Shown piece after piece: positions 1 to 64,000 of a DNA stretch of 64,000 nt (its first letter is position 1; the number at the start of each line of letters is the position of its first letter). The translations under genes and the position numbers were made by a program. The notes below the pieces were generated by a model. It had not been told where the DNA came from. It ran no database searches and worked only from the letters and a program-made list of their open reading frames with translations. Source of the DNA: Nemertoderma westbladi (Eukaryota; Animalia; Xenacoelomorpha); assembly GCA_032718475.1 (NCBI GenBank), contig JAUCBJ010005606.1, positions 1,471 to 65,470 on the forward strand, written 5' to 3'.

Positions 1-872
1 GGGGAGAGGCTTTAGTTGACCTTTAGTCCAAATTGGTGGTGGCTTTTCCCCTTTTAACATCCGGTTGCAAACATTCAATAATGGTCTATTTAGCACTCCG
101 GTTTTCCATACCTCCGCTGGGATTTCATCTAATCCACTCGCTTTATTATTGGTCATGCTTTTAATGCTTCTTTGGAGTTCGGCAGGTGTGAAGTCCCCTG
201 TTTCTATAGGTAGTGTCTTGTCATATATTTTCCTTGTAGGGCTGACCTCGATGTTTGGTGGCTGCCCAAGCAAGTTGCTGAAGTGATTTTTCCACTTCCC
301 AACACGTTCTTCAGGACTATCGGCTTTGAGGTGCCCCTTTGCACAACTTTTCCGACCAGATACCTCATTTACAGTTTGCCAGGTAAGTCTTGATTGTTGC
401 TGTATGTGAGCAGTTGTAATTGCTTCAGTTTTATCCTGTATGTACTTTTCCTGGCTGATGTTGTAGGCCAATTTAAGGTCGTCCTTAGCTTTCTCAACCT
501 TGTTAATGTTTTCGGTTGTTGGTTGTTCGGTTTTAACTTTGTAGGCTATCTTAAGATCTTCTCTCTTACAAGTAACCTCAGAGTTTTGCCATGGCACATA
601 CTGTTTTCGTTTAGGTTTCTGGGGGATATGCCTCTTAGCTGATTCCTTGTGGGCTGTTATTATATTCTGGTATATTGAATCGGTGGATTGGTCTTCATCC
701 ATTGGCTGAAGTGCTTCAAAGCGGTTTCGAACTTCTACTGTATAAGCATCCTTTACAGCATTGTCAGTTCTGAGTTTCTCCCAGTCATAGTTGATTTGCT
801 TGCTTGTCCTGGGTTTGCTGGCTCTCAAACTGAGTCTGATCTCTGCAGTCACAATTCTGTGGTCCGAACCAA
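1..872 (-). mobile_element. Non-LTR retrotransposon (RTE-like LINE) ORF fragment: end of APE endonuclease to start of RT, running off the window edge
   Basis: Minus-strand translation from 870 reads GSDHRIVTAEIRLSL (APE C-terminal SDH motif), and later WKNHFSNLLG...NNKASGLDEIPAEVWK (pre-RT motif typical of LINEs). Confidence 0.8.
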
Positions 873-1091
873 TTATATTTTATAAATCTTTGATATTTAA
901 TTGTATTGTAATTTAAAGTCTTCGGAAGTTAAAAGACTAAAATGTCCGATTAATAAGAGTTTATTCATAGGCCTATTATTTGAAGGCCAAAGTCTTCAAA
1001 TAATGGCGAATGGGTTTATATCGCCATATAGGGTCAATACTATTGGTGAATATAAATTGTGGTGCCCTACCCATTTCTCTGCTACTACTGT

Positions 1092-1778
1092 ACACCTTCG
1101 TGAGGCCTTCGCGCAACACGAGACTCAGCTATGAGACATAAATTAAAATTGAGTGATTCTATCAGAAGTTCAGATAATCATACAAAACCGCCAATCAATA
1201 AAAGAAAGGGTACCCCTTTTAAATCTGCACCCAATTTGAAAATTAAGCAATTTAATATTAACATACTCTAATAGGAATAGGAGGAGGAGGGATGCAGAGA
1301 GGCTATGCAAGTTTTGTGAAAATCTTTAGCTGCCCAATCTCTCTCCCTGTCTTGTAGTTACATTACCCCTACCCCCCCCCCCTCCACTTCCAGTGAAACA
1401 TTCTGATTAGCTCACAGTAACAACTCCTACAGCTAGCAACTCCACACCAGTAGTAATGACTTGATGTTTACCAATAATGAGCAGGATTACATTTATTTTT
1501 AATAATTGTGCCGTTTTAATTACGTTTAGATCAATTAAGGACACATATTTTATTAAAGCAAATCACTTGAACTAATCAAAAACTATAATAGAATGGGGTA
1601 TGGGGATTACAGCTGTATTATTTTTAAGTACAATTATTTTAATCTTATTCTAGAAAATAAGTTTGGTTATATTTCATCAAAGATTGGCCGAGTTATTGGA
1701 CACTACAGAAAGATAGATCAACAGAACGACAGGTTCATTAATGGCTAAGGCTCATCTTACTTCGTGGCTCGCCCGACA
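1092..1778 (+). mobile_element. Non-autonomous Helentron/HINE-like element copy
   Basis: 5' end ACACCTTCGTGAGGCCTTCGCGCAACACGAGACTCAG matches 26171, 34461 and 37705. 3' end GCTAAGGCTC..ACTTCGTGGCTCGCCC matches about 35972-36008. Internal block 1500-1575 recurs at about 33245 and 38740. Superfamily is inferred. Confidence 0.55.
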
Positions 1779-1996
1779 GTACGATTTTCGTATACTTTAG
1801 TATAAAAGACGGTATCCTTTCGAAATGACAGACTTTATTCGATCCAGACGTGATAGTTTTATACATATTATACTGTCCAAGGTACACTATAGAACGGAAT
1901 TAACAATGGGATTGCTGTAACCAGCTTTTCAATGATAATTCAATTTCAGTGTTCAATTTTTCTAAGAGAAACCCGAAACACAATAGAGGCAAGCAT

Positions 1997-2380
1997 CTAC
2001 ATTCTACCTACATTCTACCTACAGTCTACCTACATTCTACCTACAGTCTACATACATTCTACCTACAGTTTACCTATATTCTACCTACAGTCTACCTACA
2101 TTCTACCTACAGTCTACCTACATTCTACCTACAGTCTACATACATTCTACCTACAGTTTACCTACAGTCTACATACATTCTACCTACAGTTTACCTATAT
2201 TCTACCTACAGTCTACCTACATTCTACCTACAGTCTACCTATATTCTACCTACAGTCTACCTACATTCTACCTACATTATACCTACAGTTTACCTACAGT
2301 CTACCTACATTCTACCTACATTCTACCTACAGTTTACCTACATTCTACCTACAGTTTACCTACAGTTTACCTCCTACAGT
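1997..2380. repeat. Minisatellite of about 11-bp units (CTACATTCTAC / CTACAGTCTAC / CTACAGTTTAC)
   Basis: Directly visible tandem array; it explains the repetitive ORFs 1932-2393 and 1949-2521. Confidence 0.9.
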
Positions 2381-5300
2381 TTCAAATCTTTAGCCTTCAT
2401 TCAGTCTTCAATCTTTAGCTGCCTGTTCAATAGAAGTGGAATAACTAGGAAGGCAAAAGTCAAGAGCACAGATTTTAGTTTTATATTTGTCGTTGGATGT
2501 GGTTTTCAGTTGTTGGGGTAGTGATTAACCCAATCTTCTACAATGACTCCAAAACACAGGGTAGAAGATTTAACAGTCCCACTATATTGATTGGATTGTC
2601 AAGTAACTCTGACTCAAGTCACTGTCTGAGATTCATGGCTTCTTCTTTGCTCTTAAATTAATTGTTCTGGAACATCTGATTTGGGACAGTAATCATGCTG
2701 TATTAACATAAGTAGCCTACATACCTCCAGGCTTGAAATCATAATACTGCTATAACAAATTTTCAAATTTAAAAATTTGTAGTTTCGCAGCCACCAGAGG
2801 CGCATCCACAAGGAGGCTGAATTTATTGTGAGCCATAGTATGACATACATTAGGTTTTTTTAATTAGATTTTTTTGAGTAATTTGACACATGCATCGAAT
2901 TGTTTCGCGAAAAAAATTTGTTTTGCTCGAATAAATTAGTTTTCGCACGAAAAAATTAGTTGTTGCGCGAAAAAATTAGTTTTTGAGCGAAAAATCGTTT
3001 TTTTTTTACATGAAAAAATTATTTATACGCGAAAAAAATTTTTTTTGATAGTAAAATTTCGTTTTTTGTGCGTACTTTTTGTGCGTAAGTTTTTACGAGC
3101 CGAAAGAATTTTTGGAAAAGGCAAGTTTAAATTGTGAACCTATTTCTGAACTTTTTATTGTGGACTCAAGTCCAAGTCTGCATCACTATCAGTCCTGCAG
3201 CCAGTGCAGTTGTAGTGTGGCCGCAATTGATTATCACAGAATCAGCCAGTGCCATGGCTGGGGTAAGTATTTATTTTAGGTATTTATTTGTCGTCAATGC
3301 CGTAATGAGGTTAATCTATTCGATAATTTGGTCCGGCTGCGATAGTTAGCAACAAACACAAACTCTTCCGAAACTATCAGAAGGCCAACCAGTATAGAGA
3401 ATAGGCTAAGTACTACTTCAGTGGAGTCTATGACAAGTATTGGCAGGATGGCCATGATGAACCTCTGAGTCTGACCAACGAAATAAGTCGTTTTTATACC
3501 AGAGAGGGCTAGCGTTGGCATTAGGTTAGCTAGGAGGTGAGGTTCAGGGTTATTGCTCAATCGTACTCGTCAGAATACTTGTACCATTACAACTACAAAC
3601 CTAAGATTATCCGTGACTCCGAGCGGCCTATTGTTGGTAGGCTTTCTGTAGAAACCTACAGCTACAATCAACATACCATTAATAATTCTTCGCCAGCAAT
3701 CAACTTCACTGAAAAATTCCACTACCGAGAAACACTGCATTCTCGAATTTACTATTTGTGTGATGACAAATCAATCATCCGTGATAAGATTAGTTATTTG
3801 TTAAGGTATCAACCACCTTGTTCCAACAATTACAACTTTGTTAAAGCTCCAAATAAAACTATAACACCAAGTTGTATCCCTGAGGGATTTCACTTCGACG
3901 GAAAGGGTCTACATACCCTATATCCTGGGAACCGGATGATTGACTTACAACTTCTATCTAGAGAAAGAAGTCAGCCCGGTAGTGCTACCGTTGGAGAATC
4001 TTCCAGTTTCAGTATCGCATCCCATGACGATGAAGGAGGTGCTGAAGTTTTCGTCCTTTCACCTCCCTGACTCTTTTTTTTTAACCTAATGTAACTGAAT
4101 AGGACATTACTGACGCTTAGAGAAATACTGCTGGAACTTGAAACTCGAATTGACAACAGTAATTCGAACTTAGTAAATGTCACGAGAATGATGTTTTAGA
4201 TAGCTGTCTGCGTGCGTTTGAAAGGCGAACATTCAACCCATGATATACTATTGTTTGTTTTGTGGGCGAACAATGAATAGACAAACGGAGTTCTCCCGAG
4301 TACTATTGCGTAGTATACAAAGAGATGCCACTCTTTAGTGGCGAAGAAAATTGAAAGGTATTAATTAACCTTCGGTTATAATTGTAAGTTTCATAACAAA
4401 TATTGTATAATAGTAATAATATAATATACAACTGCATCCTGTACTATACTTACTGCTTTGGTTAGAATAACGTGCCACTGTAACCTGCCCCTTGCATTTA
4501 ATTGATGATTTAACATTGAGAAAAATTTTAATTCGCCGAGATATTTATATTTTAAGGTCTCAACTGGGAAATTTATTATACTGTCGGGTATTGACAGTAA
4601 ACAACATAACAAACAGTAGCACAACTAACCCAGAGCAATAAAATGTAAGATGCCCCTCGGAAAGTATACAGTATGCTAATTAGTTCAGCAGCTAGGTGAT
4701 TGTGCCTGGATGCCAAATGCCATGGGACAAAAAGAGGAAATTGTAAAGTAGAATAAAATTCAGGTATATTCTGGTGCTCGTAATCATAGAAAATCGCACT
4801 GGTGCCTGTTTTATGTTAAGATAGTTGGCAAGGCAAAGTCATTTATCTTTTCTAAAATGTTTGCAAATGTATATGTAAATACGAAATCGTGTATCTTGAT
4901 GCAAATAAACCTCCATATTTTATTTACTGCATGGACAATTATAATATATTATTATGTAAACATTCCATTTGGAATGCGAAATTGAGTTAATTAAAAAGTA
5001 TCAAAGTTCACTTAGAGGAACTCGTAAAGGCTTAATGATGTGAATGACGAATAATGTAATATATCACTGTGTAGTTAAACAATTAACTTATTAGTTTGTT
5101 AATGACTGCTGAGAGGCCGGCATGTAGAATTAAGCATAATCGTAGAACTTTTTGCAATGTTTGTCATTTGTAAATTTATTAAAAGTTTACCTTGCCATAA
5201 AAACAATCCTCCAAATGATCGGATACCATATAATTCATCCCCATACTGCTGGCACTGTATAATGAAGGTTAGAATACATTTAAAATACAATAATGTATGT

Positions 5301-5384
5301 AATACAATAACCAGAAAGTGAACACGTGGTCTCACAGCATTACATACAATAGTTATTTCATGTAGATCATGATCCGGTTGACAG

Positions 5385-6474
5385 ACTTCGTGGCAATCGA
5401 AAAGGGTTCCACAGGTATATGTACCCTGGAGCCTAATCTGGTACTTTGGTCAAGCAATGTGAGTTGAATCCAATAACACAGATCCATTCGAAGTGTTATG
5501 CGGAGTCCTCCAGGGTGATACATTTGCACCATTCTTATTCATAATTGTAGTTGACCATGACCATATTCTACATGGCTTCAAATCAATGTCAATGGGGTGA
5601 TGGTTACTCCACGTACTGGCTCCATAAGTCGAGGAAATCCAGCCAAGTACTTAACTGTAGACTTTAGGAGTGGGGAGTACTTAGGGGATGACTTAGGAGT
5701 ACTCTCAGAATCACTAGAGGAAGCCCAATGGCTCATCTTCTCATTAGAACAGGCTGCTTCTAGTGTTGGTCAACAAGACCAAAATTTTGACAGTTCGAAA
5801 TGTGTGATTGTATGAGAATAAGCTCAAATGATGGTATGTTTGAGCATGTGGGCGACTTCTGTTACCTGGGATCATGGATCCGGAAGTCAGGTGAGGACCT
5901 TCGAATATGTAAGGGAAAGGAAAGGCATGGGCAGCCTTGAATAGGCTTTCCCGGATTTGGAAGTCACCGAGAATTAATCGTAAACTTAAGGTCCGATTAT
6001 TTAGAGCAGCAGTAGTTCCAGTACTCCTCTATGGGAGTCCATGCTGGGCTTTAACTGCTAAGGACACCAAATCTCTGGATGGCACATTCACAAGAATGCT
6101 ACGCCGAGTTCATTGTGTCAAGTACAATGCACACATCTCTAACCAGACACTATGTAACATTGGAGGTGACTCATTGGTACCCCCAAGCTTAACACTAGAA
6201 CAAAATCGCCTCCGCTTTGCAGGACATTGCTTTCGCCGTGAGGACCAGCCAGTGCATAATCTTGTACATTGGCAGCCTCATGGAGTGAATAAGCATGGTG
6301 GACAGCCCATGACTTTCTTGAGACACATCTTAAAGGACACTGGCCTTGAAGATGCGGATGATCTAGCAAATGTCATGGGTGATAGGGAGTTGTGGCGGCG
6401 CAATTTTGTCGACAAGCCGGCACAGCATTCTTTCAAATGCAGCTGCAATGCAGCATGCCGATCCTAGTAGTAGT
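5385..6474 (+). mobile_element. RTE-like LINE 3' portion (decayed RT and C-terminal domain)
   Basis: GVLQGDTFAPFLFIIVVD near 5500-5555; ORF 5937-6467 has KVRLFRAAVVPVLLYGS and RLRFAGHCFRR; it ends in a (TAG)n tail at about 6465. Confidence 0.85.
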
Positions 6475-6955
6475 TGTACATAACTTGTCATCTGAAGGGA
6501 AGCACCAGCAAATCGAATTATTCAATATAAAGCATCAACACCCATCTGGTTAACCTCCATTAAACTCCATCAACCTCCGTTAAACTCCAATAATTTTACT
6601 AAGAAGGAAAATTAAATATAATTTATTTACAATGTAGCTTGATACCATAAAATGGTCATAATCGTGGACAAAATTTATCCGCCAATAATAATGTGACACA
6701 ATTATTCTCATGTGATCGAAATTATTATTTAAAATATAAAATAAAATTTGAAATAATTATTATTTTGTTAACCTACCCGTACCCTATTTTCTTTGTAAAT
6801 AATGGATAAAATTTCCAAAGAATCATGTTGGTCTTATGGTATTGATATGCTGAAGCACAATAATTGATTTACGAGGATAATTTATTGATTTAGGAATTTT
6901 ATATAAGTATATTTTGAGAAATCATCTTTGAATTCTCATTTATTATGGTGCGAAT

Positions 6956-9900
6956 ATGGTAAAATATACCTTCTTATATAGTATTCTAATGTGTTATTGG
7001 GTTTCTCTTCCTTATTGTTATAGTACTACGAATAATTTCAATGTAGTAAAATCAATAAACTCCAAAAACTTATCACATCTCACACCAGTCGACAAAACTA
7101 ATTGTATTAATTGTAGTTGCCCCCCCTCAATGGTAAATGACAAATGTATATTTAACTCCAAAGATATAAATGATGAAAAGGCTATTATTACATGCAAAAC
7201 CAAAAACCAAGTCTCCAAATGTACCTACAAATCTCAAAGTTTATCTCATATATACCACCCTCCTGATGAGACTGTGTATCTCATAAAAAAGGTTGACTAC
7301 TGGAAGGATGAAATAGATCCAATGATAACATGCACTCCAAGTAAGTCAAATGAACAATGTGAACCCCACAATATTAGGCTTGAAATTGAATATCCTGCTG
7401 AGGATGTCGAGATCTATGTTGGAGAAAATGATTTACCACAAGATTTAAGAGTCAAGCCAGGAGTAGATGTTCAGTTGCGCTGTAGATACATTGATGGTCA
7501 TCCTTCAACGAAATGCCACCAATGGTATAAAAATGAAGAAATAATAAAAGATGAAGATTCAAAGGAACTTAATTTTAAAAATATTTCAAAAAAAGATGCC
7601 GGGAATTATGAATGTGAGGCATTAACAACATATTCGAATGGAGATACCGATTCTACAGAGTCAGAAATTGTTAAAATTATAGTTGAATATTGTGATAATA
7701 TAATCTTAGACCTTGGGAAAACATCAGAATCACCCAACTACTCAAATCTAACTACATATACCAATTATAATGTTACAATTATAGTTGGTGAGCTTGTCGA
7801 GTTTGAGTGGAAATATAATTCAACAACAGTGTCGACAGATATATATTTCTCATGGTCAGGGACAGGGACACCAGATATCCATCAGGATCACAAAATAAAA
7901 TTCATTGCCAGCAAGGACTACAAGGGTAATTTGTTAACAGTAGCTAAATGTCTGTTTCAGTGTGAAGGATGTCAGCAAGAGATAAATTACAGAGCTAACA
8001 TAAGCATTGACGTCGTATATTGTATAGATGCAAAACTCATTATTACTTATAATGAGAATCCAGTCTCAATCCCAAATGATGGCAACGTAATTGTTATAAG
8101 AGATAGTGAGGTTGTGTTGCAACTGGTGGTTGATGCTAATATAGAACTTGTTTACAGCTGGAAGGGGCCTGGTATAATAATCTCAAATGTGTCTCAACAA
8201 GCTTTTATTGCAACAACCAATAGAAACGGCCAATTCAATGCCTCAATTTCATGTTTATATGACTCATATTTAAATTATACAAACGATTATTCTTTCAGTT
8301 TCAACTTGAAAATTGGAATTCCCCCTGAGCTAGACAATCCAGAACAAGTTGAGGAAGTTGATAAACATGAGAATGTTACAATGAAATGTGAAGCCTGGAG
8401 CAATCCGCCACCCAGAGGTGACTATGGAGTTGTAGAGTGGCGATTTCAAAATCCAAACAATGACCCAATTAAGCCAGACAACAAGACGAAATTTATCACC
8501 ATACAGTCTGTAGATTTGCCAAATGATGGGCAATGGCATACTGAAACCTCATTAAAGATTGTGAATGCTGATGTACAAGCTGATGGAAAATATTATTGCG
8601 ATTTTACTAATGGTGTTGGGGTAAAGGGAAGTGGTGTAGTCGTATTACTTATCAGAAGAGAACCAGAACTAATTGATGTGAAATCAATAGAAGTTGAATG
8701 GCTCAATGCAACACAAATGAAAATATCTTGGCAAGAAAGCGATAATGGTGGTTATACACAGTATTATCAGATTGAGTTATATGAATTTCCATTGAATCCT
8801 GTACTGAAAGAAGAACCAACTAATGAAACTTCCCAATATCTCATTCAAAAGTTAAACCTTAGTGAGGGCAATAGTGAATTTGTTCAAAGTGGCGTCAGTG
8901 GAAATTATGAATATCAGCTATTCTATCAATCATGTAATAGGCTGGGGTGTACTGTTAAAGAACATGCATATATCAAATACAACTATACTCCCAATAAATC
9001 GTCACAAGGTCTAAGTGAAGGTACGAAAATTACCATTGCTGTTGTTATATCTGTAACAATTATTATTAGTATAGCAATTGCTGTGTACTATATGATATTT
9101 CGAATAACAAGAAAACCAACAAAGAGTGAAGAACCTCCTGTAAACCCTTCACAAGGTAAAACCGTAAATGATGTTTATAGTGATTACATAGAATATGGAT
9201 CAGCAAATTATTCAAATAATAGGAAATCTCTAACTGAATACAAACCTAAAACAAACCGTGAATCATTACGCTCAAAAGACTCCACAAAAGAAGCCGCAGA
9301 TATATATGCAGAATATGCAGTGTCTGGTGGTTCAATGGAGGAAGTTAAGAAAGAGCTGAAAAGTGCAAAAAACGATTTAGTTCTTAAAAATACAAATAAT
9401 GCTCCACGTGTATCGAATGTTCCTCCAAGAAATGTTACCTTTGGTGTTAAGGACCATTCACGCTTCTCCACTGCAGTCCCAGATGCTCATGACAACCAAG
9501 TCACAGTAGATAATGAAGACTATGTGGAACTTGGGAGTGAAACCTACTACACTACAGACACTATTAATGTGACTAAACCAATGGAACAACCAACACCAAC
9601 AACACAAACAACAAAACCGAAGGGTTACTTGAAGAGGTTACGGGCACTAGCTAAGAGTTTCTCCAAGAATGCTATTAATTCACCCAAGAATGATAACCCA
9701 GTTGACCATGAATACTTTGTCTATGATTGTCAACACAAAATCAATTCCCAAGGGAGGAAAGGAACATCTATGACTACTGATAATCCTGCATTTTTACCAG
9801 ATCCCGAAGATAACTCAAACTCACTAAACTATATTCCAACAACCTCAGGTGAACGATTGAATACCAATAGATGGAGTTCAAATACAACAGACAATGACCA

Positions 9901-10399
9901 GGAACCTGCAGAATATTTTGTAATTAAACGAGAAAATTCGGTAGAATGTCTGGAAGTTGAATATGGAACTTCAACGTCTTTCCCAAATTCTAATATAAAA
10001 CAGATGCAGAGTTTTAAAGGCACAATCGGAAATGTGATGCCTAAATCTAATTTAAGGAATGTCAAAGAAATTCAATCAAAAGATGCCGGCTATGTAGACC
10101 ACGAGGCTAATTCTGGAATATATTCTTCAGTTATAAAACAAGTAAAAAAAGAACATGATACACCAATTAATATTCCTGGAGTTGTTAGATCAGAAGATGT
10201 AGATAAATACCACCAAAATGATGATGATACTGCAGTATATACAACCGTTGTAAAACCGCTAGGGAAAACAGAAGATAAACCAAAAAATATTCCTGGTCTT
10301 ATAGTTCAACCAAATGAAGAGCTTGATGGATCTGATACAGAAAAACCGGATATTCCAGAATATAGTCCGGCACTTTTTAACATTCTTTTAACATTCTAA
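6956..10399 (+). CDS. Receptor gene 1: single-ORF type-I membrane protein (SP, about 5 Ig-like, FN3, TM, long Tyr-rich tail), 1147 aa
   Basis: Hydrophobic N-terminus; Ig motifs VQLRC..WYKN..DAGNYECEA and VTMKC..VEW..DGKYYCDFTN; FN3 motif ISWQESDNGGYTQYYQIELY; TM ITIAVVISVTIIISIAIAVYYMIF (about 9029-9100); three paralogs in the window. Confidence 0.93.
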   Translation: MVKYTFLYSILMCYWVSLPYCYSTTNNFNVVKSINSKNLSHLTPVDKTNCINCSCPPSMVNDKCIFNSKDINDEKAIITCKTKNQVSKCTYKSQSLSHIYHPPDETVYLIKKVDYWKDEIDPMITCTPSKSNEQCEPHNIRLEIEYPAEDVEIYVGENDLPQDLRVKPGVDVQLRCRYIDGHPSTKCHQWYKNEEIIKDEDSKELNFKNISKKDAGNYECEALTTYSNGDTDSTESEIVKIIVEYCDNIILDLGKTSESPNYSNLTTYTNYNVTIIVGELVEFEWKYNSTTVSTDIYFSWSGTGTPDIHQDHKIKFIASKDYKGNLLTVAKCLFQCEGCQQEINYRANISIDVVYCIDAKLIITYNENPVSIPNDGNVIVIRDSEVVLQLVVDANIELVYSWKGPGIIISNVSQQAFIATTNRNGQFNASISCLYDSYLNYTNDYSFSFNLKIGIPPELDNPEQVEEVDKHENVTMKCEAWSNPPPRGDYGVVEWRFQNPNNDPIKPDNKTKFITIQSVDLPNDGQWHTETSLKIVNADVQADGKYYCDFTNGVGVKGSGVVVLLIRREPELIDVKSIEVEWLNATQMKISWQESDNGGYTQYYQIELYEFPLNPVLKEEPTNETSQYLIQKLNLSEGNSEFVQSGVSGNYEYQLFYQSCNRLGCTVKEHAYIKYNYTPNKSSQGLSEGTKITIAVVISVTIIISIAIAVYYMIFRITRKPTKSEEPPVNPSQGKTVNDVYSDYIEYGSANYSNNRKSLTEYKPKTNRESLRSKDSTKEAADIYAEYAVSGGSMEEVKKELKSAKNDLVLKNTNNAPRVSNVPPRNVTFGVKDHSRFSTAVPDAHDNQVTVDNEDYVELGSETYYTTDTINVTKPMEQPTPTTQTTKPKGYLKRLRALAKSFSKNAINSPKNDNPVDHEYFVYDCQHKINSQGRKGTSMTTDNPAFLPDPEDNSNSLNYIPTTSGERLNTNRWSSNTTDNDQEPAEYFVIKRENSVECLEVEYGTSTSFPNSNIKQMQSFKGTIGNVMPKSNLRNVKEIQSKDAGYVDHEANSGIYSSVIKQVKKEHDTPINIPGVVRSEDVDKYHQNDDDTAVYTTVVKPLGKTEDKPKNIPGLIVQPNEELDGSDTEKPDIPEYSPALFNILLTF

Positions 10400-10591
10400 C
10401 AACTTTCTATAGCTGCTACCCGAGAGTAGTAGGGGTGGGTGCTACTCCTATCCCAAGATTTGCTCCCAATTATTTAACTGGTACACATTTTATCAACCCC
10501 AGTGGATGAAAGGCTGAGTGGACCCTGGCGAGGCTGAACCTACAACCAATAGATTGCAGGCCCGGTGCTCAGCCAACTGAGCTACCCCGCC
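10385..10591 (-). mobile_element. tRNA-derived SINE abutting or overlapping the 3' end of gene 1
   Basis: Reverse complement: GGCGGGGTAGCTCAGTTGG (A box)...GGTTCAGCCTCGCC (B-box-like), then GTCCACTCAGCCTTTCATCC..GATAAAATGTGTACCAG, which resembles a central motif conserved in metazoan SINE families. Confidence 0.75.
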
Positions 10592-11599
10592 TTATAACTA
10601 TAATTCTACTGCATAATTTAAACAATTACATTTTCAGCTTTTTTTTTCTGGAAAACAAAATAATTATAGGATTAGTAGATATTGCCCGAAAAAGTAGCCA
10701 CCACTTTAATAAAAGTTAAACTTTCAAAAGTGAATTCTTGTTTTTAAAGTAGTCACAATATTATAAAGAATATATTATATCTATAAAGAAAATTTCAGTT
10801 TTGAAAGTAGACTATAGTAATAAATTCTACATCTTTGCAATCCCAACCTAAAGGTGCATCATGGCACTTCGGCACTATAACATTTTGGCTATATTGGTGT
10901 TGACATCCCGGTAGTGACGGCCATGAGAGTAAATTGGTGGAAATCGATACAGAATCGTATTATACTTTTGATATTTTGTATTAACCCTTAGTAGCATGGG
11001 CTTTATAAAATAAAGGGAAACTGAAATTTCTCAAAAATTTTATTCTGTAGAAAACAATTTCGCCATAAACTTTGCAAACAATTTCGATCACCACTATATT
11101 TTTTTCAACTTCATTTATGCTACTAAATGTTCCACATGAAATAATAAAAATTATGACACGTAAAAATGAACACATGTGTTTCCATATACATCTTGTATTC
11201 CATGAGTGAGTATACCATATATATATTATAAATTTTTGTTGCAACCAATAATAAATTATATATATATACCTATATGTAGATCACATTGCATAATGCAGAA
11301 TATGAAAAAGTGAAACATAAAATCGTTTTAAGTTGAACGAAAAGAAAGTTCTATATTAATTTTAATCCAATTTTAATTAATATTTATAATAACATGTAAG
11401 ATATTTATTATACTATTTTTTGCTGTCATCATCATTCATTATTCTGATATAAAATTTGTAATTTTCTACCATAATTGGCAGTGTGTAATTTTACTGAAAA
11501 TAATGTTATCTTATTGTTTCTCAGTAACATAATGTGCGAAATAAAGTAAAATAATGTGTATGTAAAATGTATATTTTGTGAAATATAGGAAAGAATCAT

Positions 11600-11790
11600 C
11601 GTTTTACTTCGTATCATCAATTACTTTCTCGAGATTATCCGAATCTTCTAGGCCCGTTTCCTTTAAGAGACGTATCAAAAAATTCTTAGGCAGTCAACCA
11701 AGCAAATGGCAAGGACATCAAATCACAAGATTGTGCACACTGGCTGGTAATTACGGCGGAACCATGCTATCTATTCTCAAACGGTCATCC
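11600..11790 (-). mobile_element. Degenerate RTE-like LINE 3' fragment
   Basis: Minus strand reads ..RLLKETGLEDSDNLEKVIDD, matching ILKDTGLEDADDLANVMGD of the 5937 ORF. Confidence 0.6.
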
Positions 11791-12210
11791 CTTATGATTC
11801 AGAAATATAGAAAAAATTTTTCGTTTTTTTATATAACCTACACATCCAACCATTATTGGTCTGTTTAAACATTTATGATTCTTTCAGAATAATGTTTATT
11901 ATTATTAATGTTTATCAAAATACAATGTTTATCACTTATTTTCAAATATTCATGTTACTTGTGATAGAATATTGTAATTACTTTTATGTATCATTAATAT
12001 TATTTAACATATTAGATTATTTACTGCATAAACTTAGTAAAGAAATATTTTAAACCAAGATCAATTGTTTTCAATAGACTCAGAAAAAACAAAAAATAGC
12101 ACATTATTTCACACCAATCCTAAAAGTATAATTTGATGAGAGATTGTTAGTGAGTGACGCAATTTACACATCAATGGGTCATAATGGAAATAAAAGATAT
12201 GAAATAAAGC

Positions 12211-12715
12211 CTACTACTACTACTACTAGGTCGAGCGACCTCGGACAGTGGAAATGAGATTCATCCAGGCTTCCCAATTCTCTATAGTAGTCACAATTTC
12301 GTTTCTCTCAAATCCAGTATCCCTTTCTAGTTGGTCTATAGATATTTCATAGCCGGTCGTCCACAACTACGCTTCCCATATGTTGGTTGCCAGAAAAGTA
12401 GATCTGGTATGACCTCGTCTTTACTTCGCCAGCAGTGCCCACTGAATCGTAATCTGCGTTCGCTGAGGGTGGTTGATACAGATGGTATTGTAACTACTAG
12501 CACTACAATGCATTGGGGTTGCTTTACCGGTTAATCGACAAAATTGGGCCGCCACAACATCCTATCACTCGTGACTTTCGTGAGATTACCTGCATCTTCA
12601 AGTCCAGTTTCTCAAGAAAGTCATGGACTGTCTACCATGCTCATTCTGTCCACGAGGCTACCAAAGCACAAGATTATGCACAGGACGGTCCTCTCTGTGA
12701 ATACAATGTCAAACC
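12211..12715 (-). mobile_element. Two adjacent RTE-like LINE 3' fragments with a (TAG)n tail
   Basis: (CTA)n at 12211-12228; minus strand RLRFSGHCWRSKDEVIPDLLFWQPTYGKRSCGRP; 12545-12715 is similar to 6220-6400. Confidence 0.75.
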
Positions 12716-13961
12716 AATTCAATTCAATAATATCTCCGATAATATCACATGCGACGTGAGATAATGCAACATAATACTAAAATTACATAAGTTATATAAT
12801 CAATATTAGTGAAAAATATAATAATTATATCGGCGGACCGATCGGATAGCTCATAAAAAATTATAATAATTGAACGATGAGATGAAGTGGTATGCCCTAG
12901 CCAAGTGTGTTATATGACAGGTTATAGGGTGTCTGAGGCACTCAGACTTCAAGAGTACAGGAATGTAAGTGCACAACCGAATAAAAGGATGTACGTCGAA
13001 TTCAAAATTCCCCCCACCGCATTTACATAAGTCCAACAGTAAAGAACGTAATAAAGGTAAAAGTGTATATATATAATAAGTGTATCGAATTATAAATCAA
13101 ATCTGTCTTAAAGGTTGTCAACAATAAAATAATAATAATAATAACTAATATAATATTGCCAACTTGTAAAAATATAGTTCCTGGCCAGTAGGTAATGGTT
13201 ATAATAATTATATAATGTAAATAATATTGCCAACTTGAAAATTTATAGATCCCGGCCAGTAGGTTAATGGGATGTACGTACAATCACATTATATCGGACT
13301 CTAGCACCATGGGGGACGAGGATACATTGTACTTTCAACTGTAAATCTGATATGGTTGCTTTTATGGTGTGCTGTGCCGAGCACACTTTTCAGTTTTACA
13401 TTGGGAAGACCATACAGAAAATCCACCAACGTATATGAATGGTCACCGATCCATGATTCGGAATTATCCTAAGAGATTCAATGATTATATGTTTTACGAG
13501 GTTATCCTGCTAGCTTGCCATTTATTCCTCTGTGGCGTACAGAACTTAGCGATAGCTGCAGTCGAGCAGTACAGGGACACTAAGACTCTACTGGCTGCCG
13601 AAGGTAACCTGATATGTCTACATAACCCGCCATTAAACCTAATTAAACCAGCTATTTGATCTACATATTATTTACGTAAATACAACTCGACAATGACCTA
13701 ATAATCTTTGTGTCGTGTTATTTTGATTTTGCCTATGTGGACACAATCAATATACAGGGTTTTTGTATGGTGGTGATTTGCGGCCACATTTACTTTTCTG
13801 ATATAATTTAATTACTTTTCCTTTTTACTATCAGCTGTTCCAACAATTTATTTTCCTTTCTTCTCTATCAGTTGTTACACACTTACAGGTTCAATTTTCA
13901 GCAGCATTATTGTCGCCACCTAATTTTATACGAATTGAATTTGCTATTAAGCAGCAATACA

Positions 13962-15100
13962 ATGGGTGATCATTTGTTAAATTACTTTAAATGTGGATTT
14001 AGTCACAAGGAAATTTCTGATCTTCTCAATGAGGATTTTGACGAAGACATTTCCGTGCGAACCATAAGGCATGTTCTTGGGGACCCTAAAGAGAAGGTTA
14101 CATCTAAATAGACTACCGGAAATCATTTCAGCCATTAAAGCGGAGCCCCCATGTGGGTACCACCATATGAAGCGTATTGTTATGTTTAAATATGTACTGT
14201 TCGTACGTGAAGAAGTTGTAGCCCTAATTCACAGGGTTATTTATAGGCCCAGATAGTGTAAAGCAGCGATTGGGAAATAAACTGGTTAGACGAACGTATA
14301 GTTCCCTCGGTCCACATTATCTACACCAAATAGACCTGTGGGATAAACTGAGAATCTATGGTTTAACAGTTAATGGGTCTATTGATGTGTAGAGTTGTAA
14401 ACTAATCTGGTAGCGTTGTTCGTCAACAAACAACGATCCCTTTGTTATTGGTTGGACGCTACTTTTTAGAAGCTATCACAGAATTAAATGGGGTTCCATA
14501 CGTAATTTGTTCTGATCGAGGAACCGAAAATGTAAATGTTGAGACCTTAACTTGCAAAGGTTTCTGAGACTAGCGCATGGTGACAATCGTGTCGAAAATG
14601 TAAAAGAGTACCTGTATGGTAAAAGCTCACGTAACCAAAGTATTGAGGCTTGGTGGTCCAAATTTCAACAACTTGGAATGTGTAAGTGGCTAAACCATTT
14701 CTCAGAGTTTGACCATGATGGAAGTGTCGATACCTCCGACATGGTTCATATTGAAATTGTTCGTTTCGTGTATCTTGACTTCTTACAGAGATGTCTTAAT
14801 ATTTATTGTTAGAGCATTATGGAATTTGCACAGTCTCAGAAAATCGGTCTCACTTCAAAATGTGGCAAGACTAATATATTATTCCTGGACCAACCCAACT
14901 ACTTACGGCCACTGGAACTAGAATCAATTGATATAATTAAATTTCTCGCTGTTTCAGAGGTACCCCCCTGTATGGAGACAGTATGTCTTTATGTGAGGAT
15001 TCCCTTGTGAGGATCTGTTACCGCTGACTTCAAACATCCTACGAACTGTACTGGTCTTCATGATTGTAAAAACACTTTACTCTACTCACTCCTAGATTCA
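13962..15100 (+). pseudogene. Decayed DDE integrase-core transposase (rve-like; resembles IS3EU-type) with N-terminal HTH-like region
   Basis: Frameshifted pieces: MGDHLLNYFKCGFSHKEISDLL..ISVRTIR; GPHYLHQIDLWDKLRIYGLTVNGSIDV; STNNDP; VPYVICSDRGTENV; YLYGKSSRNQSIEAWWS. Confidence 0.75.
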
Positions 15101-15297
15101 TGAATGGCTTTCAAGAAATTAATGAAATTAAATGATTAAGTATAAATTTAATGTCATTCGCTTTTTATAATGTAAATGCACATAAATAGGGACCGATAAA
15201 CCCTAGACTGGTTTATGGAATTAATATTCTTAATTATTTATCTACTAGTTGCATCAGAGCTCAGCCCTAATTCTAAAATCAAAAATAAAGCAGTAAT

Positions 15298-15639
15298 GGG
15301 GCATTCCATGTGAAATCATCCAGGTCAAATAACTAAGGTCTTCAGATTTCCTTCAAACATTCACAGTTTGAATATGAATGCAAAATGATCGCTTACCAAA
15401 TATTACCCAATATGGCCCAGGTATTCAAAAGTTATTGCTATCTCAATTTTCAGATTTTTCGGGGCTCCGCATAAGATAAGGCCTAATTAGCAGAAGCCAC
15501 TGTAGCTTAAAAATTGGTAGTACTTAATGGTATTTTGTCTCAAAAATGAGTGTTTGTGGGTTTTCAGGCATGTTGAATTTAAAAATGCAGTCAAAACTGT
15601 GAAATGTGTTGGCCTGGATGATTTCACGTGGAATGCCCC
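15298..15639. mobile_element. MITE with about 30-bp TIRs
   Basis: GGGGCATTCCATGTGAAATCATCCAGG at 15298 versus CCTGGATGATTTCACGTGGAATGCCCC ending at 15639. TSD not clean. Confidence 0.85.
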
Positions 15640-15740
15640 TAACCTGGTCTTCGTTATGGTTTTGCTCAGAATAACGTGCCACTGTAACCTGACCATTGAG
15701 ACGAGATATTAAAAAAAAAGACATTCAGAAATATTGGGTA

Positions 15741-15816
15741 AAAATAAACACCCACTACAACTCAAAAATAAACACCCACTACAACTCAAAAATAAACACC
15801 CTCTACAACTCAAAAA
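15741..15816. repeat. 3 x 24-bp tandem repeat AAAAATAAACACCCACTACAACTC
   Basis: Directly visible. Confidence 0.85.
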
Positions 15817-16197
15817 TTGTTGTGGTTAAAAATTGATTAAAAGGTTTGTGAACTTCAACGACCTGTAATCGTTGAATAGAATACAGTTTAACGGAATTTA
15901 TATCGTTCTAATATTCAATGTTAATGCCGAGGAATATGGCGGCGAGTGGGGTTTGTACTCAGAATTTAGCAAGGGAAATTTTCGAATTGTCTATCAGATC
16001 TTTTGGGATGATGAACCTTAATGGTAAATAAAATATTATTGTGGGAGGCAGGGAGAACCTTATTTCCCAAAAGTATTTTTTTTATCCGTATTGCCTATAG
16101 TCTTTAATGATATTTTAACTAAGTACCGTATTCCACAAACCTTTATTTCACCATTACTACTAAGCACAAAAAAACAAAATGAATGTTTTGAATGTTT

Positions 16198-16863
16198 TTA
16201 AGACATTGAAAATAAATCCTTTAAAGGCAAACCATTGTAAATACAACTCGTAATAATTATTTTAGCACATATATCCGCAACTAAACGATAGTGCCGATTA
16301 TCGGTTCTTTCAAATCTCAGTTCACCTGAAAATGTGGGATACCGTGATCCACTTCCAAATAGAAGGATGTCACTCAACTCAACCACCTTATGTACAATTT
16401 CTCCGGAATTATCTTCAAAAATAGAGGTGGTTAGTTCGCTCTTGCTTACTCTCTTTAACAATTGGAAGTATTTAAACGTGATTTCAGTTTCCTAGCCTTC
16501 TTCAGTATTAACAGAAGATTCGTAGACTGGTACAAAGCACTGCTTTGCCACTTCATAGGATACACTACATTTCACAAGAGACTTTAAACTTTCGTCAGGA
16601 AAATGCTTTATAATTTCCAATACACCATATGATCACAATCCATCTCTGAATTGACTCAACTCTTTGGCCACTGAACTCAGAACTGTGTGACGTATCAATA
16701 ATTCTAAAACCCGATCTCTGTCAGCTATTCCGAGACTTCTGGTCGTGCCAACTATCCCCATGTCAAACCGATGCTCCTGAAAATTATCCAGGGAATTTTG
16801 AAACTGGTCATCCGTTAATAGATCACCTAATAATTTTAATTTTTCAAGACAATCTTCATCAGC
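16198..16863 (-). pseudogene. HECT E3 ubiquitin ligase domain remnant (G2E3-like)
   Basis: One minus-strand frame with 2 stops: ..LLIRHTVLSSVAKELSQFRDGL*SYGVLEIIKHFP..LSDILLFGSGSRYP..LVADICAKII, matching HECT C-terminal motifs, with Cys at the expected catalytic position. Confidence 0.7.
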
Positions 16864-16884
16864 AGAAAAGAAATATTATTATTT

Positions 16885-17142
16885 GGACCCACCTTGGTGT
16901 AGTGGTTGCATTGAATTCACATCTCTTGTAGGTAGAGGGTTCAATCTTCGCATTGGCCAGGGCAGTTTTCGTTTCGGTACGAATGCTTTGAAGGGACCCG
17001 CCAGGGCTCAAGGGTAGCTAAATGAGTACTGGAGTTTCCTCTGGGGAGTATAGTTCTGGGGGGACCGCACAGGAAACTAGTCGTCAGACTTTGTGCGCAA
17101 TCCCTGGCCTAACGGCCGAAGAAAACTTATTTTTACTTTATT
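16885..17142 (+). mobile_element. tRNA-derived SINE-like element
   Basis: A box TGGTGTAGTGG, B box GGTTCAATC, internal TAAATGAGTAC, and a T-rich (TTTAC-like) tail. Confidence 0.55.
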
Positions 17143-17214
17143 TCAGAAAATGTAAATGTGGTCGCAAATCACTACCGTAGTTTTGTTTGTTTCTTTTTGT
17201 TTTTTTTTGCTCTT

Positions 17215-17255
17215 GAAGTTTGAGGCAGGCCGGTAGCCCGAAAACGTTTAATTTA
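17215..17255 (+). ncRNA. Degenerate hammerhead-like motif (Penelope-type), copy 1
   Basis: TGAGGCA-GGCC-GGTA-GCCC-GAAAACGTTT, same layout as 27402 and 32945 but with an imperfect stem and core. Confidence 0.3.
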
Positions 17256-17499
17256 TATATATTATAATATCAGCCAATAAAACCCACTTTTTACTTAATA
17301 TTAATTATTATATAATAATTGAACACGTCCTGTTAGTAATGCCTATAAAACATATACAATATCATTACATAGTACAATGTAATGCAACTGAGTAAATGCA
17401 CCATTACATTGGCCCCAAGCCTCATATCGAAGCCCTGCCGCCCCCCCCCCCCTCACACCCATGTATATTTTATCTTTTGTTAAGAGATGTTTTTAATGC

Positions 17500-18310
17500 A
17501 ACAAAGGCAGACCTATTTTGTATAAATCGGTAAATTTAGTTTCCATTGAGTTACAAAGCCTCAAAGAATAACTATTATACAGTGTTGTAGAAACCACTGT
17601 AACCCCGTATGCCAGGCCCAGGCTGTTAATTAATAGTAATAAGTGAATTGTTGTGGGCCTATTACATTATATATTCAATTCACTGATTATTACTGATGAT
17701 ATTAGATAGCTGTCAAAAAATAATTGTTTTGAAGATGACCGAGTGCGGCATCAATGTGCATCGCTTACAAATGAGAAATTATTTTTTAAATCAGATTGGT
17801 CGCATCGGTAAAAAAAATGCTGAGCATTAAAGATGCTAGTTGGACTCCTGGGTTCTAGGGTGGGTTCAGGGTCATCACTCGCTCGTTGTCCTGGTTGCAA
17901 TAAATGATGACAAAAGTTGATAAAGTGGGAAAGATGATGCCATGCGATCAGAAAAAGTAACACAGCGTATAATTTTATTGATTTTGGTTCCAATTTGCTT
18001 AATGAATGTCGAGCCAACAGAATACCATAATATAATGCCATATGTAATATAAGGGTGAACCATGGAAAAGTAAATGTGTTTTAAGGATGTGTATTGGAAA
18101 CACAATATGCCTCAGAAGATATTGAAACTTTAGATATTTTTTTAATATATAATAATGTGGGGCTTAAAAGATAGATTTTCGTCAATGCGAATTCCCAAGT
18201 ACTGAGCAGAAACCGGTTTGCATTGTCGAAATTTAATTTGTTGATAGTATTCGAGAAAAAAATATACTCAGATTTTTTTTAAATTTATGGAAAGTATTTT
18301 TTAGAGTTAT
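17500..18310 (-). mobile_element. CR1/L2-group LINE 3' fragment
   Basis: Minus strand YLGIRIDENLSFKPHI and LKHIYFSMVHPYITYGIILW..IIRCVTFSDRMASSFPLY, typical of the post-RT region. Confidence 0.7.
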
Positions 18311-18834
18311 ACATTAACATAGTGAATAAGTTTACAGGGGATTCATCAATAGACAGTTGTATTCATCAATGGACCAATTCCACCATTGCCATTATAAAAT
18401 CTGCTGATACGAGGGCAAGTCGCCAAACACCCCCATGTCCTTAATCAGAAATTTATCAGTCTGTCCAGTCCGCATTCGGTACTCTTGAACCCCCACTGCG
18501 CTAAGGGAAAGCTTATCTACAGCAGTCAACTCGCATTGGGGACCCGAGTGTTAGAGAATTAACTGAGAATAATCTAGTGACTTGCCCCAGGTTCACCAAT
18601 GGCTTGGTTGGTCGGGGTGGGACATGAGAGTAGCCTCCAACTCCAGAATCGCTCTCCCCATCACAATCTGGCCTTCCTGGTGACCCAGGGTTTGGGCCAG
18701 AAAGGTCATTAGGAAAGGGACTCAAAGAATTGTTGGCTGCTCTCTCTCCAGTAGGGGGTGAGACAGACCTAGTGAGACAGAAGTAGCCTCCAATTCCAGA
18801 ATCCGTTATTGGCTGGATCCTTCAAGATCAGTTT

Positions 18835-19095
18835 TTGGCTGTATTTCCTCGACTTCTGAAACTAGTGGGTGATGTTACCATGACCCCATCTTCATTATGA
18901 TAATCTATGGACGGCATGCATATAACATGATCCAAAAACAATTATGAATTGTGGTGCAAGATTGTCACCCTGGAGCACTTCCCATGGATCTGTGTCACCA
19001 TCAACAGTAAACACAAATATTGTGGAACTATTGTATATTTTGTATACTATATATATATTGTGGATCTGATTGCAGCAATAATTCTCCCAGGAATC
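18835..19095 (-). mobile_element. RTE-like RT fragment
   Basis: VDGDTDPWEVLQGDNLAPQFIIV, homologous to 5480-5560. Confidence 0.7.
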
Positions 19096-19097
19096 GG

Positions 19098-19188
19098 AAA
19101 AGCACCATAAATACAATAAAAGCACCATAAATACAATAAAAGCATCATAAATACAATAAAAGCACCATAAATACAATAAAAGCACCAT
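19098..19188. repeat. 20-bp tandem repeat AAAGCACCATAAATACAATA (about 4.5 copies)
   Basis: Directly visible. Confidence 0.85.
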
Positions 19189-20769
19189 ATGCTGAAAGTA
19201 TCTGTATCAAGTAAAAATATCAAGCACTGATTCGTAGGACATTAACAACCCCAAAAAATGTTTACAAATTAATCAAATATTCAATCGTGTTATCTTGATA
19301 CAAACAATCTCCTTCATTATATGCAGGAAGAATAATTATATATTATAATGTAAATATGTTTGATTTAAAATGAGAAATTAAATTTAATCACATAATATCA
19401 AAGTTCACTCAAAGTTGCTACCTATTGATTACAAGAAATAATAGAGTTCATAATGGTTTACAATAAATAGTTAATTAAACAATTTAGTTGTTATTTAAAG
19501 CTATAATAATACCATAATAAATTAATTAGTTTAACTTCCATTACATCTTCGATAATAACTCTATTCCGGGGGGTGTAAACGCTAAGTCGACAATCATCGG
19601 TAATTATCAATTGAAGGAAAAGAACAGGTTATAGGGGAAGAATATTCTGGCTAAAACAATAAACCAGAGTCCAATTCACAGATTACAGCTTCATATTTGT
19701 ATTAGCAGTGAGTGTAAGTTGTGGTCGTAGCCAAAACGTATACATCCCTTTGAAGTGAGTAAATCCTAATCGTAACGCACATGGTGTTTACATTCACACA
19801 AAAATAGCTCCCCAGTGCCTATTCTATTGTAAAAAGTACCCCCCCCTCCTGTATAAATCAGATATGGGAAAATAACCCTATGCGTCAAAAATACAAAACT
19901 CAGGTTTCAAATTTTTCTTTCAATAATGGGTAAGCGAATCGCTGTTGTATGAAATAAACAGCCACAGTTCCAGACAATGGGGCTATACATTATACAAGTG
20001 CGTTTCCATACGTCCGTTGATGATTAGTTTCTTGTCCTTGCCATCTTAACCAGATCAACCCGCTCTGCCACTGTCTGACTCCATAACTCTCGCATTATAT
20101 CACATTAACGTATCTATAGTGCATTATACTAGGCCCTGTCATTTACACCACTTTTTTATGTGCTATTTCGATTTTCCCTACCGCATTTTGTTTTGTATAA
20201 TTTATCCGCTCCGTCCAGTCAAAGGCGTGCTGCACTTTACGTAATTCGAATTCACTGAATCGAATCATCGAATTTCATTTACAACCGTTTCGTTTTAAAT
20301 TAACCGTCCTGCTATTTTTTAAGTTAATTGTAAAATTCTTGAAAATAACTTTTCATAAAAACTCAGAAATTTGTATCATTATGAGTTTGTAAATTATTTT
20401 TCTTTGTCTTTATGTGTCACATACTTTTCATTTGGTTCAAACTACCCCGTTTGAGGCGTTAAACCAGTTGAACGAACTATAATACAAACATACAGCTAAA
20501 CTACGCCATATCCATACTATTAATTATACTCTGTTTAAATGGCGGCGTGGCATAAAAACCCTCCGATTTCTCAGAAAATGTTTATGAATTTAATGAAATT
20601 TATTACAGTTAAATGGTGTTACAGCACTATTTTTTTTTGCGAAAGTCACAATTATAAATTTTGCACTATTAATACCTGGTGTCATCCGTAAATACATTTG
20701 GATTTATAACTATTACTTTCATCCAACACTTTTTACATAATATGTAAGTAAGTAGAATAGTTAATTACA

Positions 20770-21505
20770 GAAACAGCAGAACCAGTACTCATATTTGGGA
20801 CTCTATGCTGGGCTCTATATGCTGAAGACATGCCTTCCCATTAGTATTCGAAGGTCTTCACATGACTTCCTTGCCCACAATGACAATCACAGCTAACAGA
20901 AGTTGTATACATTCTCAAGCACACCATCCTTTATGCTCATACGTTCAGACATTTCTTGAGGACTGTCAAAGTTAACTGTCAAAATTGAGGTCTTCTTAGA
21001 GTTAACACATACACCAACACTAGAAGCAGCATGTTCTAATGATCTGAGGAGATGTTGGGCTCCCTGTAGTGATTCTGAGAGTACTACTAAGTCATCAGTA
21101 AAGTCTAGATCAGGTACTTGGCTGGATTTCCTCGACTTCTGCAACCAGTAGATGTGTTACCATAACCATAACCCCATCGTTATTATGATGATCTAAGGAC
21201 ATGTGTAGGACATATTTAACCACAATTATGAATAAGGATAGTGCATATTACCAATGACTTTGGCGAGATTTGCCAATTCTTCAAGGCCGGCGTCCTTTCA
21301 GAGGCGTCTTACTTTCTCCATTAGGCTGCTAAAGCACAAGATTGTGAACAAACTGGTCCTAAAGGCGAAAGCAATATCCTGCAAAGCGGAGGCGGCTCTG
21401 TCCAAGTGTCAAGCTTGGGGGAACCAATGAGACACCTCCAATGTTATATAGTGTCTGGTTGTAGATGTGTGCATTGTACTTGACACAGTGAACCCGGCGG
21501 CATAT
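20770..21505 (-). mobile_element. Rearranged RTE-like LINE fragments
   Basis: DLDFTDDLVVLSESLQGAQHLLRSLEHAASSVG (RT [Y/F]ADD-region variant) and RRVHCVKYNAHI..RLRFAGYCF; same family as 5385-6474. Confidence 0.8.
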
Positions 21506-22068
21506 TATACAATAATATATAAAATACAATGTGTAGACTTTATTTACCGCTTGTCCCAAACACACTGTCTCTATACTTTATAAGGGGGATGGGGAATCGA
21601 GAGGGGAAATAAATACATTACTGTATTTACTGTGCCATATGCAACTTTTATTGTTAATATAAATATATTCTTATTATTATCAATGAACATAGGGAATTAG
21701 ATGTGATTCTCTGAAGCTATCTGGATAGTGTCTACACCACAAATAATAAACCAAGTGCGACTGAAATCTCAGTAAATAATACTCGGAAAGTTGTAAGATA
21801 AATCGTCACCTACTCTGTTTCTGGACCACTTGGTTGGTCCGTTTGGGGACGCCTCAAACACCAATCTCCTGATTATTCATTCATATAACATTATTGATGT
21901 TGGCCCTGTCAAAGCAACGTAGTAGGTGTGCTGTAGCTAATACTAATAATGAAAAAAATTTCGTACGAGAGATTATGGTGGAAGATATTAAGAGATAGAC
22001 TGATGGCCAATTGATTTCGTAAAATAGATTTACCATTGAATTAACTGTTCTGGTCTTATATAATAGTT

Positions 22069-25000
22069 ATGTATACCTGCATATATATCATTGCCATTTA
22101 TTACTTAGTTTTGCTTCCCGAGAGTTACAGTTATTTCACTGTGAATAATTTCAATATATTAGGTACAACAAACTCCAAAAATATATCATACCCTAATCCA
22201 GTTGATAAATCAGTATGTTTTCAATGCAGCTGTTCCTCTTTGACGGGGACAACATGCAAATTAAAATCCGAAGACATAAATTCTGGAAGGGCTTTTGTCA
22301 CCTGCAAAAATCCATATTCTGGCCTTTCCAAATGGTCATATAAGGGTCAGTCTTTAACTCCTATAACGTTTGTCCAACCTGATACAACGCATTTCTTTAT
22401 TAATAATGTTAACTACTGGAAGGATGAGATTGCCCCGACCCTAGAGTGTAGTGGAAATGGCTTTGCTAATAGTTGTTTGTTCAAATGTTCCATTGATCTT
22501 CAAATTCAATATCCAGCTGAACGGGTCGAGATTTATTATGGGATCTTACCTTTAAATGATTTAAGGGTCAAAGAAGGAGACGATGTTGATTTGCGTTGTG
22601 AGTATAAAGATGGTAATCCTCCAACCCAATACCATAAATGGTATAAAGATGAAGAAATGATAGAACATAAAGATTCGAAGTTCCTTAATTTGAAAAAAAT
22701 ATCAAAGCATGAGGCAGGGCAGTATAAATGTGAAGCCTTAACGAGATATTGGGATGGAGTGATTGAATCTACATCTTCAAAACTTGGTAAAATTACAGTT
22801 GAATATTGTGACAACATGATCTTGCACCTTGGGATGACTTGGGAATCACCACAACCAAACCAAATTTTAAATTACGATGTCACAATTATTGTTAATGAAA
22901 TGGTCAAATTTGAGTGGAAATTTGATTCAACAACAAACATGTACTTTTTATGGACACAGGGTACCAGTATACAAGAGACTGGTAGCGGAATAAAGTTCAT
23001 TGCAAGGAAAGACAGTCAAGGGAGTTTGTTAGCTGAAGCTGTATGTAGCTTTCAGTGCCAAACATGTGAAGTGGTGAGATACAAAGCAAACATAACAATT
23101 GACGTTGTATATTGTATAGATGCAAAACTCATTATTACTTATAATGGGATTCCAGCCTCAACCCTAAATGATGGCAATGTTCTTGTTATAAGAGATAGTG
23201 AGGTTGTGTTGCAAATGGAAGTTGATGCTAATATTGAACTTTTTTACAGCTGGAAGGGGCCTGGTATAATAAACTCAAATATACCTCAACAAGTTTTTAT
23301 TGCAACAACCAATAGTAACGGCCAATTCAATGCCTCTGTGTCATGTTTATATGACAAATCTTTAGAATATGCAAAAGATTACTCTTTCAATTTCAACTTG
23401 ACAATTGGAATTCCTCCTGAGCTAGACAATCCAGAACAAGTTGAGGAAGTTGATAAACATGAAAATGTTACAATGAAATGTGAAGCCTGGAGCAATCCGC
23501 CACCAAGAGGTGACTATGGAGTTGTAGAGTGGCGATTTCAAAATCCAAACAATGACCCAATTAGGCCAGACAACAAGACGAAATTGATCACCATAGATTC
23601 TAAAGATTTGACAAATAATGGAAAAATTATAAAATGGTATACTATAACATCGTTAACTATTGTGAACGCTGTGGTACAAAATGGCGGAGAATATTATTGC
23701 GATTTTATTAATGGTGTTGGGGTAAAGGGAAGTGGTGTAATTGAATTGATCATCAGAAGAGAACCGGAAAGAATTGATGTGAAATCAATAGAAGTTGAAT
23801 GGCTCAATGCAACACAAATGAAAATATCTTGGCAAGAAAGCGATAATGGTGGTTATACACAGTATTATCAGATTGAGTTATATGAATTTCCATTGAATCC
23901 TATACTGAAAGAAGAACCAACTAATGAAACATCTCTAAATCTCTTACAAAAGTTAAACCTTAGTGAGGGCAATAGTGAATTTGTTCAAAGTGGCGTCAGT
24001 GAAAATTATGAATATCAGCTATACTATCAATCATGTAATAGGCTGGGGTGCACTGTCAAAGAACATGAATATATCAAATATAACTATACCTCTACCAAAT
24101 TAACCGAATCAACACAAGGTCTCAGTGAAAGAACAACAATTACCATTGCTGTTGTTATATCTGTAACAATTATTATTAGCATAGCAATTGCTTTATACTA
24201 TATTATATTTCGAATAACAAGAAAACCAAAGAAGTGTGAAGAACCTCTTGTAAATACTTCACAAGGAAAAACAGAAAATGATGTTTGCATTGAATATATA
24301 GAATATGGATCAGCCAATTATGCAAATAATAGGAAATCTCTAACTGAATACAAAACTAAAACAAACCGGGAATCATTACGCTCAAATGACTCAACAAAAG
24401 ATGCCGCAGATATATATGCAGAATATGCGGTGTCTGGTAGTTCAATGGAGGAACTTAAGAAAGAGCTGAAAAGTGCAAAAAACGATTTAGTTCTTAAAAA
24501 TACAAAGAATGATCAATGTGTATCGAATGTTCCTCCAAGAAATGTTACCTTTGGTGTTAAGGACCATTCACGCTTCTCCACTGCAGTCCCAGATGCTCAT
24601 GACAACCAAGTCACAGTAGATAATGACGACTATGTGGAACTTGGGAGTGAAACCTACTACACTACAGACACTATTAATGTGACTAAACCAACTGAACAAC
24701 CAACACCAACAACACAAACAACAAAACAGAAGGGTTACTTGAAGAGGTTACGGGCACTAGCTAAGAGTTTCTCCAAGAATGCTATTAATTCACCCAAGAA
24801 TGATAACCCAGTTGACCATGAATACTTTGTCTATGATTGTCAACACAAAATCAATTCCCAAGGGAGGAAAGGGACATCTATGACTACTGATAATCCTGCA
24901 TTTTTACCAGATCCCGAAGATAACTCACTCAGCTATATTCCAACAACCTCAAGTGAACGATTGAATACCAATAGATGGAGTTCAAATACAACAGACAATG

Positions 25001-25509
25001 ACCAGGAACCTGCAGAATATTTTGTAATTGAACGACACAACTCCATGGAATGTCTGGAAGTTGAATATGGAAGTTCAACGTCTTTCCCAAATACTAAAAT
25101 AAAACAAATGCAGAGTTTTAAAGGCACAATCGGAAATGTGATGCCTAAATCTAATTTAAGGAATGTCAAAGAAATTAAATCAAAAGATGCCGGCTATGTA
25201 GACCAAGAGGCTAATTCTGGAATATATTCTTCAGTTATAAAACAAGTAAAAAAAGAAAATGATAAACCAATTCATATTCCTGGAGTTGTTAGATCAGAAG
25301 ATGTAGATAAATACCACCAAAATGATGATGATACTGCAGTATATACAACCGTTGTAAAACCGCTAGGGAAAACAGAAGATAAACCAAAAAATATTCCTGG
25401 TCTTATAGTTCAACCAAATGAAGAGCTTGATGGATCTGATACAGAAAAACCGGATATTCCAGAATATAGTCCGGCACTTTTTAACATTGTTGATTATAAA
25501 GAGTGGTAG
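22069..25509 (+). CDS. Receptor gene 2: single-ORF Ig/FN3/TM receptor with long tail, 1146 aa
   Basis: Same architecture as gene 1; close to identical from IDVVYCIDAKL (about 23098) through the tail, with a divergent N-terminal third. Confidence 0.93.
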   Translation: MYTCIYIIAIYYLVLLPESYSYFTVNNFNILGTTNSKNISYPNPVDKSVCFQCSCSSLTGTTCKLKSEDINSGRAFVTCKNPYSGLSKWSYKGQSLTPITFVQPDTTHFFINNVNYWKDEIAPTLECSGNGFANSCLFKCSIDLQIQYPAERVEIYYGILPLNDLRVKEGDDVDLRCEYKDGNPPTQYHKWYKDEEMIEHKDSKFLNLKKISKHEAGQYKCEALTRYWDGVIESTSSKLGKITVEYCDNMILHLGMTWESPQPNQILNYDVTIIVNEMVKFEWKFDSTTNMYFLWTQGTSIQETGSGIKFIARKDSQGSLLAEAVCSFQCQTCEVVRYKANITIDVVYCIDAKLIITYNGIPASTLNDGNVLVIRDSEVVLQMEVDANIELFYSWKGPGIINSNIPQQVFIATTNSNGQFNASVSCLYDKSLEYAKDYSFNFNLTIGIPPELDNPEQVEEVDKHENVTMKCEAWSNPPPRGDYGVVEWRFQNPNNDPIRPDNKTKLITIDSKDLTNNGKIIKWYTITSLTIVNAVVQNGGEYYCDFINGVGVKGSGVIELIIRREPERIDVKSIEVEWLNATQMKISWQESDNGGYTQYYQIELYEFPLNPILKEEPTNETSLNLLQKLNLSEGNSEFVQSGVSENYEYQLYYQSCNRLGCTVKEHEYIKYNYTSTKLTESTQGLSERTTITIAVVISVTIIISIAIALYYIIFRITRKPKKCEEPLVNTSQGKTENDVCIEYIEYGSANYANNRKSLTEYKTKTNRESLRSNDSTKDAADIYAEYAVSGSSMEELKKELKSAKNDLVLKNTKNDQCVSNVPPRNVTFGVKDHSRFSTAVPDAHDNQVTVDNDDYVELGSETYYTTDTINVTKPTEQPTPTTQTTKQKGYLKRLRALAKSFSKNAINSPKNDNPVDHEYFVYDCQHKINSQGRKGTSMTTDNPAFLPDPEDNSLSYIPTTSSERLNTNRWSSNTTDNDQEPAEYFVIERHNSMECLEVEYGSSTSFPNTKIKQMQSFKGTIGNVMPKSNLRNVKEIKSKDAGYVDQEANSGIYSSVIKQVKKENDKPIHIPGVVRSEDVDKYHQNDDDTAVYTTVVKPLGKTEDKPKNIPGLIVQPNEELDGSDTEKPDIPEYSPALFNIVDYKEW

Positions 25510-26170
25510 TAACTATAATATAAAGATAATCTCCTAACAGATAGAGGGAAAATTAAATTGGCGCAAGGCGGCAAGTTGGCCATCACGGAAAATTACTTTC
25601 TCGACTCGCTGAATTAATAATATTAATTATCAATTAAGGGAAATAAAAAGAAGCAGGATACAATAGCATGTTAATTAATCAAAACAATAAATGAGAATCA
25701 ATAGCGCAGGATATAAATTATTATTATTTTGACGATAACTAGCTGTAATAGTAATTTGTTTCCAAGAGTCCCCAACCATAATAGAAAAACAACTTTCATC
25801 TCTACAATTTAATATACATTCCAATTTTGTGCTTTTGAAAATACTGGTTAAAAATTATGTCCTAAGTATAATTAATTATAAGTGTATTTAAATAAATCAA
25901 CGATTGTTTTACAAATTATTACATTAATATTATTACAGTTACTTTAATAATATTGTAAGAAATACTTTGTATGTATTACCAATAATATTATTAAAAATAT
26001 TATAATATGTACATCCTTACACTTAATATAAATATATTATAACCCAAGAAAGACCCAATTGTTTTACAATCCAAAACTCTTCAGAATTTGGTTTCGGTTT
26101 ATATATTGATAAGATTAAATTCATACTTTTCTCAACTCCTATATTACCATATTATTATGTCCAAAAGAAT

Positions 26171-26590
26171 ACACGTTCGTGGGACCTTCGCGCAGCACGA
26201 GGCTCAGTTATCAGATACAGGTCAAAATCGAGAAATTCTATCCCAAAATCGGCATTTAAGACATTTAACCAAACCGCCAATAAGAATAAATCAAAGAAGA
26301 GAGAAAGGGGGAACCTTTCTCTTAATCTGCACGACTGCCGGACCACCCCAACCCAAAGACACACAGAGGATTAATGTAAGGCAGAGGTATTAACAGGAAA
26401 ATTGTGTTTTAAATTTTAGGCGAATAGGCGTTCCAATTTGTAAAAAATATTAAAACTTACCTTATGCGGATAGTATTGATACTGAAATATTAATTTATCA
26501 TGCTCGCTTACTTTCGTCGCTCGCCCCACAACAGACACACCGATTGAGTTAGTTGTACCTGTATGCTAAGCTCGCTTACTTTCGTCGCTA
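26171..26590 (+). mobile_element. Internally deleted Helentron/HINE-like copy with about 1.5 copies of the 3' terminal unit
   Basis: 5' ACACGTTCGTGGGACCTTCGCGCAGCACGAGGCTCAG; 26500-26590 matches the 68-bp unit of the 39105-40101 array. Confidence 0.6.
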
Positions 26591-27395
26591 TAAAACACTA
26601 TAACAAATAAATACTAAATAACTAAATAAATACTATAAAAAAAATAGTAAATAAAAAATAAATATTTTTAGTGATGGAAAAATACGTGCCGTTTAAAAAC
26701 ACTAACCGAGTAAAGCTAACCACGGCAAAGTCTATGGTGATATCCTGTTGACGCAAAACCTCTATGGATGAGGCATGAAGCACTTCCGCATCGCATATGC
26801 GCAACCAAACAGTATAGTTCTCGAACTTCTCGCAGCGGAATGCGGAGGGGCTTCTAATAAAAACTCATGATCCTCCTCCCACTGTCTACCAACCCGCAAT
26901 TTAATAACAGTTTAATTATATTAAAATATTACATTTAGGGAATATATTACAACAAATATGGTAAATAAATCCTGATATCACAGGTAACAGTTTAAAACTA
27001 TACTAACAATCATCTTCATACATCCCTTCTTTGACCAATTTCACTAAAATATACTATATAAAAAAAATTCTAAAAAAACTAATATTGTATTGTACTGACG
27101 ACATAGTTTCTTTCCAGACTGCAAGCAATCTGTAACCATAAAAATCAATCTGTTACTGCAGTACTCTACTACAGGTTGCAGGTGGATGCCCTGAAACACG
27201 TTAGTCCTTAAAGTCAGTAGGCAGGCAGTAGGCCTATTTATACCGGTAGGTAGTAAGGCAGTAAGGTGTAAAAAAAGAGGTAGATGAGCCACACAAATAC
27301 AGGAATTTAATAATAACAAAATAAAGAGGTAACAAAAAATAAAAAAAAGAGGCATAAAAGTCATAATGTGATTATACATTATAATAATATAGAAC

Positions 27396-27437
27396 GTTGG
27401 TCTGACGTAGCCCGGTAGGGCGAAAACGTTTACGACT
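27396..27437 (+). ncRNA. Atypical hammerhead-like motif (Penelope-type), copy 2
   Basis: CTGACGTA-GCCC-GGTA-GGGC-GAAAACGTTT; perfect 4-bp stem II, weak stem I. Confidence 0.45.
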
Positions 27438-27903
27438 AAATAGTGTTTTTGCTTTATAGTCAGACGTTGAAGACCCCATACTTACCTAAACTTCGGCTTG
27501 GTAATTATTATTTTAATTATAATGGAACCACTGCTAATAGCCTACCGCTTTATATCTGACAAGATTAAACATCATCCGAAATTATCATGGATGACAAAGC
27601 CTCGCACTTTGCCGGGAGGCGAGGTGGAAATAGACCATAGCGGGAACAGGCGGGCGTGCCAAATTCTCCCAAATTCCATATGGGCCGTGTGGTCGAGGGC
27701 TGACGGCTAGCCTTGTCAGCCAATCTCCATTCTTGTTCTTGGTGGTCCTCTAGATAGCTTCAATAGGCTGGAAGAGTACCAACTGCCACCTCATTCTTCT
27801 CCCTGTATATGGCATCCTGCGGAATTTGCGACTCCTTTAGTACCTGAGACAATTTGGCATTAAGGTTATGGACATTTACATTTAGATGTAGGGCCTAATA
27901 TTA

Positions 27904-28106
27904 TGGTTTTGTTCAGAAATGAAATGGAAAAAATGAGAAAGTGCGTCACCAGGGGTGGAACCAGCGCTATACGTACGTTTCAGCATATCAGGCCCCATCA
28001 GTAGCGCTAACCAGTTCAGCCACTTGTCCCTGACATTCACTATCCCACCTAATCCACTTCTATTGAACAGGCAGTCTTAAGTTGCACATATTTCTGAACA
28101 AAACCA
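27904..28106. mobile_element. 203-bp MITE with 17-bp TIRs and TA flanks, carrying a tRNA-like segment
   Basis: TA|TGGTTTTGTTCAGAAAT ... ATTTCTGAACAAAACCA|TA; the internal minus strand has TGGCTGAACTGGTTAGCGC (A-box-like) and GGTTCCACCCC (B-box-like). Confidence 0.75.
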
Positions 28107-28204
28107 TACATAATATTACATCTTTAATTACAGTTGCATTAACTGCTCAACTCCAATTTATTTATTTACATTTGGGGCCTTTCCGGACAAGATAGCATCC
28201 GAAA

Positions 28205-28405
28205 CAACCTATATCCCATGAATAGAGGCGGCATGTGCCGGGTCTTTTTGCATTTTTTGATCCTTCAGATCAACTCCACCATGCAGAGCTGGGAAGAGAA
28301 AAAGGTCCTCATCAACATCGTTCACATGAGTCCCAAACAATGCAGGGATGTAGGTGGACAGTATTGCTGTCTGTATTGGGGGAAAATCGGCGACATCTGT
28401 TGGGA
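28205..28405 (-). mobile_element. Possible CRE-clade non-LTR retrotransposon fragment
   Basis: PIQTAILSTYIPALFG...DLFLFPALHGGVDLKD resembles the post-RT 'IPAL.G...L.LP...GGLG' region of CRE-type elements. Confidence 0.4.
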
Positions 28406-29202
28406 CAACTCCCAAGAGTTAGTACAACTCCCAAGAGTTAGTACAACTCCCAAGAGTTAGTACAACTCCCAAGAGGTAGTACAACTCCCAAGAGGTAGTA
28501 CAACTCCCAAGAGTTAGTACAACTCCCAAGAGTTAGTACAACTCCCAAGAGTTAGTACAACTCCCAAGAGTTAGTACAACTCCCAAGAGTTAGTACAACT
28601 CCCAAGAGGTAGTACAACTCCCAAGAGTTAGTACAACCCCCAAGAGTTAGTACAACTCCCAAGAGGTAGTACAACTCCCAAGAGTTAGTACAACTCCCAA
28701 GAGTTAGTACAACTCCCAAGAGTTAGTACAACTCCCAAGAGTTAGTACAACTCCCAAGAGGTAGTACAACTCCCAAGAGTTAGTACAACTCCCAAGAGTT
28801 AGTACAACTCCCAAGAGTTAGTACAACTCCCAAGAGTTAGTACAACTCCCAAGAGGTAGTACAACTCCCAAGAGTTAGTACAACTCCCAAGAGTTAGTAC
28901 AACTCCCAAGAGTTAGTACAACTCCCAAGAGGTAGTACAACTCCCAAGAGTTAGTACAACTCCCAAGAGTTAGTACAACTCCCAAGAGGTAGTACAACTC
29001 CCAAGAGTTAGTACAACTCCCAAGAGTTAGTACAACTCCCAAGAGTTAGTACAACTCCCAAGAGTTAGTACAACTCCCAAGAGTTAGTACAACTCCCAAG
29101 AGTTAGTACAACTCCCAAGAGTTAGTACAACTCCCAAGAGGTAGTACAACTCCCAAGAGTTAGTACAACTCCCAAGAGTTAGTACAACTCCCAAGAGGTA
29201 GT
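28406..29202. repeat. Homogeneous 19-bp minisatellite ACAACTCCCAAGAG(T/G)TAGT, about 42 copies
   Basis: Directly visible; mainly one recurrent T/G variant position. Confidence 0.95.
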
Positions 29203-30459
29203 CCGATTCGGCGTGGCGGGACCTAGTCATCCTGGTAAGGCTGTCCGATGGTACTCTTTTGCCACTTTTATTACTTATTCAGTCAGCCCATATAGTCTCG
29301 CACTATGTGTCGCCTGTTTTACACAGGGCAAAGTCAAACAAGCCAGTAGATATGTTATCACTAAGGCCAAATGGTATGCTTTTAGATTTACTATTACTTG
29401 GTCGGGACTGGTACTAAACACTAATAATAAGTATTCCTAAGCAAATCGTTCACTGACATTAACCAAATATTTCAGCCCTGACGCATCAAAGGGTAAGATG
29501 CGCCATGACATCGCGCCATGACATCACGGCATATTATATTATACATAGATACATGCATACACCATTACATTCATAAATACATACACACGTGGGCATCACC
29601 ACTATCACCGGCCGACCCCACATGTAACACGTCCAGATTTCGTAATCACCATTGTGAAATCTCTAGTCATATTATCTTTTAGTGAGTTTCAGGAATGTCA
29701 GTGACTGACGACCGCATTTCCTTTCTCCAGCCGGTTTACATAGATCATAGTACCACGTTAGCTGTTGCAGACAAGTCTCACATAGATCATAGTACCCCAT
29801 TAGCTGTGGCAGACAAGTCTCATCCATTGTGCCTGCAAGGTGCTTCTAGATTTTGGTAATAAGACGTTGCTATCCAATGACTTGTTAATTAAGTGAACAT
29901 TGTATCTTATGTTATGAGGTCTGCGCATCATCCTGGTGTATGTTTTTATGCACTAACTTGTTGCAAAAATTTGTAGTTTTAGAGACAAACGTTTGGTATC
30001 ATCCTACAGTGATTTAATTACAGCAAAATCTCATCGCGGGGATCCCATAGGTCGCAAGTATCATAAACATGCGTGGGCGGGAGAGAATCACAGGTCTTGA
30101 AGAATTCTACAAAGATGATTTGAAGATGAATGACTTTCCACGTTGACAACTCTTCAATGCCCCCTCGAAGCTGCAGAGTTACAGTCCATTGGCGCGGGTC
30201 GGGCTTTGGGGATGGGGCAGGTCTGCGGGGGTTCGATCTGGCTACCCAATACTGATGAGTGGAATATGGGTGCAACATTATTGTTAAATTTTCTAAACTT
30301 TAATTAAATTTAACTCTTTATACAGTATGTATTTTCATCATGTATAACCATTAATTATTGTATCCATATATTATATTAATTATATAGTATTTGATGATTT
30401 ACTAAAAAAAAAAAAAAAAAAAAGGTGGTTTATATAATATATATATAATATAGTAATAT

Positions 30460-33305
30460 AAATATAGTCAACGCAGTACTCGTCTTCATTATAAGCCTCG
30501 TTGTTGTCGTCCTGTTTTGTATTTAAATATATCTCCTAAACGCAGACTGACGATCTTTATAACTACCGATGCATTCAATAGGCGAAGACAGGTATGGTTT
30601 TGGTTTATAGGAATATAGTATACGCAGTACTCTTCTTCATTATATGCCTCGTTGCGCCTGTCGCTCATCCTGTTTTGTCATAAAATAGTTTTTCTAAACG
30701 CAGCCTGACGACCTTTATACAGTTATAACTAGAGAGCCAGCAAGCTGGCTGGAAGGAGCCCGGGGGGAAGAATCCTAGCCAATACTAAACTAAACAATTG
30801 TCTAAATGGTGTGATGATACATAGCTGACTTTGTGGCTTGCCCCACATAATAAAAAATGAAACCACTAACACTAACAACCGAATATTTATAAGAAAATGC
30901 CCATGATTCACAACCAGATAAATAACAAGTTAGATTTACCAGTACAGGTACGGTTACCTTTCTTTTTGAAAACCATTAGATTTAACAATTAATAGAAGTC
31001 TAGGTCGCGGCGAAAAATAATAACGCAAATTAAACAACCATACAATCGGCCTACACACTTTTTTATTATTCGAAATAAATTCGCTAACAGAAAATATCTA
31101 AACTAATTTATTTATTTACTAATTAATCTAAACGAGAAGGTGAACAATTGTTTCTACACAATTAATTATGACGACTTTTATGGGATATGTAATATTTACT
31201 GTTCAATAATAATTTACAATCTCCCATTCCAACACATTCCCAGAGAGTAATAATATCATCAATATAACAAACTAAGTGGATTATAATTCGATTTCTTCAG
31301 CCAAGTCCAATAGCTATTTTTCTGAAATTTATATTGCTAATTTAATTATTTGGCATATTCTGTTTGTGGCGCAGACTAAAATAATAATAACATTGTTGAC
31401 ATACAGTCTTTGAACCTTTCAGTCTTTCTCAGCAGTACTTTGTGGCTCGTCCCACATAATAAAAACTGAAACTTTGCTATGACAACACACCCGGTTCTTT
31501 TAAATTTGCGTGATTTGATTTATGCTCGCACCACTATTTGTAAGAAATATTAAAACTTATCTTACAGTATGCCAATGTAGTAATGGTATTAAAATATAAT
31601 TAAATTAATTTACACTATTAATGCTTCAGCTAAAAAATCGTTTCAGCTAAAAAATCGTATGTAATAAAAAAAATAAGAATATTTTTAATATGTGTATATG
31701 TAATATAGGTATTACTGCTAAGTTAGGCAGTAGGCCAGAGCGGGCTCCTTAAATACATGCAACTACTGTATTATAGTGTAGGTCAACTATAAAACATTTT
31801 GCAATCCACAATGAGTATCGACTGCAATAGGACACAACACACTGCTTTGTGTAACTAAAATTCATTCTCCTGATCCACCCCCTAACATAGCAGAGTGAGT
31901 AACCTTATTGTAGATATACCCTTAGGAAGCACTGGGAGAGCAATCAGCTTATGGGGTAATAACATTAGAAACCAACAGCTTATGTGTGAGTAAACATTGC
32001 CTTTCCTTATAGCCTACTAGTAAAACTTGGCAACCAACACGTTTTTCTATGACTGTGTATAACATATTAAGCCATATTTCATCATGAACACCGGCTGTTA
32101 TTTTACCATTGCTTTTAATTTCGCGACAAAACAATGTCAAAAAACTAAATATATCGAATACCACACATAGAATCGATCTGAAATTTTGTAACGCGATTAT
32201 GAACCTCAAAAGCAATGTACTTGCAAAATTTCATCAAAATCGCCAGGCAGGAAGTGCCTGAACCTGGATAATTATCAGTCAGTCAGTATGTCAGTCAATG
32301 TAATGTATCCTGAAGATTCTTACAGTAAGTATCCCGCTGTCAAGCGGGCTCCTAATTATGCGAAGTTTCGAAACTGTTCGAGTAACTGCTGATACATCTA
32401 TGTGGATATGTGTGATACAACGCCAACGCATCGTATGCCGATGTAGTAATATGGGCAGATTCGAAACGGGAAATTCGACGCAAATAACAGCTCGTTATTC
32501 TCAAAAATAAAACTGTAACCTGTTCTATTGTGTTTAGTTTATTGTTTTGGTTAAAATAACGTGCCACCTTAACCTGCTCCTTTCCCTAAATTGAGAATTT
32601 AACATTGAGGCGGGATATTAATTCGCCAAGGCGGGTTTTGCGTCCAGTTTCCCCCCCCCCCCCCCCCTGTCTCAATATGGGTATTGAAATAATAATAAAT
32701 TAATTAACACTCTTAAAGCTGCAGCGAAAAAGTGTAGCTAATTTCCTAGAATACATAAAAATTAAAAATATTATTTTTAAGAACATTAATTTTACTACTT
32801 TGCAGAAATTAAATTAAACAGTAACCAGACAAATATATTGTGGAATAAACTATTTCAGATATAAGCCTACAACAGCCATGCCATGCATAGTATTTGTTAT
32901 TATATCTGCTTGTTATTATATCTGGTTAGTTGCCAGTACATAGTCTGATGCAGACCGGTAGGTCGAAAACGTTTACTATTGTATCTTTATCTAATATAAT
33001 ATAACCAGCTAAAGACCCTCAATACTTTATTTTTTCTATCATCTTTACTTTATTATATCTGTCATTTTAACTGAGATACAATACAGGCAGGCAGCGTATA
33101 TGGTGGGGGAGTAAGAATGCTGTCTGGGCTGTCTATTAAAATTCCCATCTGGTTAGGCTAAGCAACAACTCCCAGCAGCCCTAGCTCCACACCAGCAGAG
33201 ACTAGATATGGTGACCAATAATGGAGAGGATTACATTTGTACTCAATAATTGTGCCGTTTTAATTACGTTTAGATCAATTAAAGACACATTTATTAAAGC
33301 AAATC
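30460..33305 (+). repeat. Interrupted copy of the internal sequence of the 37705-40101 element
   Basis: Blocks 30470-30725, 32358-32455, 32678-32880 and 33215-33305 match 37895-38810 in the same order. Confidence 0.65.
32937..32983 (+). ncRNA. Atypical type-I hammerhead-like motif (Penelope-type), copy 3
   Basis: ATAGT-CTGATGCA-GACC-GGTA-GGTC-GAAAACGTTT-ACTAT: stem I ATAGT/ACTAT, stem II GACC/GGTC, palindromic short stem III; one extra base in the CUGANGA core. Confidence 0.55.
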
Positions 33306-33306
33306 T

Positions 33307-33965
33307 ACGGAGCCCCTAAAGGGACATGGGTTTCCCCTTTTTTTTCTAAGTCTGGCCCAGAGATACTAAGTCCGGGCCAGAGATACTAAGTCCGGCCCGG
33401 AGATACTATCTCAGGCCCTGAGATACTAAGTCCGGCCCGGAGATACTATCTCAGGCACGGAGATACTAAGTCCGGCCTGGAGATACTATCTATCTCAGGC
33501 CCTGAGATACTAAGTCCGGCCTGGAGATACTATCTCAGGCCCGGAGATACTAAGTCCGGCCCGGAGATACTATCTCAGGTCCGGAGATACTAAGTCCGGC
33601 CCGGAGATACTATCTCAGGTCCGGAGATACTATCTCAGGCCCTGAGATACTAAGTCCGGCCCGGAGATACTATCTCAGGCCCACTGAACAAGGATACTAT
33701 AGTCCGGCCCGGAGATACTATCTCAGAGCTACACTGAGGTACTACGTCCGGCCTCGCAGCAGTACTCTCTCTGGCCCTGAGATACTAAAATGTCTCGGCC
33801 CGGATTGCATACTATCTCAATGTGCCCTGAATTGATTATCTAAGTCCGGCCCGGAGATACTATCTCATGGCCCGGTGATACTTTAGCTCCGGCCTCGGAG
33901 TTACTATCCTCAGGCCCGGAGATACTAAGTCCGGCCCGGACCATACTATCTCAGGCCCGGTGATA
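33307..33965. repeat. Array of two alternating 20-bp units (AGATACTAAGTCCGGCCCGG / AGATACTATCTCAGGCCCGG), degrading distally
   Basis: Directly visible from about 33346; preceded by TACGGAGCCCCTAAAGGGACATGG, a possible unpaired TIR. Confidence 0.85.
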
Positions 33966-34460
33966 CTCTGCCATCTGCATTTACGCAGTTCCAGCTACTC
34001 GTTTATGAGGGCAGCCTATACTTCATAGCTGCTATTCATACTCACACGTCCATACTCATTTCAGGCACCTTTGTGACTGACCGAATACAGAGACGCTATG
34101 TCGTGTTCGGATTTACATACACCTAGCTGTTGCAGTTTAACTTATCCGCAGGCCATTTAGCCATTGCCTAAACCAAATATACAGTAGGCATAGTTTCTTA
34201 GTCCATATTAATAGAAAACAGATCAAGTTCAAACAGTTTCTGTAGCCGTTGCAAGGGTATTAGATCATTAAGTCTTTATATAATGCCCGTTGGTAGGTCG
34301 GCTTTTATTCAATGGCACGGGGTCATGCCTCCCTCCAAATATGTAACTACTTTGTATTGTGCTGTGCTAACAATACTCTTGTGTCTCCATATTAAATATC
34401 TCACAAATTGAAATGTGAAACTTAATTTCCATGTTCCCGTCAAGATGTCTGTACTTGTAG

Positions 34461-36003
<1,543 letters not shown>

Positions 36004-36008
<5 letters not shown>

Positions 36009-37221
36009 GAGCTATAATAACTTCATACAATGGCAATTACGGAAGAGGTCAGATTGTGGTTCGTTTGACAAGACTGGTTCTGGGCCAGACAGACTACAGT
36101 TTGATAGGGGCGTAACGGAAAATGCATAACACCTCACTACACTATAAGCCGGCCGTTAGATGGCCCGGCCAATGTCCATATCTGACTAATATCAATATCA
36201 ATATGTAATGGCTGGATTCTGGCTTTTTTAAGAGCAGCGATTTTTGTATGTCCGTTCTTTTGACTTTTTTTGTCCACATTTATTTACGAATTTACCATTA
36301 TGACTTTTGTTGTCCACTGAATGGCTTTTTATAAACGTGCGCATTTCTTCAAACTGTCAGACTGATGATTTCTGGATTGTCAGATAGTTTATTTTACAGT
36401 GCTTACAAATTTAATGACAAAACTAGTAATGGCAGCACTAAACATTAGCTTACACATGACAAACGCTTAATTTTATTGTTAGTACTGCGAACTGAAACAA
36501 AAATTTTACTAGTTTCAGTTTGAATAAATTAATATAAAGTAATTAATTTATTAAATCAATTAATGAAATTAATTAAATTAATTTCAGTCTTAAAAAATTC
36601 AAGTATCAGTTTCAGTTGAGAAAAATGTCAAAAACAATTTTAGTTTCAGTTCAGTTCGCAGGGCTACTTATGTTGCAATACTGTATTGACTACTGCTTCG
36701 TGAACGCAGACCTCGATTCAGTGGTAGCTCGCTCGACATAAGAATAGGTAGGAGTAGTACTAAATTAAAATTATTTAATCCGCCGTATCCCCCATCGTGC
36801 CTAATTGCCATTACATTATGTCACACATGATTGCCACAAGCACTTAACATCAACTATCTGACAATCCAGAAATCATCAGTCTGACAGTTTGAAGAAATGC
36901 GCACGTATATAAAAAGCCATTCAGTGGACAACAAAAGTCATTATGGTAAATTCGTAAATAAATGCGGACAAAGAAGTCAAAAGAACGGACATACAAAAAT
37001 CACTGCTCTTAAAAACGGCAGAATCCAGCCATTGCTAGTCAGATATGGACATTGGCCGGGCCAGCTAACGGCCGGCTTATAGTGTAGTGAAGTTGTTATG
37101 AATTTTCCGTTACACCCCTATCAAACTGTAGTCTGACTGGCCCAGAACCAGTCTTGTCAAACGAACCACAATCTGACCTCTTCCGTAATTGCCATTGTAT
37201 GAAGTTATTATAGCTCATTGT
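36004..37221. mobile_element. Foldback-type non-autonomous element with about 380-bp inverted arms
   Basis: 36004-36389 (ACAATGAGCTATAATAACTTC...GTCAGATAGTT) is the near-perfect reverse complement of 36852-37221; no TSD identified. Confidence 0.85.
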
Positions 37222-37704
37222 CTTCTAATATGTAGCTCATTCTAGGTTATCCTACTATGGGACTAACAGTAAATAGCTGTGTATAGATGAGTATAGATAG
37301 GAGAATCTATGTTTTATTAACTGAGCATAGGTGAATCTATATTATATTAGCTGAGTATATGTGAGTATGGATAAATTGTAGGCATATGGCCGGTTAAACT
37401 GGTAGGCATAGTAGTTCCTAACCTAAATATTTTTAAAGCCACAATTTTATCAGTATCAGTGCAGCATACTCTGATACTGCCTTTACCATTAATTGACAGC
37501 CGTAGCCGTAGCCGCAGCCGCATAGGCCTAACTGCCTACATAGAGGAGTGCCTGCATATATACTGGTACAGTATATCATGATTCATGTCATTGCCAGCCA
37601 TATTATCTAATATCCTAGTTTTTAACATTTTTAGCCGATTTCCTAGGAATTAGTGTTACTGACTAATTTTGCTTAAAGCCTGCAACATATATACTAGAAG
37701 CAAT

Positions 37705-40101
37705 AACACGTTCGTGGGGCCATCGCGCAGGACGAGGCTCAGTTATCAGATACAGATTAAAATTGAGCGACTGCATCACAAAATCAGGTTTTGAGAAATT
37801 TACCCACACCACCAATCAATCAAAGAAAGGGGGACAGTACGTGTTCACCCCTTTTAATCTGCACCCCCCCCCCCCCCACCCTTCCCACCCACCAGTAATT
37901 TATAACTACCGATGCCTTCAACACAGTAGGCAGTACTCGTCTTCATTATTATAAACGTCGTTGTGCTCGTCCTGTTTTGTATTTAAACATATTTCATAAA
38001 CGCAAACTGACAGACGATCTTTATAACTACCGATGCCTTCAATAGGCGAAGCCAGGTATGGTTAATAGGAACATAGTCTACGCAGTACTGGTCTTCATTA
38101 TATGCCTCGCTGCGCTCGTCGCTCGTCCTGTTTTGCATTAAAATATTTTTCCTAAACGCAGACTGACGATCTTTATACAGTTATAAATATGCGAAGTTTC
38201 GAAACTGTGCGAGTAACTGCTGATACATCTATGTGGATATGTGTGATATGTGGAGATGTGTGATACAACGCCAACGCATCTTATGCCGATGTAGTAATAT
38301 GGGTATTGAAATAATATTAAATTAATGTACACTCTTAAAGCTGCAGCGAAAATATGTAGCTAATTTCCTAGGTTACATATAAAATAATAATATTATTTTT
38401 AAGAACATTAATTTTACTACTTTGCAAAAATTCAATTAAAAAATAACCAGACAAATATATTGCGGAATAAACTACTTCAGATATAAGCCTACAACAGCCA
38501 TGAGTATTTATGTCATTATATCGTCTTCACTTGCGATAGTAAGTAATACAACATTTATAGTATAGAGTCAATAGGAATTGAAATACAGGCAGTGTGGTTG
38601 GAGTTATGTCTGTGTTGCTATAGCAATACCACTGGCTGCCTATTACAGTACAATTCCCCTCTGCCCTGGTGCCAGCTAGCAGCTCTACACCCCCGCAGAG
38701 ACTATGTTGACTAATAATGGGCAGGATTAAATTTATACTCAATAATTGTGCCGCTTTAATTACGTTTAGATCAATTAAAGACACATTTATTAAAGCAAAT
38801 CACTTGAACTAATTAAAAACTATAATGGAATGTTGTATGGGGATTACAGATTTAAGTATAATTATTTAAATCTTATACTACAGTAGAAAATAATTAATAT
38901 CCTTTAAGGAGGCAGGTTGAAATTGATGTTTTTACCCTAATCAACTTAATTAACTAATTAACTGCTATTATCTTAGCTTCTCGAAGGCCACGCGAAAATT
39001 CAACTTGGATAATTTCTAAACTTTGGCCAGACTACATGTGTACCAAGTTTGGTTAAATTTCATTAACATTTGGTTGAGTTATTAACGTTTAAAATTGGAC
39101 ACGACAGAACAACAGAACAACAGATCGACAGATCAACAGAGCAACAGACACACCGATTGAGTTAGTGGTATCTGTATGCTAAGCTCGCTTACTTTCGTCG
39201 CTCGCCCCACAGAACAACAGATCGACAGATCAACAGAGCAACAGACACACCGATTGAGTTAGTGGTATCTGTATGCTAAGCTCGCTTACTTTCGTCGCTC
39301 GCCCCACAGAACAACAGATCAACAGAACAACAGAGCAACAGACACACCGATTGAGTTAGTGGTACCTGTATGCTAAGCTCGCTTACTTTCGTCGCTCGCC
39401 CCACAGAACAACAGATCAACAGAACAACAGAGCAACAGACACACCGATTGAGTTAGTGGTACCTGTATGCTAAGATCGCTTACTTTCGTCGCTCGCCCCA
39501 CAGAACAACAGATCAACAGAACAACAGAGCAACAGACACACCGATTGAGTTAGTGGTACCTGTATGCTGAGCTCGCTTAATTTCGTCGCTCGCCCCACAG
39601 AACAACAGATCAACAGAACAACAGAGCAACAGACACACCGATTGAGTTAGTGGTACCTGTATGCTGAGCTCGCTTTCTTTCGTCGCTCGCCCCACAGAAC
39701 AACAGATCAACAGAACAACAGAGCAACAGACACACCGATTGAGTTAGTGGTACCTGTATGCTAAGATCGCTTACTTTCGTCGCTCGCCCCACAGAACAAC
39801 AGATCAACAGAACAACAGAGCAACAGAACAACAGACACACCGATTGAGTTAGTGGTACCTGTATGCTAAGCTCGCTTACTTTCGTCGCTCGCCCCACAAC
39901 AGACACACCGATTGAGTTAGTGGTACCTGTATGCTAAGCTCGCTTACTTTCGTCGCTCGCCCCACAACAGACACACCGATTGAGTTAGTGGTACCTGTAT
40001 GCTAAGCTCGCTTACTTTCGTCGCTCGCCCCACAACAGACACACCGATTGAGTTAGTGGTACCTGTATGCTAAGCTCGCTTACTTTCGTCGCTCGCCCCA
40101 C
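37705..40101 (+). mobile_element. Helentron/HINE-like element ending in tandemly amplified 3' termini
   Basis: 5' AACACGTTCGTGGGGCCATCGCGCAGGACGAGGCTCAG; internal TGTACCAAGTTTGGTTAAAT; 3' array ends in GCTCGCCCCAC. Confidence 0.6.
39105..40101. repeat. Tandem array of 11 units (97-bp, one 105-bp, then 68-bp periods)
   Basis: CACCGATTGAG recurs at 39151, 39248, 39345, 39442, 39539, 39636, 39733, 39838, 39906, 39974 and 40042. Confidence 0.93.
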
Positions 40102-40492
40102 ACTACAAGGAGATGTACATGTTTGCATAATCACTTCAGTGGGCCGACATTCCGGCCATCTCATTAAAAATTATCATTTTAGCCTTATATATCGTTATCC
40201 AATGAATGAAGTTTTTATAAAATTATCCATAATAAAATTCGAATTTATTTTTCGAATAAGCTCTTGATTTAGATTTGTATAGAACATATTCCTAGTTCCT
40301 ACCTCATTACAACAGATACCAGTACTCTAATTTACAACTGTTGAATGAAATGTAGTCAGTTATTACTATTTTATTTCTGAGGTTCAGATTTCCTGTACAT
40401 TCTGTCGATTTGTGTTCTATTAAAAAAAATATTATTCTGTATATTTTACAATAATGGTTCAAATAATGCAATCTTGATTGTTATATGATATA

Positions 40493-43369
40493 ATGCTACG
40501 ATACTGCATAAATACTGTTTTCCTATATATTTTAATCTTAATTGCTCATACCAGTTATTCTTTAGCTTTGGAAACTATTGTTCAGAGTAGAGATAGCAAA
40601 AGTGAACTCAGTGAAGAATACAAGAAGGACTCTGTTGACTGCAGTTGTTCATCTAATCAGGACCCATGTCATCTAAGATCCCGAGATATACTTAAAGGGG
40701 AAGAATATGTGAGCTGCACAAATTCAAATGGAGAACGTAATGAATGGTTCTATGGAGGTCAAAGGTTAACACCTGATGAATTTATCAAACCGGATGAGAC
40801 AAGATTTTATATAACTAGTGTCGATTATTGGAAATATAACACATCGCCATTAGTATGCAAAACAAAGAAGAAGAGACAGAAAAAATGCAAAATATCACTC
40901 ATTATAGAATATCCTGCAGAAAAGGTTCAAGTATATCATGGTATATTGCCGTTGACAGATCTAAGAGTTAAGATCGGTGATGATGTTGTGTTACGATGCA
41001 AATATACAGATGGTTATCCTAAGACACAAACCCATCTATGGTATAAAGATGATGCTATTTTACCAGGTGATTTCTCCAATACGCTTTCCATTACAGATAT
41101 TTTGAAAACAGATGCAGGACGATACAAATGTGCTGCTAAAACAACATATAGCTTTGGGTCTGATTACGACATAATTCAGTCAAACAGTGGAAAAATTACA
41201 GTTGAATATTGTGATAATGTCAGACTATTTTTTAGCTATAAATTTGAAAAACCACAAGCCGATAGCATCTCAAAATTCAAAGTAACAATTGTAGTTGGGG
41301 AATTTGCGAAGTTTATGTGGAGATTCAAGTCAACAACTAATATGTTTTTCATATGGAATGGAGAAGCAACACAAGAGTTCGGACAATCACTTGAATTTCC
41401 AGCTACAAAGGAGAGTAAAGGTGTCATAAATACTGAGGCAGAATGCAGTTTCCAGTGTGAAGATTGCCGTTCTGTAAGTTACAGAGCACAAATAGATATT
41501 GATACAATATACTGCATCGATGCAAAGCTACGAATTACCACCAATGGAGAAGCACCCCTAAAGCTAAATGATGGAAGCTTCCTTGTTATGAAAGACAGTG
41601 ACGTTGTGATGCAACTAGAGGTTGATGCTAATATAGACCACCAATTTGCCTGGAATGGACCTGGAATTCGTTCATTGGTTGAATCCTTTAATAAATCCAA
41701 ACAACATTTTCAAGCAACACCAAATAGAAATGGCAAATTCGGTGCAACAGTTTCTTGTTTTTACAATTTCGAATTCGAATATGAAAACCACCATAATTTT
41801 GATTTTAACTTAACAGTTGGAGTGTCTCCAGATTTGGAAATAGAAAAACAAGACATGTATGTTGATAAATCAGGTAATGTAACCATGATGTGTAAAGCCG
41901 TGAGCAATCCACCACCTACCGGAGTTTATGGGGCTGTGCACTGGCGATATAATGATCCAAATAGTTCTCCAATTCAAGCAGATAACCGAAAGACATTCCT
42001 TTCAATAGACTCGCAGGATATATCAAGTAATGGCATTATTACACATTGGAATACTGAAACATTTTTAAAAATAACAAATATTGAAGTAAAAGATGCTGGA
42101 ATATATTATTGTGATTTCATTAATGGCGTTGGAATACTTGGAAGTGGTGTAATTTCCCTGCATGTCAGATCTGAACCAGAAAGTATTGATGTAAGTTCAT
42201 TGGAAGTCAAGTATATCAATGCATCAACCATGGAAATAACATGGAATGAAACCTTTAATGGTGGTTATGCACAATATTATCTGATAGAGTTATATAGTCT
42301 ACAACAAGATATAAATAATGATACATCTCCAAATTTAATGCAGTCGTTAAATCTAACAAACAGAAGATTTGTTCAAGGAGGAATTAGTGATAGGCATTCC
42401 TATGAAATAATTTGTCAATCATGCAACCAACTAGGTTGCAGTAGAAAGAACAATGCCTTTATTCAGTACGATTATAATGCAGAGAAATTAACTGGTGGTT
42501 CATCAGCTGGAACGACAATTGTCATTGCAGTCGTGGTGTCAGTAACTATAATTGTAATCATGGTTGTTGCTTTGTATTATTTTGTAATCCGAGTTGCATC
42601 TAGACGTTCTGATAATTTGAAACAAGTTGAAAATCCGACAAAGCAAGGAAACTCACAGGCAGTTGTGGGTGATGATGAGTATATAGTGTATGATGTAAAC
42701 AAAAGAGCAAGCAACAGGAAATCTCTCACTGAGTATGCGCTCCGAAACAAACATAATTCTGATGAATCTTTACATCCAAAAGAGATAAACATGAACAAAG
42801 ATGCGGCTGATTTGTATGCAGAGTATGCAGTTTCTGGAGGATCAATGGAAAATCTAAAGAGAGAATTGGAAACAATCAATAATAAATCACCTCATAGAAA
42901 TACATATGTGATTGATAACTCTCGACCAGCAAGAATCACAGAAAATAATAGTAACATCTTTGGTGTCAAGTTACCAGCATTAACAGATCACCATAATCAA
43001 ACTACAAGTGAAGATATATACAGCAACGGAGATTATTTGGAACTAGAAAGTGAAACTTACTACGATGTGAATTCCTTCAAAGAGAAGACACAGCCATCGT
43101 CAGTAATGAAGCAAGGTGGATTCTTTAAATCAGTGAAGGGTCTTAGGAAGAAGTTATTGGTTGTTAATAAGAATGGCCCGGATGCCAATGTACCAAGTAC
43201 CAGTGATCACGAATATTTCGTCTATGACAATAAATCTCAGTTATGCACCCAGGGAGTAGCACCAGTAAAATCAATAATCGAAGCTGATGATGACCAACCT
43301 GATATAAGTAATGAACTATATTTTGTGTTGGAGCAAGATGCAGTTGACGAATATTCTGTTTACGGATAA
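40493..43369 (+). CDS. Receptor gene 3: single-ORF Ig/FN3/TM receptor with short tail, 958 aa from ATG 40493
   Basis: ATG at 40493 (MLRYCINT) aligns with the gene 4 start; Ig motifs VVLRC..WYKD..DAGRYKC and VTMMC..DAGIYYC; FN3 ITWNETFNGGYAQYYLIELY; TM IVIAVVVSVTIIVIMVVALYYFVI. Confidence 0.93.
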   Translation: MLRYCINTVFLYILILIAHTSYSLALETIVQSRDSKSELSEEYKKDSVDCSCSSNQDPCHLRSRDILKGEEYVSCTNSNGERNEWFYGGQRLTPDEFIKPDETRFYITSVDYWKYNTSPLVCKTKKKRQKKCKISLIIEYPAEKVQVYHGILPLTDLRVKIGDDVVLRCKYTDGYPKTQTHLWYKDDAILPGDFSNTLSITDILKTDAGRYKCAAKTTYSFGSDYDIIQSNSGKITVEYCDNVRLFFSYKFEKPQADSISKFKVTIVVGEFAKFMWRFKSTTNMFFIWNGEATQEFGQSLEFPATKESKGVINTEAECSFQCEDCRSVSYRAQIDIDTIYCIDAKLRITTNGEAPLKLNDGSFLVMKDSDVVMQLEVDANIDHQFAWNGPGIRSLVESFNKSKQHFQATPNRNGKFGATVSCFYNFEFEYENHHNFDFNLTVGVSPDLEIEKQDMYVDKSGNVTMMCKAVSNPPPTGVYGAVHWRYNDPNSSPIQADNRKTFLSIDSQDISSNGIITHWNTETFLKITNIEVKDAGIYYCDFINGVGILGSGVISLHVRSEPESIDVSSLEVKYINASTMEITWNETFNGGYAQYYLIELYSLQQDINNDTSPNLMQSLNLTNRRFVQGGISDRHSYEIICQSCNQLGCSRKNNAFIQYDYNAEKLTGGSSAGTTIVIAVVVSVTIIVIMVVALYYFVIRVASRRSDNLKQVENPTKQGNSQAVVGDDEYIVYDVNKRASNRKSLTEYALRNKHNSDESLHPKEINMNKDAADLYAEYAVSGGSMENLKRELETINNKSPHRNTYVIDNSRPARITENNSNIFGVKLPALTDHHNQTTSEDIYSNGDYLELESETYYDVNSFKEKTQPSSVMKQGGFFKSVKGLRKKLLVVNKNGPDANVPSTSDHEYFVYDNKSQLCTQGVAPVKSIIEADDDQPDISNELYFVLEQDAVDEYSVYG

Positions 43370-43929
43370 GAAATATGTGCGGCCTTTAGAACAATATATA
43401 AGTATTATTATAGTTTATTAATATTCAAAGTTAATGAGAAAATTAATGTAAATTGATATGATAATTATTTATAGAAAGTTAAAGTAAAAAATGGGTTAAA
43501 GTTAAATGCATTTCTAAAATCTTCATAACAACCAGTTTCTACTGTACAATGAAATGACTAGAGGTAGAATATAACTTTATATGAGTTATAATTACTTAGA
43601 GCAGTGTATATTAATAATGTCCATTCTTTAGGAGTTACAATGTTACGGGATTATCTCTATATCCACTTCGCCACACCAGAAACCAATTCACTCTATTAGC
43701 AATCAGCCGTAGAATTGCAACTACGATCTAAGAAGAACATGAATGCAGAAATGGCATACCACACAGTTACTACTTACGAGTCTCATAAAGAACTTTAACA
43801 AGAAGCATTCACACATCTATACATATACAATCAATCTGTCCGCAAGCGTTCGATATAGTCCTTTATGAGAAACAATTCCATAAACTTGACAATCACAGGT
43901 CAATGTCACACTGACATCTACCATTGAAG

Positions 43930-46580
43930 AATATTACAAAAACTCAGTGACATATTTGAGAACTAGCAGATACCAATATAACAAACAAATCAAATTACAA
44001 GAGGGGGTTCGTCAAGTGGGTGTGCTCCCAGCTCTATTATTTAACATCTACATCTCGGATCTCATAGACTCACTCATTGACAGTGGACTAGGTGTTCACA
44101 TTAATACCTATTCCTAGTATCAAATGCAGACAATATAATTTTACTAGCCAACATAAAGTCACACTAATACAATTAATTAACTTCGCTGACGCCTTCTTCG
44201 AGAAAACAACCTCCACGAGAACACTACTAAATGACACCTTTTATCAATAAATCCAAACGGAACCTCATCAACTACAGATGAACTCTATCTTGAACACGAT
44301 TGTAAATCGGAGAAGAGAATAAAATATATGGGTCTACCACTGCGCCCCCCCCCCCCCCCCCCCCCCCATTCACATCACAACAAACAACATATTGTTGGGA
44401 AGATATGGGAACATGTGATGATGATGAATCGACGAGGCTTAAAGCCTGACACATTACCTCTAGAGATTACTACTCTCGTCTGGCACACTTTGGCTGTCCC
44501 TAGTATAATCTATGCCTCTTCTGCCTTATTTACAGAAGTCATTGATGAAATAGCTGGGAAATGCAGGAGTGCAATGCGTGACATTCTTTGTCTCGAAAAT
44601 AGAGTTTCAAATAACCTCCTTAGTGACCTATACGACCTGGATGTTGAACGAACAATACGTTCCAACCAATCACGAGTAATCTGAGTAAGGCAACGATTTT
44701 GAACATTTCTTCGCGATCTTCGCAAACGTCGCGATCTTCGCGATATTTTGTGTTTACCAATACTATAGGGGAGCTTCGTGAACGTCGCGATCTTCGCGAA
44801 ATTTTGTGTTTACCAATACTATAGGGGAGCTTCGCAAACGTCGCGATCTTCGCGAAATTTTGTGTTTACCAATACTAAAGGTGGAGCTTCGATAAAAAAA
44901 TTTCTCAACCTTTAATAATATTATTTATTAATACCATTATAGGTACAGCGACGCAAAAATAGCAAAATTTCTGGAAGGCCTACACAAATACATGGACTTC
45001 TAGAATACAATTTTATACCATCTGTCTGTATATATATAACATTCTAGAATTCTGTGAACAATACTAATACTAATAGTGTCATATATATACTATAGAACAT
45101 GTTAGCTATTTCATTTAAAAAAAAAATATTTCTCTAGAACTAATAATATATTTTATTCTAGAAACATTTTAAAAAATATATTTTTCATTATAGATTTTAT
45201 TACTTTTTAAAAAATGTTCTAGAACATTCGCGAAGATCGCGACGTTTGCGAAGTTCCACCTATTCACCTAGGTGAACCCGACATTCTATTCAGCAATACT
45301 ATAGGTGGAGAGCGCGAACATCGCGATCTTCGCGAATTTTGTGTATACCATTTCTATAGGTCGACCATCAGATGCGAAATTTTTATGCGAAGTTCCAAAA
45401 TTTTGCTAAATTTGAGAAGCAATTCTATAGGCTTACCGAAAAAATATAAGTAGAACTTTCATTGAAAATGTATGACACAAAACCAAATGTTTGTCATAGC
45501 AGTACTGGAACACTGTTCTTTCACTTAGCTATGAAATATATTCTAAATAATACCAGTACTGTACTCGCGGTTCGCGGCTAAACTACACGAAACTGTACTC
45601 GTATTGTATCATATCTTTATAAAATATGAATAGTTTATTTGTGTTCTCCTCTAGAATATAGACATTCATGGATACAGCACATTATTGTTGCTGGCCTTTT
45701 TAGTATACAATTCATAATTGTTTTAAATATAAGGAAAGGACTGTAGTGCAAAATTTATATATTAATATTGTTCACCGAATTCTGGAATGTTATATATCTA
45801 TATATATATTAATATATGGTGTAAAATAATATTCTAGAATTCCATGTATTGGTGTAGTCCTTCCAGAAATTTGGAAATGTTTGCAAAGCCCCGCCTATAG
45901 CATTGTTAAATAATATTAATAAAGGTTCTGATACTACACAAAAATCGCGACGTTTGCATAATCCTTCGTAAAATTTTCGTAAAACGTTTTAAAACATTCG
46001 TCGATTCTTCGTAAAAATTTTGAAGATATTGTAGAACATATTGGCGATTTATTTAAAAATACTTTTTTCTCTAGAACTAATATATTTTGTTCTAGAACAT
46101 AAATATTTTAATATAAAACTATAATATTTGTTATTAATCGATTTTCTTTTATTAAAAAAAAAATATGCTAGAACATTCGCAAAGATCGGGACGTTTGCGA
46201 AGCTCAACCTATAGTATTGTTAAACACAAAATATCGCGACGTTTGCGAAATTTCGCGTTTTTCGCAATCTTCGCAAAAATCGCGACGTTTGCGAAGATCG
46301 CGAAAATCGCGAAGAATTGTTCAAAATCGTTGCCCTAATGAGTAATCTACAACATGTTCAACTGTGGAAATAGAAAAATTCAATATATAATAATGCATGA
46401 CCTTGTTAGACACTGGACAACTAGTGCCATATTTAGCTCACATCAAAAAACCAGCTGGATGTATAATTTGCCATCTCTGAACTCCTTTGCGATGTCAGAA
46501 TATAGCCTCAAAGCATGTTCCACAAGATCAAAATCAATACAAGTCATCAATCGCACATATAAAGAAAAATTACAGGCCAT
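43930..46580 (+). mobile_element. Decayed LINE RT/3' fragment interrupted by a hAT-type element
   Basis: GVRQ..LLFNIYISDL at about 44005-44065; TLVWHTLAVPSIIYASS; the frame ..NQSRVI continues as YNMFNCG after removing 44683-46348. Confidence 0.65.
44683..46340. mobile_element. Non-autonomous hAT-type DNA element with 8-bp TSD
   Basis: AGTAATCT at 44675-44682 and 46341-46348; TIRs GAGTAAGGCAACGATTTTGAACA / TGTTCAAAATCGTTGCCCTAATG; TCGCGA-rich subterminal repeats. Confidence 0.85.
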
Positions 46581-46916
46581 GTACTGTAAATCCATCCTGC
46601 AGAAATTTATTTATTTAAAATTTATTGAAACATTAAGTTGACTATGACTACCTTGTATGTCGTAATCTTGTGTGATTGGATAGATTTATATAAGTTGTAT
46701 ACATTATAATGTGCCATCATTAATCTCCAGAGTATTTGTTTTTTATCTTTTTTCTATGCCTCGTATATACATACAGTAATAGATTGACCCTTTTAAAATT
46801 TGTACGTATATACCTGCAATAAATAATATTATTACAGCCACTGGGGGCGTTCAATCGATGATCAATGTTCAATGAACATGAGATCAATCAATCAATCAAT
46901 GTTTAATAAAGGAGAT

Positions 46917-48297
46917 GGTAATGGTGAAAAATATCGAGACTTGAATAATATCGAGAGTAAAAATAACGAGAGTAAAAATATCGAGAGTAAAAATAGCACG
47001 AGATGAAAAATATCGAAAATAACGAGTGTTGAAAAATATCGAGAGTAAAAATATAGAGTGTTGAATAATATCGAGAGTAAAAATATAGAGTGTTGAAAAA
47101 TATCGAGAGTAAAAATATAGAGTGTTGAAAAATATCGAGAGTAAAAATATAGAGTGTTGAAAAATATCGAGTGTTGAAAAATATCGAGAGTAAAAATATC
47201 GAGTGTTGAAAATATCTGGTGTTGAAAAATATCGAGAGTAAAAATATCGAGAGTAAAAATATCGAGTGTTGAAAAATATCGAGAGTAAAAATATCGAGAG
47301 TAAAAATATCGAGTGTTGAAAAATATCGAGTGTTGAAAAATATCGACTGTTGATAAATATCGAGTGTTGAAAAATATCGAGTGTTGAAAATATCGAGTGT
47401 TGAAAAATATCGAGTGTTGAAAAATATCGAGTGTTGAAAAATATCGAGTGTTGAAAAATATCGAGAGTAAAAATATTGCATTTTACTTGAGCATTTTATT
47501 TAGAATTATGGAACAATATTGCAGTGCATGGGTTACAACAGTGCAAGTGAATGGCATTATGTAATACACCTTGGGTACCCAATTACTAGATTTATTATAC
47601 TAGCTAGTTTTTGCTATATTTTTAATAAATATTATAAAAGAAGTGCTAGCTATAAATTTTGATAAATATTATAAATATTGTTAAATATTATATTAGAACA
47701 CGTACTGTATAAGCTACCAAATGTTGATAAATATTGTTGTTCTAGAACATTTTTAGTAAAAAAAATTATCATACAACCCTTATTTAAAAAAATTGTTACT
47801 ATCGATATTTTTCATCTCGATATTTTTCAACATTCTATATTTTTCAACACTCGATATTTTTACTCTCGATATTTTTCAACACTCGATATTTTTCAACACT
47901 CGATATTTTTCAACACTCGACATTTTTACTCTCGATATTTTTCAACACTCGATATTTTTACTCTCGATATTTTTCAACACTCGATATTTTTACTCTCGAT
48001 ATTTTTCAACACTCGATATTTTTACTCTAGATATTTTTCAACACTCGATATTTTTACTCTCGATATTTTTCAACACTCGATATTTTTACTCTCGATATTT
48101 TTCAACACTCGATGTTTTTACTCTCGATATTTTTCAACACTCGATATTTTTACTCTCGATATTTTTACTCTCGATATTTTTACCCTCGATATTTTTACTC
48201 TCGATATTTTTTGAACTCTCGATATTATCGTTATTTTTCAACACTCGATGTTTTTACTCTCGATATTTTTCATGTCTCGATATTTTTCAATATAACC
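46917..48297. mobile_element. Foldback-like DNA element with GG termini, 8-bp TSD and inverted minisatellite arms (Merlin-like by inference)
   Basis: AAGGAGAT at 46909-46916 and 48298-48305; the left arm has (AAAAATATCGAGAGT / AAAAATATCGAGTGTTG)n and the right arm has the reverse complement. Confidence 0.8.
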
Positions 48298-48413
48298 AAG
48301 GAGATTACTACCAAAAATTTCAAGCTAGTAATAGGGCCTGGTAGCCACACAAAGGGAAGATCACGTGTTGCGCAATCTATTATATTATCAAAACGGTAAA
48401 TGTGTTGTATATA

Positions 48414-49306
48414 CACCATAACCCTTAATACAACAACCATTTTTAGGGGGTCGGAGCTCCCCCCCCCCCCCCCCCCCCCCCTATTTTTTTCAAATTTCTA
48501 TCAAATGCTACGATATTTGGTATGATGATAGATGACACCTTTTCTTACTGGAGGCCTGGCCGGATTTTTTAATTTGTGAGCTATTTCGATACAACAAGCC
48601 GTTAAAAATCGTCTATTTCGTAATATTTAGCCATCTACGTCAGCTTTATTTTTCGTCTTTGGAATGAGATCTAGATATCATTCGAAGCGCCTTCATCTGC
48701 AGATTCCGAATATGAAACCCGTAGTAAATTTCACCAAGAACTTCCGGAGATATTATCAAAATACTAAGAGGTAAATTTTGTGACGTAAATCGTTGTAATT
48801 CTAATGTTTTTTTTACTCAATTCTATAATATTAATTATGGGTAATGAAAATACAAGATGGAGAGTTTTAAACGCTCAGCTAAATAATAATTAATATTCTA
48901 GAATAAAGACAAGAAAACATCAGAATTATAGCGATTTACGTCTCTAAATTTACACATTAGTATTTTGATAATATCTTTACCAATTTTTGGTTAAATTTAA
49001 AACGGTTTTCAGATTCGGAATCTACAGACGCACACGCTTCGAATGATATCTAGATTACATTTCAAAGACGTAAAATAAAGTCTACGGAGGTGGTTAAACA
49101 TTGCTAAATGGACATTTTTTAAGGGATTGTTGTATGGAAATAACTGAGAAATTGAAAAATCCGGCCAGGCCACCAGTAAGAAAAGGTGTCGATCTATCAT
49201 CATACCCAATTTCGTAGCATTTGATTGAAATTTGAAAAAAAATTCGAGGGGGGGGGGGGGGGGCTCCGACTCCCTAAAAATGGTTGTTGTATTAAGGGTT
49301 ATGGTG
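48414..49306. mobile_element. Nearly fully palindromic MITE flanked by TA
   Basis: TA|CACCATAACCCTTAATACAACAACCATTTTTAGGG ... CCCTAAAAATGGTTGTTGTATTAAGGGTTATGGTG|TA; inverted similarity extends to the centre. Confidence 0.88.
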
Positions 49307-49989
49307 TATATATTGCTTATCCATTGTGCATAGATTGTACAGGAATGAATCTGTAAGCAGATTCAATTCCGCTGCATTACCCTCATAAAATGGGATAGTG
49401 GCATTTTCAGCAATATATTGGAGATACGAGATTAGCAGTAACTAATCTCGTACCACAACCAACATCGGGGACAGTACAAACCCCAAAGCTACACACAAAG
49501 GGAGGTTAGAGGTCAAACCACCTCGGAAGGGGAGACAGCTAGCAGGGGCCAGCGACAGGGGGGAAACACTCCCAGAGAGTGAAAAGCGTGAAGTAGGTTA
49601 TTAGCCAATAAGGGCGAAGGAGAGCATCCACTAGGTAAGAGGCCATGGTAATGTAGAAGTGATCACACATATTATCTATGTATATTGGTATATCATTCAG
49701 TTACTCAGATTGTCAGTTTTAGTGCAGACCGGTAACATTCTTCACCGTCACCAATATCAGTACAGCATACCGGTATCCATCAAATCTGTACTTCCGCTTT
49801 TATTGTGCTATCATTATCAACATTTAGAATATCAAGAGACTACATCAAACTCTCATTATTTTACTACATTGGCCTCGGCCTAGCTGCTAGCGCTATCCCT
49901 AAAGCAAAACGGTGACGCGTAGTATATTTATCCGGTCGGGATCACTTGATCCCGTCACAGTGAAGAATTCCCAACTGAACTGAACTGAA

Positions 49990-52900
49990 CTGTGACTGCC
50001 AGACGCCAGAGACAAAGAAAAGATGAGCACATGAGAACCCCGATTATCAGAGGGAGAGAGGACACCGCCGCGGACCTCGGACGACACCAACCAAACGATC
50101 CGCGAGGCCGCGACGAGACGGTATCGACCTGCGACACCGGATTCGCCGACGAGGGACGATCCGGTACCCCAAGCGGAGGGCGGCCGTCAATCACGAGAGA
50201 GGGACGAGTCGACGCACGACGGCGGTAGGAGTACCGAAGTCACCAGCCAGCCACAGGCCGAGGGCGACGGACGGCCCACCGGAACGGCGATGGTGGGGCC
50301 GCCGGTACGACGCCGAACCAGGAGAGGAGGAGGAGATGTCGGCGAAGAGGACGTTGGGACCAGCGATCGGCTACGACGGTCCTACAACGCCACGAAGAAA
50401 CTATTACAGGAGGCCAGAGAGGGAGGAAAGGTAAACCAGGGAAAGTTAAACCAACGGCTAGGTGAGTCGAATAAACACTTTCGGTATCTAGTTCGTTTTG
50501 GGCAGGGAGAACTGGTGAGTGAGAGAGCGAGGGGGGTCGCCACCGAACTATTCGAACTGTGGCAATCCGGGGTTATGGAGCCTGAAGTAGTGTACGTAGG
50601 GCCATATTTAGTGGATGCCAGGGGAATTAAGTTAGTGGGTTGGGTGGATCCGCATGAGGGCGAACCTGAGGTTAACCCCGAGGATTTGGTCTCGTCGGTT
50701 AGCGAGAACCCCAGAAAGCAGGGGAAAGTTAGTAGGACAGAGAGGCGACGGGAGTCTGTTGCGACCGATAAGTCCGCTACATCCTCCGCGAAAGCAAGAA
50801 GGGTGTTAGAGATAGATCTGGCGTGTCAACTAGACATGGTGGCGCTAGACCAGAAATAATTAGAGAGGCAGTTGGATGAGGGAACTGCTTTGTTAGAGAA
50901 AGAGAGAGAGTTGGCGAGGGAATGTAGAGAGAGGGCCGAAAGGGTGGCGAAGAACTGTAGAGAGCAAGAAGAGAGAGAGACAGAGGAACGTAAAGAGCGA
51001 GAGGCGAGAGTAGAGAACGAGCGTAAAGAGCGGGAGACGAGAGTAGAGAACGAGCGTAAAGAGCGAGAGATGAGAGTAGAGAACGAGCGTAAAGAGCGAG
51101 AAGTGAGAGAGGCAGCGAGGGTGGAGAGAGAAACGAATGAACATAAAGAGCGGGAGGCGAGAGTGGAGAGCGAGCGTAGAGAGCGGGAGGCGAGAGTAGA
51201 GAGCGAGCGTAGAGAGCGGGTGGCGAGAGAAACAGAGTTAGCGAACCAGAGTTTACGAGAGGATAGAGAGAGAGAGAGAGAGCGGGAAAGCGCATGCGGG
51301 ATGATATGCATGCCCAGTTGAGGGGGCTTATGCAATATCAGGCCAAGCAGAAGCGCCGACTAGACCTGGTGCAACTAGGATTATCTGAGAGTGAGGCTGG
51401 CTCGGGCAGTATTTACGAGGAGCCAGAAGTGATGGAAACGTTTGTTAATACCCCACTTGCAGGGACCGGACGACAGACCCAAGACTGGTGTAACCGTATG
51501 GGCGGGGGGGGGGGGGGGGGGTAATAATAATACGTTAGAAGGCATTAATATTAATAGTACCGTAGTAGACAACCCTAATCAAACTTTCATTGCAGGAAAT
51601 AATATTTTGCCCAGTAATAATAACTTAAATCCAAATAATTCTAACATAAATATACAAAATAATAACCCTAATATAAATATAGAAAATAATTCAAATAATA
51701 ATTTAAATTCAAATATACAAAATAATCCGATTCCAATTTAAATATACAAAATAATAATTCTAACATAAATACACAAAATAATTTAAATAACAACCCAAAT
51801 TCCGAACAGAATAATTTAAATAATTTAGGTAATAATGTTGTTGATAATGGTGCTATTAATATGAACGCGGGAGACATAGGTGGTCCGACCAGCGAGAGCC
51901 TGCAAGGCCACGTAGTTAGTATGCAGGGAGTAGCGGGGGTGAGTCAACCTGACGGGAGCCTGCAAGGCCACGCAGTAGTAGAGGGAGAGGCGGGGGTGAA
52001 TAGACCCAGCCGCAGTAGAGATAGTGCGTCGAATAGAGAGGGGCGTAGAAGCGAAGTAGAAGATAGTGAAGCAATAGGTGGCGAGTGGGGGGGGGGGGGG
52101 GGTACAGGCGTCCCACCACGGGAGATTAGTGGTGCGAGGGGGGGCAGACAATGTCCCACGGGCGTCGGCGGATCATGCGAGGGGCAAGTTAGGTGAACCG
52201 CAGCACCCGGCGATGGAGAATAGTAGGGGGATTACGAATATCCCCAGCAGCATCCAACCAGCTAGAGAGAGAGATGTTGGCGTTGTGAGCAGGCGAGCGA
52301 AAAGACGCCGAGCCCAGTCAGAAGACGGAAGAAGAACAGTGGAGTTTAACCGGGAGGTCAACGAGAGATCTCATGAGCGGGAACGCTACACTGAAGAGAG
52401 AAGAAGAGAAGAGAATTGGAGAAGCGTTGCTACGAGCGACTGGAGAGCGAGGATGGATAGCGAGCCGTCGGTAGTAGAGATGGAGTTGGAGAGTCAGTGG
52501 GGTCGAACTCCGGGAGATTGCCGTCGCCCCGGAGAGACGCAGCCTGGCGAAATATATCATACGCCAGGAGAGGGGTACAGAATGTACTGGTACGAGGACG
52601 AGAACAGGAGAGGGGATCGAAGAGAAACTTCCCAACGGGATATAGCTGCCGATCGAGGGTACGGTAGTCGCAGGGAGGACTTCTTGGATTATTCGAGAAG
52701 GTTAAACTTCGGTCCGGAAGGACACATACAGACTGCAGGACATACTGTAGGCCTTACTGCACATACTATAGGCCATGCTGGGAGAGATAGTGTAGGCGAT
52801 AGGGTAGCGCGAACAACGGGATTAGATCCGGAAGTCGCGGCATATATACCGGTAGGTAGGCAAGAAGTGGATAGGCCTATACCGGTACCAGCACAGCAGT

Positions 52901-55900
52901 ATGACTATAATATGCAGGGACATAACATATATCCAGGGGAGGGGAGAGTTATTGCAGATAGGTGTATGGGCCCCAATATATTAACATCAACCCCAGTACC
53001 AAACATACCACCGGTGGGGGGGGGGGGGGGACAGGGTGACATTCCCCCATTACAATATCAACAATACACTCAACCGGGAATAAGAACATCGAACCCCCTG
53101 GACGAGAACAGATCTTGCGACACGGAGATATGGAGGGGGCCGTTACCCCCAATGGTATATCCGACGCAAAGAAAGTCAACAGGCCCGACGGGCGGACCGC
53201 ACCCAACGGGAGAATCTGTACAGCATCCCTCGAACCCATTGGAAGCACAGGCAATGGGAATGGCAACACTTATCGATGCGCTCAAGACCAGGATCGAGCT
53301 ACCACCAGTAGAGCCATTTAAATTCGACGGAAGCAGACCGGAAGAATACCTGCAATTCCGACGCATGTACAGCAACGAGATATTAACTAAGAACCTGACG
53401 CAGGCGGAGTGCCTAAAATATCTACAGGTATACACAGGAGGCCCAGCGTACGACATCGTGAGGCAGTATCAGGGCATCGAGGGTGGCTTCACGACTGCAT
53501 GGCGGGCCCTAGACAGGGAATACGGACACCCTGCCAAGATCATCCGGCAGACCCTGAGGGGAATAACATCGGGTGGCCTACAGGATAACCCTGTTAGCAT
53601 AAAGACCTTCGCGAACAAGGTCGAGAAGGCGTTAATCGTGCTGAAAACGCTAGACGCGCCATACGAACTCAACGCATCTAATAATATCACCACGATAGCG
53701 CAGGCACTGCCGATCTGGCTGCGCAATAAATGGAGAAAGATCGCCTTCTCCACCCGGGAGAAGAAAGGTGCGGAACCGGGCCTAGAGGAAATGTCGAACT
53801 TCCTCAACTACGAAGCAGAGTTAATCACGGACCCAGTCTACAGCGAGGATAGTCTGGGGAAGGCGCCGAGGGCCGAATACAACAGGCCGAAACCAGAGCA
53901 CAATGCGGCAAATGCGTTGCCAAAATTAAGACAATCCCTACCATACGCGGCGTCACAGGGGACTGCAAGTCCACAGATAGCTGGGAGTGGGGCCAGACTG
54001 TGGCACGAACAGGGACAAAATAACAACACAAACAAATATAATCCCAACACACCCAGTAGGCCAAACCCAAATAACCAAAACACTAAACCGGTAGACGTGA
54101 ACCTACGCGCAATACGTATAGGGCTATATAGGGAATGTTACAACCCAGAATAGAAATGTCAATTGCATAAAGACAGAACCCATAAGACCATGGACTGTAA
54201 GCATTGGCTGGCATTACCCGAACAAGATCGGAAAGCCTATGCGGATAAGAATGGAATTTGTCACCGATGTGTGGTAGGAGGACACAAGGTTGAAGAGTGT
54301 AAGGAGACACCAGTAAGATTCGGTCAAGGCAAAGGTCAAACAATGGCGACAAGCACCATAGGGGCGAAGAAAAGGGGAACGGTGCTACTGGGGGTGGTAC
54401 CGGTGAGGGTAATAGGAGAGGGCGGTCGATCAGTTACTACCTTGATGCTGGTTGACAGTGGAGCAGCCTTCACATTGGTGGAGAATTGGGTGGCTGAAGA
54501 GATAGGGTTACAGACGAGGCCAAGCAGAATGGCGGTAACTACCATCTCCAGCAAAGATGAGGTCCTGGAGATGAGGACGGGAAGGTGCGAGATATCAGCG
54601 ATAGCACCGGGATGTGACTATGGGGCGACCATCGACCCCATCTAGGTAATAGAATCAATCAACATAAACACCAGCCGACCAACTAACATCGAGGTCGACC
54701 AGTATAGATTCCTGGACAACATCGATTTCTCGATACCAGAGGTGGACGTCAGGAAGGTATCCATCATAGTGGGAATGGACTGCCCGACGGCTCACGAAAG
54801 AGTACAGACGATCTTCGGGGAAGACAGACAGCGCGATCCGATGGCAATTCTCACACCATTCGGATGGACGCTGAGCGGCCCAATCAAAACCAAAATTCCA
54901 TTTAGGATGTCGGAGACATCGGGGTGCATGTTCGCGGGGACTATGAGGGAGATGGAAGATGAAGGAGCGGAGGAACAGCTGAAGAGACTGTTGAGGCAGG
55001 CTTTTGAAGGACTGAAGGAGACCGGGGTCGGAACCTCGGTAGAGGATAAACAGGCAGTTGCAGAGTGTGAAGGAGTCGATGAGATGCGACGAGGGACGGT
55101 ACACCATAGGCATGGTGTGGAAACAGCCGAAGTTGCCGTTGCCTGACAACAAGAGGATGGTACTCACGAGGCTTCGCATACTGAAGCAAACGCTTAAACG
55201 GAGCCCCGAGAAGGATGAGTACATCCATAGGACGATAAAGAAGTACGCCGAGAAAGGATGGGCCGTGGAGTTGCCGGTTGACGAACCAATCACGGACAGG
55301 ACCTACTACCTGCCACTTCATGTGGCTTTAGACCCAAAGAAGGGTAACTGCGGATGGTGGTTGACGCATCGGCTAAAACCAATGGCAAGAGCCTGAACGA
55401 CTATCTGCTCAAGGGCCCCAATATCTACAACTCGGGGATAGAGGTCTTGTTGAGATTTAGGAATGGGAGGCACACCTTCACGTGCGACATCGAAGGCATG
55501 TTCAACCAGGTCCGTATGACGGAGGAGGACAGCGACAGCCAGCGCTTCCTATGGTACAACGGCGACGAGGAATCATCGACAATACCGATGTACAAGATGG
55601 TGGTGCAGAACATGGGGGCCAAGTCGTCCTCATTCACGACGACTGTGGCTGTAAGAGATACGGTAGAGGGGAAAGAGGGGAAGTATAGCGCCAAAGCGAT
55701 CGATATGATTCGACACAGCTTCTATGTAGACGACGGGATGGAGTCTGGAAACACGGTTAAAGAATTACTGGACACAGGGCGCGAGGTTCGCGACATCCTG
55801 AAAGGATCCGGATTTAACCTGACCAAGTTTCAGTCCAGCTCAGAGGAGTTTATGAAAGCCATAGAGGACAGGCGGCCAGAGTCGACCATGGACAACCCCA

Positions 55901-58330
55901 CAACAGCCAAGGGACAGGACATGGCGGACAAGAGAGTAGAGTCTCAGCAGAAGGCGCTGGGGATCGTGTGGAACCGGGAGACGGACGAGTTCAAGTACCA
56001 ACAGAGCCAGGAGGGCGCGGAGATCCACACAAAGAGGGGCTATGTATCGTACATAGCAAGGATATACGATCCCTTAGGCCTGGCATCCCCATTGTTAGTC
56101 ACGGGGAAGCAGATACTTAAGAAAGTATATAAGTTAAAGGACGAGTGGGATACGGAGGTCCCGGAAGAGATATGCAAGCAATGGAGCAAGTGGACAGGGA
56201 GTCAAGAACAGATGGGGACGTACAGCATGCCACGCGTGTATTTCCCGAACGGGGACATGACGGATCTGGACCTACACATGTTCTCCGATGCATCATTGGA
56301 AGCATACGGAGCGGCACTCTACCTAGTACAGCGAAAGGGGGCTCATAAGCCCAGACTTGCATTCAGTAAAGCAAAGTCGATGCCGCCAGATTCAGCATCA
56401 GTCCCAAAATTCGAGTTGACAGCTGCAAGATTAGGAGTAAGGGCCACAGCCTACTTGATGGACACTATTCCCAACATAGTGGAAACACACTACTGGATGG
56501 ACTCCATGGTAGTGCTCGGGTGGCTGCACAACGAGAAGACGAGATACCCTATATTCGTCGTGAATAGGGTGGACGAAATATGGGCGACGACAGACTTGGA
56601 AAGGTGGCACTACTGCCCAACGGACGAGAACCCAGCAGACTTGTTATCGAGGGGTGTGGCACGCCACACTTTCTCAAAGAAGGAAGTGCTATGGCAGCAT
56701 GGGCCACACTTCCTGAATGATAGATCGGCCTGGCCACCAATGAAGAAGGTGGACCCGGGCTCAGAGGAAGTAGCACCAGGGGAAGAGGGAGAAGATTCAG
56801 AAGGAGAAGAGATATATAGTCAGATGGTGAGGGAAGTCAGGGAGGTACAACCGAAATTATAAGAGCCATGTGACAACCCGACGGATAGGATACTCAGCTA
56901 CAGCTCCAGTTGGTACAAGACCAAGAAGTTGGTAGCGTACTGGAGGGCCTACGGGGATTTCCTCAAGGGAGTTGGCAAGGACGCCAAGAGGAAACCAAAT
57001 ATCTATCGAGTTAGCAAACAACAACATCTTCGTCGGGACAGCGAGCTCATCACGCTGTCACCACAACTCAACGATGACGGGATTCTAGTGATGAATTCCA
57101 GAGTGCTGAATAACAACAGCCTTATCATTCCACCAAAACCCATTATCATCCCCAACAGATCGCTGATAGTCCACCAGATCAATTGGGACTCCCACAAGTC
57201 GATAGGCACCAACCAGACCCTCACAGAGATACGGAGGACCTTCTGGATCGCGCAGCTAAGAAAGAAGGTGAAGGCGGTAGTGGGGCAGTGCCAGACCTGC
57301 CGACGGACAAGGAAGGAGAGGGCCGTACAGGAGATGGCGCCATTACCGGCCAGTAGAGTGAGACAGCACGACCCGCCATTCACGCACTGCGGCGTAGACA
57401 TGTACGGGCTGATTAAGATCAAGGTGATGCGACACACGGAGAAACGATACGGCATCATCTTCGTATGTAACAACACGAGGGCGGTAGGAATAGAACTCGC
57501 CCAAGACGCCACGGCATCGGCATTCATCAATGCCTTAGAGAGATTTAGAGACCGCAAAGGTGGAACGATCGCAGTGATCTATTCCGACAATGGAACCAAC
57601 TATGTGGGAGCGGAGAACGAGTTGGCGGAGGCCTTGGACATCCTAGAAGGAGAAGAGGTCAGGGCAGCCATGAGGATACAACAGGTGAAGTGGGAAAGGA
57701 GGACGCCGTATGCGCCACATACGTTAGGATGCGTCGAGAGGCTTGTGGGTAGTTCCAAGCATCTGATGACGAAGTTGATGAACACCCACATGGTGACAGA
57801 GGACATTCTAAGAACGGTGCTAGCTAAGTGTGAGGGAATCATTAATAGCAGACCGCTATACCCGGAGAATGACGACCCGGAATCACTAGACGTGCTAACA
57901 CCGAGCCAATTTCTGATGGAAAGGCCAGCGACCATCGACATGCGGGGTGTAGACCCAGATGACATACACTCCCGACAGAGTTGGAAAGTCGCCAAGGCGA
58001 TAAGCGCCGAGTATTGGAGGAGGTGGGTCGAGGAATACCTACCCACATTACACAGGAGGAGCAAGTGGAGAAACACCACTCGAGAGTTAAAGAAAGGTGA
58101 CTTAGTGATCGTCACTGACGACACAATCATCAACAATCAGTGGAGGCTAGCGAGAGTAGTAGACACTTACCCTGACGAGGACGGAAGAGTCCGATCGGTG
58201 GAAGTGCGGATAGGGGTAAGATAGGAGCTAAAGATAGAAAGACCTACAGGAGGACTGTAGGGAAGTGCTGCCTATTATAAGGGGCAGCATAGAGTTTAGT
58301 CGTCCAAGTGTTGGACTGAGGGGGGTGGGA
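49990..58330 (+). mobile_element. Decayed BEL/Pao LTR retrotransposon gag-pol
   Basis: Gag FDGSRPEEYLQF..YLQVYTGGPA; Zn knuckle CHRCVVGGHKVEEC; protease LVDSGA; RT FYVDDG; RNase H FSDASLEAYGA; integrase SDNGTNYVG..ERLV; C-terminal WRRWVEEYLPTL. Order is PR-RT-RH-IN. In-frame stops at 50857, 54151, 54643 and 56860, plus frameshifts. Paired LTRs not found. Confidence 0.92.
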
Positions 58331-58479
58331 TTGAGGGCGAGACGCCCTTCCCACACAAAATATAAAAAAATAATAAAAATAATAAATTGATGATTGTGGT
58401 GCATATAATGCTAATGCTAAATAATTGTGGTGCATATGTGTGTTGCGTCTCAAATTCGCAAAACTCGAATCTAAGAAAC

Positions 58480-59410
58480 CAATAAGAATGGACAGATGCA
58501 TATCAACGCTATGTCCCATAATTAAAGACGGCAAGAAATACATAGGAACACTATTAAATAACGCACTAGAAGGGTTAGGGGTTATATATCCCATTATTAT
58601 TCCAAAACAGTCACAAATAGTTGTTAAAATCATAGCGGATTGCCATACGAAGGTTCAGCATCGCGTAACAAAAGAAACTATGGCAAGAGATAAGACTAAA
58701 TTATTGGATACATTCGTTAAGAACAGATAATGACACCATTGCCAGAAGAACGTCTTACGGCGTATTTTACATTTTTCGCATTTTACAAATAGCGGAGTAA
58801 ATCTATTTTGACATATAAGAGTGAAGATAGGACGCAAATACGACAAGGTGGGGTGCGATAATGGTATGTTACGCCAGCAGGGTGGTCGCTCTTTAAATAG
58901 TGAGGAATGTAAAGTGTGGAGGCATTCATTAACACATTACGATGTTTCATCAGCAACCACGGAGGGATGAAAACTATAAATTCTGACAACGGGGGAAACT
59001 TCATAGGTTCGAATGAGGAACTGAGAACACTATACCAATACGCACAGACGCAAGAAGTTAATGCAACATCTATGAGAAACTGGCTATTGAAATTCCATAT
59101 GACATAGGCACCACATTCCTCAGGGGTGTGGTAGCAGTTAATTGGTACAACTAAGAAGCAGATGTTAGCGGTTACACGGAACAGATGTCTTAATGAAGAT
59201 ACACTAGCAACAATATTTGCCGAGACAGCAGCCATTATGCACCCAAAGTGATGACCCGGAGTCGTATGAGGTACTTACACCAAGCCACCTGCTACTACAG
59301 AGGCCAGTACAGGTACTGACGCTGGAGTTAATTGATGGCAGAGATTCCTATTCCAAGCGGACGTTGAAGGTAGGTAAAGAAATTTAAAGATTATTCTGGT
59401 AGAGATGGGT
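58480..59410 (+). mobile_element. Second, more decayed BEL/Pao integrase fragment
   Basis: PIIIPKQSQIV..DCH; EAFINTLRCFISNHGGMKTINSDNGGNFIG; APHSSGVW; LTPSHLLL. Confidence 0.8.
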
Positions 59411-60177
59411 AGAGGATAGCAGGAGCAGGAATAAACTGGAATAGAAAATATAACTGATAACTTTCATCCACATCAAGATGCCGTGTGTCCTTCCTTCATG
59501 TCATTTAAGCAGTTCCGTCACTCTATGTTACGGCAGCTTATTATATATAACACGTCCAAACCATTTCGGCACCTTTGGACTGCGACTACAGAGACGATAT
59601 AACGAGTTTGTATTTAATCAGTAGAGGTTTAATTAAACTAATCCCATGCCATATAGAGAGAACAAACCAAATATACAGTAGTCATAGTTTCATAGTCCAT
59701 ATTAGTTGAGAAAATTCCAAGATAATCATAAGTTATGTAAGTTATCACATTTTGACTTTATTATTGTTATATTAATTTGAGTATTAAATCTTAATATCAT
59801 AAACTGTAGAACCATTCTGACTTCCAGACTTGTCCAAGTCTACACAGGGCTATACATATCATCCAACTCAAAGAACATTCGCAATGGTCGTAAAAAAGTC
59901 ACATATCCATAATGTTTGTATAAAGTAAACCGTTGTATAAAGGCAACAAATATCTATTCCACTCTACCCACGTAGTTAAATTCCATTTCCTTTTCCAAAT
60001 AAGCTCTAATATTAATATCTGTACGCAACATATTCCTCCCTCGTTACTGCGGACACTAGTACACTATTAATTAATTAATGTTGAACTAAATGTAGAAAAT
60101 GTAGTCAATTTCTATTATATTTGTTAGATTGAGGCAATATTCTTCAAATAATGTAATATTGTTTGTTTTAAGATAGA

Positions 60178-63057
60178 ATGCTGCGATACTCCATAAATAC
60201 TGTTTTCCTATATATTTTAATTTTAATTACTCATACCAGTTATTGTTTAGCAGCTGAAACTATTGCTCAGATAAGTGATGAAAGTGAACTCGTAGAAGAA
60301 TACAAGGGGCCAAAGGAGTCTGTTGACTGCAGTTGTTCATCTAATCAGGATCCATGTCATCTAAGATCCCGAGATATACTTAAAGGGGAAGAATATGTGA
60401 GCTGCACAAATTCAAATGGAGAACGTAATGAATGGTACTACAGAGATCAAAGGTTAACACCTGATGAATTTATCCAACCGGACGAGACACGATATCATAT
60501 AACAAGTGTTGATTATTGGAAATATAACACATCGCCATTAGAGTGCAAAACAAAGAAGAAAAAACACGATGACAGATGCGAAATAACTCTCATTATAGAA
60601 TATCCTGCAGAAAAGGTTCAAGTATATCATGGTATATTGCCGTTGACTGATTTAAGAGTTAAGGCCGGTGATGATGTTGTGTTACGATGCAAATATACAG
60701 ATGGTTATCCTAAGACACAAACCCATCTATGGTATAAAGATGATGCTATTTTACCAGGTGATTTCTCCAATACGCTTTCCATTACAGATATATTGAAAAC
60801 AGATGCTGGACGATACAAATGTGCTGCTAAAACAACATATAGCTTTGGGTCTGATTACGAGATAATTCAGTCAAACAGTGGAAAAATTACAGTTGAATAT
60901 TGTGATAATGTAATACTATATTTTAGTTATAAATGGTACGAACCACAAGCTGATAGCCTCTCGAAATACAAAGTAACAATTGTAGTTGGGGAATTTGCAA
61001 AGTTTATGTGGAGATTCAAGTCATCAACTAATATGTTTTTCGTATGGAACGGAAAAGCAACACAAGAGTTCGGACAATCACTTGAATTTACAGCTACAAA
61101 GGAGAGTAAAGGGATTGTAAATACTGAGGCAGAATGCAGTTTCCAGTGTGAAGATTGCCGTTCTGTAAGTTACAGAGCACAAATAGATATTGATACAATA
61201 TACTGCATCGATGCAAAGCTGCGAATTACCACCAATGGGGAAGCACCCCTAAAGCTAAATGATGGAAGCTTCCTTGTTATGAAAGACAGTGACGTTGTGA
61301 TGCAACTAGAGGTTGATGCTAATATAGACCACCAATTTGCCTGGAATGGACCTGGAATTCGTTCATTGGTTGAATCCTTTAATAAATCCAAACAACATTT
61401 TCAAGCAACACCAAATAGAAATGGCAAATTCGGTGCAACAGTTTCTTGTTTTTACAATTTAGAATTCGAATATGAAAACCACCATAATTTTGATTTTAAC
61501 TTAACAGTTGGAGTGTCTCCAGATTTGGAAATAGAAAAACAAGACATGTATGTTGATAAATCAGGTAATGTAACCATGATGTGTAAAGCCGTAAGCAATC
61601 CACCACCTACAGGAGTTTACGGGGCTGTGCACTGGCGATATAATGATCCAAATAGTTATCCAATTCAAGCAGATAACCAAAAGACATTCCTTTCAATAGA
61701 CTCGGAGGATATATCAAGTAATGGCATTATTACACATTGGAATACTGAAACATTTTTAAAAATAACAAATATTGAAGTAAAAGATGCTGGAATATATTAT
61801 TGTGATTTCATTAATGGCGTTGGAATACTTGGAAGTGGTGTAATTTCCCTTCATGTCAGATCTGAACCAGAAAGTATTGATGTAAGTTCATTGGAAGTCA
61901 AGTATATCGATGCATCAACCATGGAAATAACATGGAATGAAAGCTTTAATGGTGGGTATGCACAGTATTATCTGATAGAGTTATATAGTCTACAACAAGA
62001 TATAACTAACGATACATCTCCAAATTTAATACAGTCGTTAAATCTAACAAACAGAAGATTTGTTCAAGGAGGTATTAGTGATCAGCATTCCTATGAAATA
62101 ATTTGTCAATCATGCAACCAACTAGGTTGCAGTAGAAAGAACAATGCCTTTATTCAGTACGATTATAATGCAGAGAAATTAACTGGTGGTTCATCAGCTG
62201 GAACGACAATTGTCATTGCAGTCGTGGTGTCAGTAACTATAATTGTAATCATGGTTATTGCTTTGTATTATTTTGTAGTTCGAGTAACAGCAAGACGATC
62301 TGATAAATTTAAATCATTTGAAAATCCCCCAAAGCAAGGTAACTCACAGGCGGTTGTGGGTGATGATGATTATATGGTGTATGATGTAAACAAAAGAGCA
62401 AGCAACAGGAAATCTCTCACTGAGTATGCTCTCAGAAAAAAACATAATCGTGAATCTTCACATCCAAAAGAGATAGACATGAACAAAGATGCGGCTGATT
62501 TGTATGCAGAGTATGCAGTTTCTGGAGGATCAATGGAAAATCTAAAGAGAGAATTGGAAGCAATCAAGAGTAAATCACCGCATAGAAATACATATGTTGT
62601 TGATAACTCTCGACCAGCAAGAATCATAGAAAATAATAGTAACACCTTTGGTGTCAAGGTACCAGCATTAACAGATCACCATAATCAAACTACAAGTGAA
62701 GATATATACAGCAGCGGAGATTATTTGGAACTAGAAAGTGAAACTTACTACGATGTGAATTCCTTCAAAGAGAAGACACAGCCATCGTCAGTAATGAAGC
62801 AAGGTGGATTCTTTAAATCAGTGAAGGGTCTTAGGAAGAAGTTATTGGTTGTTAATAAGAATGGCCCGGATGCCAATGTACCAAGTACCAGTGATCACGA
62901 ATATTTCGTCTATGACAATAAATCTCAGTTATGCACCCAGGGAGTTGCACCAGTAAAATCAATAATCGAAGCTGATGATGACCAACCTGATATAAGTAAT
63001 GAACTATATTTTGTGTTGGAGCAAGATGCAGTTGATGAATATTCTGTTTACGGATAG
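60178..63057 (+). CDS. Receptor gene 4: single-ORF Ig/FN3/TM receptor with short tail, 959 aa
   Basis: Close paralog of gene 3 across its full length, with clustered substitutions in domains 1 and 3 and the juxtamembrane region. Confidence 0.93.
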   Translation: MLRYSINTVFLYILILITHTSYCLAAETIAQISDESELVEEYKGPKESVDCSCSSNQDPCHLRSRDILKGEEYVSCTNSNGERNEWYYRDQRLTPDEFIQPDETRYHITSVDYWKYNTSPLECKTKKKKHDDRCEITLIIEYPAEKVQVYHGILPLTDLRVKAGDDVVLRCKYTDGYPKTQTHLWYKDDAILPGDFSNTLSITDILKTDAGRYKCAAKTTYSFGSDYEIIQSNSGKITVEYCDNVILYFSYKWYEPQADSLSKYKVTIVVGEFAKFMWRFKSSTNMFFVWNGKATQEFGQSLEFTATKESKGIVNTEAECSFQCEDCRSVSYRAQIDIDTIYCIDAKLRITTNGEAPLKLNDGSFLVMKDSDVVMQLEVDANIDHQFAWNGPGIRSLVESFNKSKQHFQATPNRNGKFGATVSCFYNLEFEYENHHNFDFNLTVGVSPDLEIEKQDMYVDKSGNVTMMCKAVSNPPPTGVYGAVHWRYNDPNSYPIQADNQKTFLSIDSEDISSNGIITHWNTETFLKITNIEVKDAGIYYCDFINGVGILGSGVISLHVRSEPESIDVSSLEVKYIDASTMEITWNESFNGGYAQYYLIELYSLQQDITNDTSPNLIQSLNLTNRRFVQGGISDQHSYEIICQSCNQLGCSRKNNAFIQYDYNAEKLTGGSSAGTTIVIAVVVSVTIIVIMVIALYYFVVRVTARRSDKFKSFENPPKQGNSQAVVGDDDYMVYDVNKRASNRKSLTEYALRKKHNRESSHPKEIDMNKDAADLYAEYAVSGGSMENLKRELEAIKSKSPHRNTYVVDNSRPARIIENNSNTFGVKVPALTDHHNQTTSEDIYSSGDYLELESETYYDVNSFKEKTQPSSVMKQGGFFKSVKGLRKKLLVVNKNGPDANVPSTSDHEYFVYDNKSQLCTQGVAPVKSIIEADDDQPDISNELYFVLEQDAVDEYSVYG

Positions 63058-64000
63058 GAAATTATATAAATAATAATAATAATAATAATAAGCAACTTCA
63101 ATTGATTTCAATTCTTTTAATTAAAGAATCTTGTCGACTTTAAGTTTAAAGAATGTCGACAATATACACTATGAACTCAATCCTCAAATGTTGTCCTCAA
63201 TAGTGTACCAACCACATCACACCATTTAAATTAATTTATTTATATTATTTATATACTTTATTACATGTCATACATATAATTTAATATAATTTCTGCGATA
63301 ACTAAAAGAACGTTTTAAAACGTTTTTCAATTTATTTTGTTATTTTTAATCTATTAATTATTTTTTGTATCTGAATTCACGGTGAAGATTTCCATGAAAT
63401 ATAATCATTGATGTACACACTACGGGCTTAATACATGCAGATATGTGTGGCATTTCCAAAATCTAGATCGGCCACTTTTCGTAGTCTCCTGAAAATTTAA
63501 ATTTAAGTCGAAATTTTCGAACTGATATATGTGTAAAATAGATTATATAATTATTATATTTACATTAAAATAAATATTACATTTATATTTATTGATGAAT
63601 GTAACTGATGATTATATATAATAATTATAAACTAATCTTCGACAACTTTTTCGTACTATTTGTAGGAATAACATGGTGCCAACATTATTGTACTGGAATA
63701 CATTCCGCAATAAATTCTGCATTGTATATTAAATTATAAATATTGAGCTATGTGGTGTGTATTTATATTATAATTCAAATTATTAGCTTAAATGATTAAA
63801 ATTAAAAAAACTATGGTCTGCAATGCATTATTATTACATCATTATTATATCATTATATTATTATATCACATTCCCGCCTCACCATTATTCCTGTGGCACA
63901 AATGTAGCCAGTAGTCTGCAGCATTATAGAAATGCGTACTTGCTGCGTTTCCATGGGGTCATTAGACCCGTGTTCTGATTTTTTAGGTGATATATTTTGG

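Follow-up and report, generated by a model that had tools for sequence, protein, structure and literature searches.

The 64,000-nucleotide stretch of Nemertoderma westbladi DNA analysed here (the window) contains a cluster of four intact paralogous genes for type I membrane proteins, recognized from their open reading frames. The sequence comparisons support a lineage-specific, apparently undescribed tandem family of receptors built from immunoglobulin (Ig) and fibronectin type III (FN3) domains, and the family is of a kind common in invertebrate genomes. An ORF scan gave four stop-free frames on the + strand, each gene being a single ORF: G1 (6956..10399, 1147 aa), G2 (22069..25509, 1146 aa), G3 (40493..43369, 958 aa) and G4 (60178..63057, 959 aa). 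G1 and G2 are of a long-tail type (424 aa of tail in G1), and G3 and G4 are of a short-tail type (252 and about 252 aa respectively). Start-to-start spacings are 15.1, 18.4 and 19.7 kb, in agreement with the original prediction of four intact same-strand ORFs 15-20 kb apart. Amino-acid identity sorts the proteins into two pairs, G1/G2 (77%) and G3/G4 (93%, with 96% identity in DNA), and members of different pairs are 44-47% identical.

The spacers between the genes consist largely of repeats and satellites, and a six-frame search of the whole window revealed no additional or decayed receptor copy. The coding region of a BEL/Pao LTR retrotransposon lies between G3 and G4 (52078..58224, + strand) and includes DUF1759, Asp protease, RT, Peptidase_A17, integrase and DUF5641 domains, interrupted by in-frame stops and a frame change. 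This element is a neighbour and stands outside the receptor system. The surroundings had been described beforehand as decayed transposable-element DNA, which is partly confirmed: most of the spacer sequence is repeats and satellites, but the region from 52 to 59 kb contains the long BEL/Pao retrotransposon with its in-frame stops. A Pfam scan was carried out on 40 of the 93 stop-to-stop frames of at least 90 aa, chosen mostly from outside the satellites and the long ORFs of the receptors and the retrotransposon, with those long ORFs themselves set aside. No other host gene was found among the frames scanned, and only an Asp protease exceeded the curated cut-off.

All four proteins share one order of parts: a hydrophobic N-terminus, judged by eye to be a candidate signal peptide, five units of about 100 residues each (D1-D5), an FN3 domain, one transmembrane (TM) helix and a tail. 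The five domain-sized units occupy approximately 510 residues before the FN3 domain. The parts were mapped on G4, with all coordinates on the + strand. D2 (aa 143-241, 60604..60900) is a canonical Ig domain (Pfam Ig_3, E 1e-17; hhalign, 99%), and D5 (aa 446-561, 61513..61860) is an Ig domain of the V/I-set type (Pfam V-set, E 1e-9; hhalign, 92%) with two invariant cysteines at canonical spacing. For this comparison an Ig profile was built from the search hits, which yielded 837 Ig domains of which 300 were used; reversed-sequence controls reached at most 15% against it. The membrane-adjacent domain (aa 562-663, 61861..62166) was assigned to FN3 by fold searches, with a Z of 12.1 and an rmsd of 2.2 over 91 residues against FN3 structures; it contains two invariant cysteines, and its weak Pfam fn3 score falls below the cut-off. 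The TM helix of G4 corresponds to a hydrophobic window at aa 672-706 (62191..62295), and G1 to G4 each have a single such segment. Thus, the FN3 domain beside the membrane and the one TM helix per protein were both borne out.

The remaining three units are less typical. D1 (aa 50-142, 60325..60603), the distal domain, is beta-rich and shows a Cys-Trp-Cys spacing like that of an Ig core together with extra cysteines, which suggests an Ig fold. D3 and D4 (aa 242-445, 60901..61512) are two beta-rich, 100-residue domains that are probably Ig-like; neither has the canonical B-strand cysteine, each starts with an invariant Cys, and their likeness to one another is weak (E 0.002, probability 13%). 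D1, D3 and D4 gave no match to Ig profiles by hhalign or Pfam (under 1%). Two AlphaFold2 models of the ectodomain had mean pLDDT values of 33.7 and 34.9 (about 50 for D1); the FN3 part was their sole usable region, and D1, D3 and D4 received no fold assignment. Sequence searches of the PDB returned generic Ig matches only. A homodimer prediction for D1-D3 scored 0.02 against a mark of 0.32, which is evidence neither for nor against pairing. Across all four proteins, 17 of the 19 cysteines in the mature G4 ectodomain are invariant. Of the 'about 5 Ig-like' domains first proposed, two (D2 and D5) were therefore confirmed by Pfam and profile comparison, while D1, D3 and D4, poorly modelled and without profile matches, are likely rather than established Ig domains. 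With at least one true Ig domain, an FN3 domain and a single TM helix in each, G1 to G4 fall by their sequence into the Ig superfamily (IgSF) class of type I receptors with an Ig(n)-FN3-TM layout.

The cytoplasmic tails hold 21, 21, 15 and 15 tyrosines in G1, G2, G3 and G4 respectively, so that the multi-tyrosine tails of the original prediction were recovered by count. Those of G3 and G4 are about 170 aa shorter than those of G1 and G2. In the G4 tail (62302..63054, + strand) the tyrosines mostly follow acidic residues, and 12 of the 15 are invariant, against 76 of the 242 other residues (p 2.5e-4). None of the four tails matches the ITAM, strict ITIM or ITSM pattern; 3-4 YxxPhi sites are present. 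The C-termini read LLTF, YKEW, SVYG and SVYG from G1 to G4, of which only that of G1 is hydrophobic, and there is no shared PDZ-type end. Between the pairs, aligned tails are 40-42% identical and D1-D3 are 42-48% identical, and the tails are thus no more conserved than the tips. The description of variable tips on conserved tails consequently applies within each pair and fails between them.

A profile search of 1.84 billion proteins returned 1273 hits. Among the best 150 of these no full-length homolog was found and none matched the TM or tail profile; all 150 owe their scores to repeated matches of a generic Ig kind, with a BLASTP maximum of 67 bits, mostly in D2. No one-to-one ortholog from a known neural adhesion family emerged among these 150. 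Word-indexed protein searches with whole G4, with the D5-TM alignment (against longer proteins) and with the G1 tail gave no match. Scans of metagenome and viral contigs for a related locus likewise found no relative, and a viral origin has no support, since no relative was present among the viral contigs scanned. A literature search found no paper on such a family, which is a weak negative. Two results, the lack of any homolog over the full length in the 150 top-ranking of 1273 hits and the invariance of most tail tyrosines, favour the idea, already put forward in the original prediction, of a lineage-specific tandem Ig/FN3 family with signalling tails. A search for features that would mark the cluster as exceptional (hypervariable alleles, positive selection, immune motifs or large size) revealed none of them.

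Ten of the profile hits were identified by name: seven are CD22 or CD22-like, and the others are one hemicentin-2, one DSCAML1-like and one nephrin-like protein; eight of the ten are from vertebrates. The CD22 matches could be taken to indicate innate immune receptors whose tips bind microbial or parasite ligands and whose tails signal, in the manner of the snail PTC proteins or of CD22/Siglec-type receptors. Such a role would also suit the tandem, lineage-specific arrangement, the exchange between paralogs and the tyrosine-rich tails with YxxPhi sites. The Biomphalaria PTC1 and PTC2 regions (PMC10875847) likewise hold clustered, lineage-specific single-pass surface proteins with Ig and FN3 domains and variable distal parts. 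However, the CD22 hits are generic Ig matches, no ITAM, ITIM or ITSM occurs in the tails, and the ratio of replacement to silent change (omega) in the tips is below 0.3. The PTC regions are hyperdiverse within species, whereas variation between N. westbladi samples is low and there are no broken copies in the window. An immune function is accordingly viewed as unlikely, yet nothing in the data separates it from a role in adhesion.

Several named systems resemble the cluster in part. The Sidestep family (Drosophila Side) has five Ig domains, one FN3 domain and a TM segment (PMC10084454), and this is the same domain count as in G1 to G4 if D1, D3 and D4 are Ig domains, two such domains being shown here. 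An unstructured tail and a multi-gene expansion are also common to both. Side orthologs were reported in that review as absent outside arthropods. No collinear full-length match occurred among the 150 best hits, and no Side protein was among the ten named ones. D3 and D4 of G1 to G4 lack the canonical Ig cysteine, unlike the Sidestep family, and the PDZ-binding motif at the Sidestep C-terminus is not conserved in the four tail ends. Among the hits compared, nothing marks G1 to G4 recognizably as Sidestep members, although their layout would fit. Nephrin, counted with Kirrel as kin of this family and having nine Ig domains before FN3 (PMC10084454), is excluded by domain number, since there is room for five here, although nephrin clusters are among the look-alikes found by a protein language model. 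Those look-alikes (scores of 0.94-0.95) are of the Ig/FN3 adhesion type and comprise rotifer Ig/FN3 families, Alr2, Dscam, fasciclin-2 and nephrin, and the scores do not separate them. The chelicerate sDscam genes are another lineage-specific tandem Ig/FN3 expansion with variable distal parts (PMC10084454), but they use 5' cassettes spliced to shared exons and have three FN3 domains, neither of which applies to G1 to G4.

The contrast between outer and inner parts is best seen within the pairs. Identity between G1 and G2 rises from 53% in D1-D3 to 85% in D4-FN3 and to 91% in the tail; G3 and G4 are 86% identical in D1, 98% in D2, 87% in D3 and 95-99% in D4-FN3. The predicted concentration of differences in membrane-distal domains thus exists within pairs, but with G3/G4 so alike in D2 the pattern is one of D1 and D3. 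In D1, G2 is no closer to its pair-mate G1 (41%) than to G4 of the other pair (41%). The divergent tips are 41-60% identical per domain.

Silent sites follow the same course. Between G1 and G2, dS is 1.00 in D1-D3, 0.146 in D4-FN3 and 0.064 in the tail. Silent differences number 60 in 174 before aa 354 and 37 in 686 after it; this best breakpoint is the D3/D4 junction, and 0 of 1000 permutations were as extreme (p 0.001). A single silent-site breakpoint in G3/G4 is without significance (p 0.16). The longest identical runs are 215 and 231 nt (p 0.0005 and 0.003), the latter in G3/G4. Similarity ends at the edges of the ORFs, the alignment of G3 and G4 starting 35 nt ahead of the ATG and ending 5 nt past the stop, and no alignment was found within the window between the flanks of paired genes. 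As delimited by the breakpoint and the end of similarity, the homogenized tract of G1 starts near aa 354 and finishes 12 nt short of the last base of the stop codon (8015..10387, + strand) and matches G2 as far as 25491. The drop in silent divergence bounded by the D3/D4 junction and the end of similarity at the ORF edges therefore point to old duplications followed by later overwriting of the inner parts, and gene conversion between neighbours is the likely agent as judged from the silent sites. Retroposition was considered as a source of the ORF-limited similarity and ranked lower, as the copies adjoin in one orientation and the G1/G2 tract begins mid-gene.

The closest parallel to this pattern is found in the clustered protocadherins. 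In fugu the 3' part of these genes is homogenized and the 5' part divergent, with a discrete boundary, which was attributed to regional gene conversion (PMC1852091). The same source describes tandem paralogs in fugu and zebrafish with ectodomain and TM segment on one large exon, as in G1 to G4. Judged as regional concerted evolution of this kind, the silent-site boundary is present in G1/G2 and not significant in G3/G4. Protocadherins differ in being made of cadherin repeats rather than Ig domains, in numbering tens of genes and in having shared constant exons (alpha and gamma). GC3 is raised in their converted parts, whereas it is not raised in the homogenized part of G1/G2 (29.1, 27.9 and 22.8% in G1).

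Maximum-likelihood omega is 0.27 in D1, 0.15 in D2, 0.21 in D3, 0.24 in D4-FN3 and 0.30 in the tail. Tip and base have the same ratio of replacement to silent differences (Fisher p 1.0 and 0.44), so that the anticipated excess of amino-acid change in the distal domains is not seen over silent change. Local departures are a pairwise dN/dS of 0.96 in D4 of G1/G2, values above 1 in three of four between-pair comparisons of the poorly aligned linker at aa 25-49, and an amino-acid excess in D1-D3 of G3/G4 (p 2e-4) that is stronger than the silent excess (p 0.023). At the level of domains, these codon comparisons show the tips to be old and under purifying selection, with omega at 0.15-0.30 in every segment. 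Because silent sites diverge in the tips as the amino acids do, the variability of the tips is read as overwriting of the inner parts. A variable tip on a conserved tail that results from inner homogenization is therefore, alone, no sign of allorecognition.

The same figures bear on a simpler account, in which the genes are largely redundant duplicates that add dose or new places of expression, their tips differing neutrally according to where conversion happened to end. Gene conversion would stall on mechanical grounds alone once the tips had diverged beyond about 30% in nucleotides; tip divergence does track silent divergence, and the near-identity of G3 and G4 also suits redundancy. This account is nonetheless quite improbable. 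The G1/G2 boundary coincides with the D3/D4 domain junction, the four ORFs are intact amid repeat-rich DNA, and tips as different as these would be unlikely to keep one specificity.

Sequence of G4 was present in four of six listed sequencing runs (three samples, three studies), and one sample, S1, may be the source of the window DNA. No RNA run containing it was among the six. Contigs from the runs, which lose rare variants, were compared with two of the four genes, G4 and G2. In D1-D2 of G2, X2 differs from the window at 7 of 802 nt and X3 at 7 of 768 nt (about 0.9%), an estimate of tip variation that rests on two samples with DNA-type runs. This region is usable for variation between samples because G1 departs from G2 there at 239 of 802 nt, so that contigs of the two are not confused. 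The upstream G2 flank in X3, with 12 differences and 5 gaps in 508 nt, exceeds the D1-D2 rate of the same run. Contig pieces of G4 differ from the window by 0 to about 1%. Listed variants were rejected as alleles, as 20 of 20 in the G4 ORF are G3 bases and 36 of 36 in the G2 ORF are G1 bases (a further 125 and 215 variant rows lie beyond those listed). Joints in G2 contigs, with sides of 21-48 nt, were taken as misplaced paralog contigs rather than as splicing. The best-supported contig variation is thus paralog overlap. Low polymorphism, which had been named in advance as evidence against allorecognition, was found as far as two samples permit: diversity lies between the paralogs, and there is no sign so far of extreme variation between individuals.

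These observations weigh on the allorecognition role towards which the original prediction leaned, that is, a locus like Hydractinia Alr1/Alr2 with homophilic, allele-specific binding by a hypervariable first domain. The likeness is considerable, since the Alr genes (PMC9546547) are clustered and encode receptors that cross the membrane once, carry atypical Ig domains missed by Pfam, have an FN3-like fold ahead of the TM segment and end in tyrosine-containing tails. Some Alr paralogs share tails but not ectodomains (PMC9546547; bioRxiv 2022.03.25.485889), and in Alr1A, Alr1E and Alr1F the ectodomains are about 34% identical and the TM segments and tails 90-95% (bioRxiv 10.1101/2022.03.25.485889). 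An 'Allorecognition 2' cluster was also the fourth look-alike by features (0.95), and the unplaced divergent contigs described below could be divergent alleles. The look-alike score, however, fails to separate Alr2 from Dscam, fasciclin-2 and nephrin.

Alr proteins have 1-3 Ig domains, one exon per domain and 24% mean identity, and many of their tails carry ITAM or ITIM motifs (PMC9546547; bioRxiv 2022.03.25.485889). G1 to G4 have five units before FN3, a single ORF and 44-93% identity, with neither motif in any tail. Six invariant cysteines are described for Alr, three in the last Ig domain and three in FN3, with the canonical pair missing from the last Ig domain, whereas canonical disulphide spacing is present in the last Ig domain here. 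By domain number, exon structure, cysteine pattern and lack of ITAM/ITIM, G1 to G4 are not Alr genes. Alr first domains are also hypervariable between alleles and under positive selection (PMC9546547; bioRxiv 2022.03.25.485889), those of Alr2BC being 59.8-84.3% identical (bioRxiv 10.1101/2022.03.25.485889), against the low variation of the G2 tip, which lies below the X3 flank rate. Together with the lack of a distal excess of replacement over silent change and the paralog origin of the listed variants, this low tip variation, albeit from a small sample of contigs that lose rare variants, lowers allorecognition to a very unlikely reading.

Some contig sequence has no place in the window. Across 314-324 nt of the G2 FN3 domain, a contig in X1, X2 and X3 departs from G2 by 47-48 differences and 6 gaps, a stretch in which G1 differs by 18 and G3/G4 are about 66% identical. 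Loose contig ends at 60876, 60914 and 23234 match nowhere in the window, while two others match G1 exactly. The end at 60876, read by hand, translates in frame into a homolog of the last part of D2; those at 60914 and 23234 are two-contig consensus sequences and may be blends. At least one further paralog, probably two, is suggested by these sequences, with divergent alleles as the alternative. The reverse possibility, that G3/G4 or G1/G2 are alleles placed in tandem by the assembly, is highly improbable. It would account for the 96% DNA identity of G3 and G4 and for G3-type contigs that are shallower than G4-type ones (depth here not being copy number), but the flanks within pairs do not align, G3-type and G4-type 5' contigs are both present in X1 and X2, and G1 and G2 sequences are both present in X1, X2 and X3. 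The order of the genes rests on the window assembly, as no listed contig bridges two genes.

Run X4, labelled 'DNA?', covers only 13 of 30 bins of G4 and 17 of 30 bins of G2. It contains one jointless contig over 62181-63836 and another over 23875-26045, and the first starts with 24 letters that are presumably a cDNA template-switch adapter. X4 is likely cDNA, in which case both subfamilies would be transcribed and these 3' halves would lack introns. A likely 3' UTR of G4 (63058..63836, + strand; AATAAA at 63569 and 63709) is indicated by the one X4 contig that starts inside the ORF, and a likely 3' UTR of G2 (25510..26045, + strand; AATAAA at 25642, 25686 and 25891) by the other. The term intronless is consequently apt for the single ORFs and for the 3' halves that these contigs cross unbroken, and introns may yet lie in 5' UTRs.

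On balance, G1 to G4 are read as cell-cell adhesion or recognition receptors with paralog-specific outer domains, an inner part kept alike by conversion and phosphotyrosine signalling, an explanation held to be somewhat probable, its functional part by analogy. Old tandem duplications, as the sequences show, gave rise to one subfamily with long tails and one with short tails. The silent sites suggest that neighbouring genes later exchanged sequence, through conversion or unequal crossing-over, and that this overwrote the G1/G2 region between D4 and the stop as well as patches in G3/G4 but spared the tips. Purifying selection acts on the tips at domain level, and these old and divergent domains probably provide every paralog with a separate binding partner. 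By established IgSF biology, the tips may engage a partner carried by another cell, and the acidic tyrosine sites of the tails may be phosphorylated by Src/Abl-type kinases and so recruit SH2/PTB proteins. A bolder version, rather unlikely as it stands, is a protocadherin-like cell-identity code made from Ig parts, in which tips of non-canonical Ig domains would be swapped at the D3/D4 junction onto shared phosphotyrosine tails and copy number would vary between individuals.

The cluster appears to be an undescribed addition to the known lineage-specific tandem arrays of Ig receptors. It also offers a clean case in which a variable tip on a conserved tail reflects inner homogenization rather than rapid evolution of the tip itself. 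The genes are easy to clone, each being one ORF. If the tips bind in a paralog-specific manner, the family would represent an independent route to a cell-surface code beside those of the protocadherins and sDscam.

The long cytoplasmic tails of G1 and G2, the two long-tail members of the four Ig/FN3 receptor genes, contain an internal repeat, which in G1 covers residues 1050–1135 (window about 10100–10360). The G1 repeat consists of two Y-S/T-S/T-V-x-K sites at a spacing of 39 residues, each followed by an I-P-G segment. An E-Y-F-V motif is also repeated in the tails. Similarity between G1 and G2 ends a few codons upstream of the stops of both genes (window 10388–10590). Within the same interval, directly 3' of G1, lies a minus-strand sequence of approximately 190 nt that resembles a tRNA-derived SINE. 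The final residues of G1 may have been replaced through an insertion at this point.

A GC-rich (51–54%) BEL/Pao retrotransposon, interrupted by stops, occupies positions 50000–59300 and retains regions for gag, protease, RT, RNase H/peptidase A17 and integrase; a search for its LTR pair found none. A minus-strand open frame at 1–702, continuing past the window edge, seems to resemble the region that precedes the RT in non-LTR retrotransposons; a Pfam scan of this frame returned 0 matches. Satellite arrays are present at 28405–29202 (a 19-mer, 42 copies), 35636–35928 (ACG, 98 copies), 39112–40102 (97- and 68-bp units) and 46925–48289 (32-bp arrays forming an inverted pair).

Two contigs from X4, a sequencing run of putative cDNA, appear composite. 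Record 25 joins the start of the short-tail gene G4 (60202–60473) to 63 nt within a retrotransposon remnant (59237–59299) located 1.2 kb upstream, and is possibly a library chimera. Over the G4 start, this contig carries other letters equivalent to 8 of the 21 G3/G4 difference sites, with 0 gaps. Record 26 (23875–26045) has G1 bases at every listed variant place of its coding part and runs on into the 3' flank of G2. This contig is either an assembly chimera formed via the 215-nt run identical between G1 and G2, or a genuine recombinant copy.

Contig depth over the membrane-distal tip of G2 (22073–22874) was 1.5–1.9 times that of the flank in runs X1, X2 and X3, and G3-type contigs were shallower than G4-type contigs (44 versus 154 in X1). 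Contig depth is not equivalent to copy number, and these contrasts may hint at extra or missing copies.
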